Shown: piece by piece, positions 1 through 64,000 of the stretch
How the letters are laid out: every line of letters starts with the position of its first letter
How positions within the stretch are numbered: position 1 is the stretch's first letter
Assembly (NCBI GenBank): GCA_963797625.1
Contig: CAWCQI010000013.1
Coordinates: 28,964 to 92,963 of the forward strand
Length of the DNA stretch: 64,000 bases
Direction of reading: 5' to 3'
From: an uncultured Acidobacteriota bacterium
GTDB taxonomy: Bacteria > Acidobacteriota > Vicinamibacteria > Vicinamibacterales > 2-12-FULL-66-21
Program-made: the position numbers and the translations under genes
Notes under the pieces: generated by a model
What the model was told of the DNA's origin: nothing
Database searches by the model: none
What the model saw: the letters and a program-made list of their open reading frames with translations, nothing else

Positions 1-866
1 GTCGCGAGCGCGTTGGCGCCGAAGAGTCCCGCGACAACGATGCTGCAGCTCACGATCATCAGCGCCAACCGGCGCCATTCGCGCGCGAACAGCGCCGCCG
101 CGCCAATCGGCAGCGTCAGCAGGATATGCGTCGGCTTTGAAAAGGTCGCGATGCCGAGCAGGGCGAGCGCCGACATAGTCCGAGCTCGGAGAACGAAGAA
201 ACCGTTCGAGGCGGCCGAGGCTTCTCCTGGCGGAGCAACCCCTTTGTAGCTCCAGAGAAAAAACGCGCAGAGAACGAGCGTGAAGTTGAAGAGTTCCGGC
301 GCCAGCCACACGAAGTACACCGGCGTCACCGAGGCGAATAGAAACACCGCGGCAAATCCGGCGGCGAGGCCTGGGCTCGATCCCCTGGCCGCGAGGTATC
401 GATACGCCAGCGCGACGTTGAGTGTCAGGAGCAACGCGTGGAAAACGAGGAAACCCGTCGTGCCCATCAGCCACACGAACGGCGAGACGAACAGCGGATA
501 GATGTACGACTTGCCGTAGTAGAGCCGGCCGCGGGCGGCGTCGGGCGTCCGCTCCATCGTAAAGAAGGGAAAAGACGACGACCGTTTGAAGTCGACGCTG
601 GCGCCGCGTTTGAGGAAGATGCCGTCGGGCCCCGAGAACTCCTCCCAGACTCTGATCAGATCCTGACGCTGGAACGTGATGTCGCGATCGCGCGCGAGGC
701 TGTAGGTCAGGCTGTAGTAGGTCGCTTCATCGCCCTTGAAGCCCTTGGCGGTGCGCGGAAAATCGACTGACAGAGCGAATCCGAGCGAGACGAGCGCGAC
801 GGCCGTCGTCACGAGAACCCCCGGGTGACGCACACCCGCCCGCGCGGCGGCGACGATTCCCGTCAT
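1..866 (-). CDS. GT-C-like polytopic membrane glycosyltransferase (PMT_2/ArnT-like), 5' part only (runs off window)
   Basis: Absent from the ORF track because there is no stop in the window. My minus-strand translation from ATG 866 is open to base 1 (MTGIVAAARAGV..FKGDEATYYSLTYSLARDRDITF..APELFNFTLVLCAFFLWSYK..FSKPTHILL). Clear paralogue of 8879..10769. Multi-TM, with an acidic loop-1 motif DExxY. ATGA overlap with the upstream stop at 863. Confidence 0.6.
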   Translation of the reverse strand, partial: MTGIVAAARAGVRHPGVLVTTAVALVSLGFALSVDFPRTAKGFKGDEATYYSLTYSLARDRDITFQRQDLIRVWEEFSGPDGIFLKRGASVDFKRSSSFPFFTMERTPDAARGRLYYGKSYIYPLFVSPFVWLMGTTGFLVFHALLLTLNVALAYRYLAARGSSPGLAAGFAAVFLFASVTPVYFVWLAPELFNFTLVLCAFFLWSYKGVAPPGEASAASNGFFVLRARTMSALALLGIATFSKPTHILLTLPIGAAALFAREWRRLALMIVSCSIVVAGLFGANALA

Positions 867-2065
867 GAGCGGGAGGCCCCGCTCGTCAGAAAGCTGAGAT
901 CGGCGCTGAGCACTCCCTTTCGCCGGGTCGCGCGTGAGGTTTCGTGAAGCAGCACATAGAGCCGTTCCATTTTCTTCACGAAGAGGTCGATGTCGTACTG
1001 CGCGCCGGTTCGTCTCGCGTTGGCGCCAAGCCGCGCGCGCTCGCCAGGATCGTTTGCCAGCTGCACGATCGCGTCGGCGAGCGCCGCCGCATCGCGTCGC
1101 GGCACCATGCGCGCGTCGTGGCCGTCGGTCAGCACGTCCTTGAGGCCGTCGGCATCGGTCGAGACGATCGCCTTCCCCATCGCCAGCGCCTCCAGCACGG
1201 TGAGCGGCGTGCCTTCCCAGAGCGACGGAAAGACCAGCAGGTCGAGCGCCGACAGGGCCTGCGCGACGTCGCGCCGAAACCCCGAGAATACCAGCCGGTC
1301 GCCAAGCCCGAGGGCCGCGGCCTGCGCTTCCAGCGCCGGCTGGAGTTCGCCCTCGCCGATGATGTAGATCCGCGCCGCCGGGAGTGCGTCGAGGACCCGC
1401 CGGCTCGCCTCGACCAGGTATTCGTTGCCCTTTGAGGGCATCAGGCGGGTGATCGTGCCAATCGCGAATGTGCCGGCTGGAACACCGAGCGCGAGGCGAG
1501 CCTCGGCCACTTCTTCAGCGGTCCGCACGCGGCTGAATTCTTCGAGCGGCACGCCCAGATAGACCACCTTGGTGCGCTCGGCCGGAATCAGCCGCGCCCG
1601 TGTCGTGAAGTCCGCTGTCGATTGCGAGACGGCAATCGCGATGTCGGTCGCCGGCGCGAGCGCGCGGTCGGCGACCTTCTGGAACCAGGGCGTATCGGTG
1701 AGGTTGGCGTGCTCGTGAACGACAACCGGGATGTGACGAATCGCTGCCGCGAGCCGCCCGAAAGTGCTCGCGCCATAGCCGTGCAGGTGGACGACGTCGG
1801 CCTGTCGCCGATCGAGCTCCTTCAAGAGAGCCGGCAACGTCGCAGGGTCGAACTTCGACCGGTGCATATAGGTGACGTCGATCCCCAATTCGTCGAGCGT
1901 ATCGTTCGAGAGGTCGCGCTTGCGCAGGCTGATGAGCGACACGTTGAACCGGGTGCGATCGAAGCGAGGAATCATCCACGCGAAGAGGCGCTTGACGCCG
2001 TGCATGCGCGACCCGGTCCAGCCGAGGTGATCGCAGATATGAACGACGTTGAGGGGACGGCTCAC
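863..2065 (-). CDS. GT4-family glycosyltransferase
   Basis: C-terminal 400 aa of track ORF 863..3106. GTG start at 2065 overlaps the epimerase stop (GTGA). Typical GT4 C-terminal pattern (LVFPSLWEGTPLTVLEALAMGKAIVSTD). Confidence 0.8.
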   Translation of the reverse strand: MSRPLNVVHICDHLGWTGSRMHGVKRLFAWMIPRFDRTRFNVSLISLRKRDLSNDTLDELGIDVTYMHRSKFDPATLPALLKELDRRQADVVHLHGYGASTFGRLAAAIRHIPVVVHEHANLTDTPWFQKVADRALAPATDIAIAVSQSTADFTTRARLIPAERTKVVYLGVPLEEFSRVRTAEEVAEARLALGVPAGTFAIGTITRLMPSKGNEYLVEASRRVLDALPAARIYIIGEGELQPALEAQAAALGLGDRLVFSGFRRDVAQALSALDLLVFPSLWEGTPLTVLEALAMGKAIVSTDADGLKDVLTDGHDARMVPRRDAAALADAIVQLANDPGERARLGANARRTGAQYDIDLFVKKMERLYVLLHETSRATRRKGVLSADLSFLTSGASRS

Positions 2066-3049
2066 AACAACCCTTGGGCGCGGTACCAGGCCGCGGTGCG
2101 GTGAATGCCGGTCCGAAGATCGACGGTCGGATTGTAGCCCAGCTCTTCGCGGGCGCGCCGAGTATCGAACGCGCGGCTCTTGCGATAGAAGTCGACACGG
2201 CGGCGGAAGAGGGGCGGGTCGATGCCAAATGGCACGCAGACCAGCTCGCACAACGCTCCCGCGATCCAGACTGGCCACACGGGCAGATGGAGCCGCGGCG
2301 GCTGCACGCCGAGTTCCGTGGCAATCAACCCGACCAGTTCGTTGAGCGTCGTGTATTCGGGCCCGGCGAGAATATAGGTGCGGCCAGCGGCTGCCGGCAC
2401 CTGCCCGCACAGCGCAAAGCCGCGCACCAGATCGTCGATGTAGGTCAGGTGGTAGAAGACCTCTCCCGATCCCAGCATGGGAAAGCGGCCGCGAGCGATG
2501 CCGCGGAACATCTTCAGGAAGCGCAGATCGCCTGGCCCATAGATACCAATTGGCCTGGCGATCACGATCGTCGAGCGGGTGTCGCGACCCGAACGACCTC
2601 GCGAGCTCTTCGGCCTCGAGCTTGGTCCGCTGATACACGTCGCCCGGCGCGTACGGCGCGGTCTCGTCAGCCGGCGGATGCTCGATGTGACCGTGCACGC
2701 CACCCGTGCTGCAGTGCACCACGCGCCGCACGCCCGCCGAGAGCGCGCCTTCGAGAACATGTCTGGTGCCGTCCACGTTGACGCGCGTATACGCCGCGTC
2801 GCCCTGCCCCGCCTCGCGATACGTCGCCGCGATGTGGTAGACGACGTCGCAGCCTTGCGCTGCCGCGGCTACTGCCGCGGCATCCGTAAGATCTGCGACG
2901 CGCACGTCCGCTCCGGCCTCTTTCAGCCCGGCGGCGCGCGCCTCGCTCGAAGGCCGAACGAGCACGGCCACACGCTCACCCGCCTGCAGGAGGTGACGCG
3001 CAAGGTGACCGCCAGTGAATCCCGTGGCGCCCGTGACGAGAACGTTCAT
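2062..3049 (-). CDS. NAD-dependent epimerase/dehydratase (SDR), frame-disrupted near 2590
   Basis: N-terminus MNVLVTGATGFTGGHL (Rossmann GxxGxxG) and YQRTK (YxxxK) lie in the frame of ORF 863..3106. The C-terminus (IARPIGIYGPGDLRF..AWYRAQGLL) lies in the frame of ORF 2062..2760. The span is 988 nt (3n+1). ATGA overlap with the upstream stop at 3046. Confidence 0.75.
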
Positions 3050-4293
3050 GCGGGCGGTACGGCCGGGATGCGCGCCCGGAGGCCGGCAGCTGTCAGGCGA
3101 TCGCACACCAGTCGCGTTCGCGAGACGTACATCTCTCGGCTGTAGCGCGTCCGCGCGCGCTCGGCGGCTGCGCGTGCGAGCGAAGCCCCACGAGCCGGAT
3201 CATTCAACAGGCCTTCGAGCGCGGCCGCGAAAGCCGCGGCGTCGGGTCTGACCAGCAGCGCCGTGCTCCGATCGAGCACCTGCGTGTGCGTGAGCAGATC
3301 GGTCGCGACAATCGGCTTGCCGGCCCGGAGGTAGGAATAGATCTTCAGCGGCGTATTCGTCCCGGCGATGCGGGGAGACGTCAGGATGTCGGCCGCCTCG
3401 ACGAACGCGGGAATGTCCCGCGCCGGCTGGTGTCCGGTGAAGACTGCCGCCGCACCGGACTTTGCGGCGTGAGCACGGGCCGCCTCCACCTGCTCGGGGC
3501 GGCCGCCGACCACGAGGAGACGCGCGTCCGGCCGCGTCTTCGCGAGGATCGCCATCGCGTCGAGCAGCATGTCGAGCCCCTGGTATGGCTCGAACGTTCC
3601 CGTATACAGCATGAGCGGCGCCGCCGGATCGATGGCCCAATGACGGCGCACAAAAGCCGCCGATACCGACGGCGGATCTTCGACGTCGCCTCCCATGACG
3701 TTCTCGATGAGCACCGACCGCTCCCCCGCGCCCATCGCCTCGACGTGATCCTGGAGGTCCTGGCAGATCGTGACGACGACGTCTGAGCCGTGGACGGAGG
3801 CGTCCTCGACTTTTTGGAACAACCAGCGGAGGACACGGCTCTTGGCGAACCGGAAGTTCGTGAGCTGCTGGGGCAGGCTCGAATGCATGTCGTACAAGTG
3901 CGGCACACCAAGCGAGCGCGCCAGGAGCACGCCCAGAACGCCGGCCTCTTCGTGAGAATGCACGAAGTCGTAGGTCTCGCGCCGCGATTGCCGCCACGCC
4001 GTGACGGCAAGAAAGGCGTCGAGCACGAGCTTCGTGACCGAAGGGCCGATCCGGACCCGGGTCGCAAATGGCGGCCGGACGGTTCGCACGATGCGCAGGT
4101 TCGGCAGCGGCACGTCGGTCCCGAAAGGATAGGTCACGAGGTCGACCGAATGGCCGAGCTCGGTCAACGCCTTGATGCGGTGGTATTCGCTGAATGGCGT
4201 GCCGCGCGGCTCGAAGAACGGCTCCGGGGCCAACATCAGGATGCGCAGCGGGCGCACCGGCGCCAGCGGTCCGCTGGTGGGATCTACCTGCAA
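3046..4293 (-). CDS. GT4-family glycosyltransferase
   Basis: 415-aa ORF; LRILMLAPEPFFEPRGTPF N-terminus and a GT4-type C-terminal half (TSPRIAGTNTPLKIYSYLRAGKPIVATD). Confidence 0.8.
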   Translation of the reverse strand: MQVDPTSGPLAPVRPLRILMLAPEPFFEPRGTPFSEYHRIKALTELGHSVDLVTYPFGTDVPLPNLRIVRTVRPPFATRVRIGPSVTKLVLDAFLAVTAWRQSRRETYDFVHSHEEAGVLGVLLARSLGVPHLYDMHSSLPQQLTNFRFAKSRVLRWLFQKVEDASVHGSDVVVTICQDLQDHVEAMGAGERSVLIENVMGGDVEDPPSVSAAFVRRHWAIDPAAPLMLYTGTFEPYQGLDMLLDAMAILAKTRPDARLLVVGGRPEQVEAARAHAAKSGAAAVFTGHQPARDIPAFVEAADILTSPRIAGTNTPLKIYSYLRAGKPIVATDLLTHTQVLDRSTALLVRPDAAAFAAALEGLLNDPARGASLARAAAERARTRYSREMYVSRTRLVCDRLTAAGLRARIPAVPPA

Positions 4294-4350
4294 GGTCAGT
4301 CGTTATGGTAACATTCGGGCGCCTTACCTCGAGGATCCAATCCCGATCTG

Positions 4351-5358
4351 ATGACCCGACCAAAACTGAAGGACGTGCTGATCGTCCTCAAGCTGGCGGT
4401 GAGCACTGTCCTGCTCGTGATTCTGTTCCGTCGAGCGGACGTTGCCACGATGGCGGCGCGCTTCCGGCAGATGGATCCGGCGTGGACCATCGCCGCGCTT
4501 GGCGTCTACGGCCTCATGCTCGCGGTCAGTGCCTGGCGCTGGCGGCTGCTGCTCCGGTTGCAGACGATCGACGTCAGCCTGGGCACGCTGACCAAGTCGT
4601 TTCTCGTCGCCACGTTTTTCAACAACTTCCTGCCGAGCAACATCGGGGGGGACGTCGTGCGGGTCGCCGACACCGCACCGTTCGCTGGCTCCAAGACGCT
4701 CGCGACGACGGTCGTCCTCATCGACCGGGTCATCGGCCTCATCGCCCTGCTCGTCCTGGCCGCAGCGGCCTCGGCGATGGCCTGGAACCTCGGCCTTCGG
4801 CTGAAGGGGATGGAATACGTCTGGATCGCCCTCGTGCTCTTCACCGGAGGCCTGCTCCTCTGCCTCCGCAACCCGGAACGGCTCGCCAGCACGGCTCGCT
4901 CGGTCCTGGCCGATCGGCTGCTGGCAGTTCAGACGCGGCTGCAGAACCTCGTGAACGCGATGGGCCGCTTCGCCCAGCAGCCACGGGGACTCTGGTCCGC
5001 GTTCGGCGGCGCGCTCATCGTTCAGGCGCTGTTGATCCTCTTCTACGTCTGCGCCGCGCACAGCCTCGCGGTGCCCTTCCCCCTCCTCGCCGCCTCCGTC
5101 ATCGTCCCTATCAGCCTGGCCGTCCAGATGGTGCCGGTGTCGATCAACGGGTTCGGGGTTCGCGAGGCGGTGTTTGCGTTCTTCTTCACGGGTCTCGGGC
5201 TCAATGTCAGCTCAGCATTAACACTGTCGCTCGGCAGCGCCGCGCTCATCATGCTCTTCTCGCTGAGCGGCGGGGCGGTGTTCATGTTGCAGGCCGAAGA
5301 CAGCTTCCGGCCCCCAGCTTCCAGCTTCCAGCTAAGCCTCGAGCTCAGCTGCCGATAA
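4351..5358 (+). CDS. UPF0104 / lysylphosphatidylglycerol-synthase-TM-region (flippase-like) membrane protein
   Basis: 335-aa polytopic ORF with the family-typical WRWRLLL..FFNNFLPSNIGGDVVR segment. The last ~15 codons are encoded by the left arm of a repeat hairpin. Confidence 0.7.
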   Translation: MTRPKLKDVLIVLKLAVSTVLLVILFRRADVATMAARFRQMDPAWTIAALGVYGLMLAVSAWRWRLLLRLQTIDVSLGTLTKSFLVATFFNNFLPSNIGGDVVRVADTAPFAGSKTLATTVVLIDRVIGLIALLVLAAAASAMAWNLGLRLKGMEYVWIALVLFTGGLLLCLRNPERLASTARSVLADRLLAVQTRLQNLVNAMGRFAQQPRGLWSAFGGALIVQALLILFYVCAAHSLAVPFPLLAASVIVPISLAVQMVPVSINGFGVREAVFAFFFTGLGLNVSSALTLSLGSAALIMLFSLSGGAVFMLQAEDSFRPPASSFQLSLELSCR

Positions 5359-5406
5359 ATCGGTTCTGCCCTTGCGGGAAGCTGGAGGCAGGAAGCTGGA
5401 AGCTGC
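5301..5406. repeat. Hairpin with tandem-hexamer arms (CAGCTT)n / (AAGCTG)n
   Basis: Left arm cagcttccggcccccagcttccagcttccagct and right arm gggaagctggaggcaggaagctggaagctg are complementary. The element spans the stop codon of 4351..5358. Confidence 0.7.
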
Positions 5407-5465
5407 GTTATCATCCTTCCATCCGAACGGACTCTCGTTTGCACTCGGCCGGAGGTCTCAGAACA

Positions 5466-5522
5466 ATCCGTGTGATCCGTGGCTCCGGAGCAACCGTGTT
5501 GTCCGTGTTATCCGTGGCTCTA
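5466..5522. repeat. GTGATCCGT-family array ending in GGCTCTA
   Basis: atccgtgtgatccgtggctccggagcaaccgtgttgtccgtgttatccgtggctcta; near-identical, as reverse complement, to 56648..56706. Confidence 0.7.
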
Positions 5523-5624
5523 ATCGACATCCGCCAGCGACCGATAAGACTCGGGTAAGGACCAATCCGCCCATGATCGGCGCGTGCCTGCGCGAGCGAT
5601 CGGACCGGACCTTGGTGGGAAGCC

Positions 5625-6812
5625 ATGCGCAAAAGCGTTATCTCAATTACAAAATTTGCGGCTGCTGTGGCTGCGGCGGTAGCCGTCAGCGCCTGTGAAG
5701 CGGAGAAAAGCCGCAATCCTCTCAGCCCGAATGTGGCTGGGCCGATTGCCGGCGTCTCGATCTCGCCGCCGACGCCGGTCAACCCGATCAACGGCGCCGA
5801 AGTCCTCAACACCGCGCCGGTGCGCCTGGTCTTCAACAACGGGTCCACGAACGGCCAGCGCCCGCTCTTCTACATCGTCGAGCTCGCCTCCGATGCCGCG
5901 TTCACGAACAAGGTGTTCGCCCAGTCCAAAGTCACACCCGGCTCCACGCAGACCAGCATCGTGGTCGATGCAGCGCTGACGGCCGACCGCACGTACTACT
6001 GGCGCGCAAAGGCCGACGACGGCGCGAACGAGAGCGCGTACTCGAGCGTCGCCAAGTTCGACATCGTCGTGCCGATCGTCATCGAGGCCCCTGTTCCGAT
6101 GTCGCCGGTCAGTGGTCTGGTCGCCTCGTCGACGCGACCGGTGCTCGTGGTCAACAACGCCGGCGTCCAGGGCCGCGCCGGCCGCGTGGAGTACTGGTTC
6201 GAGGTTTCCCTCGACCAGGCGTTCTCGAAGATCATCATCCAGCAGGGCGTCGAGCGCAGCAGCGGCGCGCAGACGAGCCCGCAGATGCCCGAACTGCCGT
6301 CGAGCACGCTGCTCTTCTGGCGCGTCGCGGGGTTCAACGGCACGATTGCGGGCCCCTGGTCGCTGACGCAGAGCTTCCGGACGCCCGCAGCCGCCGCTCC
6401 ACCCGTTCCACCAGCACCCGGCCCGGCCCCTGCTCCACCTGGACCGCCGATTCCCGGTGCGCCAGGCTGTGTCAACGGCGTCTTGGCCGATCCACGCGCC
6501 TACTTCTTCGCGTTGATCGGTCGGACCGAGGGTTCTCCAGCCGGCGACTGGGCGAGCGTGCTCCAGCGCAGCGGACTTCCGGCGGGTCCCACGGCCGGAG
6601 TCAGGGTGCCATCCAATGCGCCGTTTTATGGACTGACGCAACAAATCAACAGCTCGGGGCAGGTGCGCGGAAGACTCTTTCTCCCAACGGACACACCGGA
6701 TGCACACGGCTACTACATTTATCAAGTGGACGTGCTCAGCGACGCCTCGGCTAACCATTGGGTCTGGAACCCGTTGGGCGGACCGCAGTATGTGCCACGC
6801 CGGTGCCCGTGA
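5625..6812 (+). CDS. Lipoprotein: two Ig/FN3-like modules, a Pro/Ala linker and an unrecognised Cys-bounded C-terminal domain
   Basis: Signal peptide with lipobox AVAVSAC. Two internally repeated ~100-aa modules (..YYWRAKA.. / ..LFWRVAG..). Linker TPAAAAPPVPPAPGPAPAPPGPPIPGAPG. C-terminal domain from GCVNG to RRCP. Confidence 0.75.
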   Translation: MRKSVISITKFAAAVAAAVAVSACEAEKSRNPLSPNVAGPIAGVSISPPTPVNPINGAEVLNTAPVRLVFNNGSTNGQRPLFYIVELASDAAFTNKVFAQSKVTPGSTQTSIVVDAALTADRTYYWRAKADDGANESAYSSVAKFDIVVPIVIEAPVPMSPVSGLVASSTRPVLVVNNAGVQGRAGRVEYWFEVSLDQAFSKIIIQQGVERSSGAQTSPQMPELPSSTLLFWRVAGFNGTIAGPWSLTQSFRTPAAAAPPVPPAPGPAPAPPGPPIPGAPGCVNGVLADPRAYFFALIGRTEGSPAGDWASVLQRSGLPAGPTAGVRVPSNAPFYGLTQQINSSGQVRGRLFLPTDTPDAHGYYIYQVDVLSDASANHWVWNPLGGPQYVPRRCP

Positions 6813-6928
6813 CCGTGACTACGAGCGCGAACCTCGTCCGACCGATCCGGTGAGATCACATTTTGGAGCGATTACGACTCAGGTGCGCTAAAATAGCCGG
6901 CTAACCAAACTCGATCTTGGAGAAGTTA

Positions 6929-7723
6929 ATGCTCAGGGTGTCCACGCTACTGCTTGCTTTCGCATGTGCCGCTTTCACGACCATTGCCTGCTCTGACGAA
7001 ACGCCAGTGAGTCCGACACCGTCGACGACGGCACAAGGACAGGCTGTTGGCGCGGATGGTTCGACCCTCAAAGTCAGTGCGCCGAATCCCGTGTCACCCG
7101 CCGATGGCGCAACCCTCAACACGCTGAAGCCTACGCTCGAGGTCTCGAGCGCTGCGGCACGGTATACGGGTCAGGCGGTTTCCTATTCGTACAACTTCGA
7201 GCTCCAGACCGCCTCAGGGACCGTGCGTCCGCGCGGAAAAGCTTCCGGGCACGACCTGGGCGTTCCCCGACAATCTCGCGAACGACACGTCGTACCGATG
7301 GCGCGCTCGCGCTGTCAGGAATAACGCGTTCGGACCGTGGTCCGCTCTGCGGCAGTTCCGAACACAGAACTTGGTTGGCTGCGAAAACGGCCTGATGATC
7401 GATATGCGAGCGTACTTCTTTAACCTCATCGGTCGGACCAAGGGTCAGGGCGCGCGTGACTGGGTGGCCGTGATGCGGGCCAGCGGCATTCCCGCCGGGC
7501 CAACGGCAGGCGTCAGGCTCCCGTCCAATGCTCCCTTCTACGGGCTCACGCAACAGATCGACAGCGGGGGGGCCTGCGCGGACGCGTCTTCCTGCCGACC
7601 AGTCACGCCAAACCCTCACGGCTATTTCATCCAGGAGTCGACTTTCTCAGCGACGCAGGGGGTTCGAGTTGGGCGTGGCGGCCGCATGGCACGCCAGCCT
7701 ATGCTCCACGAGCGTGTCCCTGA
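6929..7723 (+). CDS. Paralogous lipoprotein (one Ig-like module plus the same C-terminal domain), at least 3 frame disruptions as assembled
   Basis: Lipobox TTIAC. By re-framing I recover TWAFPDNLANDTSYRWRARAVRNNAFGPWSALRQFRT, then GCENGLMIDMRAYFFNLIGRTKG..PSNAPFYGLTQQ, LRGRVFLPT, HGYF and SWAWRPHGTPAYAPRACP-stop, colinear with 5625..6812. Shifts near 7222, 7570 (G-run), 7610 and 7665. Confidence 0.6.
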
Positions 7724-8084
7724 GTTGTTCGTGAGCTAAGAGCGACGCACGCTCGACAATCAATCTCGACCCGCCGTCTCACGGGGACGGAAGTCAGTGC
7801 TTTTCCTCAGTCGTGCTGGCCCTTCGGGGCCGGCACGTACAATCCACCCGCACCTTTGCGCAGGCGCTACACTCGATTCTCCGCGAGGTTCAACGACCTG
7901 GCGACGCTTCGCCGGCGCGGGTAGGATTCGTGCCCCGCAACGACGCAGAATGTCCAAGGCATCCTGAAGGGACGCTGCCATCGGTGACTCAGATCGATTT
8001 CAGAACATCTCTCGACTATAGTGTCTCCGTTATAAGGACACGCCCGCTGCCTTGCTGCAGCCGGGCCAATCAGGGCAACTTCTG

Positions 8085-8857
8085 ATGACCACAACCGCAA
8101 CGCTTGCGGACGTCAAGCGCTACTGGTCCACGCACGTAAACGATATCGAGGTCATCAAGGCGCCCATCGGTTCCGCCGAGTTCCTCGAGGAGCTGATAAG
8201 GTACCGCTCGAGAATGCCGTACTGCGTGACATCGTCACGTCCGGCTCGCTGCAGGGCAAGCACATTCTGGAAGTTGGCTGCGGTCCGGGAGTGGACCTGG
8301 TTCACCTCGCATCGGTCGGTGGTCGAGTGACAGCCGTCGACCTTACGCCGGAAGCGGTGTCTCTCGCGCGACGTCATCTCGAAGTGCGCGGACTCCGCAA
8401 CGCCACTGTCCAGGAAAGTAACGCCGAGCGGCTGCCATTCGACGAGGGAACGTTCGACGTCGTGTATTCGCACGGGGTGCTACATCACACCGTCGACACA
8501 CAAAGTGCCATCGACGAAGTCTGGCGGGTGCTCAAGCCCGGTGGAGAGGCAATCATCATGCTCTACCATCGGCACTCATGGTTCTGGTGGCTCTCGAAGG
8601 TGTCGCGAACGCCAGTCGAGCACGCCGACGCAGACGCGCCAATCGTACGGGCCTACTCGATTCCCGACGTTCGGCAGCTCTTTCACCGTTTTGCTCGCGT
8701 CGACGTCCGGTCGGAACGCTTCCCCGTGAAAACAAGAAAATTCACGAGCTGGAAGGGCTGGGCGTTCAACACGCTGTTCGTGCCCGCCTTCAACATCCTG
8801 CCCCGCAGCGTTACCGACCGCCTGGGCTGGCACCTGATGATCAGGGCGTGGAAGTGA
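8085..8857 (+). CDS. Class I SAM-dependent methyltransferase (frame disruption near 8210)
   Basis: Motif I LEVGCGPGVD. Paralogue of 18475..19176, including the C-terminal ERFPVK..GWHLM tail. The N-terminus MTTTATLADVKRYW is in the frame of ORF 8052; the rest is in the frame of ORF 8291. Confidence 0.75.
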
Positions 8858-8878
8858 GGCGACGGAAGCTCACTGTCG

Positions 8879-10769
8879 TTAGGGCGTCGCAACCGGCACG
8901 GCTGAAAATCGCAGAAGCGCACTGAGATGCCTTTGATCGGATGACGACGGTTCGTGGAGCGCTGGTACAAAACCCTCTGACGACGTCGCCGACAGCAGAT
9001 AGGCGTAGCCATAGAGTTCACGGACCCCACGCGCGGGCAGGTTGAACTTCGCCATCTGCCCCGGTTCGAGCGGCACGGAAATCGCCCTCCCACCCATCTT
9101 GACAGAAAGGACCGTCCGGATTGGGGACTCGGCACTCATCGCGAGATGATCGATTTGCTGGTTGGCACGGACGATGATGTCCGCGCGCCCCATACCCGAC
9201 ACCCACACCCCGGACTGCTCCGGCGGAAACGCATTTCGATCCAGAAAGTACAGCAGCATCATCGGATTCTCGCCATAGGGAATGCGGGCACGGCGAGGTT
9301 GCGCCAGCGCCAGCGGCAGGTCGTTGGCCATCGTCAATTCGACGGGCAGGAGTCTGGCCGGACCGTGCTCCGCGATGAGGTAGGGACGTGTTGCCGCTGC
9401 TGCCGGATTCACGAGAATCTTCGCCGTGAACAACGCGCCGCCAAGCCAGGCGATCAACGCCGGCCTGAGCACGTCGACGGGTGGCATCAGAAAGAACAGG
9501 ACGGGATAGACGCTGAGAAAATATCGATTACCGATCGGTCCTCCCCCTCCACTCCATGTATACGGCATCAACAGAAGGAGGCCGATCGCCGAGGCGACAC
9601 ACGTCCCGAATGTCAGCATGCGCCGGACGTCCCAACGAGCTGACGACAACAACCACACGACAATCGCGACGGCGCCGGGAAAGAAGTACGGGATGAAACC
9701 GAAATGCCGCCCGACTAGAAAGTCCTTGATGTTCGTCGCCAGGCGGGCGGGCGCCTCCGGACTTGTCAGTACTGCTCGAGCTGCCGAACCGTCCGTAGCG
9801 GCTGTCGCACGATTCGTCTCCCAGGCGGAGCCCGAGCCGTCGAACGGGAACGATCGGTAGAAGGTTTTGCGATCGCCGCCCTGGTAGTTAAACTCGCCTG
9901 ACACCGCTGCGCTGAACGCGAAGCCGGCGCCCACAACCGCCAGGAACACGCCACTCAAGACGAACCCGCGCGTCCACTGCCGATGCCGCCACGCCGAGAG
10001 GACGAGCGGTGCGATGAGCAGCGCATTGGTCGGCTTCGAGTACTTCACGAGACCGAGGAGTCCCGCGGCAACCACTTCTGGCCACGGCCCAGTCAATCTG
10101 GGGTTGGCCGACACCTGCTTGTAGAGCCAGAGGAAGTACGCCACAAACACGAGCGTAAAGTTCAGAATTTCAGGGGCCAGCAACTCGCTGTAGGCTGGCA
10201 GGACCGAGGCGCCCAGGAAGGCCAGCGAGAACAGCATCGCGGCTGCACTCGAGGTGTGAGCGGCGAGAAACAGATAGCCGCACGCAGCGACCGAGGACAG
10301 CAGCAGGACGTGAAACAACAACAAACCATTCAGGCCAAAGAGCCGAACGAACGGCGCGGCGGCGACTGGATAGAGGAGCGCTTTCCCAAAATAGAGGCGG
10401 TCCGGTCGGCTGTCGGGTGTCCCAGTGACGCGAACGAACGGAAAACTGTTCGTGACCTCGGTGCGCAGCCTCCGGCCTCGCTGGAGGAAAATACCCTCGG
10501 GACCGCTGTGGTAGAGCCGCTCAAAGCGTTCCAAGTCGCGCCGCTCGAAGTACAATCGCCGTCGAATGCGGCGCTGGCGCAGCCGCTACGTAGGTCGCTT
10601 CATCTCCTTTGATGACACCACGGAGGTCTGGACCAGTCCGGGGAACTTCGTCGGTCAGGGCCAGCACAGCGGCGATGGCGACCAGAACAAGACCGGCGCA
10701 CGCAGCCACCCGGTGATTGGTGGCGCCACTCGTCTGGCGGTCGATAGTCACGCTCGCGATTCTATCCAC
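8879..10769 (-). CDS. GT-C-like polytopic membrane glycosyltransferase, paralogue of 1..866 (two nearby frame disruptions around 10540-10580)
   Basis: ORF 10521..10769 carries KGDEATYV. ORF 8879..10555 continues FERRDLERFERLYHSGPEGIFLQRG..APEILNFTLVFVAYFLWLYK, colinear with the 1..866 protein. Confidence 0.65.
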
Positions 10770-10798
10770 GCCATCCAGTTCCTGAACCAGTTTTCATT

Positions 10799-12609
10799 TC
10801 ATTTCAATAGCAGTTGCTGAACATCGTCACGCGGCGACGACATCATCGGCTTCGGGACCGAATCCGGTACCGCGGCGTGGGTGGCAAAGACGACCACTTC
10901 TGGAGACACCAGCTCGGGACGGGGATCGAGCCACCACGGCCCATGCGACGTGATGCGCGCGACTACCCGGAACGGCGTGTCCTCACCGCGAAACAGCATT
11001 TTGTACACTTGAATCCGCTCGGGAAATCTCGCTTGTTACAATGGAGTCAGGTATCGAGGGTAGAAGAATTCTGCATCGACGATCACGCCATTCGCGGGGT
11101 CGACAAGATACGCATACATCTCCTTCCAGAACTGACCGCCGTAGTACCTCGGTTCGAGGACGTAGGGAACGAAACGCAGGGGAAATGGTGGACGATCGAA
11201 GTGCTGGAGGTACGCCTCGATTGTGAAGAAATCGACCGTCATGCCTGACTTCAACGGGAGTTGCTGCAACCACTGTCCCGCGGTGTATCGCGTGTCGGTG
11301 ACGAACATACGTGCGGCTCGCGCCGAGTAGGCCGTCGAATACACGCCGACGAAAGTCACCAGCACGATGGCCGCACACGCCATGCCGGGGCGCGTGCCGC
11401 TCGTATCAGCGTGACGGCAGCCACTGCGGCCAGCAGCACCAGAGAGGGCCCGATTGGCATGATGAACCGCAAGGATCGATGCGGCGTGAGGCCGTAGAAC
11501 GCATAAAACGGCAGGATCCAGGCCAGGTGAATCCAAAACACCACGCGGCTACGTTGGTCACCCTGTCGGTGGGCGATCCGCCAGAATCCGAGGGCGAGCC
11601 CATAGACTGCCAGCACGAACAAGGGCCAGCCGAGGGCATTGGCGACAATTCCCAGGTACGGGATCCATGAACGATCGAGACAGCGAAGCGTACCTCTGGG
11701 TGCCCCTGTGAACCATGTCGCGATCAAGCCTTCGCGAAACAGGGGCCAGGACAGCACGGCGTACGGGGATCCCGCGAGAAAACCTCCAATCGTGCACGCA
11801 AGGGTGAGTGCCATCCGCTTGAGGCCATCACCGGACACGCCCTGCCTGAATCCCCTTCCGGTGAAGTGCGCCGCCAGAAATGGGATGGCGAGCAGAAACG
11901 GCGTGTACTTCGTCGAGCAGGCGAGGCCGGTCGCCAACCCAGCGAGCGCGTAGTCCCACCACGATCCCCGCTCTGCCACGCGAGCGAACCGCCACAGCGC
12001 CCAGAGCGACAGGAAGAACAAGAGGCTTTCGCCGGTCGCAAAGTGCGCCATGTTGACCAATCCCATGGTGACGGCCCCAAACCACGCGGCGAGAAGCCCG
12101 GTCGTCTCATCGAAGCCGTGTTTCGCGATCTGAAACAGCAGGCCAACGGTGCCCAACTGGAAGATCACCGACAGCAGTCGCGACAGTCGAAAGGCCAGGA
12201 ATTGAAGCGGGCGATCAGGATGCTTCGGATCGGTTAGTTCGACGTTCCCCTGCGTTTGATGCCGAATGGCCTGCCGGGGATACCAGGCGTATGCCAGACG
12301 CACGGCCGCGTAGGTCGCGTATACATGAAGGCTGGGATGGATAAAATGAGTTGGCTCGAGCGTCCGGTCGCGGATCATCGCATCCGCGACCTGCACTTTC
12401 TCATCCGGATGCCATTGATATGGCAGGCCCCAGTCGAGACCGCAAATACCAAGCAGCGCGCTCGCACAGAGAATGACCGTGAGCCACTGAAACGCCGCCG
12501 AAAAGCGCCACGGCGTGACGCGTCGGGCGCTCACCTCGAATCCGCCGACACGCAGGCTGATCTGCGCCGACCCGTTCATGAAACCGGCGACTCTCGTTCG
12601 AATCTTCAA
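10799..12609 (-). CDS. GT39/ArnT-like (PMT_2) membrane glycosyltransferase; frame shift near 11400 and an in-frame TAA at 11036
   Basis: 417-aa ORF with HPDE loop-1 motif and many TM segments (GLACSTKYTPFLLAIPFL). It continues in ORF 11036..11536 and, in the same frame after the TAA, in ORF 10799..11008. Confidence 0.65.
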
Positions 12610-12696
12610 CGGGGGGAACGTCGCTGGCGACGTTCCTGAAAAGAGAGGGGCATGTCCAGCGCCCTGCTGGTCGCCGAGCTCACGTGCGCGCCGCGT

Positions 12697-13443
12697 CTAG
12701 AAGCGAACCGCGCGCCGACCGCAATCTGGAAGCCCTCCCGCGCGGACGTCGGACTCGCCCTCGAATCCGGCGCTTCCATAGGTATATCGGAGCAGCAGGC
12801 CGGCGCCGATGTTCTGGTGGATGCTGTAGGTCATATCTGCGCCGAAATGAAGCCAACCGTGGTGTCCTTCAGCCGCACCACCTCGACGCTGTTGATCACA
12901 ACGGTCTCAAAATCAGTGCCGGTATCCGTATAATTGACGTCGCCGGCGAACTCCTGCTGAATGTTGAAAATAGTAGGTCCGCCGGTAAACAGAAAATCAA
13001 TCTTGTCGGTGTATGGCATGAACCAGACGGCCTGGAAGTGCCACGCGTTCTCGTCGTGCTTGAGTCCAGCAGCGGTCGCGCTGAAGGTCCGCGGGCGGTC
13101 AAAATAGAGCGGGTTCGGAAGCGACCCGTCGAAGTCGCGTCGCCGCGATCGCCGGTCTTATTGAAGGCAAGACCAACGCCCCACTGCTTGCCGACGCGGT
13201 ACGCGGCACCAATATCGAAGAGACCACCGCCGCCGAGATCCTGGCGCGTGTTAATCTCTGCCTCTTCTTCGTAGAGCGGGAACGTCGTGTGCTTTTCGAT
13301 ATCGCTACCTCCGACCTGGCCACCTCCGTTGATGCTGACCACCAGCTTGCCCTCGAACGGCATCGGAATCCACTGCTGCGCGTGGGCACCGGAGGCCAGA
13401 AACACAGGACCGCGCCGCTTACACAGATCACAAGCTTACGCAT
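12697..13443 (-). CDS. Outer-membrane beta-barrel protein (several frame disruptions)
   Basis: Signal peptide MRKLVICVSGAVLCF/LASGAHAQQ is split by an indel near 13400. Alternating beta-strand pattern (GLFDIGAAYRVGKQWGVGLAF). The recoverable C-terminal strand ends ..RF-stop at 12697. The end coordinate is uncertain. Confidence 0.45.
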
Positions 13444-13643
13444 TCGCACCTCATCGAAACGGTTTGAAATCTTCGACGCAGAAAGCCCTGCGCCGCGCAT
13501 CATAGTAGCATGCGCAAGGCGGCCCACTGCGAGCGACCAGCGGCTGAGGCGCGGAATCGACGAGAAAGATCGGCGAGTGGGATACAATACGAGACTCGGA
13601 CCGCGCTCGGCGCCGAGCATTCACCAAACGGGAGATCACTTTG

Positions 13644-14498
13644 ATGCCCCGGCTGTTCTATGTCGGGCTCCACAGTCGCCAGCCGATGATCGCTGGCTCC
13701 AGTGCGGCGGAGTCCGTGAGCCGCGGCGTCGGCTCTCACCTGCTTGTCGCCGAGCTGGTGACGCTCGCGCGTCTTGATGCCAGCCACGTTCTATCGCTGG
13801 TTTTCCGATCGCCAACAAGAGCTCACTTCCTTCGGCCGTGCGCGGCGCGGACGGACCGAGCGCTCGCGCCTCGGGCTGCTGATGCGTCACGCGCAGCCTC
13901 CCGGCGTGATGCTGGAGATCGGCCCGGGCAAGGGTCGCTGGCGTTGGCGGCGCGGCAGGCCGGCTGGCGGTACGTGGCCATGGAAGCGAGCCCGATTCTC
14001 ATTGCCGAACTTCGCAACAAGGGTCTCGAGGTCGTCGAGGGATGGGCGCCGCCAATTCTGAGCGCGGATCAGTCGGCCGATGTCGTCTATGCGGATCAGG
14101 TGCTGGAGCACATGTCAGGCATCGATGCCGCACGATTGTTCGTCGCCGAAGCGCATCGTGTCCTGAAACCGGGGGGCAGGTTCTTCGCCGTCGTACCCGA
14201 CTACCTCAAGGAACGCGGCTTTTTCTGGGATATCGACTACACGCATAACTTCGTCACGACGGAACGACGAGTTCGGCAGCTTCTCTACGACGGTGGATTC
14301 GAGGTCGAGCGGGTGGTGCGCAGCATCGGCGCCGCGACCGGCATCCGGCGCGACCTCCTGGCCGCCGGGGCGATGCTCACAAACATTCCTGGGCTCGACA
14401 CCTTGTCCCGGTACTCGGGGTCAGAGGACCTGCTCTTCCGCATTCGCAAGAATCTGTTCGAGACGCTCGAGTTCGTCGCGCGCAAGCCATCCGCGTGA
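13644..14498 (+). CDS. Class I SAM-dependent methyltransferase (two compensating frame shifts, about 13775 and 13930)
   Basis: GGGAGA RBS 8 nt before ATG 13644. The SAM motif I VMLEIGPGKG is readable only in the alternative frame (ORF 13774..14061). Downstream VVYADQVLEHM..LKPGGRFF is in the main frame. Confidence 0.7.
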   Translation: MPRLFYVGLHSRQPMIAGSSAAESVSRGVGSHLLVAELVTLARLDASHVLSLVFRSPTRAHFLRPCAARTDRALAPRAADASRAASRRDAGDRPGQGSLALAARQAGWRYVAMEASPILIAELRNKGLEVVEGWAPPILSADQSADVVYADQVLEHMSGIDAARLFVAEAHRVLKPGGRFFAVVPDYLKERGFFWDIDYTHNFVTTERRVRQLLYDGGFEVERVVRSIGAATGIRRDLLAAGAMLTNIPGLDTLSRYSGSEDLLFRIRKNLFETLEFVARKPSA

Positions 14499-15426
14499 TC
14501 AAAAGGCTTCTCGGGTCCTGGCACTTTCGTGCGCTGTTGACCGCCGTCGTCCTGGCGGTCCTGGTGAAGCGCATCGATTTCCATTCGAGCCTCGATGCGC
14601 TGCTCCGGTTGTCGGCCGGCGCGGCGGCCGTGGTCATCGCGCTCGTGGCAGCCGATCGAGCCGTAATGGTCTGGCGCTGGGGGATCCTCTTGAGCGCGAC
14701 TGGGCACCAATCTCGACCAGGTCCGCGATCCGGATCCACTTGATGAGCTCCTTCGTCGGCGCGTTCCTGCCAGCCGGACTCGGAGCGGACGCGGTGCGGG
14801 CGTATACCCTTTCGCTCAGGACCTCCCAGGGCAATGAGGCCGTCGCCTCCGTCGCCGTCGATCGGCTCCTGGGCATGTTGTCGATCGTCGCCATGTCTGT
14901 CGTCGGCGTACTCGCCGGGCGGAGTCAGGTTGGCAACATGACAAACGGCGTCCTGCTCACCACGGTGATCGCCAGCGGCGTGATCGCGTGCTTGTGGGCT
15001 GATCGCTGGATCCGCGCGGCACTACCGACCGCCTTGCACCAGTCAGGGCCCGGCACTCGGGCGCTCCGTCTGGCCGACGCGCTTGCACGGTATCGCGGGC
15101 ACCGCGCGGCACTGGCATGCGTGTTCGCTCTTTCGGTGGGCGTTCAGATTTTGCGCATCGTGCAGGCATGGCTGCTCGGCCGCGGCATCGGCATCGACGT
15201 GCCATTCTCTTACTACCTCTTTTTCATGCCGATCGGCTTGGTCGCGCTGATGCTGCCCATCTCAATCAGCGGCTTCGGTGTTCCCCAGGCCGTCATCGTG
15301 TGGCTGCTTCGACCACGCGGTGTTCCGGAACCCGACGCGCTCGCGCTGTCAACACTCATCGTCCTGACCGGGCTCATCGCCAACCTGCCGGGCGCCTGGC
15401 TATATCTGCAGCGGCGTCGCCTCTGA
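14495..15426 (+). CDS. UPF0104 flippase-like membrane protein (frame shift near 14700)
   Basis: GTG start overlaps the upstream stop (GTGA). VMVWRWGILL.. then, in the frame of ORF 14293, IHLMSSFVGAFLPAGLGADAVRAY, parallel to 4351..5358. Confidence 0.65.
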
Positions 15427-15457
15427 GAAGAGTGCCCGGCGCTACAATGACCCGACC

Positions 15458-17075
15458 ATGCGAGTCCTCCTGACGCTGGCACTGGGAGCATTAGTCGGCC
15501 TGCTGTGGCTCGGCTACGGTCGCGATTCTGACGCGCGCGACATTCTCACCGACGTCTACGCGCCACGGATTGGAGTCGTGCCGCCCGGTGCACCGGTGGC
15601 TGACGCGATCCCGCGTTTGAGAAATGACTTGCGTTCGCCTCGGGGTCAGGAGTTCCTGCAGCGGGTCGTGCCCACCCAGGCCGGGGCACTTTGGCTCGCA
15701 CTCGTGCTCGCGCTCGCCATCGCGGTCGACTTTATGCGCCCGCGCAACCCGCACAACTACGAACTCGTGCTGCTGCTCGCGCCCGGAGTGTTGTTCTTCG
15801 ACAGCATCCACTTGATTGAGTTGCTCGATCGTCCGACCTACCGCACGTTGGTCGATCTCGTTTTTGGAACGGTCGTGGCCATCACGCTGGGCTTGATGGC
15901 GCGTGCGATGTGGTGCGCGGTCAGACCCAGCCGTTGGCAGTGGCAACCAAACCTCACGCTTCGACCCCTGGCAGCATTGACTGCCGTTCTGTTGGTCTGC
16001 AACATCATGACGGCTCTGGTGCGGACGCCTGACGACGCAGGCTATTTCGTGAACCTCGGGGCGCAGCGGCTCCGGGAACGGGGCCGACTGCCCTATGGCG
16101 ATCCGCTCTTGACGGGAACGCCCGGCGCGGCCTACGGCCCTGTGCTCTATGCCGCACACGTGCCGTTCCAAGTCATGGTCTCGCCTCAACCGGTCAACAC
16201 GCGTTCGTCGCCGCAGCCGCTCCTGAAGCCTGAGTCGCCGTACTATCTTCCGCCAGCCCTGGCGACCAAACTCTGCACGATTGTGTTCCACCTCGTGGCG
16301 GTGGTTGCCCTGTTCGTCAGCGCGGCTCGACTCAGCGGCCGCCGCGATGTCGCGTGGGCCATGGCGGCGCTGTATTGCGGCAGCCCCTACGTGCTGGGCG
16401 TCGGCGGGGACCACTCGTTCATCGGTGGACTGACCTTCGTGTCGCACATCGGTCCCGCCGCCCTCACACTCGCAGCCTTTGCGTGTCTCGCCGCGCCGTT
16501 TGCTTCCGGCCTGCTCCTCGCCCTGGCCACCGGTGCAGGCTTCTACCCGATCCTGATGTTTCCGGCCTGGACGGCCTTCTGGTGGAGGAATCCCCAGGGG
16601 ATGCAGCGGTTCGTCGTCGGATTCGTCTTCAGCGGATGCCTGATTGCGGCCGGCACGTGGGCCTGGTCGCAACCGCCGAGGGCCTGACACTCTGGCCACG
16701 CTCATGCGCGACACGCTCGGGCACCACACCGATCCTGGCGGCTACGGATCGAGTGCGTTTGGATTCTGGGGCCAACAGACCGGCATCCGCGCCTGGCTGA
16801 TCGCGCCGCTCGTCGGCGGATCGAGCCTAACGAGTCCCGTCTACGTGGTCATGTTTGGTCTCGTCGGGCTCAGCATTGGCATCGCGCGCCACGGATCCGA
16901 GGGGGCGCTGGCACTCATGACGGCGACCATCGCGGCAGCGTTCTCGCTGGCGAAAGTTCACTCGACGGGCAGCTACATCGCCTGGTGGTACGGGTTCCTG
17001 TTGTTGGGTCTCCTGGCGGCCGATACGCAGAGAGAGCCGCAGAGTCTGCCATCCCGAATCGAGATCGCTCCGTGA
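15458..17075 (+). CDS. Polytopic membrane protein, possible GT-C-like enzyme (frame disruptions near 16650-16690)
   Basis: ORFs 15458..16687 and 16644..17075 are both strongly hydrophobic and contiguous. PDDAGYF acidic motif after the early TM segments. The function is inferred only from topology and context. Confidence 0.4.
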
Positions 17076-17183
17076 GTGACGCCTGACCTCCACGCCGTCG
17101 GGAGAAATGACTCCGATAAGGGGCGATACAGGTCGCAAGCCATTCTTTACAAAAGGCGCAAAGTAACGTAGTATCAAGTGTTT

Positions 17184-18334
17184 ATGGCACAAGTTTACGC
17201 GCTGAAGTATCTCGCCAAGGCGGCGGTCAGCGCCCCCCGCGACCTCGTCAACAGCTACGTCGCCCGACATCGCCCGATTCACCCGACCGTGCTGATTTTC
17301 CACTGCACGTTCGTCTGCGACGCGCGCTGCGAGATGTGCTGCAACTGGAAGCGCGGCGACCGTAAGACGCGACATGTCGCTCGCCGAGATCGACAAGGTC
17401 GTTCAGCTCAGGCCTGTGGAAGAACATCGAGAACGCCAACGTCTCCGGCGGCGAGCCGACAACGCGCAACGATCTCGTCGAGATCTGCCGGATCATGCTC
17501 GACCGGCTGCCCCGGCTGCGCAAGCTCGGCATGAACACGACCGGCCTCACCCCCCATCGCGGCATCCCGATGCTCACGAAGATCGTCGAGATGTGCCACG
17601 AGCGCGGCGTCATCTTCAGCACGCGCGTGTCGATCGACGGCGTCGGCGAGATGCACAACCAGGTGCGGCAGGTGAAGCGGGGCTTCGAAAAGGCCAACGA
17701 GACGATCCGCGCCATGAAGGAGCTGCAGAAGAAGCACCCCTTCAACTTCGGGATCTCGACGACGATCTTCCACATGAACCTGGACGATGCCGAGAACATC
17801 CTCGCCTGGGCGAAGAGCGAGGAGCTGGACATCGTCTTCAACATGGTCCGCTTCACCGAGCCGATGCTCGGGAACACCGAGCTTGCCGCCACGGCCGGCG
17901 TCGTCGGCGAGGAAGAAGAGCGGATGCGCCAGTTCTTCCTCGATCGCGTCCGGAAGGACTCGGTGCTCGACGGCCAGAACTACGTCTACATGCACTATGC
18001 CGACATGATCGCCAACGGCTATCACCGTCTGGCGCCCTGCCCGTTCCAGACGCAGGGCATCATGCTGAATCCCGACGGCGGGCTGTTCTTCTGCGAGAAC
18101 AGCGAGGTCATCGGCAACGTCAAGGAGACCGATCCGGAAGAGCTCTACTTCAGCGCCGCCGGCCAGGCCCACCGCGACTATATCCGCGACCAGAAGTGCC
18201 CGACCTGCCTCAGCCCCTGCCAGATGAACGTCGCCGCGATCAAGCAGGTCGCGCCCTACGCGAAGTTCCTCGTGCGCGCGGCCGTCGAGAAGCGCAAGTA
18301 TCACAACCAAGCCGCGCTCGTCGCTGCGCGGTAG
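17184..18334 (+). CDS. Radical SAM protein with SPASM-like Cys-rich C-terminus (two frame shifts near 17365 and 17400)
   Basis: CDARCEMC (CxxxCxxC) in ORF 17178. NVSGGEPT and the remainder are in ORF 17495. C-terminal CPFQ..FFCENS..CPTCLSPC. Confidence 0.7.
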
Positions 18335-18336
18335 TA

Positions 18337-18474
18337 GTCAGGGATCAGGGATCAGGGCTCCAGGGACTTGCCTCGGACGAGAGCCTGGTTTCTATTCAGC
18401 ACGGGACTCAGAGTTCGGAAACCCAGAACTCTCGTCCAAGGCTAGGTCCCTGAACCCCGACCCTGATCCCTGAC
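18337..18474. repeat. Long hairpin with tandem-heptamer arms (CAGGGAT)n / (ATCCCTG)n between convergent genes
   Basis: gtcagggatcagggatcagggctccagggac pairs with gtccctgaaccccgaccctgatccctgac. Inner stems ggacgagag/ctctcgtcc. It fills the gap between stops 18334 (+) and 18475 (-). Confidence 0.75.
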
Positions 18475-19176
18475 TTACTTCACACAAATCGCCATCAAGT
18501 GCCATCCGAACCGCCGGACGAGCGGTCGCGGAATCGCGTTGAACGCTCCCACGAACACGCCGTTATAGGCGACGGCTTTCCAGCCCTTGTGCAGGCGCGA
18601 CTTCACTGGAAATCGTTCCGGCACGAGCGTCGTCTCTCTAAAGCCTCGAATGAGGTCGCGGAACTCGGGGATCGAGTACAGCCGCAGCACCGGGGCATCC
18701 TCGTGCTCGAGTTCCACCTTCATCAGCTTCGACAGCGCGTGCAGCCACGACACGCGGTTGTAGACCATGAAGATGGCCGTGCCTCCAGGTACCAGCACGC
18801 GCAGCGCCTCCTCGACGATGCGGCGAGGGTCGGCCGCGTACTGCAGCACGCCGTGCGCGTAGACAACGTCCTGGCTGCCGTCGCGGAGCGGCAGCGCTCC
18901 CCCGTCGGCAACGATGACGGCGCCCCGCTCGTCGTGAACAGCGAGGTTCCGCCTGGCGAGCGTGACCGCCGTTTCCGACAGGTCGACGCCGAGCACCCGC
19001 GCGCCGCCGCGGGCGAACCGCACGAGGTCGGTGCCGACGCCGCACCCGACTTCGACCAGACGCTTCCCCTTGTAGCCACCAAAATCGATCACCTGGGGCA
19101 GGTAGGCGAGCTTGTCGAATCGGTAATCGTCGAGCTCTTCGAAAAACGCCCGCGTCCCGACCGGCTGGGTGGTCAT
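18475..19176 (-). CDS. Class I SAM-dependent methyltransferase
   Basis: 233-aa intact ORF; motif I VEVGCGVGTD. Paralogue of 8085..8857. Confidence 0.8.
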   Translation of the reverse strand: MTTQPVGTRAFFEELDDYRFDKLAYLPQVIDFGGYKGKRLVEVGCGVGTDLVRFARGGARVLGVDLSETAVTLARRNLAVHDERGAVIVADGGALPLRDGSQDVVYAHGVLQYAADPRRIVEEALRVLVPGGTAIFMVYNRVSWLHALSKLMKVELEHEDAPVLRLYSIPEFRDLIRGFRETTLVPERFPVKSRLHKGWKAVAYNGVFVGAFNAIPRPLVRRFGWHLMAICVK

Positions 19177-19261
19177 TTCCAGGTCGTGGATCCGCTCGTT
19201 CCAGTAGGTGCGAACGCGGGCTGGTGAGGCCAGCGGTATCGCTGGACGAATCGCTGCATGT

Positions 19262-19957
19262 TCATCGGGGCTTGGCGAGGCTGGCCTTGACGTAGAAGTT
19301 CGTCTTCAGCGCGAGCGGAAACTTGTCAGGGTTGGCGACTTTGAGCATCGCGAGACCCGGCCACCCCAGGTAGCGGCGGACCTTCCACCGGAAGAAGTCG
19401 GTCACGACCGGGATGTCGAAGAACTCGGTGTCGAACCCGTGCTTCGCGAAGCGTTGCTTGATCTCGCGGTAGCTGTGCAGCGAGCAATGGTCGACGCGAA
19501 ACGCGGTGAAGCTGCGCCAGCGAATCGTTTCGAAGACCACGTTGGTCCACTTGTTCGGGGTCTGCAGGAAATAGGTCCCGCCCGGCGACAAGACGCGCCT
19601 GACCTCGTGCAAGTGCGCGTCGCTGTCGGGAATGTGTTCGAACACATCGAAACTCACGACGGTTGCGAACGCGCGGTCCGCAAACGGGAGCGCCGCGCCG
19701 TCGACCTTCTGAATCGGCAGATCGCCAAACAGCCGGCGGCTCTCGTCGATCATCGCGGCATTGACCTCGACGCCACGCGCGTCGTAACCCTCACGCCGCA
19801 GCAGGTCGAGCATCCGTCCCTTGCCGCTGCCGATCTCGAGGAGCGGGCCGGCGCTGGGCGCGAGACCGGCCTCGCGCAGGAATCGAAGGTTGGCTTCGTA
19901 ATTCCCGTAGTCGTCGCGCTCTTCGAACCGTCGCTCTGGTGCCGGCTGTTCCATCAC
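19262..19957 (-). CDS. Class I SAM-dependent methyltransferase
   Basis: 231-aa ORF; LLEIGSGKGRM, VVSFDVFEHI, LSPGGTYFL. Confidence 0.8.
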   Translation of the reverse strand: MMEQPAPERRFEERDDYGNYEANLRFLREAGLAPSAGPLLEIGSGKGRMLDLLRREGYDARGVEVNAAMIDESRRLFGDLPIQKVDGAALPFADRAFATVVSFDVFEHIPDSDAHLHEVRRVLSPGGTYFLQTPNKWTNVVFETIRWRSFTAFRVDHCSLHSYREIKQRFAKHGFDTEFFDIPVVTDFFRWKVRRYLGWPGLAMLKVANPDKFPLALKTNFYVKASLAKPR

Positions 19958-20916
19958 CGCCGGAACCTGCCGACTGCCGGCTTCGATTCGTAGATCCGTT
20001 GGATTGCGTCGAAGTAGATCGTCGCCATGGCATCGTATCCGCGCACGGTCGGATGAAGGTCGTCGACACCGATGTAGCTCAGATCGTCTTTCATGCCGTC
20101 GAAGACTTCGACCAGGTCGGTCCCTTCCGCGGCTGCCAGCGCTCGCACCCGGTCGTTGAAGGCCGGAATGCTCTTCGCCACGGCGTCGCGTCGCCCACCC
20201 GGCCGTTGCGGTGGGATGGTTGCGAGCGCGACGCGGACGCCCTGGCTCCGCGCCTCGCCAATCATCGCCCGCAAGGAGTTGATCGCGGCGTTGGCGCCGT
20301 TCTGCCCGTTGAGCAGGTCGTTGGTGCCCTCCATGAGCAGGACGACCTCTGGCCGATGCTGCAGGAGCTCGCCTCTGAATCGTTGCACGCCCGTGCCAGA
20401 CGCCAGCTCGCCGGGGTTGCCGTCGTTCAGCACGACCGGCGTCTGCTGGCGGTAGCGCGACACGAGGCGACTCTGCAGCCCGGTCGGATACGAGTCGGGC
20501 ACTGAGGCGATGAGCAGCGACACGGCGGGCGAGATTACGCCGTAGGTCAGGCTGTCGCCAAACGCCAGGAACTTGTTAGCGGTCAGCTGCGGGGGCCCCT
20601 GCACCATCACCGAAAAGCCACAGGTCGCGGCTTGACTGCGCGAATCCCGGGCTTCGCACGCGACCGCCGCCGTTCCGACCGGGAACTGGCTGCCGTTCTG
20701 CGGTGTGCAGGTGGAGGTGATCGGCGCGGTGCCCCCGGACGTTCGCGGCGCCTCGAACGTCGCCGTCACAGCGTTCCCGTCAGGCGACTGCACGGCCACG
20801 TTGGCCGGGCACGTGATCGTCAGCGGTATGGGCGTCGGCGCATTCGGCGTGCTGCCGCACGCGCCCAGCCATCCGGCCACTGCGACCACAATGAGGTGCC
20901 GCCATGCGGCTCGCAT
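19954..20916 (-). CDS. Lipoprotein with N-terminal HYR-like Ig domain fused to an SGNH/GDSL hydrolase
   Basis: Lipobox WLGAC. HYR-like ITCPANVAV..FPVGTAAVACEARD..CGFSVMV. SGNH blocks FGDSLTYG, EGTNDL, DDLHPT. Only the C-terminal 320 aa of track ORF 19954..21660 are real. Confidence 0.75.
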   Translation of the reverse strand: MRAAWRHLIVVAVAGWLGACGSTPNAPTPIPLTITCPANVAVQSPDGNAVTATFEAPRTSGGTAPITSTCTPQNGSQFPVGTAAVACEARDSRSQAATCGFSVMVQGPPQLTANKFLAFGDSLTYGVISPAVSLLIASVPDSYPTGLQSRLVSRYRQQTPVVLNDGNPGELASGTGVQRFRGELLQHRPEVVLLMEGTNDLLNGQNGANAAINSLRAMIGEARSQGVRVALATIPPQRPGGRRDAVAKSIPAFNDRVRALAAAEGTDLVEVFDGMKDDLSYIGVDDLHPTVRGYDAMATIYFDAIQRIYESKPAVGRFRR

Positions 20917-20918
20917 CG

Positions 20919-22809
20919 TCACAGCGCGAACTCCTCGGCCCACCGCTCGAACACCATCAGACTGAACAGCACATGCGCGTGGTTGGCACGTCCGGCGCAA
21001 TGCTCGTCGATGAGCCGGCGCGTCTCGGCCGGCTCGATTAATCCGCGCGCCGCGAGCCGCTCCGGCGCGAGCAGGCGCTCCATCAGCGGCTTGAGCTCCC
21101 GCTTCAACCACTGCTTCATCGGAATGCTGAAGCCTTCCTTCTTGCGGTCGAGAATGCGATCGGGCACCAAGCCGCGCAGCGCCTGCTTGAGGATGAACTT
21201 GCGCGTGCCGCCACGAATCTTCAGATCGCCAGGCATCGAGAACGCCAGCTCCATCACCTTCGCGTCCAGAAACGGCGCGCGCGTCTCGAGCGAGGTGGCC
21301 ATACTCATCCGATCGACCTTCACCAGGATGTCGTCGGCGAGATAGATCGACAGATCGGCGTACAGCTGCCGGTTCAACAGGTCGTCGTGGCCCATTCGGG
21401 CCAGCGCTTCCCTGACCGGGCGATAGACATCGGCGGACGCGAGCGCGCCTCGGAACGCGGGCGTATACAAGCGCGCCTTGGCGTCCGCGCCAAGAAACGT
21501 CATCCAGCGATACTGCGCGATCGACGCGGGCGCATGCGCGAGGCCATCGACGAACCGACGCGCCTTGTTGACGAGGCCCTTTTTCTTGTCGGTCGGCGGA
21601 ACGAGCGCCAGCACCGCGTCTGCCGCGCGGGTGGCCGCCTCCGGCATCAGGCCGGCCCACTTCCCCGCCAACGCCTCCGCTTGATAGGCGTCATATCCGC
21701 CGAACAGCTCATCGCCGCCGTCCCCCGTCAGCACAACCTTCACGTGTTCCCGCGCCATCTGGGACACCAGAAACGTCGGGAAGAGCGACACATCGGCAAA
21801 CGGTTCGTCGAGATGGACCACCAGGCGGTCGAAGAGTGATGCGACGTCTGGCGTCACAGTCCCTTCGTGATGCGCGGTCCCGCACAACCGAGCGACTTCC
21901 CGCGCGTACGGCAATTCGTTGTAACTGCCGTCGTCAAAGCCCATGCTGAAGCTCGATACCGCGGAGCTGCCCTGCGCGTCGCGCAGCATGATGCCGACCG
22001 CGCTCGAATCGATGCCGCCGGAGAGAAAGAGACCAATCGGCACGTCGGACATCATCTGGCTGCGCACCGCTTCGCCCAGCGTTTCTCTAAGCGCGTCGGC
22101 GGCCTCATCAACCGACCAGGCCCGCACCTCGACGTCAGCGGCATCCCAGTAGCGCTTGACGGTGACCTGCCCGTCCTTGTAGACGAGATAGTGTGCCGGC
22201 GGCAGTTTGTGAATGGCCTTGAAGATCGTTCGCGGCGCGATGATGTACTCGTAGGTCAGGAACTCATCGAGCGCCTCGTGATCGATGCGTCCGATCGACC
22301 TCGGGCCGCGAGAGCAGCGCCTTGATTTCCGACGCGAGCCGCAATCCTTCGGACGTCACCGTGTAGTACAGCGGCTTTTCACCAGCCCGATCTCGAGCGG
22401 CGATGAGCGCGCGGCGGCGGCCGTCCCACAGCGCGAGCGCGAACATCCCGTGAATTTTCTGGAGAAACGCTTCGCCGTATTCCTCGTAGGCATGGACGAG
22501 GACCTCGACGTCCGAACGGGAGCGGAACCGGTGACCGCGCGCGGCGAGCGCATCCTTGACTTGATTGAAGTTGTAGATCTCGCCATTGGCGACGACCTGC
22601 ATCGAGCCGTCCTCGTTGGCGAACGGCTGCTGGCCGCCGGCAATGTCGACGATGGCGAGCCGGCGCATGGCGAGGCCGACGCCCGGCAGCAGAACGCTGC
22701 CTTCGTCGTCGGGACCCCGATGGTTCAGGGTCCGGACCATCCGCTGCACGTCAATCTCGGCCACAGGCCGAGTCAGATCCCGCTCGACAATCCCGACAAT
22801 CCCGCACAT
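20919..22809 (-). CDS. asnB: Asparagine synthase (glutamine-hydrolysing), frame shift near 22290
   Basis: MCGIVG Ntn nucleophile and GATase-II half in ORF 22264..22809. SGGIDSS PP-loop half in ORF 20919..22127, whose frame stays open upstream to the junction. The span is 3n+1. Confidence 0.8.
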
Positions 22810-22972
22810 GGTCTAGTCTTTCCCGAGGGGCTTTGCCCCTCGGACTCCCCGACACGCTCTCTCACGCGCCGCTTCGCCGGCGCGCTCCGATCGCGTGGCT
22901 CGCTCGCAGGGCTCGCTCGCACTGCTGAGGCCATCCTGGCGATTAATGAGATCGGTTCTAGTCTTTCCTGCC

Positions 22973-23027
22973 GTAGTGTCCGGCTTCAGCCGGACGTCAT
23001 GTTCGTCCGGCGGAAGCCGGACGCTAC
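22973..23027. repeat. REP-like pair (GTAGTGTCCGGCTTCAGCCGGAC and an inverted copy)
   Basis: gtagtgtccggcttcagccggac .. gtccggcggaagccggacgctac. The second copy supplies the TAG stop of 23024..23893. Confidence 0.75.
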
Positions 23028-23893
23028 GTGTTTGTCCCCGAGTCCGACGCCCGCCGATCGCGAATGACGCGCGCGGGCACGCCAGCGGCGACATGAAACT
23101 CCGGCACGTCGGACGTCACCACAGCGCCCGCACCGACGACGGCGTCCCGCCCGATGCGAACGCCGTCGGCCACGACGACGTGGGCTCCCAGCCAGACGTT
23201 GTCGCCAACGTCGATGCCGCGCGCCGTCCGTCCCTGGTCGAGGACCGGCACGTCCACCCGGTCGTACAGATGATCGCCGCCGACGAGATACGTATAGGCG
23301 GCGATGAGCACCTTCTTGCCAACCCTGACCGTCGCAGCCGAGAACACTTCGACATTGAAGCCGACGTTGGCGTCTTCGTCGAGCACGATGTCGCCGTTCT
23401 TGCAACTCAGGATCGTGTTGCGGCCAATGAACACGCCGCGCTTGATCGAAATGCCTTGGTTGGTCGTCCCCTTCGCGTCCAGACAGCACTGGTCGTCGAT
23501 GACGACGTTGTCGTCGATGTCGATCTTGTGGGGGTGCCGCAGCACGACATTGCAGCCGAAGGCGACGTTCCTGCCCACGCGACCCAGAATCAACGGATAG
23601 AGCTTTGAACGCAGAAAGAGGCCGAGCGCTCCCGGCACCCAGGCCGACAGCAGCAGCACGACTTCGTATTTCACGAGTGCCCAGAGACCGGGCTGGCCGA
23701 CGACAAGATCGGCATAGCGCTCGCGCCGCGAACGGCCGGCACCGAACTCGCGCTGGATGTCGGTGATCCGGACGTCTGCCGCGCCAGGAATTTTGCCCAA
23801 TCCGCCCGTGGCTTCGCCCCGCGGCTCAGTTGAACCGCTTGATATTGACACGGGCTTCGTCGTCTCCCGCCAGGCCTGCCGCGCTCGAGACAC
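23024..23893 (-). CDS. Left-handed beta-helix (hexapeptide-repeat) acyl/acetyltransferase with an N-terminal TM segment
   Basis: Hexapeptide periodicity (IDIDDNVVIDD.., VGDNVWLGAHVVVADGVRIGRDAVVGAGAVV). The start is uncertain: ATG 23893 overlaps the upstream gene by 68 nt, and GTG 23773 is an alternative. Confidence 0.7.
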   Translation of the reverse strand: MSRARQAWRETTKPVSISSGSTEPRGEATGGLGKIPGAADVRITDIQREFGAGRSRRERYADLVVGQPGLWALVKYEVVLLLSAWVPGALGLFLRSKLYPLILGRVGRNVAFGCNVVLRHPHKIDIDDNVVIDDQCCLDAKGTTNQGISIKRGVFIGRNTILSCKNGDIVLDEDANVGFNVEVFSAATVRVGKKVLIAAYTYLVGGDHLYDRVDVPVLDQGRTARGIDVGDNVWLGAHVVVADGVRIGRDAVVGAGAVVTSDVPEFHVAAGVPARVIRDRRASDSGTNT

Positions 23894-24878
23894 CGGTCGT
23901 GGCAGATATTCCGGCGATCTGGCGGGGCTCGCTCTGGCGGATTTCCCGGATGACGTAGGTCGGCTTGTCCTGCGACTCGTGATAGGTCCGCGCCTGCATC
24001 TCGGCCAGCAGACCGAGCGTCACTAACTGAACGCCCGTAAAGATCAACAGGATGCCGAGGAGCAGAATCGGCCGATCGGCAATGCCCTGCGTCGTCGTCA
24101 ACCGGACATAGACGAGCCACGCGAGGATCAAGCCACCGACGAGCCCCATGAGCAGGCCCCAAAGCCCGAAGATCTGAACAGGGCGAGTGCGGTAGCTGAT
24201 CAGGAACTTGACCGTCAGCAGGTCGAGGATGACTCGTATCGTGCGCGAGATGCCGTACTTCGACGTGCCGTGCTGTCTCGGCCGATGATTGACGACCGTC
24301 TCCACTGTGGTCACGCCAAACTCGCTGGCGATCGCCGGCAGGAACCGGTGCATTTCGCCGTAGAGCTTCATCGGCTTGACGACCTCTGCACGGAAGACCT
24401 TGAGCGAGCACCCGTAGTCGTGCAGCTTCACGCCGGTGGCCTTCGAGATGATGCGATTGGCGACCATCGATGGCAGGCGGCGGCTGAAGAACTTGTCTTT
24501 TCGATCCTTGCGCCATCCCGCGATGATGTCCGCCGGGTGCTGCTCGAGCTTGGCCACCATCGCGATAATGTCGCGCGGGTCGTTTTGCAGATCGCCGTCC
24601 ATGGTGACGATGTAGCGCCCGCGGGCGTGAGCAAAACCCGCGGCAAAGGCAGCGGTCTGACCAAAATTTCGGCGGAAGCGGATCACGCGGAGCCTGGCAT
24701 CCGAGGTCTGCCGCTCGGCGAGCCGAGCGAAAGTGTCGTCGGTGCTCCCGTCGTCGATGATCAGGATCTCGTACGGGCGGCCGCCGGCCTCGAGCGCCGC
24801 GGTCAGCTCGGCGTAGAGCTGCTCCACATTGGGCGCCTCGTTCTTCATCGGAACGACGACCGAGATGTCCGGCTGCAT
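23826..24878 (-). CDS. GT2 polyprenyl-phosphate glycosyltransferase (ArnC/GtrB/DPM1-like)
   Basis: ISVVVPMKNE, IIDDGSTDDT, MDGDLQNDP (DxD), plus two C-terminal TM helices as in the ArnC/GtrB type. Confidence 0.8.
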   Translation of the reverse strand: MQPDISVVVPMKNEAPNVEQLYAELTAALEAGGRPYEILIIDDGSTDDTFARLAERQTSDARLRVIRFRRNFGQTAAFAAGFAHARGRYIVTMDGDLQNDPRDIIAMVAKLEQHPADIIAGWRKDRKDKFFSRRLPSMVANRIISKATGVKLHDYGCSLKVFRAEVVKPMKLYGEMHRFLPAIASEFGVTTVETVVNHRPRQHGTSKYGISRTIRVILDLLTVKFLISYRTRPVQIFGLWGLLMGLVGGLILAWLVYVRLTTTQGIADRPILLLGILLIFTGVQLVTLGLLAEMQARTYHESQDKPTYVIREIRQSEPRQIAGISATTGVSSAAGLAGDDEARVNIKRFN

Positions 24879-24923
24879 TGATAACTGATAAACGGTTGAT
24901 TATACAGGCTTTCGGCCCGATCG

Positions 24924-25523
24924 TCAAACCGCCGGGCGCTCGCTCCGGCGCTGCCAGAGGATCCAGCCGGCGCCGCCGACGATGACCACCAGGGCGACGA
25001 CCAGCGCGACCGTTCTGGCGTTCTGTCGCAGGAAGTCCGCCGCCTGGTCGCCGTAATAGACCGCGAGCAGGCCCTCACCGAAATACCGAAACCCTCGACC
25101 GATGGCGATCGCCAGGATGAAATCGACGGGCCGGACCTTGGCGACCCCAGCCGCGAGTACGAAAATCTTGAAGGGCGTTGGCGGTGGAAGAATCGAGGGG
25201 ACGAGGATCGCGAGCAGGCCGTAGCGGCGAAACGTCGTCATGGCGCGCTCGACGTACTGCGGGTTGAAGCGCTTGAGGAGGAACGCTTCACCACCCTTGC
25301 GCGCGAGCGCGTACAGCGCCAGGCAGCCGCTGACGGACCCGAGGGTGGTCATCAGCGCGTAGTAGATCATCCGTTCTTCATGCTGCGTCGTCAGCCAGAT
25401 GATCAGGAGATCGTTGACTTCGGGAAACGAGAGAAAAGACGAATCCAGAAACGCGATGATGAACAACCCGGGGCCGCCGAGGGAAACCGCAAAGGCCTTG
25501 ATCCACGCTACGAAACCCGCCAT
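24924..25523 (-). CDS. DedA/YqaA-family (SNARE-associated) membrane protein
   Basis: MAGFVAWIKAF..FLDSSFLSFPEVNDLL..RRYGLLAILVPSILPPPTPFKIFVLAAG. Start taken at the internal ATG 25523. Confidence 0.7.
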   Translation of the reverse strand: MAGFVAWIKAFAVSLGGPGLFIIAFLDSSFLSFPEVNDLLIIWLTTQHEERMIYYALMTTLGSVSGCLALYALARKGGEAFLLKRFNPQYVERAMTTFRRYGLLAILVPSILPPPTPFKIFVLAAGVAKVRPVDFILAIAIGRGFRYFGEGLLAVYYGDQAADFLRQNARTVALVVALVVIVGGAGWILWQRRSERPAV

Positions 25524-25593
25524 TGTCCCAAAGTGTAGACTAGAAGCGCTCTGGCCACCACGAAGCACGATTCAGCCACGACGGTCCGTCTTG

Positions 25594-25694
25594 GTCCGGC
25601 TGAAGCCGGACACCACTACAGCGGTCCGGCTAAAGCCGGACACTACGACGGCGGTCGCACTCTCTGGTTTCGTAGTGTCCGGCTTCAGCCGGAC
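25594..25694. repeat. REP-like cluster (three copies: two direct, one inverted)
   Basis: gtccggctgaagccggacaccactac, gtccggctaaagccggacactac, gtagtgtccggcttcagccggac. Confidence 0.8.
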
Positions 25695-25706
25695 GTCAGC
25701 AAAGAC

Positions 25707-27176
25707 ATGGTGCGCTGGGCGCCCCTGGTGATCGCGGCGGCCACGCTTCTTGCTGGCAGCGCCGCTGCCGTGTACTACGCTCGCGCCGGCCTGGCGCTGA
25801 GCCACTACGACGCGCGCGCGCATCTCGTCGTGGCGCGCCGTATCCTCGACAGCCTGATGCCTGGATGGCAGCAGATTGGCGCCGTCTGGCTTCCCTTCCC
25901 GCATCTCCTGAACATGATCCCTGTGCAGGTGGACGCGTGGTACCGATCCGGCGCGTCGGCGATCGCGATATCGGTGGTATCGATGGCGGCCGGCGCGTGG
26001 GCGCTGGCCTCGTTCATCATCCAGCGGACCGGCTCGATCGCGGCCGGCGCGGCAGCCGCGACACTGCTCCTGGTGAACCCAAACGTCCTTTACCTGCAGA
26101 GCACGCCGATGACCGAGCCATTGCTCTTCGGCACGACACTCGTCGCCGTGGCGCTGGTCGCAGACTGGGTCGATCGTGGCGCGCCGGATTGGCCGCTGGC
26201 GGCGGGGCTGGCTGTCGCGGCGGCATGCATGACGCGGTACGAGGCGTGGCCGGTGTGTGCCGCGCTGCTCGCTCTCGCGTTCGCGGTTCTTCTAAGACGC
26301 GGCACGCCTCCCCGCGCGGCGACGATGGCGATCGCCCGGCTGGCGGCATACCCAACGGTCGCGATTGCGCTCTTCCTGCTCAACAGCCGATGGACGGTCG
26401 GCGCCTGGTTTGTCAGCGCAGGGTTCTTTGTTGCGGAGAACGATGCGATCGGCCAGCCACTGCTGGCCTGGGATCAGGTACGAGAAGGTGTCTATCGACT
26501 CTCGGGTCCGGCTCTGGTGTGGCCGGCGTACGGCGGCGCAGCTTTGATCGCGTGGACCTTTGCGCGATCGCGCTCGCTCGCGTCGATGGTGCTCGTTCTG
26601 GCGCCGATGGGCGCAGCGGCCCTGCCCTGGTACGCATACTTCGAGGGCCACCCGTTCCGCATCCGCTATGGGGTGCCGCTCGTCGTCGCGTGCGCGGCAC
26701 TCGTCGGCGCCGGCATCAGCTTGCTTCCGCGCGTTCTGCGAGCCGGTGCCGCAATCGTCGCCGTGGCAGCGTCTGTCTGGCAGGTCTCACCGCTCGATCG
26801 GACGGCGCCGGTCATCGTCGAGTCACAGCGCGATGCGCAGAACATGGTGGGCCGCCGCGCGGTCACCGCCTATTTGCGCACGCACTACGATGGGCGCCCG
26901 ATCATGATGAGCATGGGATCGCTCGCGCATTACATGCACGACCTGTCACTCGAAGGATTCGACATCCACGATTTTCTGCAGGAAGGCAATGGCGAGGTCT
27001 GGGTATCCGCCATGCAGTACGGACCAGCCGCGTACGTGAGATGGGTGGCGGTCGAGGAACGTGCTGAAGGCGGAGACGCCGTCTACCAGCGGTCGAAGCA
27101 GTTCGCCGGCTTTTTGAAGGGCTTCGAACGGGTCGCGGAGGGAGGCGGCGTAGCCCTCTATCGGGCTACGCCGTGA
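25707..27176 (+). CDS. Polytopic GT-C-like membrane protein with a C-terminal soluble domain
   Basis: 489-aa intact ORF with ~10 TM segments. LSHYDARAHLVVARRILDS loop-1 segment. The family assignment is tentative. Confidence 0.5.
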   Translation: MVRWAPLVIAAATLLAGSAAAVYYARAGLALSHYDARAHLVVARRILDSLMPGWQQIGAVWLPFPHLLNMIPVQVDAWYRSGASAIAISVVSMAAGAWALASFIIQRTGSIAAGAAAATLLLVNPNVLYLQSTPMTEPLLFGTTLVAVALVADWVDRGAPDWPLAAGLAVAAACMTRYEAWPVCAALLALAFAVLLRRGTPPRAATMAIARLAAYPTVAIALFLLNSRWTVGAWFVSAGFFVAENDAIGQPLLAWDQVREGVYRLSGPALVWPAYGGAALIAWTFARSRSLASMVLVLAPMGAAALPWYAYFEGHPFRIRYGVPLVVACAALVGAGISLLPRVLRAGAAIVAVAASVWQVSPLDRTAPVIVESQRDAQNMVGRRAVTAYLRTHYDGRPIMMSMGSLAHYMHDLSLEGFDIHDFLQEGNGEVWVSAMQYGPAAYVRWVAVEERAEGGDAVYQRSKQFAGFLKGFERVAEGGGVALYRATP

Positions 27177-27185
27177 AAGGTGTTT

Positions 27186-27947
27186 TCAGAACCTGAAGTG
27201 CAGGTTCCAGCTGGTCGTCCAGCCACCGAGGTCAATTTTCGGCGCGATCAGACGGCTCTCGGCTGGATCGGTGTCCCCTTCGGCCTTCTGCCAGCGGAAC
27301 TCCACGCCGGTCGTCATCGCGTCGCCAATCGGGAAACGGACGCCGCCGAGCACCACCGGACCGACGGCGGTGCCGTCCGCCGAGTACCGATCGCGGAAAA
27401 TGGTGCCGTCGGAGAAGTCGACGAACTCTCCGGATTCGGTGTAGCGCCAGATGAAAAACCCAATTCCTGCGCCGACGTATGGCTGAACCGGTGCGGCGCG
27501 GCCGATGGGAAGGAAGCGCACAGTGGCAGTGATCGGCAGGACACGCAGCTTCAGGTCCTGCAAAATCTCGGTGCCGTCGACGTCTACGAAGTCGCGATAC
27601 AGGCTTGGCACTGTCTTCTGGTAGTAGTTGACGCCAACGCCGGCCTCGATGAAGTCTCCGATCCCGTAGAGCCATTCGCCGCCGAATGAAAACCCGCTGA
27701 AGTCGCCAATCTCGAAGGCGAGGTCATCGAGGTTGGCGAGCAGCACGTCGTCGTCGATGCGCACGTCTTCACCACGAACCGCGAAGTAACCGAGGTTGAA
27801 CCCCACCGAGTTTCGCGCGTCGCCGCGCGACACCTGGACGATTTGCGCGCTCGCGGGGGACGGCAACCCCGCGACGATCAGCGTGACTCCGGCGATAAGG
27901 CCCAGGCTCGAGATCTTCACGCGATTCAGCCAGTAGCGTTTCATCAT
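27186..27947 (-). CDS. Outer-membrane beta-barrel protein
   Basis: GGAGA RBS before MMKRYW. Signal peptide ..PSPASAQ. Alternating-strand pattern. C-terminal ..WNLHFRF. Confidence 0.7.
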   Translation of the reverse strand: MMKRYWLNRVKISSLGLIAGVTLIVAGLPSPASAQIVQVSRGDARNSVGFNLGYFAVRGEDVRIDDDVLLANLDDLAFEIGDFSGFSFGGEWLYGIGDFIEAGVGVNYYQKTVPSLYRDFVDVDGTEILQDLKLRVLPITATVRFLPIGRAAPVQPYVGAGIGFFIWRYTESGEFVDFSDGTIFRDRYSADGTAVGPVVLGGVRFPIGDAMTTGVEFRWQKAEGDTDPAESRLIAPKIDLGGWTTSWNLHFRF

Positions 27948-28187
27948 GACAGTCTCCGTATGCCGAACCGGACTGCAGGGCCGGGACGGCGTCACTTCCA
28001 TCACCTGAGCATGAAAAGTGCCATCCCCGTGGAGGACGCCGCCCGCTCCAACGCTCCTGGAAAACCCTAAAAACGCCTTACGAGCTTGGCGCGGTAAGGG
28101 CAGGACGGGCCCTGCGACGCCGAAGCCCTGCGGAAGGCGGGGCGGAGGCGAGTGTCATGTCTGGGTGTCACTCGGGACACCTCGAGG

Positions 28188-28234
28188 GGTCAGATCTCGA
28201 TGTTCTGCGTCAGGAAGAAAATCGAGATCTGACC
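28188..28234 (-). terminator. Perfect 14-bp stem hairpin downstream of the IMPase gene
   Basis: ggtcagatctcgat (28188..28201) and atcgagatctgacc (28221..28234) with a 19-nt loop. No U-tract, so a terminator role is uncertain. Confidence 0.3.
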
Positions 28235-28245
28235 CACGGCGAGGA

Positions 28246-29043
28246 TCAGGTCCCGGCAATTGTCTCGAGCATCTGGGCGTGAATCAGGCCATTTGACGCA
28301 AGAACGCTGCCCTCGCGCGACCCGTACGGGCCGCCGGACATTGCAGTCACCTGTCCGCCGGCCTCGGCGACGATGAGCGCGCCGGCCGCGACGTCCCACG
28401 GCTGCAGCTTGCGTTCCCAGAATCCATCGAAGCGCCCGGCCGCCACGTAGCAGAGGTCGAGGGCGGCCGAGCCCAGTCGACGGACGGCGCGTGAACGGCT
28501 GATGAACGCGGCGAAGAGCTCGATGACTTCGCCGGGATCTTTCTGCACGTCGTAATGGAACCCGGTGACGAGCAGCGAGTCGATGAGTGATTCGGCTGAG
28601 GAGACTCGCAGCGGCGCGCCGTTCAGCCAGGCGCCCTGCCCACGCTCGGCCGTGAACAGCTCACGCCGCGTCGGATCGTAGATGGCGGCGACGACCGGCT
28701 GGCCGTCGACCTCGAAGGCCAGCGACGAACAGAAGATCGGCAGGCCGTGCGCGTAGTTGGTGGTGCCGTCGATCGGATCGAACACCCAGCAATGGGACGG
28801 GACGCGTCCGGTGGAGTCGCCGGCCCCGAACTCCTCGCCGAGCACCGCGTGATCGGGAAATCGCTCGGCAATCATCGCGCGGAAACCGCGCTCGATCTCG
28901 ATATCGATCTCGGTGACCAGATCGATGACGCCCTTCTTGTCGACTCGGAACTCGCGCCCGAAGTGCGCCATCTGCACTTCGCCGGCACGCATGACCGCCT
29001 CGACGGCCGTCGCCAGCAGGAGCGGCTGCGGAACGTCAGCCAC
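28246..29043 (-). CDS. Inositol monophosphatase family protein (SuhB-like)
   Basis: GEEFG, WVFDPIDGTTNY, WDVAAG motifs. GTG start at 29043 chosen just inside the upstream gene's end. Confidence 0.8.
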   Translation of the reverse strand: MADVPQPLLLATAVEAVMRAGEVQMAHFGREFRVDKKGVIDLVTEIDIEIERGFRAMIAERFPDHAVLGEEFGAGDSTGRVPSHCWVFDPIDGTTNYAHGLPIFCSSLAFEVDGQPVVAAIYDPTRRELFTAERGQGAWLNGAPLRVSSAESLIDSLLVTGFHYDVQKDPGEVIELFAAFISRSRAVRRLGSAALDLCYVAAGRFDGFWERKLQPWDVAAGALIVAEAGGQVTAMSGGPYGSREGSVLASNGLIHAQMLETIAGT

Positions 29044-29479
29044 CGGACGAGAGCTTTTTGACCATGCGCACTTCCATCCCGCCCTCGTCGCCGCGCCGGA
29101 GCGTGACGTCGTCCATGAAGCTGCGCATGAAAAAGATGCCCCGGCCGCTCGCCTTGAGCAGGTTCTCCGGAGCCAGCGGATCGGCGATTTCTTCGGGATC
29201 GAAGCCCTCGCCCTGATCGAGGACCCGAACGATGAGCTCGCTCGGCTCAGCGGTCGGCGCAAACGTGAACTCGACGGTGACGAGCTTCTGCGCGTCCTCG
29301 CGATTCCCGTGCTTCATCGCATTGATGACCGACTCGCGGACGGCGACGCCGATCCAGTGGACGGCGTCATCATCGAGCCCGCCAAGGTGGGCCATGCGGT
29401 CGCTGACCAACTGGACGAAGTCCAGCATGTCGAAGTTGCTGTGTAGCTGGAGCTTGACCGTACCGCCGCGTGTCAGCAT
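29036..29479 (-). CDS. RsbW/SpoIIAB-like anti-sigma factor serine kinase (HATPase_c_2)
   Basis: ESVINAMKHGN (N-box) and DQGEGFD..GRGIFFM (G-boxes). Start taken at ATG 29479. Confidence 0.65.
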   Translation of the reverse strand: MLTRGGTVKLQLHSNFDMLDFVQLVSDRMAHLGGLDDDAVHWIGVAVRESVINAMKHGNREDAQKLVTVEFTFAPTAEPSELIVRVLDQGEGFDPEEIADPLAPENLLKASGRGIFFMRSFMDDVTLRRGDEGGMEVRMVKKLSSGG

Positions 29480-29630
29480 GCGGGGGCGGCGGCACCGGCG
29501 CCGAGAATTCCGGACGCGGTTTGGACGATGGAGTCGGCGGCCTGAACGTGCACGCTTGGTGCCTTTTATTCTAAACCGGATTCGCCCGGGAATGGGAATC
29601 GGGGTTGGGGCCAATGTTATAGTGCGGAAC

Positions 29631-30951
29631 ATGCCTCACGCGCCAGCCGACGTGGCCCTTGTGAAGCCCGCGGCACGAGTGGCCGGCCGCGTGCGAGTGC
29701 CAGGCGACAAGTCAATCTCCCACCGATACGCCATGCTCGCGGCGCTCGCCGACGGTCGCTCGACCATCCGCGGCTACCTGACTGGCGCCGACTGCCTCTC
29801 GACCCTCGGCTGCCTGCAGGCACTCGGTGTCACGGTGCGCCGTGAGCCCGATCGTTCGGACGGCAGCCCCGGGGACGTTCAGATAGAAGGGCGCGGACTG
29901 AGAGGCCTCGCGGCCGCGCCCATGCCACTCGACGCAGGCAACTCCGGGACCACGATGCGGCTCCTGTCGGGCATCGTGGCCGCACACGAGTTTCGCACAC
30001 TGATGAGCGGCGACGCCTCACTCAACCGCCGCCCGATGCGACGCGTCATCCGGCCGCTCACCGAGATGGGCGCGGCGATCGGATCGCAGGACGGCCGGCC
30101 GCCGCTCACGATCGACGGTGCGAGGCTGCGCGGCATCACCCATCGGCCGGAAGTGCCGAGCGCTCAGATCAAGAGCGCGGTTCTTCTCGCTGGTCTCCAG
30201 GCCGAAGGCGAAACGACTGTTCTCGAGCCCGTGCCAACGCGCGATCATACGGAGCGCGCGTTTCATGAATTTGGCGTGAGGGTCGAGAAGGCCGGCGAGG
30301 CGATTCGCGTCACCGGCGGCCAACGGCTCAAGGCGCGCGATCTGGTGGTCCCGGGCGACGTGTCGAGTGCGGCGTTCTGGATTGCCCTGGCCGCGGGCAC
30401 GCCGGGAGGCGAGATCGAGATCGAAGGGGTGGGCCTGAATCCGACCCGCATCGCCATGCTCGAGATCGTTCGTCGCGCAGGCGCGCGCGTCGAGATCCAG
30501 ATCGACAACGAGGACGCTGGCGAGCCGGTCGGGCGAATCCGCGTGATGTACGACTCGCCGGCCAGCTTCGTTATTGAACCAGACGAAGTGCCAGGAGTCA
30601 TCGACGAGATTCCGGCGCTGGCTGCACTCGGGGTAATTCTGCCCGGCCGGCGCGGAAATGCGCGTCCATGGCGCCGGAGAGCTGCGAGTCAAGGAAAGCG
30701 ACCGGATCAGCTGCCTGGCGACCGGCCTGCAGGCGCTCGGGGCGTCCGTCGAGGAATATCCCGACGGCTTCCGCCTGGTGTCGCGCCCGCTGGCAGGCGG
30801 CACAGTCGACGCTGCTGACGATCATCGGCTGGCGATGGCCTTCGCGGTCGCGGCCACCGGCGCCGCCCAGCCAACGACGATTCTCGGTGCGTCGTCGGTC
30901 GACGTATCGTATCCGGGGTTCTTTGACGCGCTCGAGCGCCTGACGCGGTGA
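29631..30951 (+). CDS. aroA: 3-phosphoshikimate 1-carboxyvinyltransferase (EPSP synthase), frame shift near 30640
   Basis: PGDKSISHR, GNSGTTMRLL, PSAQIKSA, TRDHTE and NPTR in ORF 29232..30818. The C-terminus GELRVKESDRI..DHRLAMAF is in ORF 30658..30951. The span is 3n+1. Confidence 0.85.
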
Positions 30952-31448
30952 CGGCCGACAAGATTTATCTGGTCGGCTTCATGGCCGCTGGCAAGACGAC
31001 GGTGGCACATGCGCTGGCCAGTCGACTCGGCTGGCGCGCGGAAGACGTCGACGAGCTGATCGAGGCGCGGGAGCGGCGTCCGGTCGCCGAAATTTTCGCG
31101 CGCGCCGGTGAACCGTATTTCCGCAGCGTGGAAAGGGACATCCTCAAGGTGCTGCTGCCGTTGCGTCACGTCGTGGTGGCCACCGGCGGCGGCACGTTCG
31201 TCGAGCCCGACAATCGCGGCGCGATCAATCTGGATGGGCTGTCGGTCTGGCTCGATGTGCCGATCGACGTCGTCCTCGCGCGGCTGCCGGCGGACGGCCG
31301 ACGGCCGCTGGCGGCCGACCGCGTCCAGATGGAACGACTGTTCGCCGCCCGGCGCGTCGCCTACGCGCAGGCGCACGTGCGAATCGACGTCGGCGGCGCG
31401 TCGGCCGAAGCCATCGCCGAGCAGATCGCGGACCACGTCCGGCAGTAA
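30948..31448 (+). CDS. aroK: Shikimate kinase
   Basis: GFMAAGKTT P-loop; GTGA overlap with the aroA stop. Confidence 0.85.
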   Translation: MTADKIYLVGFMAAGKTTVAHALASRLGWRAEDVDELIEARERRPVAEIFARAGEPYFRSVERDILKVLLPLRHVVVATGGGTFVEPDNRGAINLDGLSVWLDVPIDVVLARLPADGRRPLAADRVQMERLFAARRVAYAQAHVRIDVGGASAEAIAEQIADHVRQ

Positions 31449-31454
31449 GCCCCG

Positions 31455-32192
31455 ATGCGCTATCTGATCATTGCGGACGTTCACGCGAACATCGAAGCGC
31501 TCACCGCCGTGCTGGACGCGGAGCGCAACTGGGATCATCTGCTCGTGCTCGGCGACCTCGTCGGCTATGGCGCGGCGCCGAATGAGGTGGTCGACCGCAT
31601 CCGCGGCCTGGATCCAGTCGCGGTCATCCGCGGCAACCACGACAAGGCGGCGTGCGGCATCGAGGATGGGAGCAACTTCAACCAGGTCGCGCGTCTGGCC
31701 GCTGTCTGGACACACGAGACGCTCACGCCCGACAACCGCCAGTACCTCAAGGAACTTCCGGCTGGCCCGGAGGCCATCGACGAGCACCTCGAGATCTGCC
31801 ACGGCTCGCCGTTTGACGAGGACCACTACATTTTCGATGGTGAAGACGCGCTGCGCGCGCTCAGTGCCAGCGTCCGTCCGCTCTGCATCTTCGCGCACAC
31901 CCACCTCCCGGTGGTCTTTCACTACGAGAACGAATCGTTCGATGGGTTCGTGCCGCAGGCCGACGAGGACACGACCGTCGCCCTCGTCCCGGATGCGCGT
32001 TATCTGGTCAATGCCGGGTCAGTCGGGCAGCCTCGCGACGGCGACCCTCGAGCCGCGTACGGGATCTACGACTCTCACGCGCTTTCGCTGACCCTCAAGC
32101 GCGTCGTCTATCCGGTCGACGCCGCCCAGCAGCGCATTCTGAGTGCCGGGTTGCCGGCGAGCCTGGCGAATCGATTGGCGGTGGGAAGGTAA
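31455..32192 (+). CDS. Metallophosphoesterase (YfcE/MJ0936-like)
   Basis: ADVHAN, GDLVGYG, GNHD, and later H motifs. Confidence 0.75.
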   Translation: MRYLIIADVHANIEALTAVLDAERNWDHLLVLGDLVGYGAAPNEVVDRIRGLDPVAVIRGNHDKAACGIEDGSNFNQVARLAAVWTHETLTPDNRQYLKELPAGPEAIDEHLEICHGSPFDEDHYIFDGEDALRALSASVRPLCIFAHTHLPVVFHYENESFDGFVPQADEDTTVALVPDARYLVNAGSVGQPRDGDPRAAYGIYDSHALSLTLKRVVYPVDAAQQRILSAGLPASLANRLAVGR

Positions 32193-32195
32193 TAC

Positions 32196-32266
32196 GGGTT
32201 CAGGGTTCAGGGTTCAGGGTTCAGGGTTCAGCAGGTCCGGGTTCAGGGCCGGACCTGTTCGGAGAC
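32196..32266. repeat. (GGGTTCA)x5 tandem array followed by a short hairpin
   Basis: gggttca x5, then caggtccgg gttcagg gccggacctg. Lies between convergent gene ends. Confidence 0.75.
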
Positions 32267-32388
32267 TTTGCCCGCTCTTCTCGCCTCTTGAGCTCCATCG
32301 CGTAGGCGTCTGCAGCGGCGCGCGAGCCGAGCACCCATCCGATCACGATGCCAATCAGCAACACCGCGGGGATGAAGATGAAATGCGC
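32221..32388 (-). CDS. Small single-TM protein at the end of the ccm operon (hypothetical)
   Basis: MTAAHFIFIPAVLLIGIVIGWVLG then a charged tail. The last codons are encoded by the heptamer array, so the 3' end is doubtful. Confidence 0.3.
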   Translation of the reverse strand, partial: AHFIFIPAVLLIGIVIGWVLGSRAAADAYAMELKRREERAKSPNRSGPEPGPAEP

Positions 32389-32405
32389 CGCCGTCATGTT
32401 GCCGA

Positions 32406-32711
32406 TCACCGGCGGTTCGCTCCTGCCACTCGCTGGGTGAGACTCGCCATCTCCTGCTCGACCTGACTCAGGCGACGCCAGATCGACCACACATACCCGA
32501 AGATCACCAGCCATGCCGCCGCGTACGCGGCCATGACCAGGGGCGCGGCTGGCAGCTGCTCCTTCTGCTGGATCTGATCGATCGGCACGAACCCTTCCTG
32601 TGCCGGACTCGGTGGTGGCTGCGCCTGGCTGGCGGCCGCCGCCGCGCCCCAGCACGTGACGAGCACGACGACAATGAGCACTAGCTGCCGCAATTTGTTG
32701 ATGCTGTTCAT
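32406..32711 (-). CDS. ccmD: CcmD-like (alternative CcmD family) small membrane protein
   Basis: Signal-like N-terminus, then AAYAAAWLVIFGYVWSIWRRLSQVEQEM. Sits immediately downstream of ccmC. Confidence 0.5.
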   Translation of the reverse strand: MNSINKLRQLVLIVVVLVTCWGAAAAASQAQPPPSPAQEGFVPIDQIQQKEQLPAAPLVMAAYAAAWLVIFGYVWSIWRRLSQVEQEMASLTQRVAGANRR

Positions 32712-32716
32712 AAGCG

Positions 32717-32792
32717 AATCCGTGTGATCCGTGTGATCCGTGTTTTTGCTGTTTTATCCGTGGCTGTTTTGTCCGTGGCCGCTATCCGTGGT
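32717..32792. repeat. GTGATCCGT-family array
   Basis: atccgtgtgatccgtgtgatccgtgtttttgctgttttatccgtggctgttttgtccgtggccgctatccgtgg. Confidence 0.7.
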
Positions 32793-33406
32793 CACTCGTC
32801 AAGCGCTAGATGAAGCGAATCGAGCTCGACTCGACGCCGTTCGAGCCGCGTCCGCATCGCGAACAACAACATGAAGAGGCCGAGGAATGCTACCGTCGAG
32901 AACCAGAGTGGCACGCCCATCGACACCGGAAGCGTCGGGACGACTGACGTCTTGGGGTGGAGCGTCCGCCAGAGATTGACCGACCAGTACACAAATGGGA
33001 CGTTGAACAGCCCGAACAGCCCGACTGCCGCCGACAAGCGCTCTGAGCCTGGCCCACCGAAACGCCGAAGCAGCAGGGTTGACACGAAAATCAGCCAGAG
33101 CACCAGCGTCGACGTCCCCCGCGCGTCCCACGACCACCAGACGCCCCACGCCTTGCGCCCCCACAACGGTCCCGTGATGAGTCCAATCAGTCCGAAGACC
33201 ACCACGAGCTCGGCTGCGGCGACCACCGCGATGTCAGCGTCCTTCCGCCGCGTGAACAGCACTCGTGCCGAAGCGATGCCGCACACCGCCGTCGCGGCGA
33301 ACATCCCCATCCAGGCCGAGAAGTGGAAGTAGAAGATTTTTTGCACGAGTCCCATCGACGACTCATACGGCGCGCCGACGATGAGCCACGGCGCGACGGC
33401 GAACAT
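32792..33406 (-). CDS. ccmC: Heme exporter protein CcmC
   Basis: WGVWWSWDARGT (WGxxWxWD). The frame stays open upstream (TLVFLPLALLTAA) toward ATG 33449, which is one base out of frame next to a C-run, so the N-terminus is probably ~14 aa longer. Confidence 0.8.
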   Translation of the reverse strand: MFAVAPWLIVGAPYESSMGLVQKIFYFHFSAWMGMFAATAVCGIASARVLFTRRKDADIAVVAAAELVVVFGLIGLITGPLWGRKAWGVWWSWDARGTSTLVLWLIFVSTLLLRRFGGPGSERLSAAVGLFGLFNVPFVYWSVNLWRTLHPKTSVVPTLPVSMGVPLWFSTVAFLGLFMLLFAMRTRLERRRVELDSLHLALDE

Positions 33407-33460
33407 CGCGGCGGTGAGGAGGGCGAGGGGGAGGAAGACGAGTGTGCATGATCGTGGTGT

Positions 33461-33562
33461 GCTCAGGGCTCAGGCTCAGGGCTCAGGGCTCAGGGCTCAA
33501 GCAAAACCTTCGACCACTTACTCGAAGATCTTGCCTGAGCCTTGAGCCTTAAGCCCTGAGCC
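33461..33562. repeat. Long hairpin with tandem-heptamer arms (GCTCAGG)n / (CCTGAGC)n
   Basis: gctcagggctcaggctcagggctcagggctcagggctcaagc pairs with gcctgagccttgagccttaagccctgagcc. Lies inside the operon, between ccmB and ccmC. Confidence 0.75.
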
Positions 33563-33571
33563 GCCTTGGCC

Positions 33572-34252
33572 CTATTCTGTCATCACCGCCTCAAACGTCC
33601 ACAGCGCGAGCGTCACGAACACGATGTCGAAAAACACGAGCATTGAGAGCCACGCCCGCGCCATGGGCAAGTCGACGTCGGGCTGCAGCAACGCGGCAGT
33701 GCCGCGCACGCCGGCGATGATGACCGGCACGGTAATCGGATAAAGAAGGATCGGCAGCAGCACGTCGCGGCTGCGCGTCCGCACCAGCATCGCCGCGAAC
33801 AACGTGCCCACGGCCGCGAACCCGAGCGTGCCAGTCAGGAGCAGCCCCGCCATCATCGCAGGATACCGAAAGAGCGGCGCCTGAAACAGAAAAGCGACCA
33901 TCGGAACGACGACGACCTCGACCGCGGCGAGCAGAATCAGAATACCCGTGAGCTTGCCCAGGTAGAGAGCGGGGCGCTCGGCTGGAGACATCAGGAGTCC
34001 GCGGAGCGTTTCGTTCTGCCGCTCCCGCTCGAATGCCCGGCCCAGCGCAAGCGTCCCCGAGAACGCGATGGCCACCCAGAGGATCCCTCCCGCCGCGCCG
34101 TCCACGGCGATGCCTTCCCGGACGAAGCTGAACGAGAACACCAGCATGACCGACACGGCGAAGAACAATGTCGTATAGACGATCTCGCGGCTGCGGAATT
34201 CAATCAGCAGGTCCTTGCGCATGACGAGCCAGACGGCTTCGAGCAGCTGCAT
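33572..34252 (-). CDS. ccmB: Heme exporter protein CcmB
   Basis: 226-aa, 6-TM ORF (LLIEFRSREIVYTTLFF..) flanked by ccmA and ccmC. Confidence 0.8.
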   Translation of the reverse strand: MQLLEAVWLVMRKDLLIEFRSREIVYTTLFFAVSVMLVFSFSFVREGIAVDGAAGGILWVAIAFSGTLALGRAFERERQNETLRGLLMSPAERPALYLGKLTGILILLAAVEVVVVPMVAFLFQAPLFRYPAMMAGLLLTGTLGFAAVGTLFAAMLVRTRSRDVLLPILLYPITVPVIIAGVRGTAALLQPDVDLPMARAWLSMLVFFDIVFVTLALWTFEAVMTE

Positions 34253-34286
34253 TCAGGGTCCTTGGCTAGCTTGGTAGCACGCGCGC

Positions 34287-34501
34287 GCTGAATCGGTAGT
34301 GATGCGGGCGCCCTCGCGGGTCCTGTCGCGTGGCAGCCCACAGGTGCTCGCGCGCCGCCATGGGGCTCAACGGGTCGCGCGCTGCGCGCCTGTGGCGCCG
34401 GCCTTCGCCAGAGGCTTCGGCCACGCTCGCCGGAGCTGCCACTCGATGCCAGCAAGCGAAGGCGGCCGCCACGCGCCACCCGCCGACACTACCGATTCAG
34501 C
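34287..34501. repeat. 215-bp GC-rich element bounded by perfect 15-bp inverted repeats (MITE-like or structured RNA)
   Basis: gctgaatcggtagtg (34287..34301) and cactaccgattcagc (34487..34501). Internal complementary segments (cccacaggtgc / gcgcctgtgg). It occupies most of the 269-bp ccmA-ccmB spacer. Confidence 0.55.
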
Positions 34502-34521
34502 TGGGTGATGGAAGCGTCCCA

Positions 34522-35221
34522 TCACACAGGTCCGCCCGCCTGGCGGTAACGCTCTCTCAGCGAACCGCCCGTCGCTGGCAGCGCCACCAGCCGTCCATCG
34601 CGCAACAGCACCGCTCGATCGATCACGTCGTCGATGAGTTCGAGGTCGTGTGTCGCCACGAGGACAATGCACCCGCGCGTGCGCAATTCCCCGAGCCGTG
34701 CGACCAGCGACGACGAGGCGGCGTCATCCAGACCGGTAAACGGTTCGTCGAGCAGCACCAGCCGCGGATCGTGCAGCAGCGCGCGCTCGAGCGTCAGCCG
34801 CTGCCGCATCCCCCGCGAGAAGCCCTGCACGGCGTCGTCTCGCCGCGCCGTCAGGTGCGCGCGCTCGAGGGCGGCGTCGACGCGCCGCGCGACATCGGCG
34901 ACGCGGTGCAGCCGGCCGTAAAACGTGAGGTTCTCGGCAGCGGTGAGCTCAGGATAGAGGTAGAGGTCGTGGCCGACGAGACCAATCCGCTGCCGCAGGC
35001 CCGGCGTCGCCCGCGCGTCGTGTTCGCCGTAGCGGACCGAGCCGCCCGAGGGCGAGATCAGCGTTGCAGCGATTGCGAGCAGCGTCGACTTGCCGGCGCC
35101 GTTTGGACCGATGAGCGCCACGATCTGCGCCACTCTCGCAGCGAAGCGACACGCGGTTGAGCGCCCAACGCCGGCCGTAACTGCGGGAAACGTCGGTGAA
35201 GCTGAGGGAGGCGAAATCCAT
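34522..35221 (-). CDS. ccmA: Heme exporter ATP-binding protein CcmA (frame shift near 35125)
   Basis: MDFASLSFTDVSRSYG in the frame of ORF 34949..35233. GPNGAGKST, FSRGMRQRL and LLDEP are in ORF 34522..35307. The span is 3n+1. Confidence 0.8.
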
Positions 35222-35233
35222 GCGCGCGCGCAA

Positions 35234-36463
35234 TCACGCGGCCTGACGATCGATCTCCGCGTAGACGCGCTCGAGTGCGGCGACGAGCTCGGCGCGCCGC
35301 GACGCATAGACTGCCGCGTCGACTCGCCCGGCGCGCTGCTGCTCCTCGAGAGCCGTCAGCTGGTCGAAGAGCTGGCTACGGCGCTTCTCGAGGCGGTCCT
35401 GACCTGACGTGCGGGCGGTTCGAGCGCGCAGGCTTCCCCAAACGCCGGCCGCGAGGATCCCGACCGCGATCGCGACTGCCAGATAGCGGGGCCAAAGCGG
35501 CTCGTGAGGCAGGTTGTCGAACTCGAACGACAGGCGCGCGCCCGTGCCCACGGCCGGTCCCTGACCGACGACGTACATCTGCCCCTCGGCAGGCATTTCG
35601 CGCTGTTCCGTCATCTGCGGCGACGTCAGGCGCATCTCGCCCACTTTCTGAGCGAGGACAATCACCCGGGCCAGCGGAACCGGCATCGTCTGTTCAATCG
35701 TCAGACTCCCGCCCGAGTACGGCATGGAGTAGGCGAACTGGATGTTGGTGACACCCGGCGCAAACGGCCCGGCCACCGAAATCTTCTTGCCCGCGACCGT
35801 CGCCTGCGGTGAAGAGTCTTTCAGGATGGTTGCGCCCGTCGCCCCAGCCGGCAGCTCGAACACGACCGGTCGCGGCGGCATCACCGGCGCGGCCGCGCTA
35901 TTCGCGAGCTGCAGAATGTTGAACACTGAAAGACTGCCGTCGCCAAACTCGAACACGAAACGTGATTGATCGCCGAGCACCACCGTGCCAGGCTGGGCCG
36001 GGACCGCGCGCGAATCTCCTGCGGCAGTGGCCGGCGCATTGGCATCGGTCGCTACCAGCAGCAGGCGCGTGCCTCCGCTCGCCGGCACGGCGAACTCCTG
36101 CGATTGCAGTCGCTCGCCCGCGACAGTGGCAACCGCCGAAACCCGAGCGCCGGGAGGCAGCCCGGCGAACTCGGCACGTCCGCTCGCGTCGGTCCTGACT
36201 GTCCGCGGCGCGCCCGCGCCGACGAGCTCGACCGGTTGATCCGGCAGATTGTTGGCGAGCGAGCCCTTGATGACGCGGACGACGACGGTGCCGACCGCAA
36301 TGTCGGAGACCGGCAGAGGGATACCGGCAACCGCCTTGGGATCCATCTGAGCGCTGACTGATTGCGGAACTGACAACAGCGCCGTAGTCAGCAGCATCAG
36401 GAGCGCCGCCGCGGACCGAGCGAAACCTCGTCGCGTCATCATCCAGATCATGATCAGGATCAT
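35234..36463 (-). CDS. Secreted beta-sandwich protein (carboxypeptidase-regulatory-like) with a C-terminal TM anchor and cytoplasmic coiled tail
   Basis: Signal peptide ..SVPQSVSAQ. VVVRVIKGS..RTDASGRAEFAGLPPG. TM YLAVAIAVGILAAGVWGSL, then LEKRRSQLFDQLTALEEQQRAGRVDAAVY. ATGA overlap with the upstream stop. Confidence 0.6.
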   Translation of the reverse strand: MILIMIWMMTRRGFARSAAALLMLLTTALLSVPQSVSAQMDPKAVAGIPLPVSDIAVGTVVVRVIKGSLANNLPDQPVELVGAGAPRTVRTDASGRAEFAGLPPGARVSAVATVAGERLQSQEFAVPASGGTRLLLVATDANAPATAAGDSRAVPAQPGTVVLGDQSRFVFEFGDGSLSVFNILQLANSAAAPVMPPRPVVFELPAGATGATILKDSSPQATVAGKKISVAGPFAPGVTNIQFAYSMPYSGGSLTIEQTMPVPLARVIVLAQKVGEMRLTSPQMTEQREMPAEGQMYVVGQGPAVGTGARLSFEFDNLPHEPLWPRYLAVAIAVGILAAGVWGSLRARTARTSGQDRLEKRRSQLFDQLTALEEQQRAGRVDAAVYASRRAELVAALERVYAEIDRQAA

Positions 36464-37098
36464 GCCGTCAGCTTCGCGCCGCACCGTTTGCAGAAGATCG
36501 CATCGCTGTCGTTCGATGTCCCACACGTGCAGAGCCCAGCGACGACGGCGGCGGGCGGTGGCTCAGCCTCTGGCGGTTGGTCGATGGCGTGCGCTGCCGT
36601 GCGGCCAGCCAACCGCGCGCCGAGCTCGCGCTCGATGATCGTCTTGTAGCCGCTCGCGTCTTCGTCGAGTTGCTTCATGAGCGACATCGCCCGCGAGCGC
36701 AGGCGGGATGCCATCTCCTCGAAATCGGCCTGAGACACCTTTCCCATCGACCGATCGAACTCCAGATCCTTGAGCGCCCTGAGTACCAGCGTCTTCTCAC
36801 GCGACAGTACCGCCCGGCCTCGCTCCGACAACGCTTCGCCGGCGACGGTCGAGCCGGCGCCAACTAAGGGCGACATCGTGCGGTAAAGGCCGGCCGCGGC
36901 GAGACCGGCCGCGGCGATCGTCAGGCTAATGAGGACCAGCTGTTCCGGCGTGGACTGCCGGGACATGATGACCGCCGCCGTCGCGGCGATGAGCGAGGCG
37001 AGGACGAAAAAATGCGAAGGCCGGAACGTCGCTGTCGTCTCGGGCGGACGTGCCGGCACTTCGCTCGCCCGGGCGGTCGAAGCATCACTAGACGCCAT
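36460..37098 (-). CDS. Two-TM membrane protein with a cytoplasmic coiled segment and a C-terminal zinc ribbon
   Basis: TMs FFVLASLIAATAAVI and LVLISLTIAAAGLAAAGL. LKDLEFDRSMGKVSQADFEEM. CTCG..FCKRCG. Confidence 0.55.
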   Translation of the reverse strand: MASSDASTARASEVPARPPETTATFRPSHFFVLASLIAATAAVIMSRQSTPEQLVLISLTIAAAGLAAAGLYRTMSPLVGAGSTVAGEALSERGRAVLSREKTLVLRALKDLEFDRSMGKVSQADFEEMASRLRSRAMSLMKQLDEDASGYKTIIERELGARLAGRTAAHAIDQPPEAEPPPAAVVAGLCTCGTSNDSDAIFCKRCGAKLTA

Positions 37099-37117
37099 TC
37101 GCTATCCAGGAATGCAT

Positions 37118-37165
37118 TCCGTGTGATCCGTGTGATCCGTGTGATCCGCGGCGTGATCCGCGTTC
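37118..37165. repeat. GTGATCCGT 9-mer tandem array
   Basis: ttccgtgtgatccgtgtgatccgtgtgatccgcggcgtgatccgcgttcc, directly downstream of the ccmF stop. Confidence 0.75.
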
Positions 37166-39619
37166 CTAGTCGAGGTCGCGGAGCTCATCATCGAGTCTCA
37201 CGTTGAGAGCGCCGTCGGCGGCGACCGCTTGTTCCCGCTGGGACGCGGCGTCGTGCCGCGACCATCGCTTGGCGGCGAGCGCGATCGCGCCCGCGCCGAC
37301 GATCCCAACGACGTATGGGAACATCCACGCCAGCCGATTGAAACCGGAATCAATCGGCGAAGTCAGGATGTCCTGTCCGCCGTGGTCGGCAACGAGGGCG
37401 CGGCGAATCTGATCGCGGGTCAGGCCCTGCGCGAAATAGGTGTCGAGCTTGGCGTTCAGTGCCTCGAGGCCGTGACAACTCGGCCCCATCGGACAGTTGT
37501 TCATGGGCGCGCGGCAGCCGCACGTGCACATGATGTCGTTTTCGACCTGCCGTCGCAGTTCGCTCTTCTCGGGAAGCGCGGTCGTGGCCTGCGCGAAACC
37601 GGCCGATGGCAGCAGCAACACCAGCAGCAACGCCGTCGTCGCCGCGCCTCCGGGAATCTTCGCGACCGCGAAGGCAAAGGCACTTTCGGGCAACAGCGCG
37701 ATGCCGGTCCCGATCGCCATCACCGCAAAGCCGAACCAGATCCAGTTGACCAGCGGATTGACGGTCACCGTGTAAGTGCCGGTCTGGGCCGAAGCGTCGT
37801 ACCCGGCGAGGACGATGTACAGATCCTCGGACGGCGAGCGGCGGATGGCCACTTCGGTCGTCGGTTCCTGCTCACGCTTGTTGAAGTACCACTTCGCCGG
37901 CGTCATGGTCCCGAGCGGCTTCCCGTCCTCGAACACGCTGACGTGCCCCGTCACCATCTGCTTCTGCCCGTCGGTCGTCACCCGCAACGCGTCGTGACGA
38001 ACGGTGAAATAGCCGACCTTCACCTCCTCGCCGGGCTTGAGCAGCGCCTGCTGTTCCTTCTTGAATCCTTCGCCGGCGAAGCCGAGGAAGATGAGGACGA
38101 TGCCGACGTGAACGATGTAACCGCCGTAGCGACGCTTCGATCGCCCGACGAGACCGACGAGCGCGGTGAAGATGTCGGTGCCGGAGGCGTCGCGACGGAC
38201 CTGAGCGCCGCGCACGAATTCCTGAGCGATGGTGGTCATGACCATCGCGCAGAGCGCGAAGCAGATGCCCGAGGCCCAGACGCGCATCCCCAGGCCAAAG
38301 AGCGCCGTCGCGGTGACGACGAAGGCGACGACCGGCCACTTCAACTGGTAAACGAGGTTGGAGGCCGTCGACTTGCGCCACGCGAGCAGCGGGCCGATGC
38401 CCGTCAGCGTGAGCAGGATCAAGCCAATCGGCAGCATCCAGCGGTTGAAGAAGGGCGCCCCGACGGTGAGCCGCTCACCCGTCACCGCCTCGCTGAGTGT
38501 CGGGAACATCGTCGCGAAGAGCACGAAGAACGCCGAAAAGAGCAGGATCCAGTTGTTCGCGAGGAACGCCGCCTCGCGGGAGACGAATGAATCGAGCTCG
38601 TGGCGCGCGCGCAGCAGCGGCAGGCGGTGGATCACCCAGCCAAAGCTGAAGGTCAGGATGAGGACCATGAAGATCGTGAACAGCATCGCCAGCTCGCGAT
38701 CCTCTCCGAACGCGTGGACCGACTGGACGACGCCGGAGCGGGTCATGAACGTCCCGAAGATCGTCAGAAAGAACGTGACGATGACCAGCGTGACGTTCCA
38801 CACCCGCAGCATCCCGCGCTGCTCCTGGACGCGCACGCTGTGGAGAAACGCCGTTGCCGTGAACCATGGGAGGAGCCCGGCGTTTTCAACCGGATCCCAC
38901 ATCCAGTAGCCGCCCCAGCCGAGTTCCTCGTAGGCCCACAGCATCCCGAGCGTCAGCCCGAACGAGAGAAACAGCCAGCCAATCATCGTCCAGCGGCGCA
39001 CCGCCCTCAGCCAGGCATCGTCGAGGTGCCCGGTCACGAGAGCGGCGATGCCAAAGGCAAACGGGATGGTCATCGACACGAACCCGACGTACATCGACGG
39101 CGGGTGGATGGCCATGTAGAAATTCTGGAGCAGCGGCGTCAGGCCAGCTCCGTCCGCCGGCGGCGTCGTCAAGAACGTCGAGAACGGGTTCTTGTGGATG
39201 ATCATCAGGAAGATGAAGAACATCTCCGTGGCGGCGATGACCGAGACGACGTAGGGAATCAATTCGCGATGGCGGTCGCGGTTCGTGTAGATCGCCACTG
39301 ACCCGAAGACCGACAGCAGCGAGACCCAGAACATGATCGAACCGTCGAGCCCGCCCCAGTACGACGCGATCTTGTAGGCCAGCGGCAGCGCGGTGTCGGA
39401 ATAGCGCTGCACGTACTTGATCGAGTAGTCACCGGTCACGAACGCGTGGATGAGCACCGCCGAGGCGACAATCATCAGCGCGGCCAGAAAGTAGAAGGCG
39501 CCGATCCCGCTCTCGACGAGTCGAGTGGAGCGGCGACGCGCGCCGGCGACAGACGCCGCAATCGCGTAGGCGCAGGTGACGAAGGCTGTGAGGAGAATGA
39601 AAGTACCGAGTGCCGGCAT
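37166..39619 (-). CDS. ccmF: Cytochrome c heme lyase subunit CcmF fused to a C-terminal CcmH-like domain
   Basis: 817 aa. WGGYWMWDPVEN WWD motif. The C-terminal ~150 aa read IMCTCGCRAPMNNCPMGPSC..GLTRDQIRRALVADHGGQDILTSP..LAWMFPYVVGIV (CcmH/NrfF-like layout plus a TM). Confidence 0.8.
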   Translation of the reverse strand: MPALGTFILLTAFVTCAYAIAASVAGARRRSTRLVESGIGAFYFLAALMIVASAVLIHAFVTGDYSIKYVQRYSDTALPLAYKIASYWGGLDGSIMFWVSLLSVFGSVAIYTNRDRHRELIPYVVSVIAATEMFFIFLMIIHKNPFSTFLTTPPADGAGLTPLLQNFYMAIHPPSMYVGFVSMTIPFAFGIAALVTGHLDDAWLRAVRRWTMIGWLFLSFGLTLGMLWAYEELGWGGYWMWDPVENAGLLPWFTATAFLHSVRVQEQRGMLRVWNVTLVIVTFFLTIFGTFMTRSGVVQSVHAFGEDRELAMLFTIFMVLILTFSFGWVIHRLPLLRARHELDSFVSREAAFLANNWILLFSAFFVLFATMFPTLSEAVTGERLTVGAPFFNRWMLPIGLILLTLTGIGPLLAWRKSTASNLVYQLKWPVVAFVVTATALFGLGMRVWASGICFALCAMVMTTIAQEFVRGAQVRRDASGTDIFTALVGLVGRSKRRYGGYIVHVGIVLIFLGFAGEGFKKEQQALLKPGEEVKVGYFTVRHDALRVTTDGQKQMVTGHVSVFEDGKPLGTMTPAKWYFNKREQEPTTEVAIRRSPSEDLYIVLAGYDASAQTGTYTVTVNPLVNWIWFGFAVMAIGTGIALLPESAFAFAVAKIPGGAATTALLLVLLLPSAGFAQATTALPEKSELRRQVENDIMCTCGCRAPMNNCPMGPSCHGLEALNAKLDTYFAQGLTRDQIRRALVADHGGQDILTSPIDSGFNRLAWMFPYVVGIVGAGAIALAAKRWSRHDAASQREQAVAADGALNVRLDDELRDLD

Positions 39620-39686
39620 GGTTGGGGTGCCTGCGGTTCTACTCAGTCGCGATCACGGCGATCGCGCCGTTGTGGTTCGTTCGGCG

Positions 39687-40100
39687 TCAGACGCCGGGCG
39701 TACCGGGACCCTTGGCTTCGTACTTCGACGGGCATTTGGCCATCACGCCGTTCGGTGACACGTCGAAACCGTGCGGACCCAGCTTCCCTTTCAACACGAC
39801 CTCGGAGCCGTCCTTGAAGGTGTCGGGGATCACGCCGGTATAGCGCGCGGGGATGACCTTGCCGTTGCTCTGAATCTCGAATCGGTACTCGAGCGTGTCG
39901 GGTTTGGCGAAGATCGATTTTTCGACGACGAAACCATGGAGGCTCATTCGCTTGCCGTGCCACGCCGCCGGATCGGTCATCACCTCGTCGACATGCTTGT
40001 AGTACTCGGTCCCCTCGCTGAGCGTCGTGTACATCAACCCGGACAACGCGGCCACGAGGACGGCAGCTGTCGCAACGACCTTAATCGTCTTTGCTTTCAT
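39687..40100 (-). CDS. ccmE: Heme chaperone CcmE, CxxxY variant
   Basis: N-terminal TM anchor and OB-fold body. VMAKCPSKY occupies the position of the canonical HxxxY. Confidence 0.8.
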   Translation of the reverse strand: MKAKTIKVVATAAVLVAALSGLMYTTLSEGTEYYKHVDEVMTDPAAWHGKRMSLHGFVVEKSIFAKPDTLEYRFEIQSNGKVIPARYTGVIPDTFKDGSEVVLKGKLGPHGFDVSPNGVMAKCPSKYEAKGPGTPGV

Positions 40101-40185
40101 GGTTCAGCTCTTCGTTCAGCTTGGGGGTTGACCTAACTCACGCTCAGAATACCGTTTACCGCTCGATGCGGTCAATCGGGCGGGG

Positions 40186-40761
40186 TCAGCCCCCGGCCCG
40201 AGACAACAGCCGGTAGACCGTCGCGATCGGCAGTCCGACGACATTCGACCAGGAACCGTCGATCCCATCGATAAATCGCGCGGCGCGGCCCTGGATGCCG
40301 TACCCACCGGCCTTACCCTCGAACTCGCCAGTCGAGAGATACCAGGCAATCTCTGCGTCGCTCAGGCGGTTGAATCGGACCTCGGTCGTGACGACTTCTT
40401 CCGCCTGCCCGGCGGGACTCCGGACGACCACAGCGGTATGAACCTGATGCGCAGCGCCCGACAACGCGTTGAGCATCGATTCGGCGTCCTTCGCATCGAC
40501 CGGCTTCCCCATCAGCCGCTCGCCCGCGACGACGACCGTGTCCGCAGCAAGGATGATCCGGTCGGCTGACAATCGCCGCGAGACCTCTTCGGCCTTTGCT
40601 CTCGCGACGCGAAGCGCATAGGTTTTCGCCGGCTCGCCCGTCAGAGGTGTTTCGTCAACGTCTGCCGGAACGATCTCGAAGAGAAAACCGGCGGCGGTGA
40701 GGAGCTCTGCCCGACGCAGCGAGGCCGATGCCAGGATGAAGGACACAGAAGGGTCAATCAT
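40186..40761 (-). CDS. maf: Maf-like nucleoside triphosphate pyrophosphatase
   Basis: [13 protein letters not shown] .. [10 protein letters not shown]. Confidence 0.85.
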
Positions 40762-40789
40762 AGCCGGTTGTCGTACACTGAGGGCGAAC

Positions 40790-41098
40790 GTGCACTCGAT
40801 TCATCAGTTGACGGCGGGCGTGATCGCGGACATCGTCCGACGCCAGCCGCCGTCGCCGGCCCGGACGACGTTCGCCTGGCAACTCGCCGTGGGCCCGGCG
40901 CTCGCCAAGTCGACATCAGTCGATCTGGTGGACGGCGTGCTGACGGTGCGATCGAGCGATCCGCGATGGACGCTCGAAATCAATCGCGCGCGCGGCATGG
41001 TGCTCTCGCGCCTTCAACACTTCCTGGGGCCGGAGTCGGTCACGAAACTCCGCATCGAGCAGGAACCAGACCCCCGGCGGAACCGGCGGCACCCATGA
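40790..41098 (+). CDS. DUF721 (DciA-like) protein
   Basis: ~100 aa; [30 protein letters not shown] pattern. GTG start chosen. ATGA overlap with the thiolase start. Confidence 0.45.
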
Positions 41099-42282
41099 AC
41101 ACCCGTGAATCCGTCATCATCTCGGCCGTCCGCACGCCAACAGGCCGGTTTCTTGGCGTGCTGAAGGATTTCGCCGCCACCGAGCTCGGCGCGCAGGTCG
41201 TTCGCGAAGCGGTTCGGCGGTCGGGAATCGATCCCGCGACGGTCGACGAGTGCATCATGGGCAACGTCATCCAGGCCGGCAACGGACAGAATCCGGCGCG
41301 CCAGGCGGCGCTCAACGGCGGCCTCTCCGACCATGTTGCCGCGCTGACGATCAACAAGGTGTGCGGGTCGGGACTGAAAGCCGTCATGCTCGCAGCTCAG
41401 GGCATCGCGACTGGCGACATCGACATCGCAGTCGCCGGCGGAATGGAATCGATGAGCAACGCGCCCTACCTGCTGCCACGCGTTCGCGAAGGACTCCGGA
41501 TGGGCGACGGCAAGGTCGTCGACTCGCTGATCAGCGACGGCTTGTGGTGCTCGTTCGAGAACTGCCACATGGGCATGTCCGGCGAAGTCGTCGCGGAGAA
41601 GTATGCGGTTGGGCGCGAGGAGCAGGATCAGTACGCCGCGGAGAGCCACCGCAAGGCGGCGCATGCGACGCGGCAAGGCTGGTTCAAGGACGAGATCCTG
41701 CCGATCAGCATCCCGCAGCGGAAGGGCGAGCCGATCGTGATCGACGTCGACGAACCGATCCGGGAGGACACGACTCCCGAGACGCTCTCGAAGCTGAAAC
41801 CCGCGTTCAAAAAGGACGGATCCGTGACCGCCGGCAACGCTCCTGGCGTCAACGACGCCGCGGCTGCCGTCGTGATTATGGCGGCGACGAAAGCCGCCGC
41901 GCTCGGCCTGACGCCAATGGCGCGAGTGGTTGGCCAGGCCACGAGCGGCCTCGCGCCAAAGCTGGTGATGATGACGCCGGTCGAGGCGGTTCGGAAAGTG
42001 GCGTCGAAGGTCGGATGGGATCTGAAGGACGTCGACCTCTTCGAAATCAACGAGGCGTTCTCGGTCCAGGCGGTGGCCGTCACACGCGAGCTCGGAATCG
42101 ATCTCGCGCGCGTCAACATCCACGGCGGCGCGGTCGCGCTCGGGCACGCGATTGGCGCGAGCGGCGCGCGCGTGCTGACGACGCTGCTCTACGCGTTGAA
42201 GCGGAAAGGCCTGAAGCGTGGAATTGCGGCGCTGTGCCTCGGCGGAGGCAACGGCGTGGCGCTGGCCGTTGAGCGGATCTAG
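41095..42282 (+). CDS. Acetyl-CoA C-acetyltransferase (thiolase II)
   Basis: [12 protein letters not shown] active-site Cys; [17 protein letters not shown]; CLGGGNG. Confidence 0.9.
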
Positions 42283-42291
42283 ACTCAAGCT

Positions 42292-42354
42292 GTAGTGTCC
42301 GGCTTCAGCCGGACCGTCGAGGGCCGATAACTGGGAAGTCCGGCTAAAGCCGGG
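42292..42354. repeat. REP-like pair
   Basis: gtagtgtccggcttcagccggac .. gtccggctaaagccggg. Confidence 0.75.
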
Positions 42355-42387
42355 CGAAGCTCGTCGGACGACTGGATTGAGGCATCG

Positions 42388-43236
42388 TTGAAGATTCAAC
42401 GCATCGGAGTGGTGGGCGCCGGGACGATGGGCAACGGCATCGCCCAGGTGTTTGCGCAGGCCGGGTTCGACGTGCGGCTGGTGGACGCAGCCAGTGGCGC
42501 CCTCGATCGCGCACGCTCGTCCATCGAGAAGAGCGTGGCTAAACTCGTCGAGAAAGGGCGGCTGACGGCGACCGAGCGTGACGGCGCGCTTCAGCGCCTC
42601 TCGACCGGCACCAACGTCGACCTGCTCGCCGACAGCGATTACGTCGTCGAGGCGATCTTCGAGGACAAGCAGGCCAAACAGTCGCTCTTCGCGCGACTCG
42701 ATCAGTTGACGCGGCCCGACGTCATTCTGGCATCGAACACCTCCTCCATCTCGATCACGACGCTTGGCGCGGCCACCAATCGGCCCGATCGTGTGCTCGG
42801 CATGCACTTCATGAATCCAGTGCCGCTGATGTCGCTCGTCGAGCTGATTCGCGGCCAGGCGACGTCGCCCGAGTCGATGCTCACGGCCGCCGAGCTCTGC
42901 ATCCGGCTGAACAAGACGGCTGTCGAAGCGTCCGACTACCCCGGCTTCATCGCCAACCGGGTGTTGATGCCGATGGTGAACGAAGCGATTTTTGCGGTCA
43001 TGGAAGGCGTCGGCACCGCGGATGCAATCGATACGGTCATGAAGCTCGGGATGAACCACCCGATGGGCCCGCTGACGCTCGCCGATTTCATCGGCCTCGA
43101 CGTCTGCCTGGCGATCCTGGAGGTCCTCCACGAAGGTCTGGGCGATCCGAAGTACCGGCCGTGCCCGCTCCTGCGGCGGATGGTTGCCGCCGGTCATCTC
43201 GGCCGGAAGTCGGGCCAGGGCTTTTACCGCTACTAA
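42388..43236 (+). CDS. hbd: 3-hydroxybutyryl-CoA dehydrogenase
   Basis: [12 protein letters not shown] Rossmann motif; NTSSISIT; HFMNPVP. TTG start. Confidence 0.85.
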
Positions 43237-43276
43237 TCCTGTGCTGCCGACCAACCCGACGGCGCGGCGACTTGCG

Positions 43277-43606
43277 ATGGTCGGCTGGACGCTGGCCGCT
43301 CTTCTCGGCACCGTCGCCGTGTGGTGGCTGTCGTCGTACCTCGAGCAGCTGTCGCAGCTGGCCGCGACCGATCGCGACGCGGCGCTGGCGCTATTCCGGA
43401 CACGCGCGATGCCGGCCCTGCTCGTCGTCGTGGGTGTGGCCGTCGCGGCCGGCGCGGTGCTGCTGCGTCAGGGCTTGCAGCTCGCGCGTGGCGCCGAACG
43501 TCAGGCTCGGGCAGTTGGCAACACGATCGCCGTCGCAGGATTCGTCCTGGCTGCGGTACCGCTGATGTTGATCTCGGTGGTGTTCTGGCTGCTGGCTCGC
43601 GCGTAA
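43277..43606 (+). CDS. Small membrane protein (hypothetical)
   Basis: Three hydrophobic segments. Start taken at the first ATG after the hbd stop. Confidence 0.35.
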   Translation: MVGWTLAALLGTVAVWWLSSYLEQLSQLAATDRDAALALFRTRAMPALLVVVGVAVAAGAVLLRQGLQLARGAERQARAVGNTIAVAGFVLAAVPLMLISVVFWLLARA

Positions 43607-43626
43607 GTTAGGAAGGTCGCGCTCTA

Positions 43627-44546
43627 TCACTTCGCAAAGTAGCCTCGCCGCGCGCGCACCTCACCTGACTGTCCGCGGAGCTTGACCTCGATCGTGTGCC
43701 AGCCGCGTTCGGCGACACCCGTGGCGCGTGTAGCTGAGCACGTATCGCTGCCTGAATTCATCGAGCACTCTCAGGAATGTCGTGCCGAGCGCCGCCTCGT
43801 CGGTCGCATAAACGACGCGGCCACCGGTTTCATCGGCGAGTGCCTCGAGGAAGCGCTCGGAAGGCTCTTGCCGCCGAGGAATCTCGTGAGGAATCGCGGC
43901 TCTCGACGGACTCTTGAAACTGGGAAGCCGCGTGGCGGTCTCGGGTCGTGACCGGGTAGACGACGACATCGGTTCGGCGCGCCGCGTCGACGAGCTTGCG
44001 CGCAGTCAGCCAGCTGGACGTATCGCGACCATCGCTGAGAAGAATCAGCAGCGTCCGGCCCTCATCGGTCTCGCGCAGCGCCAGCGCGCTGAAGAGCGCG
44101 TCGAATAGCGACGTGGTTCCTCCGGTTGCCAGCTGCCCGACGAGCGCCCGCAGTCGCGCCCGGTCGCCGGTCAGCGCGGAGTGCAGTGCGATACGGTTCG
44201 CAAACGTCAGGAGGGCGGCGCGGTCCTCTTTTGACAGGGCGTCAATCAGCGCCAGGTATCCCCGCTTCAGATCTTCGAGCGGCTCGCCCGCAACGCTGCT
44301 GCTGACGTCGAGCGCGCAGATGACGTTCAGCGGCAAGGTCTCGTGGTGGACGTCGGTGATCGTCTGGCGAACGCCGTTGTCGCGCAGTTCGAAGCTCGCC
44401 GCCGTCAATCCCCGCACGGGGCGCCGACCGTCAGTCACCAATGCATCGACGCGAACGGCGGCCGTTCCGCTCTTGAACTGGGGATTCTGCGCCGTCGCAG
44501 CCACCGTCCAGACGGTCGCGATCGAGACGCCAAGAACACGTCGCAA
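43627..44546 (-). CDS. VWA-domain protein (acidobacterial VWFA-related type), at least 2 frame disruptions
   Basis: Signal peptide; MIDAS LDVSSS; GGTTSLFDAL; LSDGRDTSS. The re-framed C-terminus YTATGVAERGWHTIEVKLRGQSGEVRARRGYFAK ends at a stop at 43627. Confidence 0.65.
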
Positions 44547-44552
44547 CGCATC

Positions 44553-45594
44553 TCACTTGAGCACCTGCGCATGGGCGGCCTTCCGGTAGGCGGCGAAGCG
44601 CCACGCCTGGCCGCGGATGAACGGCCACCAGGGGTCGGCCCCCTTGACGTTGCCAGACAAGACCGGCGCCACGGTCTGAGCCGCCTCCGCGCGCCGGCCG
44701 TCGAGGTGCGCGAGGTGCGCCTTGGCGACGAGCGCCGACTGCGGCGCGTCGACGAGCGCGATTGCGCGGTCGTACGCGGCGGCGGCGGCCGCGCGGTCTC
44801 CCTTGCGCTCATGCAGGTCGCCTTCGAAGAGCCGGGCGAGGTACTCGAAGGCTGGGCCATCCGGGGTCCAGTCGTGGCTCGACAGAATCGGAGCCACCGA
44901 CGAGAGTTCGTTCAGCTCGAGCAGCACGTGGGCCAGGCGTAGCCGGGCCTCCGCTTCGCCTGGATCGGCCGCCAGACTGCGACGAAGATAGTCGCGCGCG
45001 GTTGTGAGGAGCTTCGTCACCCCGAAGGGCTCACGTTCCAGGTCGCGCTGAGCGTTCTCGAGCGCCATCCACCACGCCAGCTCGTATCGCGATCCGGCGG
45101 CGAGGAGCACGCGCGAGTCGCTCGGAAACGCGGCCAGCGCCGCAGGCATGAAGTCGAGATCCGTGGGAATCGGATAGTTGGCGTGAACGTGACGAAAGGA
45201 TTCCCAAAGCAGGTACCAGGTTTTGAGGAACGGAGTCCTGGCGTCCATCTCCTTCAACTCGACGTGGAGGCGCTGGAAGGGGATCAGGTATGGCGCCAGT
45301 CGCCCAAAGGGAAATGGCTCATCGGTCGGCCCAGATGGCCATGATCGCTTCGGTGATCAAGAGCAGCACGCCTTGCAGGTCGGCGCGGCGATTCGCAGCG
45401 CGGGCCCCATCGATCCATCGGGTGATCTGACGCTGACCGCTGCTGGCGGTCAGCAGCTTCCTGAGATCGGCAATCGCCCCTTCAATGGCTCCGCTTCGGT
45501 AGCGATCCAGCAATTTGTCGTAGGCGCGCACGTCCTCTTCGAAAGGTAGCGGCCGCCGGAGCTGGCCGCGAGGCTCCGCGGACGTCACGGTCAC
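44553..45594 (-). CDS. Hypothetical helical-repeat (TPR-like) protein (frame shift near 45320)
   Basis: The frame of ORF 44553..45257 stays open upstream (PSGPTDEPFPFGRLAPYLIPFQRLHVELKEMD) and abuts ORF 45319..45594. Confidence 0.4.
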
Positions 45595-45617
45595 GCTGGC
45601 GAGCAGCGCGAGCGCTG

Positions 45618-46190
45618 TTACCGCCGCCGTCGCGGTTGCCGCGGCGCCGTCGCCTCAGGGCCGTGATCGAGCACAAGGATCGGAATGAGAATGACGAGCT
45701 CCAGACAGACCGCGCGAACATTCTGATCGACGAACGTCCAACCTTGATAGTAGCGCCGGGAGATGGCCCCGAAGATATGGAGGTCGGACTCGTAATGCGC
45801 GTGGCTGAACGGCCAGAGCGCCATGATCCCGATCGGCGCCGTCGTGTCGCGAGCGAGCCAGTCGAGGAGCACGTGGCTGGCGTAGGCCGCGGCGCAGGCT
45901 ATGGCAAATCGCCCCCGCCCGAGCCCGGCGGAGGGTCTGGCAAGCAGGCACGCCGCGAGCCCCACGATCCCCGCCGCGGCGAGGCTGTGCGTCGGTCCGC
46001 TGTGCATGCCGAACAGCAGATCGACGTCAGGCAACGCGGCCAGGGCTCCAAAGAGCGCGCCCTCCCGCCAAAAGGTGGCTGGCACCTTCCCCGGAAAGGT
46101 GCCAGCCACCTTTGGCCGGAGAGTCGGGGCGCCAGCGACGAGCCAGCCGGCGGTGATGCCGGCGATGGCGTGGCCGATCGGAGACGGCAT
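45618..46190 (-). CDS. YdjM-family (DUF457) membrane-bound metal-dependent hydrolase
   Basis: MPSPIGHAIAG..LPDVDLL..GPTHSL..ASHVLLDWL. Divergent from recA. Confidence 0.6.
   Translation of the reverse strand: MPSPIGHAIAGITAGWLVAGAPTLRPKVAGTFPGKVPATFWREGALFGALAALPDVDLLFGMHSGPTHSLAAAGIVGLAACLLARPSAGLGRGRFAIACAAAYASHVLLDWLARDTTAPIGIMALWPFSHAHYESDLHIFGAISRRYYQGWTFVDQNVRAVCLELVILIPILVLDHGPEATAPRQPRRRR
46071..46113. repeat. Perfect 18-bp inverted repeat embedded in frame in the ydjM-like CDS
   Basis: aaaggtggctggcacctt (46071..46088), spacer ccccgga, aaggtgccagccaccttt (46096..46113). Encodes KVAGTFPGKVPATF. Confidence 0.85.
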
Positions 46191-46450
46191 GGGGCAAGAG
46201 GCTATCAGTTCTCGGCTCGCGGTTCGCGGTTGGCTGTTGGCGGTTCGGAGCAGCAGCCATCAGCCGGCGCCGGCACTCAGGCAGCAGCCAGCCGCAAGCT
46301 GTCAGCCGCTTCCGACGCGGAAACTGCGATCACCGCGGCTCCGGGGTTGGATAGAAATTGCGATCCTCGAGTCGGTGGGGCGAAAGTCCGAGAGCCTCGT
46401 AAGCCGCTATCCATCAATACGATAATAGGCTACGGTTCACAGATTTTCGC

Positions 46451-46480
46451 TTGACTTTCTCCCCGGCACAAACCTAGAAT
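46451..46480 (+). promoter_or_regulatory. Candidate sigma70-type promoter of recA
   Basis: TTGACT (46451..46456), 18-nt spacer, TAGAAT (46475..46480). AAGGAGA RBS before ATG 46542. Confidence 0.45.
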
Positions 46481-46541
46481 GCCGAGTCTTGGCAGGGGGC
46501 CAAATCGGTTGGCCGCTGACAACACGCGAAGGAGACGCCGA

Positions 46542-47567
46542 ATGCCGCAAGAGATCGACCGCGAACGCCTGAAAGCCATCGAAATGGCTGTCGGACAGAT
46601 CGAGAAACAGTTTGGCAAGGGCTCGATCATGCGCCTCGGCCAGAAAGATGCCGTGGCCGCTATCCCAGCCATCTCGACCGGGTCCGTCAGCCTCGATTAT
46701 GCCCTCGGAATCGGTGGCGTTCCCCGCGGGCGCGTCGTCGAGATTTTCGGACCGGAGTCCTCGGGCAAGACGACGCTCTCGCTGCAAGTGATCGCCGAGG
46801 CGCAAAAGCTCGGAGGCATGGCGGCGTTTGTCGACGCGGAACACGCCCTCGACGCCCAGTACGCCAAGAAGCTCGGCGTCGACCTCGACAACCTGCTCGT
46901 CTCGCAGCCCGACAACGGTGAACAGGCGCTCGAAATCGTCGAAGTCCTGGTCCGTTCGAACGGCGTCGACGTCGTCGTCGTCGACTCGGTCGCGGCGCTC
47001 GTGCCACGCGCCGAAATCGAAGGCGAGATGGGCGAAGCGCAGATGGGGCTGCAGGCGCGGCTGATGTCGCAGGCGCTCCGGAAGCTCACCGGCGCGGTCT
47101 CGAAATCGAAGACGTGCCTGATCTTCATCAACCAGCTGCGCGAGAAGATCGGCGTCATGTTCGGCAACCCCGAAACCACGACCGGCGGGCGGGCGCTGAA
47201 GTTCTACTCGTCGGTCCGAATCGACATCCGCCGAATCGGTGCGATCAAGGATGGCGACGTGGTCGTTGGCGGCCGGACCCGGGTCAAGGTCGTGAAGAAC
47301 AAGGTTGCGCCGCCGTTCCGCGAAGCGGAATTCGACGTCATGTACGGCGAGGGCATCTCGCGTGAAGGCGATCTCCTCGATCTGGCGGTGGATCGCAAGA
47401 TTGTCGAGAAGAGCGGCACCTGGTTCGCGTTTGGCGGCGACCGGCTCGGTCAGGGTCGCGAAAACGTCAAGCAGTTCCTGAAGGACAATCCGGCCATATT
47501 CAAAACGATAGAAGAGAAGGTCCGGCGGGAGCTTGGGATGGGCCGCGAAGCGGAAGTGGCCGTCTAA
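46542..47567 (+). CDS. recA: Recombinase RecA
   Basis: GPESSGKTT Walker A and overall RecA sequence. Start set at the RBS-preceded ATG rather than track start 46479. Confidence 0.95.
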
Positions 47568-47639
47568 GGCCTTCACGAGGAGCTTTAGCACCTCGGACTG
47601 CGCGACCGCGATCTGTGCATCCGTGCGGTCGCTGATCGC

Positions 47640-47698
47640 GGTCTGTGTGATCCGTGTGATCCGCGTGATCCGTGTGATCCGTGTGATCCGTGGCTCTA
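47640..47698. repeat. GTGATCCGT 9-mer tandem array ending in GGCTCTAG
   Basis: ggtctgtgtgatccgtgtgatccgcgtgatccgtgtgatccgtgtgatccgtggctctag. The terminal CTA is the ftsB stop codon on the minus strand. Preceded by a 10-bp stem, gaccgcgatc/gatcgcggtc. Confidence 0.8.
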
Positions 47699-48040
47699 GT
47701 TCTGGACTGTCGGCGGTTTCGTCGGCCTGACGACCACGAGCACTTCGCCAGGCTTGATCAGTCCGAGCTCGGCACGCGCGACGCCCTCGATCGTGGGGGC
47801 GTCGTGCTGCAGCCGGCGAATCACGTCGGTCAGCATCGCGTTCTCATACTGCAGGCGCGAGAGATCCGCGACCGCGCGGTGGAACTCGCGGCGCGCGCGC
47901 AGCGTTTCCGACAACCCGCGTTCGCCAACCAGCGCGTTGACGGCAAGCACGCACGCAGCGAAGCACAACACGCGCCCCGTCCACGCCTGTCGACGCCGGC
48001 GGGCGGGAAGCTTGAGCGTGTCCAGACCGTTCAGGCTCAT
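47696..48040 (-). CDS. ftsB: Septum formation initiator (FtsB/DivIC family)
   Basis: TM VLCFAACVLAVNALV, coiled coil, then IEGVARAELGLIKPGEV. Start at the internal ATG 48040. Confidence 0.65.
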   Translation of the reverse strand: MSLNGLDTLKLPARRRRQAWTGRVLCFAACVLAVNALVGERGLSETLRARREFHRAVADLSRLQYENAMLTDVIRRLQHDAPTIEGVARAELGLIKPGEVLVVVRPTKPPTVQN

Positions 48041-48268
48041 TCGTTGGAAATGGAGAGTACCAGACTCGCCGCGAAAGTACAAGCCCTCGGTTCGTGCGAG
48101 CGCGCGATCAATCAGCGCGCGCTGACGATATCTCAACGCGACACAAAGTACAAGTGTTTCTTCGCCAAAGGCCGCGCGAACGTGCGTGCGAGTTGTCGCC
48201 ACGCGGCAGCGGCCGCGGTTGAAGATCGAGCCGCAGCGCTGTTATGATGAGGGTTCCGCCTGAGGCAT

Positions 48269-48344
<76 letters not shown>

Positions 48345-48497
48345 TCCTTCGCTCGCTGTCAGGCGAAGGATGTCGCGCCGTAGCTCGCAACGCGAGCGAA
48401 GGCGGACCTGTCCTGCTCGGTCACGAGCTTCGGCTCGGCAAGCCATCCTTCGCTCGCTTCCTTCGAACCATTCAACCTTCACTTCAGCATTCAGCAC

Positions 48498-48983
<486 letters not shown>

Positions 48984-48991
48984 CCGCACCG

Positions 48992-49819
48992 TCAGCGTCC
49001 GGCAAGCGCCCACTCGGCGTAGAGTTCCGGACGCCGATGACGCAAAAACAACCGCCGCGCGTGCGAGGCGGCGGCCTCCGAGAGATCGATGTCGGCGGTC
49101 AGGACGAAATCTTCGAGCCTTGGTGCACGCGCCACGACGTGTCCGTCCGGTGCGCAGACGAACGACTCGCCGGCAAACGTCAGGCATTCTTCCCCGCCGA
49201 CGCGATTGCAGAGCGCGACGAAGTAACCATGCTGAAACGCGGCGACGCGCATCTCGGCTTCGTAGAGTCCTTCGGGCCACTCGTCGAGCGCCCCGGCCTG
49301 AGGCACGACCACGAGATCTGCACCGCCGAGCGCGAGCGCGCGCAGGTATTCGGGATAGTGCCGGTCGTAGCAGATGGCGACGCCGATGGCGCCCGCCTGT
49401 GTCCGGTAGACCGGGGCGCCGGTATCACCCGGCGTGTAGTAGCCCTGCTCGTGGAAACAGGGATATTCGGTGATGTGGATCATCCGCGTCCGGCCGAGCA
49501 GCGTCCCGTCCGCGTCGATGACCGGCGAGCAGTCGAATCCGCGCTCGCCATCGCGCTCGTACAAGTTGAGCACGACGACGACGCCAAGTTCGCGCGCGCG
49601 CAGGCAGAACGCGTCCGTCGTCGGACCTGGAACGGTTTCGGCGCCTCGCCACGGGGCGTCGGCGGCCGGGCGCTGCGGAAAAAATCGTTCGAACGCAAGC
49701 TCGGGAAAGACAACGACCGAGGCGCCGTCTCGAGCGGCCCGTTCAACCGCCTCGAGCCCCCGGCGGACGTTCGCGGCCTTGTCGAGCCCGGCTGCCTGCT
49801 GAACCAGCGCGATCTTCAC
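48992..49819 (-). CDS. Carbon-nitrogen hydrolase (nitrilase superfamily), N-carbamoylputrescine-amidase-like
   Basis: VVFPELAF (Glu), AICYDRHYPE (Cys), RTRMIHITEYPCFHEQGYYTPGDTG. Confidence 0.8.
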   Translation of the reverse strand: MKIALVQQAAGLDKAANVRRGLEAVERAARDGASVVVFPELAFERFFPQRPAADAPWRGAETVPGPTTDAFCLRARELGVVVVLNLYERDGERGFDCSPVIDADGTLLGRTRMIHITEYPCFHEQGYYTPGDTGAPVYRTQAGAIGVAICYDRHYPEYLRALALGGADLVVVPQAGALDEWPEGLYEAEMRVAAFQHGYFVALCNRVGGEECLTFAGESFVCAPDGHVVARAPRLEDFVLTADIDLSEAAASHARRLFLRHRRPELYAEWALAGR

Positions 49820-49842
49820 GGGGCTATCTTAGTCGCGTCTTG

Positions 49843-49949
49843 GTCCGGCTAAAGCCGGACACTACGGCTGACGTCGATGTATCGCTGTCGTAGTGTCCGG
49901 TTTAGCCGGACCAACGTCGTGGCGTCGTAGTGTCCGGCTTCAGGCGGAC
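49843..49949. repeat. REP-like cluster (three copies)
   Basis: gtccggctaaagccggacactac, gtagtgtccggtttagccggac, gtagtgtccggcttcaggcggac. Confidence 0.8.
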
Positions 49950-49956
49950 CGTTTTA

Positions 49957-51238
49957 CTACACCGTTTCCCACCGTCGCGCCAGGGCGCGCGCTCCGGAGA
50001 GAAACACGACCGTCAGACCCACCAGCACCGCCACCTGCGGCCACAATTCCCACACGGCGGCGTCGCGCCAGAAGACTTTCAGATACCCGTCGAGCGCCCA
50101 CGCGTTGAACGTGACCAGCCCGACGCGCTGCATCGTCTCGCTCATGAGAAAGCGCGGAAACATGCTGCCGCCGAGCGCGGACATGGTCAGGATGAGGATC
50201 GTCGAGAAGCCCGAGAGCTGCGCCCGCGACTTGGCAACGGTGGCCAGCATCAGCGCGAGAGCCGCCGCGGCTGCCGAAGTGACCAGCGTCATGACCGCAA
50301 AGCCACCGAGATGCGAAAAGAGCGGCAAACCAAACGCGACGCGTTCCCCACAGGAACATGACGCTCAGCTGCGCGAAGCCGACAACGACCAGGAAGAGCC
50401 ATTTGCCGCCAAGAATCCCGGACATCCCGATGCGCGTGCACAGGAGACGTTCGAGCGTCCCCGACTCCACCTCCTCGAGTAACACACCGCCCGCGGCGCC
50501 AACCATGGAAAACAGCAGGAACATCACGCCGATGCCGGCGGCATAGAACGAGACGAGCGACGCGCGCTGGTCGCCGCTGCGCATGACATCGACGACCTGC
50601 AGATTGACGCCCATCGCCGACGCTCCGCCGCCGGGACTCGCGGACGCTCCTCCCGACCCCGCCTCCGACTTGAGCATGGGAAGCCACGCCTCGACCGCCG
50701 CCTTCTGCTGCGGCGTGAGCTGTCCGGCGTGGGTTTCGAACTGACGGATGCCGCCCTGCATCATGAGATCGGGCGCGGCCGTCATCGCGACTTTCTGCAA
50801 CAGCCCTCCGACCATGTTGGGCGCAACCGGATCGGACGGATCCGCGAGCAGCGCAATCGCCGGCCCGCCGCCGAATCCGGTTCGACCGAACGCCTCACCC
50901 AACCCGCGTGGGATCACGACAGCGATCGGGACATCACCGCTGCGCACCAACCGCTCGGCGCCGGAACGGTCGAGCGGCGGTGCGGCCTTCTCTTCCTCGG
51001 GGGCGGTCCTGACTCGCAAGCCGCTTTCCTTCCGCAAGCCCTCGACGACGCGGCGGCTCAGTTCGGATTGATCTTCGTCGACCACGGCAACGCGGATCCG
51101 CGTCGTCTCCGGGCTGCCCTGGCGGCCAAAGACGGTCGCGAAGATCGAAAAGAAAATGATCGGCAGGAGAAACGTCAGCGCCTGGGCGACCCGATCGCGC
51201 GTCAGGTTGGTCGCGGCGATCCGCATCAGCGTGAGCAT
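49957..51238 (-). CDS. ABC-2-type transporter permease (frame shift near 50335)
   Basis: The N-terminal TM, large periplasmic loop and first TMs are in ORF 49940..51238. The last four TMs (..[20 protein letters not shown]..) are in ORF 49957..50328. Confidence 0.7.
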
Positions 51239-52167
51239 TACTCTCTCAGCTCCCTTCCGGTCAGGTGGATGAAGACCGCCTGGAGGCTCGGACCGCGGAC
51301 GTCGAGATCCTCGACCGAACGGCCGGCCTGGCGCAGGCGGTCGAGCAGCGGCGGCAATTCCGCGCCGACGTCGGTCAGCCGGACGCGCCCGAGTCGCGAA
51401 TCGGCGGGGTCGATCTCGATGCTGCCGGCGTGTTCCGCCGCGAGCGGCGCGTCGACGCGAATCGTCACGAGCCGATGTCGGCCGACCGTCCGGTCGACGA
51501 GCTCCGGCAGGGTTCCCGAGGCGATGACTTTTCCGTGGTCGATGATGACCGTGCGCGAACAGCGCGCCTCGGCTTCTTCGAGGTGGTGCGTCGTCAGCAG
51601 CAGCGACACGCCGGCCGATCGCAAATCGGCGAGCACGTCGTAGATCCGATCGCGGCTCTGCGGATCGACGCCGACGGTTGGCTCGTCGAGCAGGACGATG
51701 CGCGGCTGGTGGACGATGCCGCAGGCGATATTCAGTCGACGGCGCATGCCTCCGGAAAACTGCTTGATCGGCTCGGCCGCGCGATCGGCGAGCCCGGTCC
51801 GCTCCAGTACCCAGTTGACCCGATCAGTGAGCACGCGTCCCGACAGACCCTGGAGGCGGCCAAAGGCGTGGAGGTTCTCGCGCGCGGTGAGCAACGGATA
51901 GAGCGCGACTTCCTGCGGAACGACGCCGACATCCGCGGGGGTGGAACCGCCGGCCACCAGGCGATCGAACAGGCGGACTTCGCCCCCGTCGAGGCGCACG
52001 CGCCCGGTGATCGCGCGAATCAGCGTCGTCTTGCCGGCACCGTTGGGCCCGAGCAGCGCCAGCAGCTCACCTTCGCCGAGATCGAACGATGCGCCGTCGA
52101 GCGCCTTGACCTTGCCGAAGGATTTGGTGGCATTCGACACCGTCAGGACCGGCGTGGGCATAGACAA
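51238..52167 (-). CDS. ABC transporter ATP-binding protein
   Basis: GPNGAGKTT, FSGGMRRRL, LLDEP. Confidence 0.9.
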   Translation of the reverse strand: MSMPTPVLTVSNATKSFGKVKALDGASFDLGEGELLALLGPNGAGKTTLIRAITGRVRLDGGEVRLFDRLVAGGSTPADVGVVPQEVALYPLLTARENLHAFGRLQGLSGRVLTDRVNWVLERTGLADRAAEPIKQFSGGMRRRLNIACGIVHQPRIVLLDEPTVGVDPQSRDRIYDVLADLRSAGVSLLLTTHHLEEAEARCSRTVIIDHGKVIASGTLPELVDRTVGRHRLVTIRVDAPLAAEHAGSIEIDPADSRLGRVRLTDVGAELPPLLDRLRQAGRSVEDLDVRGPSLQAVFIHLTGRELRE

Positions 52168-52275
52168 CTCCAGCGAGCATGCGCGTGACCGTGATCGTGA
52201 AGACGTTACGCCCGAACCGCGCGGTGGGATCGAGTCATCCGGCGAACGGAGGAGGCAGGGCGGTGGACGGCGCGC

Positions 52276-53355
52276 TCAGAGCCGCCCCTTGTCCTTGAGC
52301 CGCTTCTGGAGTGCCTTGCTGCCGATCTTGCCTCTTCTCTTTTCTTCGAGGCGCGCGCGTTCGTCGAGCTGCCGCGCCTGATAGGCCTGCTCGCCAAGGA
52401 ACTTGTGAAAGCTCTCGAGCCGGAAGGCGGGGAGCTCGCCGGCATGCACGGCGGCCCGAACGGCGCAGCCGGGCTCGGTGCCATGCTGGCAGTCCCGAAA
52501 CCGGCACTCGGCGGCGCGCTCCTCGATATCCGCGAACGTCCCGCCGACCGCGTCGCCGGCCTCCCAGAGCTGCAGCTCGCGCATTCCCGGCGTATCGATG
52601 AGCACCCCCTGGTCCGGCAGCATGACGAGCTGTCGCGCGGTGCTGACGTGCCGCCCCCTGCTGTCCGACGCGCGGACCTCGCGCGTGCGCAGCAGCTCGT
52701 GGCCGATGAGCTGATTCACGATTGACGACTTGCCGACACCCGACGAACCGAGGAGCGCACCCGTCTGGCCAGCCCCAAGATATCGCCGCAGCACGTCGAG
52801 ACTCTCCGGACGGCGGCAGGATACCGGGTGCACGTCCACGCCACCCGCCACTCCGCGCACTTCTTCGACGATTGCCGGAATGTCGTCGACCAGATCCGCC
52901 TTGTTCAAGACGATGACCGGCGTCGCGCCGCTGTCCCACGCGACAACGAGGTAGCGTTCGATGCGGCGCGGATTGAAGTCGCCGTCGAGCCCCGACACCA
53001 GAAACACGGTGTCGATGTTGGCCGCGACGATTTGCTCCTCGGTGACATCGCCGGCGGCGCGGCGGGAAAACCGGCTGGAGCGCGGCAGCACGGCGCGAAT
53101 CCGGGCGTCGGCGCCTTCAGCTGCCGGCTCGATCGCGACCCAGTCACCGACGGCCGGAAAATCCACGCGCGCGGTCGCGCGATGGCGGAGGCGACCCGAG
53201 ACCCTGGCCAGCCACTCACCCTCTGCAGCGAACACGCGATAGATGTGTGTGTGCTCGAGCGCGACACGCGCGGGGATCAGGCCCTCGGATGCGTGCGGAG
53301 CGAACGCGTCAGCGCGCGCGTCTGTCCAGCCGAGGGCCGAAAGGTCAATCGCCAT
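52276..53355 (-). CDS. rsgA: Ribosome small-subunit-dependent GTPase A
   Basis: LNKADL, GSSGVGKSS, DTPG, and the zinc knuckle CRFRDCQHGTEPGC. Confidence 0.9.
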   Translation of the reverse strand: MAIDLSALGWTDARADAFAPHASEGLIPARVALEHTHIYRVFAAEGEWLARVSGRLRHRATARVDFPAVGDWVAIEPAAEGADARIRAVLPRSSRFSRRAAGDVTEEQIVAANIDTVFLVSGLDGDFNPRRIERYLVVAWDSGATPVIVLNKADLVDDIPAIVEEVRGVAGGVDVHPVSCRRPESLDVLRRYLGAGQTGALLGSSGVGKSSIVNQLIGHELLRTREVRASDSRGRHVSTARQLVMLPDQGVLIDTPGMRELQLWEAGDAVGGTFADIEERAAECRFRDCQHGTEPGCAVRAAVHAGELPAFRLESFHKFLGEQAYQARQLDERARLEEKRRGKIGSKALQKRLKDKGRL

Positions 53356-53375
53356 GCGATCTCGTCACGTCTTGG

Positions 53376-54014
53376 TCACGTCTTTTTCTCGTCGGGCACG
53401 GGACGCTTCGCGACGGGAATCACGAACTTCTCTGCCGTGTGCGTCTCAGAAAAGCTGACGACCTTGACGTCGACCAGCCCGGCGCGTTTGCCGGCGGCCA
53501 TCGTCTCGGCTTCCGTGATGTCTTTGCGGCCCTTTGGCCGGACGATCCAGACGGCGCCGTCTGGCTTGATGAGCCCGGCGAGCGTCGACATCCTGGCGAG
53601 CGCATCCCGGTGTTCGACGCCGAAGAAGATGAGGTCGACGGGACGACTGGCCGCGGGAGCCTTATTCGTGACCTTTTCCGCCCGCCCCGTCACTTCGGTC
53701 AGGAACGCCTCGTCGGTGACCCCGATCGAGGCGATCGTCATGCCCGGTTTAACGCCCAGCTTGTCGAGGCGTGACGGCGGGCTCGTAATGCGCCTGGCCC
53801 ACTTTTCGGCTGCGCTCCCGATCGCGAACTCCGCCGACTTTTTGCCGAAGCGCACGTACAAGGTGCCGTCGCGTGCCGTCGCTGCACGGATCGTGGCCAA
53901 CGGAATCGCCAGGCGCACGGGACCGCGAAACACGAGATCCTTGTGCTCCAGCCATGCCGTCCCTCGAGACGTCTTGCCGTCGAATGTCATCGTGCAGGTT
54001 GCGTCGTAGCCCAT
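53376..54014 (-). CDS. DUF3052-like hypothetical protein
   Basis: 212-aa intact ORF. The assignment is from recall of the family pattern only. Confidence 0.4.
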   Translation of the reverse strand: MGYDATCTMTFDGKTSRGTAWLEHKDLVFRGPVRLAIPLATIRAATARDGTLYVRFGKKSAEFAIGSAAEKWARRITSPPSRLDKLGVKPGMTIASIGVTDEAFLTEVTGRAEKVTNKAPAASRPVDLIFFGVEHRDALARMSTLAGLIKPDGAVWIVRPKGRKDITEAETMAAGKRAGLVDVKVVSFSETHTAEKFVIPVAKRPVPDEKKT

Positions 54015-54065
54015 CGGAAGAAATTCTGAATGCTGAAGTCTGAATGCTGAAGTGAAGGACGAATG

Positions 54066-54581
54066 TCAGGGACCTGGTTTAGCGCTCGCCAGCCTCGCTC
54101 CGGCATCCTTCAGATAAGTGGCCAGAGTACTCTCGTAGCCGAAGACGAAACGGGACAGGACGCGGAAAAGCGGATTATAGATGGCTCCGTCCTCGGTAAT
54201 CGTCAGCGTGCTGCCACTCGATGCTGCTGACACGGCATAGGTCCAGGTGCCGCCAAAAGGCAGGTCGGGATCCGCGATACGAACGACGAGCAAACGGGGC
54301 GCGTCACTGCGCTCGACGGCGAATGTGATCCGGCCGTTACTTCCCTCCTCGACCCAGACCGGCCGGCCGTCGCGATTGGGCAGACGCTCGACGGTCTTGA
54401 CGTCGCTGCGCCACGACGGAAACTTCTCGACATCGGTCATCAATGCCCAGACGGTTTCAGGGGACGCCTGAAACGACGCCTGTCGAGAGGCCGTGTGTTT
54501 CTCGGGCAGCAGCCAGCCGACGACCAGCGCGGCGACAACCAGGACCGCGATGACGCCGGCTGCGATCCAGAACCATTTCAT
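54066..54581 (-). CDS. SRPBCC (START/polyketide-cyclase-like) protein with an N-terminal TM anchor
   Basis: SPETVWALMTDVEKFPSWRSDV pattern. 4-nt overlap with the marR stop. Confidence 0.65.
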   Translation of the reverse strand: MKWFWIAAGVIAVLVVAALVVGWLLPEKHTASRQASFQASPETVWALMTDVEKFPSWRSDVKTVERLPNRDGRPVWVEEGSNGRITFAVERSDAPRLLVVRIADPDLPFGGTWTYAVSAASSGSTLTITEDGAIYNPLFRVLSRFVFGYESTLATYLKDAGARLASAKPGP

Positions 54582-55081
54582 CGCGCTGCCTCCTGCCTTC
54601 GGCCACTGGCGTCCGGCTTCCGTTCAGCTCGTTCCGCCATCTGCGCTTGCGCAGCACCGGCGAGGAGGCGCAGCCCGTGAATCGCCGCCTCCCGATCCTC
54701 ATCTGACAATCGCCCCACCATCGCTTCGACGAGCGCCGGGTCGAGAACCGAGCTGGCGTCGCGGACGCGTACTCCTGCCGTGGTCAGCCGCACGTGCACG
54801 CGCCGGCGATCGGCGACATCCCGAAGCCGCACGACGTAGCCCTTTCGCTCGAGCCGATCGATCGTCAACGACATCGTTCCGGGCGTGACGCCCATGTGCC
54901 TGGCGAGCCCGTTCAGCGTAATCGGATCGACCTCGTCCAGATGATCCAGGACGCTCGCCTGGTGACGGCTCAGCAGACGACCCGATTGAGGGTCGCGGAC
55001 GTGGCGCGTGTGACACGCGAAATAGATGCGCGGATAGAGGCCCAGGACATCACGCGCCGCAGCCACTTCCGACGTTGGCAT
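54578..55081 (-). CDS. MarR-family transcriptional regulator
   Basis: LSRHQASVLDHL..ITLNGLARHMGVTPGTMSLTIDRLERKGYV..DRRRV. Confidence 0.85.
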   Translation of the reverse strand: MPTSEVAAARDVLGLYPRIYFACHTRHVRDPQSGRLLSRHQASVLDHLDEVDPITLNGLARHMGVTPGTMSLTIDRLERKGYVVRLRDVADRRRVHVRLTTAGVRVRDASSVLDPALVEAMVGRLSDEDREAAIHGLRLLAGAAQAQMAERAERKPDASGRRQEAAR

Positions 55082-55320
55082 GGCACGAGTCTCCCAAAAC
55101 TATTTTGTATTGTCAAAGCAAATTACTTTCCTGCAAATTGTTCTAAACCAGACCGTTGGCACTTCCGTCAAATCCACCGACCGATTACGAACCCCATGAG
55201 AACATGGTGTCCGGATCCGGGACGAAGGCATCTCGGATTCGGTCAGGACCCGGCCACGCGACGTCTGGTTCAGCAAGGCAATCATGAACGCCATCAATAA
55301 CTTACAAGTTACAGCGAGCG

Positions 55321-55336
55321 TGGCAATGGTTTGGCT
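55321..55336 (+). promoter_or_regulatory. Candidate sigma54 (-24/-12) promoter upstream of the efflux operon
   Basis: TGGCAATGGTTTGGCT versus the consensus TGGCACG-N4-TTGCW: GG and GC at the correct spacing. Lies 58 nt before ATG 55394. Confidence 0.45.
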
Positions 55337-55393
55337 TAGCCGATACTGACGCCGGCGTCGTTTCACGTCCGGCACCAGGACAGAGGCAATGCA

Positions 55394-56651
55394 ATGGTAG
55401 ATATAGCGCGCTCCCCGGAAGTCAAACGTAAGAAGAAAATTCGCCGCATCCTCTATGGCGCGGTTGCCTTGGTGGCGATCGTGCTCATTACCGTCGGCGT
55501 CTCGCGGCTCAGGCCCGCAGCGCCAGGCGTCGACCGGGCCACGGTGTGGATCGACACCGTCAAGCGCGGCCCGATGATTCGGCAGGTTCGCGGGTCCGGC
55601 ATCCTGGTCCCTGAAAACATCCGGTGGATTACCGCAACGACGAGCGGCCGCATCGAGCGCCTCGTGCTGCGCCCCGGCGCGACGGTCACGCCAACGACGG
55701 TCATCCTCGAGATGAGCAACCCTGACCTCCAACAGTCGGTCATGGAGGCACAGCTCGCCTTCCGGTCTGCGGAAGCGGCCTTCGAGAATCGGAAGGCCGA
55801 CCTCCAAAGCCAGTTGCTGAAGGAGGAGGCGGGCGTCGTCACCCTGGAATCCCAGTACCGGCAGGCAAGCCTGACGCTCGCGGCAAACGAAGAGCTCTAC
55901 AAAGAGAAGCTGATCTCTGAGCTCCAGTTGAAGCAGTTCCGGGCGAGTGATTCGGACCTGAAGAACCAGTTGTCAGTGGCGCGTCAGCGCCTCGAGATCT
56001 TGAAGACCGGCATAAAGTCGCAGCTCGCGCCGCAGGAAGCCGAGGTCAACCAGCGCCGGGCCGCGATGGAGCTTCGGCTCCGTCAGCTCGATGATCTGAA
56101 AGTCAAGGCGGGCATGAACGGCGTGCTGCAGGTCGTGCCGGTCGAAGTCGGCGCCAGCGTACAAGCAGGCGCCCAGATCGCGCGCGTCGCCGACCCGACG
56201 GTCCTCAAGGCCGAACTGAGGATTGCCGAGACCCAGACCAAGGACATCGCGATCGGCCAGGTCGCCGAAGTCGACACCAGGAACGGCGTCGTCGCCGGCA
56301 AGGTGTCGCGCATCGATCCCGCGTCGGCAAACGGCACCGTCGGCGTCGACATCACGCTCGAAGGCGCGCTGCCCGCCGGGCGCGCGGCCTGACCTGAGCG
56401 TCGACGGCACCGTCCGCCTCCAGAAGCTCGACGACGTGATCTTCGTTGGACGTCCGGCGTTCGGACAGGAGGAGAGCACGATCACGCTCTTCAAGCTGTC
56501 GCCCGACGGCGAGGCCCACCGCACGAAGGTGGTCCTCGGCCGCAGCTCCGTCAATACCATCGAGATCAGAGAAGGTCTCCAGCCGGGGGACCAGGTGATT
56601 CTGTCCGACATGTCTTCGTACGACCAGTTCGACCGGGTCAAACTGAACTAG
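55394..56651 (+). CDS. HlyD/MacA-type periplasmic adaptor (frame shift near 56380)
   Basis: N-terminal TM, coiled-coil hairpin and beta-barrel segments. ORF 55394..56392 continues in ORF 56223..56651 (RPDLSVDGTVRLQKLDDV..). Confidence 0.8.
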
Positions 56652-56706
56652 AGCCACGGATTGCACGGACAACACCGGAGAGCCGCGGATCACACGGACA
56701 ACACGG
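56648..56706. repeat. GTGATCCGT-family element (reverse orientation), near-copy of 5466..5522
   Basis: ctagagccacggattgcacggacaacaccggagagccgcggatcacacggacaacacgg. Its CTAG contains the adaptor gene's TAG stop. Followed by an (AGCTGA)n tract at 56739..56765. Confidence 0.75.
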
Positions 56707-56777
56707 CTCGGTGTTGCGAGATGACGTCCAAGCTGAGAGCTGAAGGCTGATAGCTGAGAGCTAACTATTAAGGAGCG

Positions 56778-57524
56778 ATGATGAACACTGCCGCGCACAC
56801 TCTTATCCACCTCGATGGCGTCACGAAGGTGTTCTTCACCGATGAAGTGGAGACGCACGCGCTTGCCGGGATCCACCTCGAGATCAAGAGCGGGGAGTAC
56901 ATTGCGATCGCTGGGCCGTCGGGCTGCGGCAAGTCCACGCTCCTGTCGATCCTCGGGCTCCTCGATTCGCCGACCGAGGGCAAGTACACCCTGAACGGGA
57001 AAGCCGTCGCCGACCTGCCGCTCTCCGAGCGCGCGCGCGTTCGCAACCGGGAGATCGGCTTCATCTTCCAGAGCTTCAACCTGATCGGCGATCTCAACGT
57101 CTACGAGAACGTCGAGCTGCCGCTCACCTACCGCGGAATGAAGGCGGCCGAGCGCAAGGAGCGGGTGATGGGCGCCCTCGAGAAGGTGGGGATGGCCCAC
57201 CGCGCGAAGCACCTCCCAAGTCAGCTCTCGGGCGGTCAGCAGCAGCGTGTGGCCGTCGCCCGGGCGGTCGGTGGCGCGCCATCGATTCTCCTCGCCGACG
57301 AGCCGACGGGAAACCTCGACTCCAAGAACGGCGAGGCCGTGATGGAGCTGCTTCGCGAGCTGCACCGCGAGGGCGCCACGATCTGCATGGTGACCCACGA
57401 CCCGCGCTACGCGCGTCACGCCGACCGCAGCATCCACCTCTTCGACGGCCGCGTCGTCGAGGAGGACGGCAGCAAGCGGGGCGAGAAGGAGATGGAAGAG
57501 AGCGGCTTCCACATCGAGCACTAA
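56778..57524 (+). CDS. MacB/LolD-type ABC ATP-binding protein
   Basis: GPSGCGKST, LSGGQQQRVAVARA, LADEPTGNLD. Confidence 0.9.
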   Translation: MMNTAAHTLIHLDGVTKVFFTDEVETHALAGIHLEIKSGEYIAIAGPSGCGKSTLLSILGLLDSPTEGKYTLNGKAVADLPLSERARVRNREIGFIFQSFNLIGDLNVYENVELPLTYRGMKAAERKERVMGALEKVGMAHRAKHLPSQLSGGQQQRVAVARAVGGAPSILLADEPTGNLDSKNGEAVMELLRELHREGATICMVTHDPRYARHADRSIHLFDGRVVEEDGSKRGEKEMEESGFHIEH

Positions 57525-57604
57525 GAAACGGACCCGCGGGAACCACCCGCCGTAGCCTTTGGCGAAGGCGGGCGGTTCCCACGTGGCTCTGAGGACCCCG
57601 GACC

Positions 57605-60056
57605 ATGCTTCAGGATCTGCGTTACGGCCTGCGCATGCTGGCCAAGAGCCCCGGGTTCACGGCAATCGCCGTGCTCTCGCTGGCGCTCGGGATTGGCGCC
57701 AACACCGCCATCTTCAGCCTCGTCAACACCGCGCTCCTCAAACCGATCCCGGTCGACGAACCCGAGCGGCTCGCCGCGGTCTTCATGACCGACGAGCGCA
57801 ACCCGGGGAATCTGCCGCTCTCGCACCTGAACTTCAAGGATCTGCGGGACCAGAATCAGGTCTTCACCGAGATGGCGGCGTTCACGTTCGCCCAGGTGAA
57901 CTGGAGCACGGGCACCGAGTCCGAACAGACGCCGCTGCAGGTCGTGAGCGGCAACTACTTCTCGGTACTCGGCGCGCAGACCGCGCTCGGCCGCGCATTC
58001 CTGCCGGAAGAAGATGTGAAGCCAACGCCGGTCGTCGTGCTCAGCCACGGTTTCTGGGAACGCAGCCTCGGACGTGATCCGCAGATCATCGGCAAGACGC
58101 TGACGCTGAATCGCACGGCCTTTACCGTCATCGGCGTCGCGCGACAGGGGTTCTCGGGCACGATTCTCGGTGGCAACCCATCGGGCTGGGTGCCGATGGC
58201 GATGCACGACGTCGTTCAGCCGAACTTCGACTGGTACGAGCAGCGGCGTGGCCTCTTCCTCTTTACCTTCGGCCGCCTGAAGCCGGAGGCCTCCATCGAG
58301 CAGGCGTCGGCTCAGCTGCGAACGGTCTTCGCCGGGCTCGAGCAGGCGTTCCCCGTCGACAACAAGGGACGGAGCGCGGGCGCTGTGCCGCTCGTCGAGG
58401 CCCGGTTGAACCCGCAGGGGCAGGCCGGCGCGCCGGTCGTGCGCCTCTCGATCATCCTCATGGCCGTCGTCGGGATCGTGCTGCTGATTGCGTGCGCAAA
58501 CGTCGCCAATCTGCTGCTCGGGCGCGCGACGCGCCGGCGCAAGGAAATCGCGCTCCGCCTCGCGCTCGGCGCCGGGAGATGGAGGCTCGTCCGGCAGCTC
58601 GTCACCGAGAGCACGCTGCTGTCGGTGGCCGGCGCCGGCCTCGGACTGCTCCTCGCCTATTGGTTGCTCGACGCGCTCGTCGCCACGGATCTGGAGCTGC
58701 CGCTGCCGGTCGGGGACGAGCTCGCCATCGACGGGCGAGTGCTCGTCTTCACGACGACCCTCGCGGTTCTGACCGGCGTGCTCTTTGGCCTGGCGCCGGC
58801 GATCCAGACATCGAAGCCGGACGTCGTGCCGGTGCTCAAGAACGAGATCATCCCGGCCGGCACCACGCATCGCGGCCTGCGCGGCTTCCTCGCGTTGCGG
58901 CAGGTGCTGGTCGTGACGCAGATAGCGCTCTCGCTCGTCTCGCTGGTCGCGGCTGCGGTATTCCTGCGAAGCCTGACGCGCGCGGAACGCACCGACACCG
59001 GGTTCGAGACCCGTGGCGTGCTCGTCATGAACTTCAACCTCGGGCGTGAGGGCTATACGCCGGACCGCGGGCAGATTTTCTACGAACAGGCGGCCGAGCG
59101 GATTGCGGCGCTGCCTGGAGTCACGCGCGCCGCCATCGCGCAGAACGCGCCGCTTGCGGGCGGGCTGCTCCGCAGCGTCTTCCCGGAGGGAGTCGACACG
59201 ACGACCCGCGATCGCATTCTCGTCCAGGTGAACTCGGTCAGCGGCGGCTACTTCGACACGATTGGCATCCCGCTTTTGCGCGGCCGCGACTTCACGCGCG
59301 CCGACACAACCGGGGCGCCGCTCGTGGTGATCGTCAACGAGACCATGGCTGAACGGTTCTGGCCGAACCAGGACGCGATCGGCAAGCGCTTCAAGTTCTT
59401 CGGCGATGCCGGCTTCACGACGATTATCGGCGTCGCCAGGAACAGCAAGTACAACGGGGTCGCCGAGGAGCCGATTCCGTTCATCTACCAGCCGCTCCTG
59501 CAGAACTACACGCCGCAAGCCACGCTCCTCGCGCGCGCCGAGACCCACGCGGCCGGGCTCGCCGGCGCCGTCCGCCGCGAAGTGCGGGAGATCGACCCGA
59601 CGCTCTCACTCTTCAACGTCCGGACGCTGGAAGATCAGGTCTTCGACTCGCTGGCGCCGCTCCGCACGAATGTCGTCATCATGGCCGCGTTCGGCTTGCT
59701 GGCGCTGACGCTCGCGTCGATCGGCCTCTACGGCGTCGCGAGCTACAACGTGACGCAGCGAACGCGCGAGATCGGCGTGCGGATGGCCCTCGGCGCGCAG
59801 GCGCGCCAACGTGCTCCGCTTGATACTTCTGCACGCGGTCCTCCTCGTCGCCGTCGGCGTGGTCACGGGACTCCTCGCGGCGACGGCGCTCATGTCGTTC
59901 GTGCCCGCGGCGCTTCTCCCGAACATCGGCGCACGCGATCCGATGACGTTTGCGGTCACGGCCGCGCTCCTGACCATCGTCGCCCTGATCGCGAGCTGTA
60001 TTCCTGCCTACCGCGCGACGCGGATCGATCCGCTCGTCGCGCTGCGAGCCGACTAA
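57605..60056 (+). CDS. ADOP-family duplicated FtsX/MacB-type permease (frame shift near 59800)
   Basis: N-terminus [19 protein letters not shown]. Two MacB_PCD/FtsX halves. The true C-terminus ([27 protein letters not shown]) is in ORF 59811..60056. Confidence 0.85.
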
Positions 60057-60058
60057 CC

Positions 60059-61483
60059 ATGCTGATCACCGATCACCTCAAAAGCCGCACTGAGTCTCCG
60101 GAACAGCACGCCCGGCATCCGGTGCGTCCAACCGAGCCGCGCGTCCTGATTGCCGACGACCAGCCCGATGTGCTCGAAGCGCTCCGCCTGTTGCTCAAGG
60201 CCGAGGGATTTCAACTCGAGTCGGCGTCGTCGCCGGCCGGGGTGCTCGCGGCCGTCGAGGCCCGAGAGTTCGACGTCGCGCTCATCGATCTCAACTACAC
60301 GCGGGATACCACCTCGGGCGAGGAAGGCCTCAACCTGCTCTCGCGAACGCAGGGACTCGACCCGACACTGCCCGTCGTCGTCATGACGGCCTGGGGCAGC
60401 GTCGAGATTGCCGTCGAGGCGATGCGCCGGGGCGCGCGCGATTTCATCCAGAAGCCCTGGGACAACGCGCGCCTCCTCGCCATCATCAGGACGCAGATCG
60501 AACTGAGCCAGGCGCTCCGCAAGGGTCAACGGCTCGAAGCGGAGAACTCCCTGCTTCGGAGCGAAGGGTTCCCCAAGATCGTCGCCGAATCCCCGGCGAT
60601 GCAGAACGTCCTGCAAGTTATCTCGCGCGTCGGGCCGTCGGACGCCAACGTCCTCGTGCTTGGCGAGAACGGCACGGGCAAGGGGGTCGTGGCGCGAGCC
60701 CTCCACTCGGTGTCCAGCCGCGCGTCCAGGCCGATGGTGGTCGTCAATTCCGGCGGCGTGTCGGAGGGCGTGTTCGAGAGCGAGCTCTTCGGCCACGTCC
60801 GGGGCGCTTTTACGGACGCAAAGGCGGATCGCGTCGGCCGCTTCGAGCTCGCCGACCAGGGCACGCTGTTCCTCGACGAGATCGCCAACGTTCCGCTCAG
60901 CCAGCAGAACAAGCTGCTGCGCGTGATCGAAACCGGAGAGTTCGAGCGCCTCGGATCCTCGCGCACGCGGCGCGTCGATGTCCGGATCCTTTCGGCCACC
61001 AACGCCAATATCCCCGAAGAGGTCACGACCGGGCGATTCCGTCAGGATCTGCTCTTCCGCCTCAACACGATCGAGATCCGCCTGCCGCCGCTGCGCGACC
61101 GGCGCGAAGACACGCCGCTGCTCGCCCAGCACTTCCTGCGGCAGCACGCGCAGCGCTATCGCAAGCGGCTGACCGGCTTCGAAAGCGGCGCGATGCAGAT
61201 CCTCCTCGAGCACCCGTGGCCCGGCAACGTCCGCGAGCTCGATCACGCGATCGAGCGCGCCGTGCTGATGGCGCAGGGACCGCTCGTCAAGCCGGGCGAC
61301 CTCGGCCTCCGGACGAGCCGCGAAGGTGGCGGCCGGCTCGAGGACATGAGCCTCGAAGAAGTCGAGTGCTTCCTGATCAAGAAGGCCATGACGCGTTTCG
61401 ACGGCAACGTCAGTCAGGCCGCCAAGGCGCTCGGCCTGAGCCGCAGCGCGCTCTACCGGCGGCTTCAGCGATATGGACTCTAG
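60059..61483 (+). CDS. Sigma54-dependent response regulator (NtrC family)
   Basis: Receiver domain (DVALIDLNY), AAA+ [14 protein letters not shown] loop, ESELFGH, C-terminal Fis-type HTH. ATG lies 3 nt after the permease stop. Confidence 0.9.
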
Positions 61484-61484
61484 C

Positions 61485-61623
61485 GGGTTCAAGAGGTTCA
61501 AGGTTCAGGGTTCAAGGGGTTCAGGGTTCAGGGTTCAGGGTTCGCATTCAGCGATACACTCAAGCCTGAGCTTCGACCGTGAACCTCTTGAACCCTGAAC
61601 CGTGAACCCTGAACCTTGAACCC
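61485..61623. repeat. Long hairpin with (GGTTCA)n / (TGAACC)n arms between regulator and kinase genes
   Basis: gggttcaagaggttcaaggttcagggttcaaggggttcagggttcagggttcagggttc pairs with gtgaacctcttgaaccctgaaccgtgaaccctgaaccttgaaccc. Confidence 0.8.
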
Positions 61624-62998
61624 AGTGAAACGCCTGAGCCACGACCGCCGCATCCTGTTGATGGCCTTCGCCTCGGCGTTGCCGGGTGCGCTCATTTCCC
61701 TCATCTTTCTCTGGACCGGCGACTACACGCCCAAGGTTCAGTGGACCCTCACGGTTCTCATCATCACCTTCTGCCTCGGCTTCGCGCTGGCGCTGCGCGA
61801 GCGCGTGGTGCTGCCGCTCCAGACGCTGTCGAATCTGCTCGCCGCGCTCGGCGAAGGGGACTTTTCGATCCGCGCGCGCGGCGCCCGTGGGGGCGATCCG
61901 CTCGGCGAGGTCATGATCGAAGTCAACGCGCTCGTCGAAACGCTCCGCCACCAGCGCCTGGACGCGCTCGAGGCGACGACGCTCCTCAGAAAGGTGATGG
62001 CCGAGATCGACGTCGCCGTTTTCACCTTCGACGAAGAGCACGAGCTGAAATTCGTCAACCGGGCAGGCGCGCGACTTCTGAGCCAACCCTCAGAACGGCT
62101 TCTCGGGAGGCGAGCAACCGATCTCGACCTCGCCGATTGCCTGAGCGGTGAAGCGCCCCGCGTCATCACGACCGCCTTTCCAGGCGGCGTCGGACGGTGG
62201 GAGATCAGGCGCAGCAGCTTTCGCCAGGGCGGCCGGCCCCACGAACTGCTGGTCTTGTCCGACCTCAGCCAACCGCTGCGCGAGGAAGAACGGCAGGCGT
62301 GGCAACGGCTGATTCGCGTCATCGGCCACGAGATGAACAACTCGCTCGCCCCGATCAAGTCGATCGCCGGGAGCCTCGCGACCATCGTCGAACGCGAACC
62401 GCCGCCCCAGGACTGGCGCGAGGATGTGCAGCGCGGACTCGCCGTCATCGCATCCCGCTCCGAATCGCTCAGCCGCTTCATGAGCGCCTACGCCCGCCTC
62501 GCGAAACTGCCACCGCCGAAGCTGGCGCCGCTCGACGTCGGCGCGTTCGTCGATCGCGTCGCTACGCTGGAGAAGGCGCACCACATCCAGGTCGTGCCTG
62601 GTCCCCGAGTCACGATCCAGGGCGACGGCGATCAGCTCGAGCAGCTCCTCATCAACCTGATTCGCAACGCCGTCGACGCCGTTCGTGAAACCGGCGGCGG
62701 CGTGCACGTCGGCTGGCAGCGCCTCCCTGGATCTTCCCCGCCGACCATGGAGCTGTGGGTCGAAGACGACGGCCCGGGGCTCTCGAACACGGGGAACCTG
62801 TTCGTGCCATTTTTCACGACCAAGCCCGGAGGCTCGGGGATCGGACTCGTGCTCAGCCGGCAGATCGCCGAAGCCCACGGCGGCAGCTTGATCCTCGAGA
62901 ACCGCGACGATCGCCTTGGATGCCGCGCCAGCCTGCGTATTCCGATCCAGGCAACAATCCCGGCGAGGCCCGAAGCCGCGGCCCTGACCCATGGCTGA
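61616..62998 (+). CDS. Sensor histidine kinase (2 TM with minimal loop, HAMP, PAS, HisKA, HATPase)
   Basis: IGHEMNNSL H-box, NLIRNAVDA N-box, DDGPGL, GGSGIGL. The start is TTG 61616 or GTG 61625. Confidence 0.85.
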   Translation: MNPVKRLSHDRRILLMAFASALPGALISLIFLWTGDYTPKVQWTLTVLIITFCLGFALALRERVVLPLQTLSNLLAALGEGDFSIRARGARGGDPLGEVMIEVNALVETLRHQRLDALEATTLLRKVMAEIDVAVFTFDEEHELKFVNRAGARLLSQPSERLLGRRATDLDLADCLSGEAPRVITTAFPGGVGRWEIRRSSFRQGGRPHELLVLSDLSQPLREEERQAWQRLIRVIGHEMNNSLAPIKSIAGSLATIVEREPPPQDWREDVQRGLAVIASRSESLSRFMSAYARLAKLPPPKLAPLDVGAFVDRVATLEKAHHIQVVPGPRVTIQGDGDQLEQLLINLIRNAVDAVRETGGGVHVGWQRLPGSSPPTMELWVEDDGPGLSNTGNLFVPFFTTKPGGSGIGLVLSRQIAEAHGGSLILENRDDRLGCRASLRIPIQATIPARPEAAALTHG

Positions 62999-63716
62999 TC
63001 GTGACGATCGCCGCGCGCCGGTGCTCCCGGGAGCAGCGGCAACCGACTACGAGAGATACCTGCGCACCGACGAACTCCTGTCGTTACAGAAAACTGCCGC
63101 CGAGGTGGTGCACCGCGACGAGCATCTGTTCCAGGCCGTCCATCAATCGTCTGAGCTGTGGTTGAAACTGGCCTGCCTCGAGATCGAGGCCGCAACCAGC
63201 CTCATCGACGCGGACAAGGCGGCGGGCGCGACGCGTCTGGTGCGGCGCGCCAGCGACGCGATGCTGCTCCTCACGAACCAGCTCGGGATGCTGGAGCACA
63301 TGTCTCCGTGCGACTACGCCATCGTCCGCACCGCGCTCGGCCACGGCGCGGGCTTCGACTCCCCCGGCTTCCGGCGCGTCCATAAGGTCTCGCCCATGCT
63401 CGGCGTGGCGTTCGAGGGTCTCTTGACGCGCGCCGGCCTCACCCTGCTCGAGGTCTACGAGCGGGGTCATGAGCTCGACGATGTCTACCAGCTGGCCGAA
63501 CAGATGATGACGTGGGACGAGCGCACGATCGTCTGGCGATTTCAGCACTTGAAGACCGTGGAGCGGATCATCGGCGGCAACGTGATCGGCACGCAGGGGA
63601 CACCCGTCGACGTGCTCGGCAAGCGGATCGACGTGCGCTTCTTCCCTGACCTGTGGCTCGTGCGCGACGAGATCACACGTCGCTCGGCGCTCGGCACGGA
63701 CGGCCACGGCCGCTGA
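62991..63716 (+). CDS. Tryptophan 2,3-dioxygenase family protein
   Basis: YERYLRTDELLSLQ, HRDEHLFQAVHQSSELWLK, WRFQHLKTVERIIG. 8-nt overlap with the kinase stop. Confidence 0.7.
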   Translation: MADRDDRRAPVLPGAAATDYERYLRTDELLSLQKTAAEVVHRDEHLFQAVHQSSELWLKLACLEIEAATSLIDADKAAGATRLVRRASDAMLLLTNQLGMLEHMSPCDYAIVRTALGHGAGFDSPGFRRVHKVSPMLGVAFEGLLTRAGLTLLEVYERGHELDDVYQLAEQMMTWDERTIVWRFQHLKTVERIIGGNVIGTQGTPVDVLGKRIDVRFFPDLWLVRDEITRRSALGTDGHGR

Positions 63717-63985
63717 CCGTTTGGCAATCCGATACGGCTCGAAAACGCGCCGACGTTACCTTTCGATCCACGCCAAGCCTCCCTCCTTCCTGCACTTCCT
63801 GTAAAGACCGCAGCGGCCTCCGAACAAAAACGCAGAGAGACCTGGCGATCCCGCGACAACCACGGTTGTTTCGCCAGGCGAAATCTGCAGGGTTCCTTGA
63901 CAGCCACGGAAAGCGTCTTGTAGCTTCCGCACAACTGCAATGTCAGTAGTCAGTTTCGGAACACATTTGCGGAGGAGGCTAGTCA

Positions 63986-64000
63986 ATGTCGACGCGCAGG
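63986..64000 (+). CDS. Start of an unidentified CDS (runs off window)
   Basis: GGAGGAGG RBS 8 nt before ATG 63986. Only 5 codons are visible. Confidence 0.3.

Follow-up and report, generated by a model that had tools for sequence, protein, structure and literature searches.

In the PIM/LM system, a glycolipid is primed, flipped and then extended by GT-C enzymes in the periplasm. The catalytic pair of one such enzyme, PimE, is D58/Y62 (PMC12041525). GT4 and UPF0104 functions are combined for glycolipid synthesis and flipping in gpgSDF (PMC12713373), and an archaeal GT2/UPF0104/GT-C gene context also exists (PMC5898192). MT-PplT fusions are on record (10.1101/2022.03.11.483950). GT-C enzymes carrying a C-terminal carbohydrate-binding module (CBM), such as GT136 (PMC11127046) and EmbC (PMC3044687), work on glycans. 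DedA proteins are presented as undecaprenyl-phosphate flippases in two reports (PMC9876793, PMC12893004).

The logic of PIM/LM assembly is proposed here, from the genes, for a ~28-kb cluster of an uncultured soil acidobacterium (Vicinamibacterales). The window, i.e. the whole stretch of DNA analysed, spans 64 kb. The cluster encodes five GT-C-type membrane glycosyltransferases (P1-P5) and, according to domain identities, the making and flipping of lipid-linked sugars. Its left end is marked by an amine oxidase gene that follows the P1 homologue in the related locus L001, and its right-hand end is OMP2. The features are as follows.

3..866, minus strand: P1, GT-C-like polytopic protein, paralog of P2, KGDEATYY motif after TM1; N-terminal 288 aa only, as the gene passes the left window edge
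863..2098, minus strand: GT4a, cytoplasmic GT4 (Pfam Glyco_trans_1_4, 1.9e-34, and Glyco_transf_4)
2062..3049, minus strand: NAD-dependent sugar epimerase/dehydratase (Pfam Epimerase, 3.3e-30, N-terminal half)
3046..4293, minus strand: GT4b, cytoplasmic GT4 (Pfam), divergent from UPF0104-1
4351..5358, plus strand: UPF0104-1, MprF-type flippase-like domain (Pfam LPG_synthase_TM, 5.2e-40), 8 predicted TM helices
5625..6812, plus strand: lipoprotein with Ig/FN3-like repeats, lipobox VSAC
6917..7739, plus strand: second lipoprotein, lipobox TIAC, one frameshift
8081..8857, plus strand: MT1, class-I SAM methyltransferase (Pfam Methyltransf_11, 1.4e-26)
8879..10769, minus strand: P2, GT-C-like protein, ~630 aa, KGDEATYV motif after TM1; one frame break at ~10555-10578
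10799..12609, minus strand: P3, GT-C of the PMT_2 family (GT39/GT83-like), HPDEKVQ motif after TM1; frameshift at ~11400 and in-frame stop at 11036-11038
12831..13435, minus strand: OMP1, putative outer-membrane beta-barrel, frameshifted
13750..15426, plus strand: MT2-UPF0104-2 fusion, one gene, methyltransferase (Methyltransf_11, 9.6e-12) N-terminal to a flippase-like domain (LPG_synthase_TM, 7e-25); three frameshifts
15458..17075, plus strand: P4, GT-C-fold protein (AlphaFold/Foldseek), 539 aa, PDDAGYF...RLPYGDP loop; one frameshift at 16675/16677
17178..18334, plus strand: radical SAM/SPASM (twitch) protein (Pfam Radical_SAM, 3.4e-6, and SPASM; NCBIfam twitch rSAM, 2.8e-10), N-terminal Cys-cluster region in another frame
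18475..19176, minus strand: MT3, class-I SAM methyltransferase (Pfam Methyltransf_11, 4.9e-21)
19262..19957, minus strand: MT4, class-I SAM methyltransferase (Pfam Methyltransf_23, 1.7e-22)
19954..20886, minus strand: HYR + SGNH/GDSL esterase periplasmic lipoprotein (Lipase_GDSL_2, 1.6e-25, and HYR), signal sequence with lipobox WLGAC
20919..22809, minus strand: AsnB-type glutamine amidotransferase (Asn_synthase, 7.9e-101; GATase_7, 1.4e-44), one frameshift at ~22264-22355
23024..23620, minus strand: LbH hexapeptide-repeat O-acetyltransferase, WcaF/WbbJ-like (Pfam Hexapep; NCBIfam WcaF family, 1.4e-24)
23826..24878, minus strand: GT2, polyprenyl-phosphate glycosyltransferase of the ArnC/GtrB/PgfS/AglJ type (Pfam Glycos_transf_2, 3e-34)
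24924..25523, minus strand: DedA/VTT-domain membrane protein (Pfam VTT_dom, 9.3e-13)
25707..27176, plus strand: P5, intact 489-aa polytopic protein, remote PMT_2-clan GT-C, SHYDARAH motif after TM1, soluble C-terminal domain
27186..27947, minus strand: OMP2, outer-membrane beta-barrel (Pfam OMP_b-brl, 1.1e-6), C-terminal end ...HFRF

The original prediction listed most of these parts. Its five polytopic proteins were recovered with their motifs and positions, and Pfam bears out the two GT4s, epimerase, four methyltransferases, LbH, AsnB, SGNH and radical SAM proteins, as well as the two UPF0104 proteins (LPG_synthase_TM twice) and the DedA protein (VTT_dom). The two announced outer-membrane barrels fared unequally: OMP2 has a Pfam match, whereas a Pfam search with the window copy of OMP1 returned none, the equivalent syntenic genes of L085 and L086 matching OMP_b-brl (faintly in L086). 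At least 11 frame disruptions, about a dozen, are spread across the window genes, namely the epimerase, P2, P3, OMP1, MT2-UPF0104-2 (three), P4, AsnB, one lipoprotein and, outside the cluster, EPSP synthase. In the epimerase a single frameshift (~2560-2870) places the C-terminal half in a different frame, and the N-terminal half is closest to HpnA-like proteins in NCBIfam. Since these genes are intact in relatives 97-98% identical, the disruptions are assembly errors, not gene decay. P0001, for instance, is 97% identical to P2 with an intact gene, and in L001 the P3 homologue is intact (593 aa) and MT2-UPF0104-2 is one protein of 559 aa.

P1 to P5 are all supported as GT-C-like, to an unequal extent, and none resembles a transporter. 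An acidic motif in loop 1 had been claimed for all five, and it does follow TM1 in P1, P2, P3 and P5, whereas in P4 the invariant PDDAGYF...RLPYGDP loop follows the fifth predicted TM helix. Among the window copies searched against Pfam families, only P3 matches, to PMT_2 (1.7e-14; 54.8 bits for a cut-off of 26.1) and PMT (3.7e-6), whereas P1 (partial), P2, P4 and P5 have no family match. P5 is nevertheless tied to the PMT_2 clan by its relatives (at least 4587 homologues): 6 of 23 diverse family members match PMT_2 (best 1.4e-9), the hhalign comparison of the P5 family with P3 gave a probability of 93.8% (E 1.8e-7), and H33 and D35 are fully conserved across the family alignment. K48, D50 and Y54 show no variation in the alignment of the P2 family (at least 1883 homologues), and D50/Y54 are spaced i, i+4, like the catalytic pair of PimE. 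P1 is 40-43% identical to P2-family proteins and weakly matches the NCBIfam LA_3751/LA_3752 putative GT; its homologue in L001 has 531 aa, the gene call being N-terminally short. All 305 homologues of P4 are annotated 'hypothetical', and D192 and D193 are invariant among them.

The two modelled proteins, P2 and P4, have GT-C folds as their closest membrane-protein matches. The P4 model is confident (pLDDT 83.6, pTM 0.87) and the P2 model (pLDDT 69, pTM 0.64) is only moderate, and poorly resolved around the motif. In Foldseek searches of the PDB, whose E-values never reach 1e-3 or below and whose TM-scores are modest (0.31-0.55), all of the best 10 matches of P4 are GT-C folds (AglB, PIGU, GPI-MT-I, PimE, ALG9, ALG3, EmbB), and PimE (9dm5) is the top membrane-protein match of P2 (probability 1.0, target-normalised TM 0.45). 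The predicted C-terminal beta-sandwich of P2 resembles a carbohydrate-binding module, with Foldseek matches to CBM61/16/29; by analogy with GT136 and EmbC, this speaks for a glycan as acceptor.

P2 relatives occur in 320 or more species genomes, almost exclusively of Vicinamibacterales, and the neighbourhood is conserved in relatives. Because the polytopic proteins are GT-C-like and this neighbourhood is kept, neither of the two contrary outcomes foreseen in the original prediction was encountered. The genes of its 'super-cluster' are present, whereas the locus is a composite of separate modules whose widely kept core contains a single GT-C. This core consists of P2, the two GT4s (GT4a next to P2 in 37 of 52 loci, GT4b near it in 44), UPF0104 (UPF0104-1 in 41/52) and LbH (38/52). 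The first lipoprotein is found in 39 of the 52; its conserved C-terminal domain and that of the second lipoprotein are paralogs. P3 lies near P2 in 2/52 loci and P4 in 4/52; P1, P3 and P4 are add-ons limited to some lineages. Versions with multiple GT-Cs nonetheless recur (L001, L002, L066, L085, L086).

GT2, DedA, P5 and OMP2 form a self-contained unit within the composite locus. The first three are always neighbours, with 60-76% identity across relatives, and OMP2 is kept beside P5. In L083 and L084, where the remainder differs, the unit still adjoins the housekeeping IMPase/aro/ccm genes (76% identity for GT2, 55% for OMP2). The ArnC/GtrB type claimed for GT2 is upheld by TMDGDLQNDP (DxD motif), two C-terminal TM helices, full-length alignment to ArnC, PgfS and AglJ, and NCBIfam matches to ArnC (best, full length, 2.8e-60) and PgfS (7e-43), both below equivalog cut-offs. 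As GT2-DedA-P5 lies within 10 kb of the P2 core in 6 of 52 loci and the core is mostly without it, the proposed functional tie between the two is tentative.

The UPF0104 proteins had been taken for polyprenyl-phosphate-sugar flippases. The archaeal gene context offers a precedent, whereas here UPF0104 genes accompany GT4 genes, not GT2: GT4b and UPF0104-1 (NCBIfam TIGR00374 flippase-like, above cut-off) form a divergent pair in 41-44 of 52 loci. Since this pairing has the gpgSDF precedent, analogy makes glycolipid flippases the more likely assignment, and it favours glycolipid priming and flipping followed by periplasmic GT-C extension. The closest PDB entries are Alr3699, PglA, PimA and PimB' for GT4a and PimA (full length, 2.4e-13), then MshA and PimB' for GT4b, the PimA/MshA/PimB' matches being usual for any GT4 query. 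The window contains neither a phosphatidylinositol synthase nor an inositol-phosphate synthase gene.

Ordinary exopolysaccharide synthesis, with initiation and export genes located elsewhere in the genome, could also account for the cluster. It is hinted at by both GT4s and AsnB, whose nearest NCBIfam families are those of PEP-CTERM/XrtA exopolysaccharide systems (TIGR03088 XrtA-system GT, 4e-40, for GT4a; XrtA/PEP-CTERM amidotransferase, 2.9e-110, for AsnB), all three below cut-offs. Within the scanned ORFs of the whole 64 kb, nothing matches the Wzx, Wzy, Wza or Wzc families or an initiating phosphoglycosyltransferase (Bac_transf, Glycos_transf_4), as had been announced for Wzx, Wzy, Wza and the initiating transferase. 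We give an even chance to the reading as a whole: a composite Vicinamibacterales envelope-glycoconjugate cluster for polyprenyl-phosphate-sugar-dependent glycosylation at the periplasmic face, not Wzx/Wzy or ABC-transporter assembly.

For this periplasmic glycosylation we infer substrates, a lipid acceptor, flippase assignments and an order of steps that can be summarized as follows. On the cytoplasmic face, the two GT4s would glycosylate a membrane-lipid acceptor using nucleotide sugars, one of them adjusted by the epimerase, and the LbH acetyltransferase, AsnB-type amidotransferase and methyltransferases may tailor the sugars or the lipid. The glycolipid primer would reach the outer leaflet via the two UPF0104 (MprF-flippase-like) proteins. 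The ArnC-like GT2 would charge polyprenyl phosphate with a sugar; this carrier would be flipped and, once spent, recycled, DedA being a candidate for either step. In the periplasm the GT-C enzymes would move sugars from the polyprenyl-phosphate donor to the acceptor, P2 and P1 (PimE-like and ending in a CBM-like domain) and P4 extending or branching the glycan chain and the PMT_2-type P3 and P5 adding further residues; P5 may alternatively target the LPS core or lipid A. Once in the periplasm and outer membrane, the product would be processed or retained by the SGNH lipoprotein, both Ig-like lipoproteins and both barrels.

The claim that this is not a described pathway holds for the product and the lineage, on whose locus the literature search returned nothing published, whereas each module has a described analogue. 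The product is probably an uncharacterised, periplasm-built, lipid-anchored surface glycan: the parts of the cluster resemble known systems, and the product and the lineage are new to the literature searched.

The gene content of the cluster was established by Pfam and NCBIfam scans of re-framed ORFs, which bore out the gene list of the original prediction. The genes are arranged in the following order, P1 being the last cluster gene on the left as judged from its homolog in the 87%-identical contig L001 of a relative.

Gene order of the cluster and neighbouring features
866 to 3 (-): P1, polytopic GT-C-like protein
then: GT4a (cytoplasmic glycosyltransferase), epimerase, GT4b (cytoplasmic glycosyltransferase)
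4351-5358 (+): UPF0104-1, flippase-like protein
5625-6812 (+): lipoprotein
6917-7739 (+): lipoprotein
then: MT1, methyltransferase
10769 to 8879 (-): P2, polytopic GT-C-like protein
12609 to 10799 (-): P3, polytopic GT-C-like protein
then: OMP1
13750-15426 (+): MT2-UPF0104-2, methyltransferase fused to a flippase-like domain
15458-17075: P4, polytopic GT-C-like protein
17178-18334 (+): radical SAM/SPASM protein
then: MT3 and MT4 (methyltransferases), HYR-SGNH lipoprotein, AsnB, LbH acetyltransferase
23826-24878 (-): GT2, ArnC-like glycosyltransferase
then: DedA
25707-27176: P5, polytopic GT-C-like protein
then: OMP2, OM barrel
28246-29313 (-): IMPase-family gene
57593-61483 (+): 1296-aa open frame, MacB-type permease joined to NtrC-type regulator

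Housekeeping genes are found right of position 28154 (IMPase, anti-sigma kinase, aroA, aroK, Ccm, thiolase, RecA and MacB/NtrC). Among the ORFs scanned across the 64 kb, no family match was obtained for Wzx, Wzy, Wza, Wzc, a phosphoglycosyltransferase or an exosortase, nor was an ABC-2 exporter found, in line with the lack of Wzx/Wzy/Wzz/Wza, initiating transferase and ABC exporter originally noted for the cluster. The same export and initiation genes are also missing from the gene lists of the homologous loci L001, L002 and L083-L086. No member of the GtrA or MATE families was matched in the scanned ORFs, a DedA/VTT protein being located between GT2 and P5 instead, and no PI synthase, inositol-phosphate synthase or PatA-type acyltransferase was found in the window. 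The IMPase-family gene is a constant right-hand neighbour of OMP2/P5 in L012, L071, L079, L083 and L084; the arrangement may reflect nothing more than conserved gene order, or it may point to inositol-containing lipids.

The two adjacent lipoproteins are paralogous, with Ig-like repeats and the lipoboxes VSAC and TIAC, and have in common a C-terminal domain (...RAYFF.LIGRT.G...GLPAGPTAGVR.PSNAPFYGLTQQI...) that corresponds to no Pfam family. One of the two, a candidate for a periplasmic partner of the system, is kept beside P2 in 39 of 52 loci. For the radical SAM/SPASM gene, which is kept in many loci, no part in building a glycan is obvious. The NCBIfam models closest to it describe twitch-domain rSAM proteins and maturases of heme or peptides, every one scoring far under its cut-off, and the region of its N-terminal Cys cluster is out of frame in the window. 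In the 1296-aa frame, a MacB-type permease (MacB_PCD and FtsX) is joined to a complete NtrC-type regulator comprising receiver, sigma-54 AAA+ and HTH_8 domains, which reflects either an assembly error that removed a stop codon or an unusual fusion. A link to hopanoids, raised by the HpnA-like epimerase half and weak HpnB and HpnH matches, was rejected as these are generic cross-hits far under the cut-offs.

The window has a G+C content of about 65% and the close relatives found are all Vicinamibacterales/Vicinamibacteria MAGs of Acidobacteriota. Frame breaks were located by six-frame translation and by comparison with L001. The epimerase, P2, P3, OMP, P4, AsnB and lipoprotein genes each display one frameshift, the MT2-UPF0104-2 gene displays three, and P3 contains an additional in-frame stop (11036-11038). 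Altogether, positions 1-31000 contain no fewer than 11 frameshifts and a single in-frame stop in otherwise conserved genes, the housekeeping EPSP synthase among them. The breaks map to 2560-2870, 10555-10578, 11036-11038, ~11400, 13771-14704, 16675-16677, 22264-22355 and ~30640-30820. Proteins 97-98% identical to P2 (P0001), P4 (P0241) and P5 (P0121) are unbroken at the same sites in other assemblies, the EPSP synthase, a housekeeping gene outside the cluster, likewise appears split, and split genes are also present in the related long-read ENA contigs L001 and L002. The breaks are therefore attributed to assembly errors and not to decay, a pattern typical of error-prone long-read metagenome assemblies; true pseudogenisation was rejected in view of the intact near-identical relatives and the frameshifted housekeeping gene.

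Five GT-C-like enzymes had been predicted in the cluster. That count stands for P3 on Pfam evidence and for P4 on predicted fold, probably for P1 and P2, and for P5 as a remote relative of the PMT_2 family. The acidic loop-1 motif attributed to all five is present in P1, P2, P3 and P5; in P4, whose loop 1 shows little conservation, the invariant acids (D192/D193) follow the fifth helix. By hydropathy, each protein has from 5 to 9 or more strong TM segments; AlphaFold predicts helical bundles for P2 and P4, and none of the five resembles a transporter. Pfam produced no matches with the window copies of P1, P2, P4 and P5, NCBIfam produced weak matches at most (LA_3751/LA_3752 putative GT; Agl23), and searches of PDB sequences and profiles with P2, P5 and the family alignments A1-A4 returned chance matches only. 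P3 is a GT-C enzyme according to its sequence, matching Pfam PMT_2 (PF13231; 1.7e-14, 54.8 bits for a cut-off of 26.1) as well as PMT, and the acidic motif HPDEKV is present in the loop after TM1.

P4 has 305 homologs, all labeled 'hypothetical', and belongs to no Pfam family; scanning 41 members against Pfam yielded nothing meaningful. Its AlphaFold model (pLDDT 83.6, pTM 0.87) was compared with the PDB using Foldseek, and the best ten matches are all GT-C structures (AglB, PIGU, GPI-MT-I, PimE, ALG9, ALG3 and EmbB among them), with probabilities of 0.95-1.0, target-normalised TM scores of up to 0.55 (GPI mannosyltransferase I) and a best E of 1.3e-3. Further GT-C structures (ALG6, PglB, ArnT) appear lower in the list. 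P4 is thus assigned to GT-C by its modelled fold. The possibilities that P4 is a transporter, or a polymerase or ligase of the Wzy/WaaL type, were considered and discarded: Foldseek gave no such match, transporters and complex I scoring below 0.15 in probability.

P2 has more than 1883 homologs, of which a few are named GT87 or DUF2029: the homolog P0095 carries PF09594 (DUF2029) and another is GT87 by NCBI naming. Its model is of moderate quality (pLDDT 69) and poor at residues 37-51. Foldseek retrieved PimE and the OST-complex chain 7oci_F (probability 0.99-1.0, target-normalised TM 0.45), PimE being the best membrane-protein match, and the last 140 residues resemble carbohydrate-binding modules (CBM). 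In the motif K-x-D-E-A-T-Y, K48, D50 and Y54 are invariant; the spacing between D50 and Y54 is the same as that between D58 and Y62, the catalytic pair of PimE, to which they may be equivalent. P2 is probably a GT-C enzyme, and so, by sequence, is P1, a paralog 40-43% identical to it. P5 taken alone has no PMT_2 match. A profile search of 1.8 billion representatives identified 2545 relatives, and 6 of the 23 members of a diverse alignment match PMT_2, the best at 1.4e-9. The profile of this alignment (A4) aligns with P3 over 239 columns at 93.8% probability in hhalign, a significance reached only with A4, as the narrow alignment A2 remains insignificant (11%). In the SHYDARAH motif of P5, H33 and D35 are invariant in close relatives, and conservation of D35 across the diverse set is 90% or higher. 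Since only the family, and not P5 itself, matches PMT_2, P5 is considered a remote relative rather than a demonstrated member. No relation between the P2 and P5 families was detected by hhalign, and they are therefore treated as separate GT-C lineages.

The original prediction had also named an ArnC/GtrB/DPM1-type GT2 and two UPF0104 flippase-like proteins, and both proposals held. The GT2 displays the catalytic domain (PF00535, 3e-34), the DxD within TMDGDLQNDP and two C-terminal TM helices (249-267 and 278-296). It aligns to positions 7-312 of the 316 of the ArnC model (2.8e-60), scoring 204 bits for an equivalog cut-off of 529, and also full-length to PgfS (7e-43) and AglJ, in all cases under the equivalog cut-offs. 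As far as these models allow, GT2 is ArnC-like in kind and not ArnC. UPF0104-1 (4351-5358) scores 138 bits with Pfam PF03706 (cut-off 33.4) and 46.0 with TIGR00374 (cut-off 43.2); UPF0104-2 (14302-15423) scores 88.5 bits with Pfam and 39.3 with TIGR00374, just under the cut-off. UPF0104 is the lipid-flippase domain of MprF. The partners of the UPF0104 genes are GT4 genes and not the GT2; the best solved relatives of GT4b are PimA, MshA and PimB', matches that are generic for GT4. The MT2-UPF0104-2 gene combines a class-I methyltransferase with a flippase-like domain and is read as one 559-aa protein in L001 (5475-7154), a domain arrangement which suggests that one polypeptide may methylate and then translocate a lipid. 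Methyltransferase-UPF0104 fusions have been noted before (10.1101/2022.03.11.483950). DedA proteins flip undecaprenyl phosphate, and polymyxin resistance that depends on Ara4N requires them (PMC12893004).

A scan limited to one genome per species identified 320 genomes with a relative of P2, nearly all from Vicinamibacterales. The window proteins were then compared by tblastn to the 52 loci possessing full 10-kb flanks. Retained around P2 are GT4b (44 loci), UPF0104-1 (41), the Ig-like lipoprotein (39), LbH (38), GT4a (37) and UPF0104-2 (36); radical SAM, OMP, MT and SGNH genes are frequent, and P4 (4) and P3 (2) are rare in the vicinity of P2. Homologs of P4 (~50% identity), looked up directly, lie in the same multi-GT-C locus type in L085 and L086. 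GT2, DedA, P5 and OMP2 form a compact unit (identities of 76, 60, 66 and 55%, respectively, in L083 and L084) that holds its place by IMPase-aroA-aroK-Ccm in these two loci even when the upstream genes differ; in 6 of the 52 loci it is found no more than 10 kb from P2. Gene order is retained at 87%, 70% and ~50% protein identity. The conserved core and the self-contained GT2-DedA-P5-OMP2 unit lead to the conclusion that the predicted 'super-cluster' is real and recurrent, and also that it is modular. In L084, whose P5 is 65% identical, lpxR (7759-8322), encoding a lipid A deacylase, directly adjoins GT2-DedA-P5, and upstream (1-3880) lie genes for a Mannosyl_trans2 protein (PIG-V-like GT-C) and for an 860-aa PMT_2 protein. 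Around this site of the chromosome, Vicinamibacteria seem to carry an unusual wealth of GT-C enzymes.

The pathway that these genes may encode can be summarized as follows. A glycolipid would be primed in the cytoplasm and flipped, then extended in the periplasm by the GT-C enzymes and tailored by acetylation, amidation, methylation and the SGNH esterase. GT2, DedA and GT-C would follow a three-component logic in which DedA replaces GtrA/MATE (PMC11127046). The donor of the GT-C enzymes would presumably be a polyprenyl-phosphate-linked sugar made by the ArnC-type GT2 of the locus. Such a PIM/LM-like route would require neither Wzx/Wzy nor an ABC exporter; all its substrates are those we infer. 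Priming of a glycolipid is favoured on account of the GT4-UPF0104 pairing, the relatives of GT4b and the PimE-like GT-C with its CBM, and the association of GT4 with UPF0104 is the glycolipid logic of gpgSDF/hexSDF (PMC12713373). A more specific version is a tentative possibility, more doubtful than not: Vicinamibacteria would make a lipomannan-like lipoglycan, GT4-primed, UPF0104-flipped and both polymerised and branched in the periplasm by GT-C enzymes (a PimE-like one with CBM, a Pfam-less family and a PMT_2-like one) using polyprenyl-P-sugars as donors, with DedA as carrier flippase.

Several described systems resemble parts of this arrangement. GtrA/GtrB/GtrX and the Citrobacter GT136 system likewise combine a polyprenyl-P GT2-type synthase, a small membrane protein and a GT-C active outside the cytoplasm, with an auxiliary epimerase as a further common element, and the GT136 founder has a C-terminal CBM, as does P2 (PMC11127046); here, however, DedA replaces the GtrA/MATE flippase, five GT-C are present instead of one, GT4/UPF0104 pairs are added and no O-antigen or acceptor-polymer genes lie nearby. 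The mycobacterial PIM/LM/LAM pathway (PimA, PimB', Ppm1, PimE, MptA/B, EmbC) has in common with the proposed route a GT4-primed lipid, flipping, several periplasmic GT-C, a GT2-made polyprenyl-P-sugar and the lack of Wzx/Wzy or ABC exporter (PMC12041525, PMC3485146, PMC3044687). PimE, the best solved membrane-protein match of P2, shares its D-x-x-x-Y spacing (PMC12041525) and EmbC also has a C-terminal CBM (PMC3044687). In contrast, the present host is a diderm acidobacterium, the window contains no PI synthase, Ino1 or PatA homolog and an IMPase gene next door only, the similarity of GT4 to PimA is generic, and UPF0104 and DedA have no defined mycobacterial counterpart. The pairing of a GT4 with a predicted UPF0104 flippase is that of gpgSDF (P. 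aeruginosa GlcN-phosphatidylglycerol) and hexSDF (C. difficile), where it serves the synthesis and translocation of a glycosylated membrane lipid (PMC12713373), whereas here there is no deacetylase, both GT4s match the GlcN-PG synthase model at only ~1e-8 and the pair forms part of a much larger locus with GT-C genes.

ArnC-ArnT with DedA-dependent Und-P recycling (PMC12893004) is resembled in a GT2 nearest ArnC, the PMT_2-clan P5 and P3, the adjacent DedA and the lpxR gene of one relative; it differs in that GT2 is under the ArnC cut-off and that ArnA/B/D and deacetylase genes are lacking. The archaeal AglD-type neighbourhood, a predicted glycosylation system with UPF0104 as flippase, clusters the same three domain families (GT2, UPF0104, PMT-STT3-like GT-C), its UPF0104 being GT2-fused, unlike the MT-fused or GT4-paired proteins of this bacterial locus (PMC5898192). 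The archaeal Agl23 model gives weak matches with P3 and P5. The Pgf system of Streptococcus mutans acts on adhesins in a Gram-positive host and is not known to contain GT4/UPF0104 genes. Pgf, as this locus, groups a PgfS-like GT2 (7e-43 here, under the PgfS cut-off), an epimerase and several polytopic GT-C-like proteins.

Other explanations were weighed against a periplasmically extended glycolipid. An ordinary EPS or capsule locus related to XrtA/PEP-CTERM systems, where the GT4s build an Und-PP repeat unit, the initiation, flipping, polymerisation and export genes lie elsewhere and the GT-C enzymes merely decorate the finished polymer in a GtrABX- or GT136-like manner, is considered unlikely. 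It would account for the best NCBIfam models of GT4a (TIGR03088, stp2, 4e-40), GT4b (TIGR04063, stp3, 3e-27) and AsnB (TIGR03108, XrtA/PEP-CTERM amidotransferase, 3e-110), but the scores are far under the cut-offs (138 vs 409, 96 vs 442 and 370 vs 817 bits, respectively). P2's CBM-like domain would suit a polysaccharide acceptor (PMC11127046), the LbH protein is WcaF/WbbJ-like and GT4a also matches PglA, PglJ and PglH, which use Und-PP-linked acceptors; yet exosortase, Wza/Wzc, Wzx/Wzy and phosphoglycosyltransferase are missing from the scanned 64-kb ORFs and from the L001, L002 and L083-L086 gene lists, and steady GT4-UPF0104 pairing is foreign to Wzy-type loci. ArnC-ArnT has variants in Bordetella (LgmABC) and Francisella (FlmF2/FlmK), and the PMT_2 clan also includes ArnT-like enzymes. 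Decoration of lipid A or LPS core by GT2-DedA-P5 (possibly with P3), modelled on ArnC-ArnT, LgmA-LgmB and FlmF2-FlmK, would add an Und-P sugar and leave the rest as a separate adjacent system. Such a role is distinctly unlikely: the conserved P2/GT4/UPF0104 core and P4 would be left unexplained, no ArnA/B/D-type or deacetylase gene is present, P5 alone lacks a PMT_2 match, LpxR adjacency is seen in one locus only (L084, beside GT2), and the full-length ArnC match of GT2, its best, reaches 204 of the 529 bits of the equivalog cut-off. In its favour are the full length over which GT2 matches ArnC, the lpxR gene beside GT2 in L084, the PMT_2-clan affiliation of P3 and, remotely, P5, the self-contained unit that stays by IMPase/aro/ccm where the remaining locus differs, the OM barrel OMP2 that always adjoins P5 and the need for DedA in Ara4N-dependent polymyxin resistance (PMC12893004).

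Protein O-glycosylation, in which PMT_2-type enzymes would modify secreted proteins or lipoproteins from polyprenyl-P-sugar, the co-encoded lipoproteins being targets, is modelled on actinobacterial Ppm1-Pmt and streptococcal PgfS/PgfM1/PgfE/PgfM2 and is quite improbable. P3 matches PMT_2 and PMT but is rare (2 of 52 loci), and the widespread GT-C, P2, is PimE-like with a CBM-like domain that points to a glycan or glycolipid acceptor. The PgfS match of GT2 (7e-43), an epimerase as in the Pgf system and two core lipoproteins with Pro/Thr/Ser-rich linkers, one of them kept in 39 of 52 loci, would fit, but Pmt-type systems have no place for two GT4s and two UPF0104 proteins. Finally, that unrelated loci lie together by accident or are decaying, as a pseudogenised remnant without common function, is highly improbable: at least 11 frame disruptions in 28 kb and modules found apart in many relatives suggest it, yet P2, P4 and P5 are intact in 97-98% identical relatives, frameshifts or splits also affect the EPSP synthase outside the cluster and genes of L001/L002, and gene order is kept down to ~50% protein identity.

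Every module of the locus has a described analogue and the locus is therefore not a new category. In the literature searched, nothing relevant describing it in Vicinamibacteria or Acidobacteria was found. What the analysis yields is the assignment, from sequence comparisons and models, of the large 'hypothetical' families of P2 (probably), P4 and P5 (remotely) to GT-C, the recognition of a conserved GT4/UPF0104/GT-C-CBM core across a major soil lineage, and a testable lipoglycan hypothesis. Homologs of P2, P4 and P5 run into the thousands, almost all of them annotated 'hypothetical', and the GT-C assignment offers them a working annotation. In soil, Vicinamibacteria (Acidobacteria subdivision 6) rank with the most abundant bacteria; to our knowledge, almost nothing is known of their cell envelope, and no fewer than 320 species-level genomes contain the locus or its core. 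Were the locus to assemble a lipid-anchored glycan in a PIM/LM-like manner, this logic would reach beyond Actinobacteria, and the locus would be a natural test case for the cargo of stand-alone UPF0104 proteins and for DedA in dedicated polyprenyl-P-sugar pathways. Should the lipoglycan reading be true, a mycobacterial-style envelope pathway would exist outside Actinobacteria, conserved in more than 300 species.
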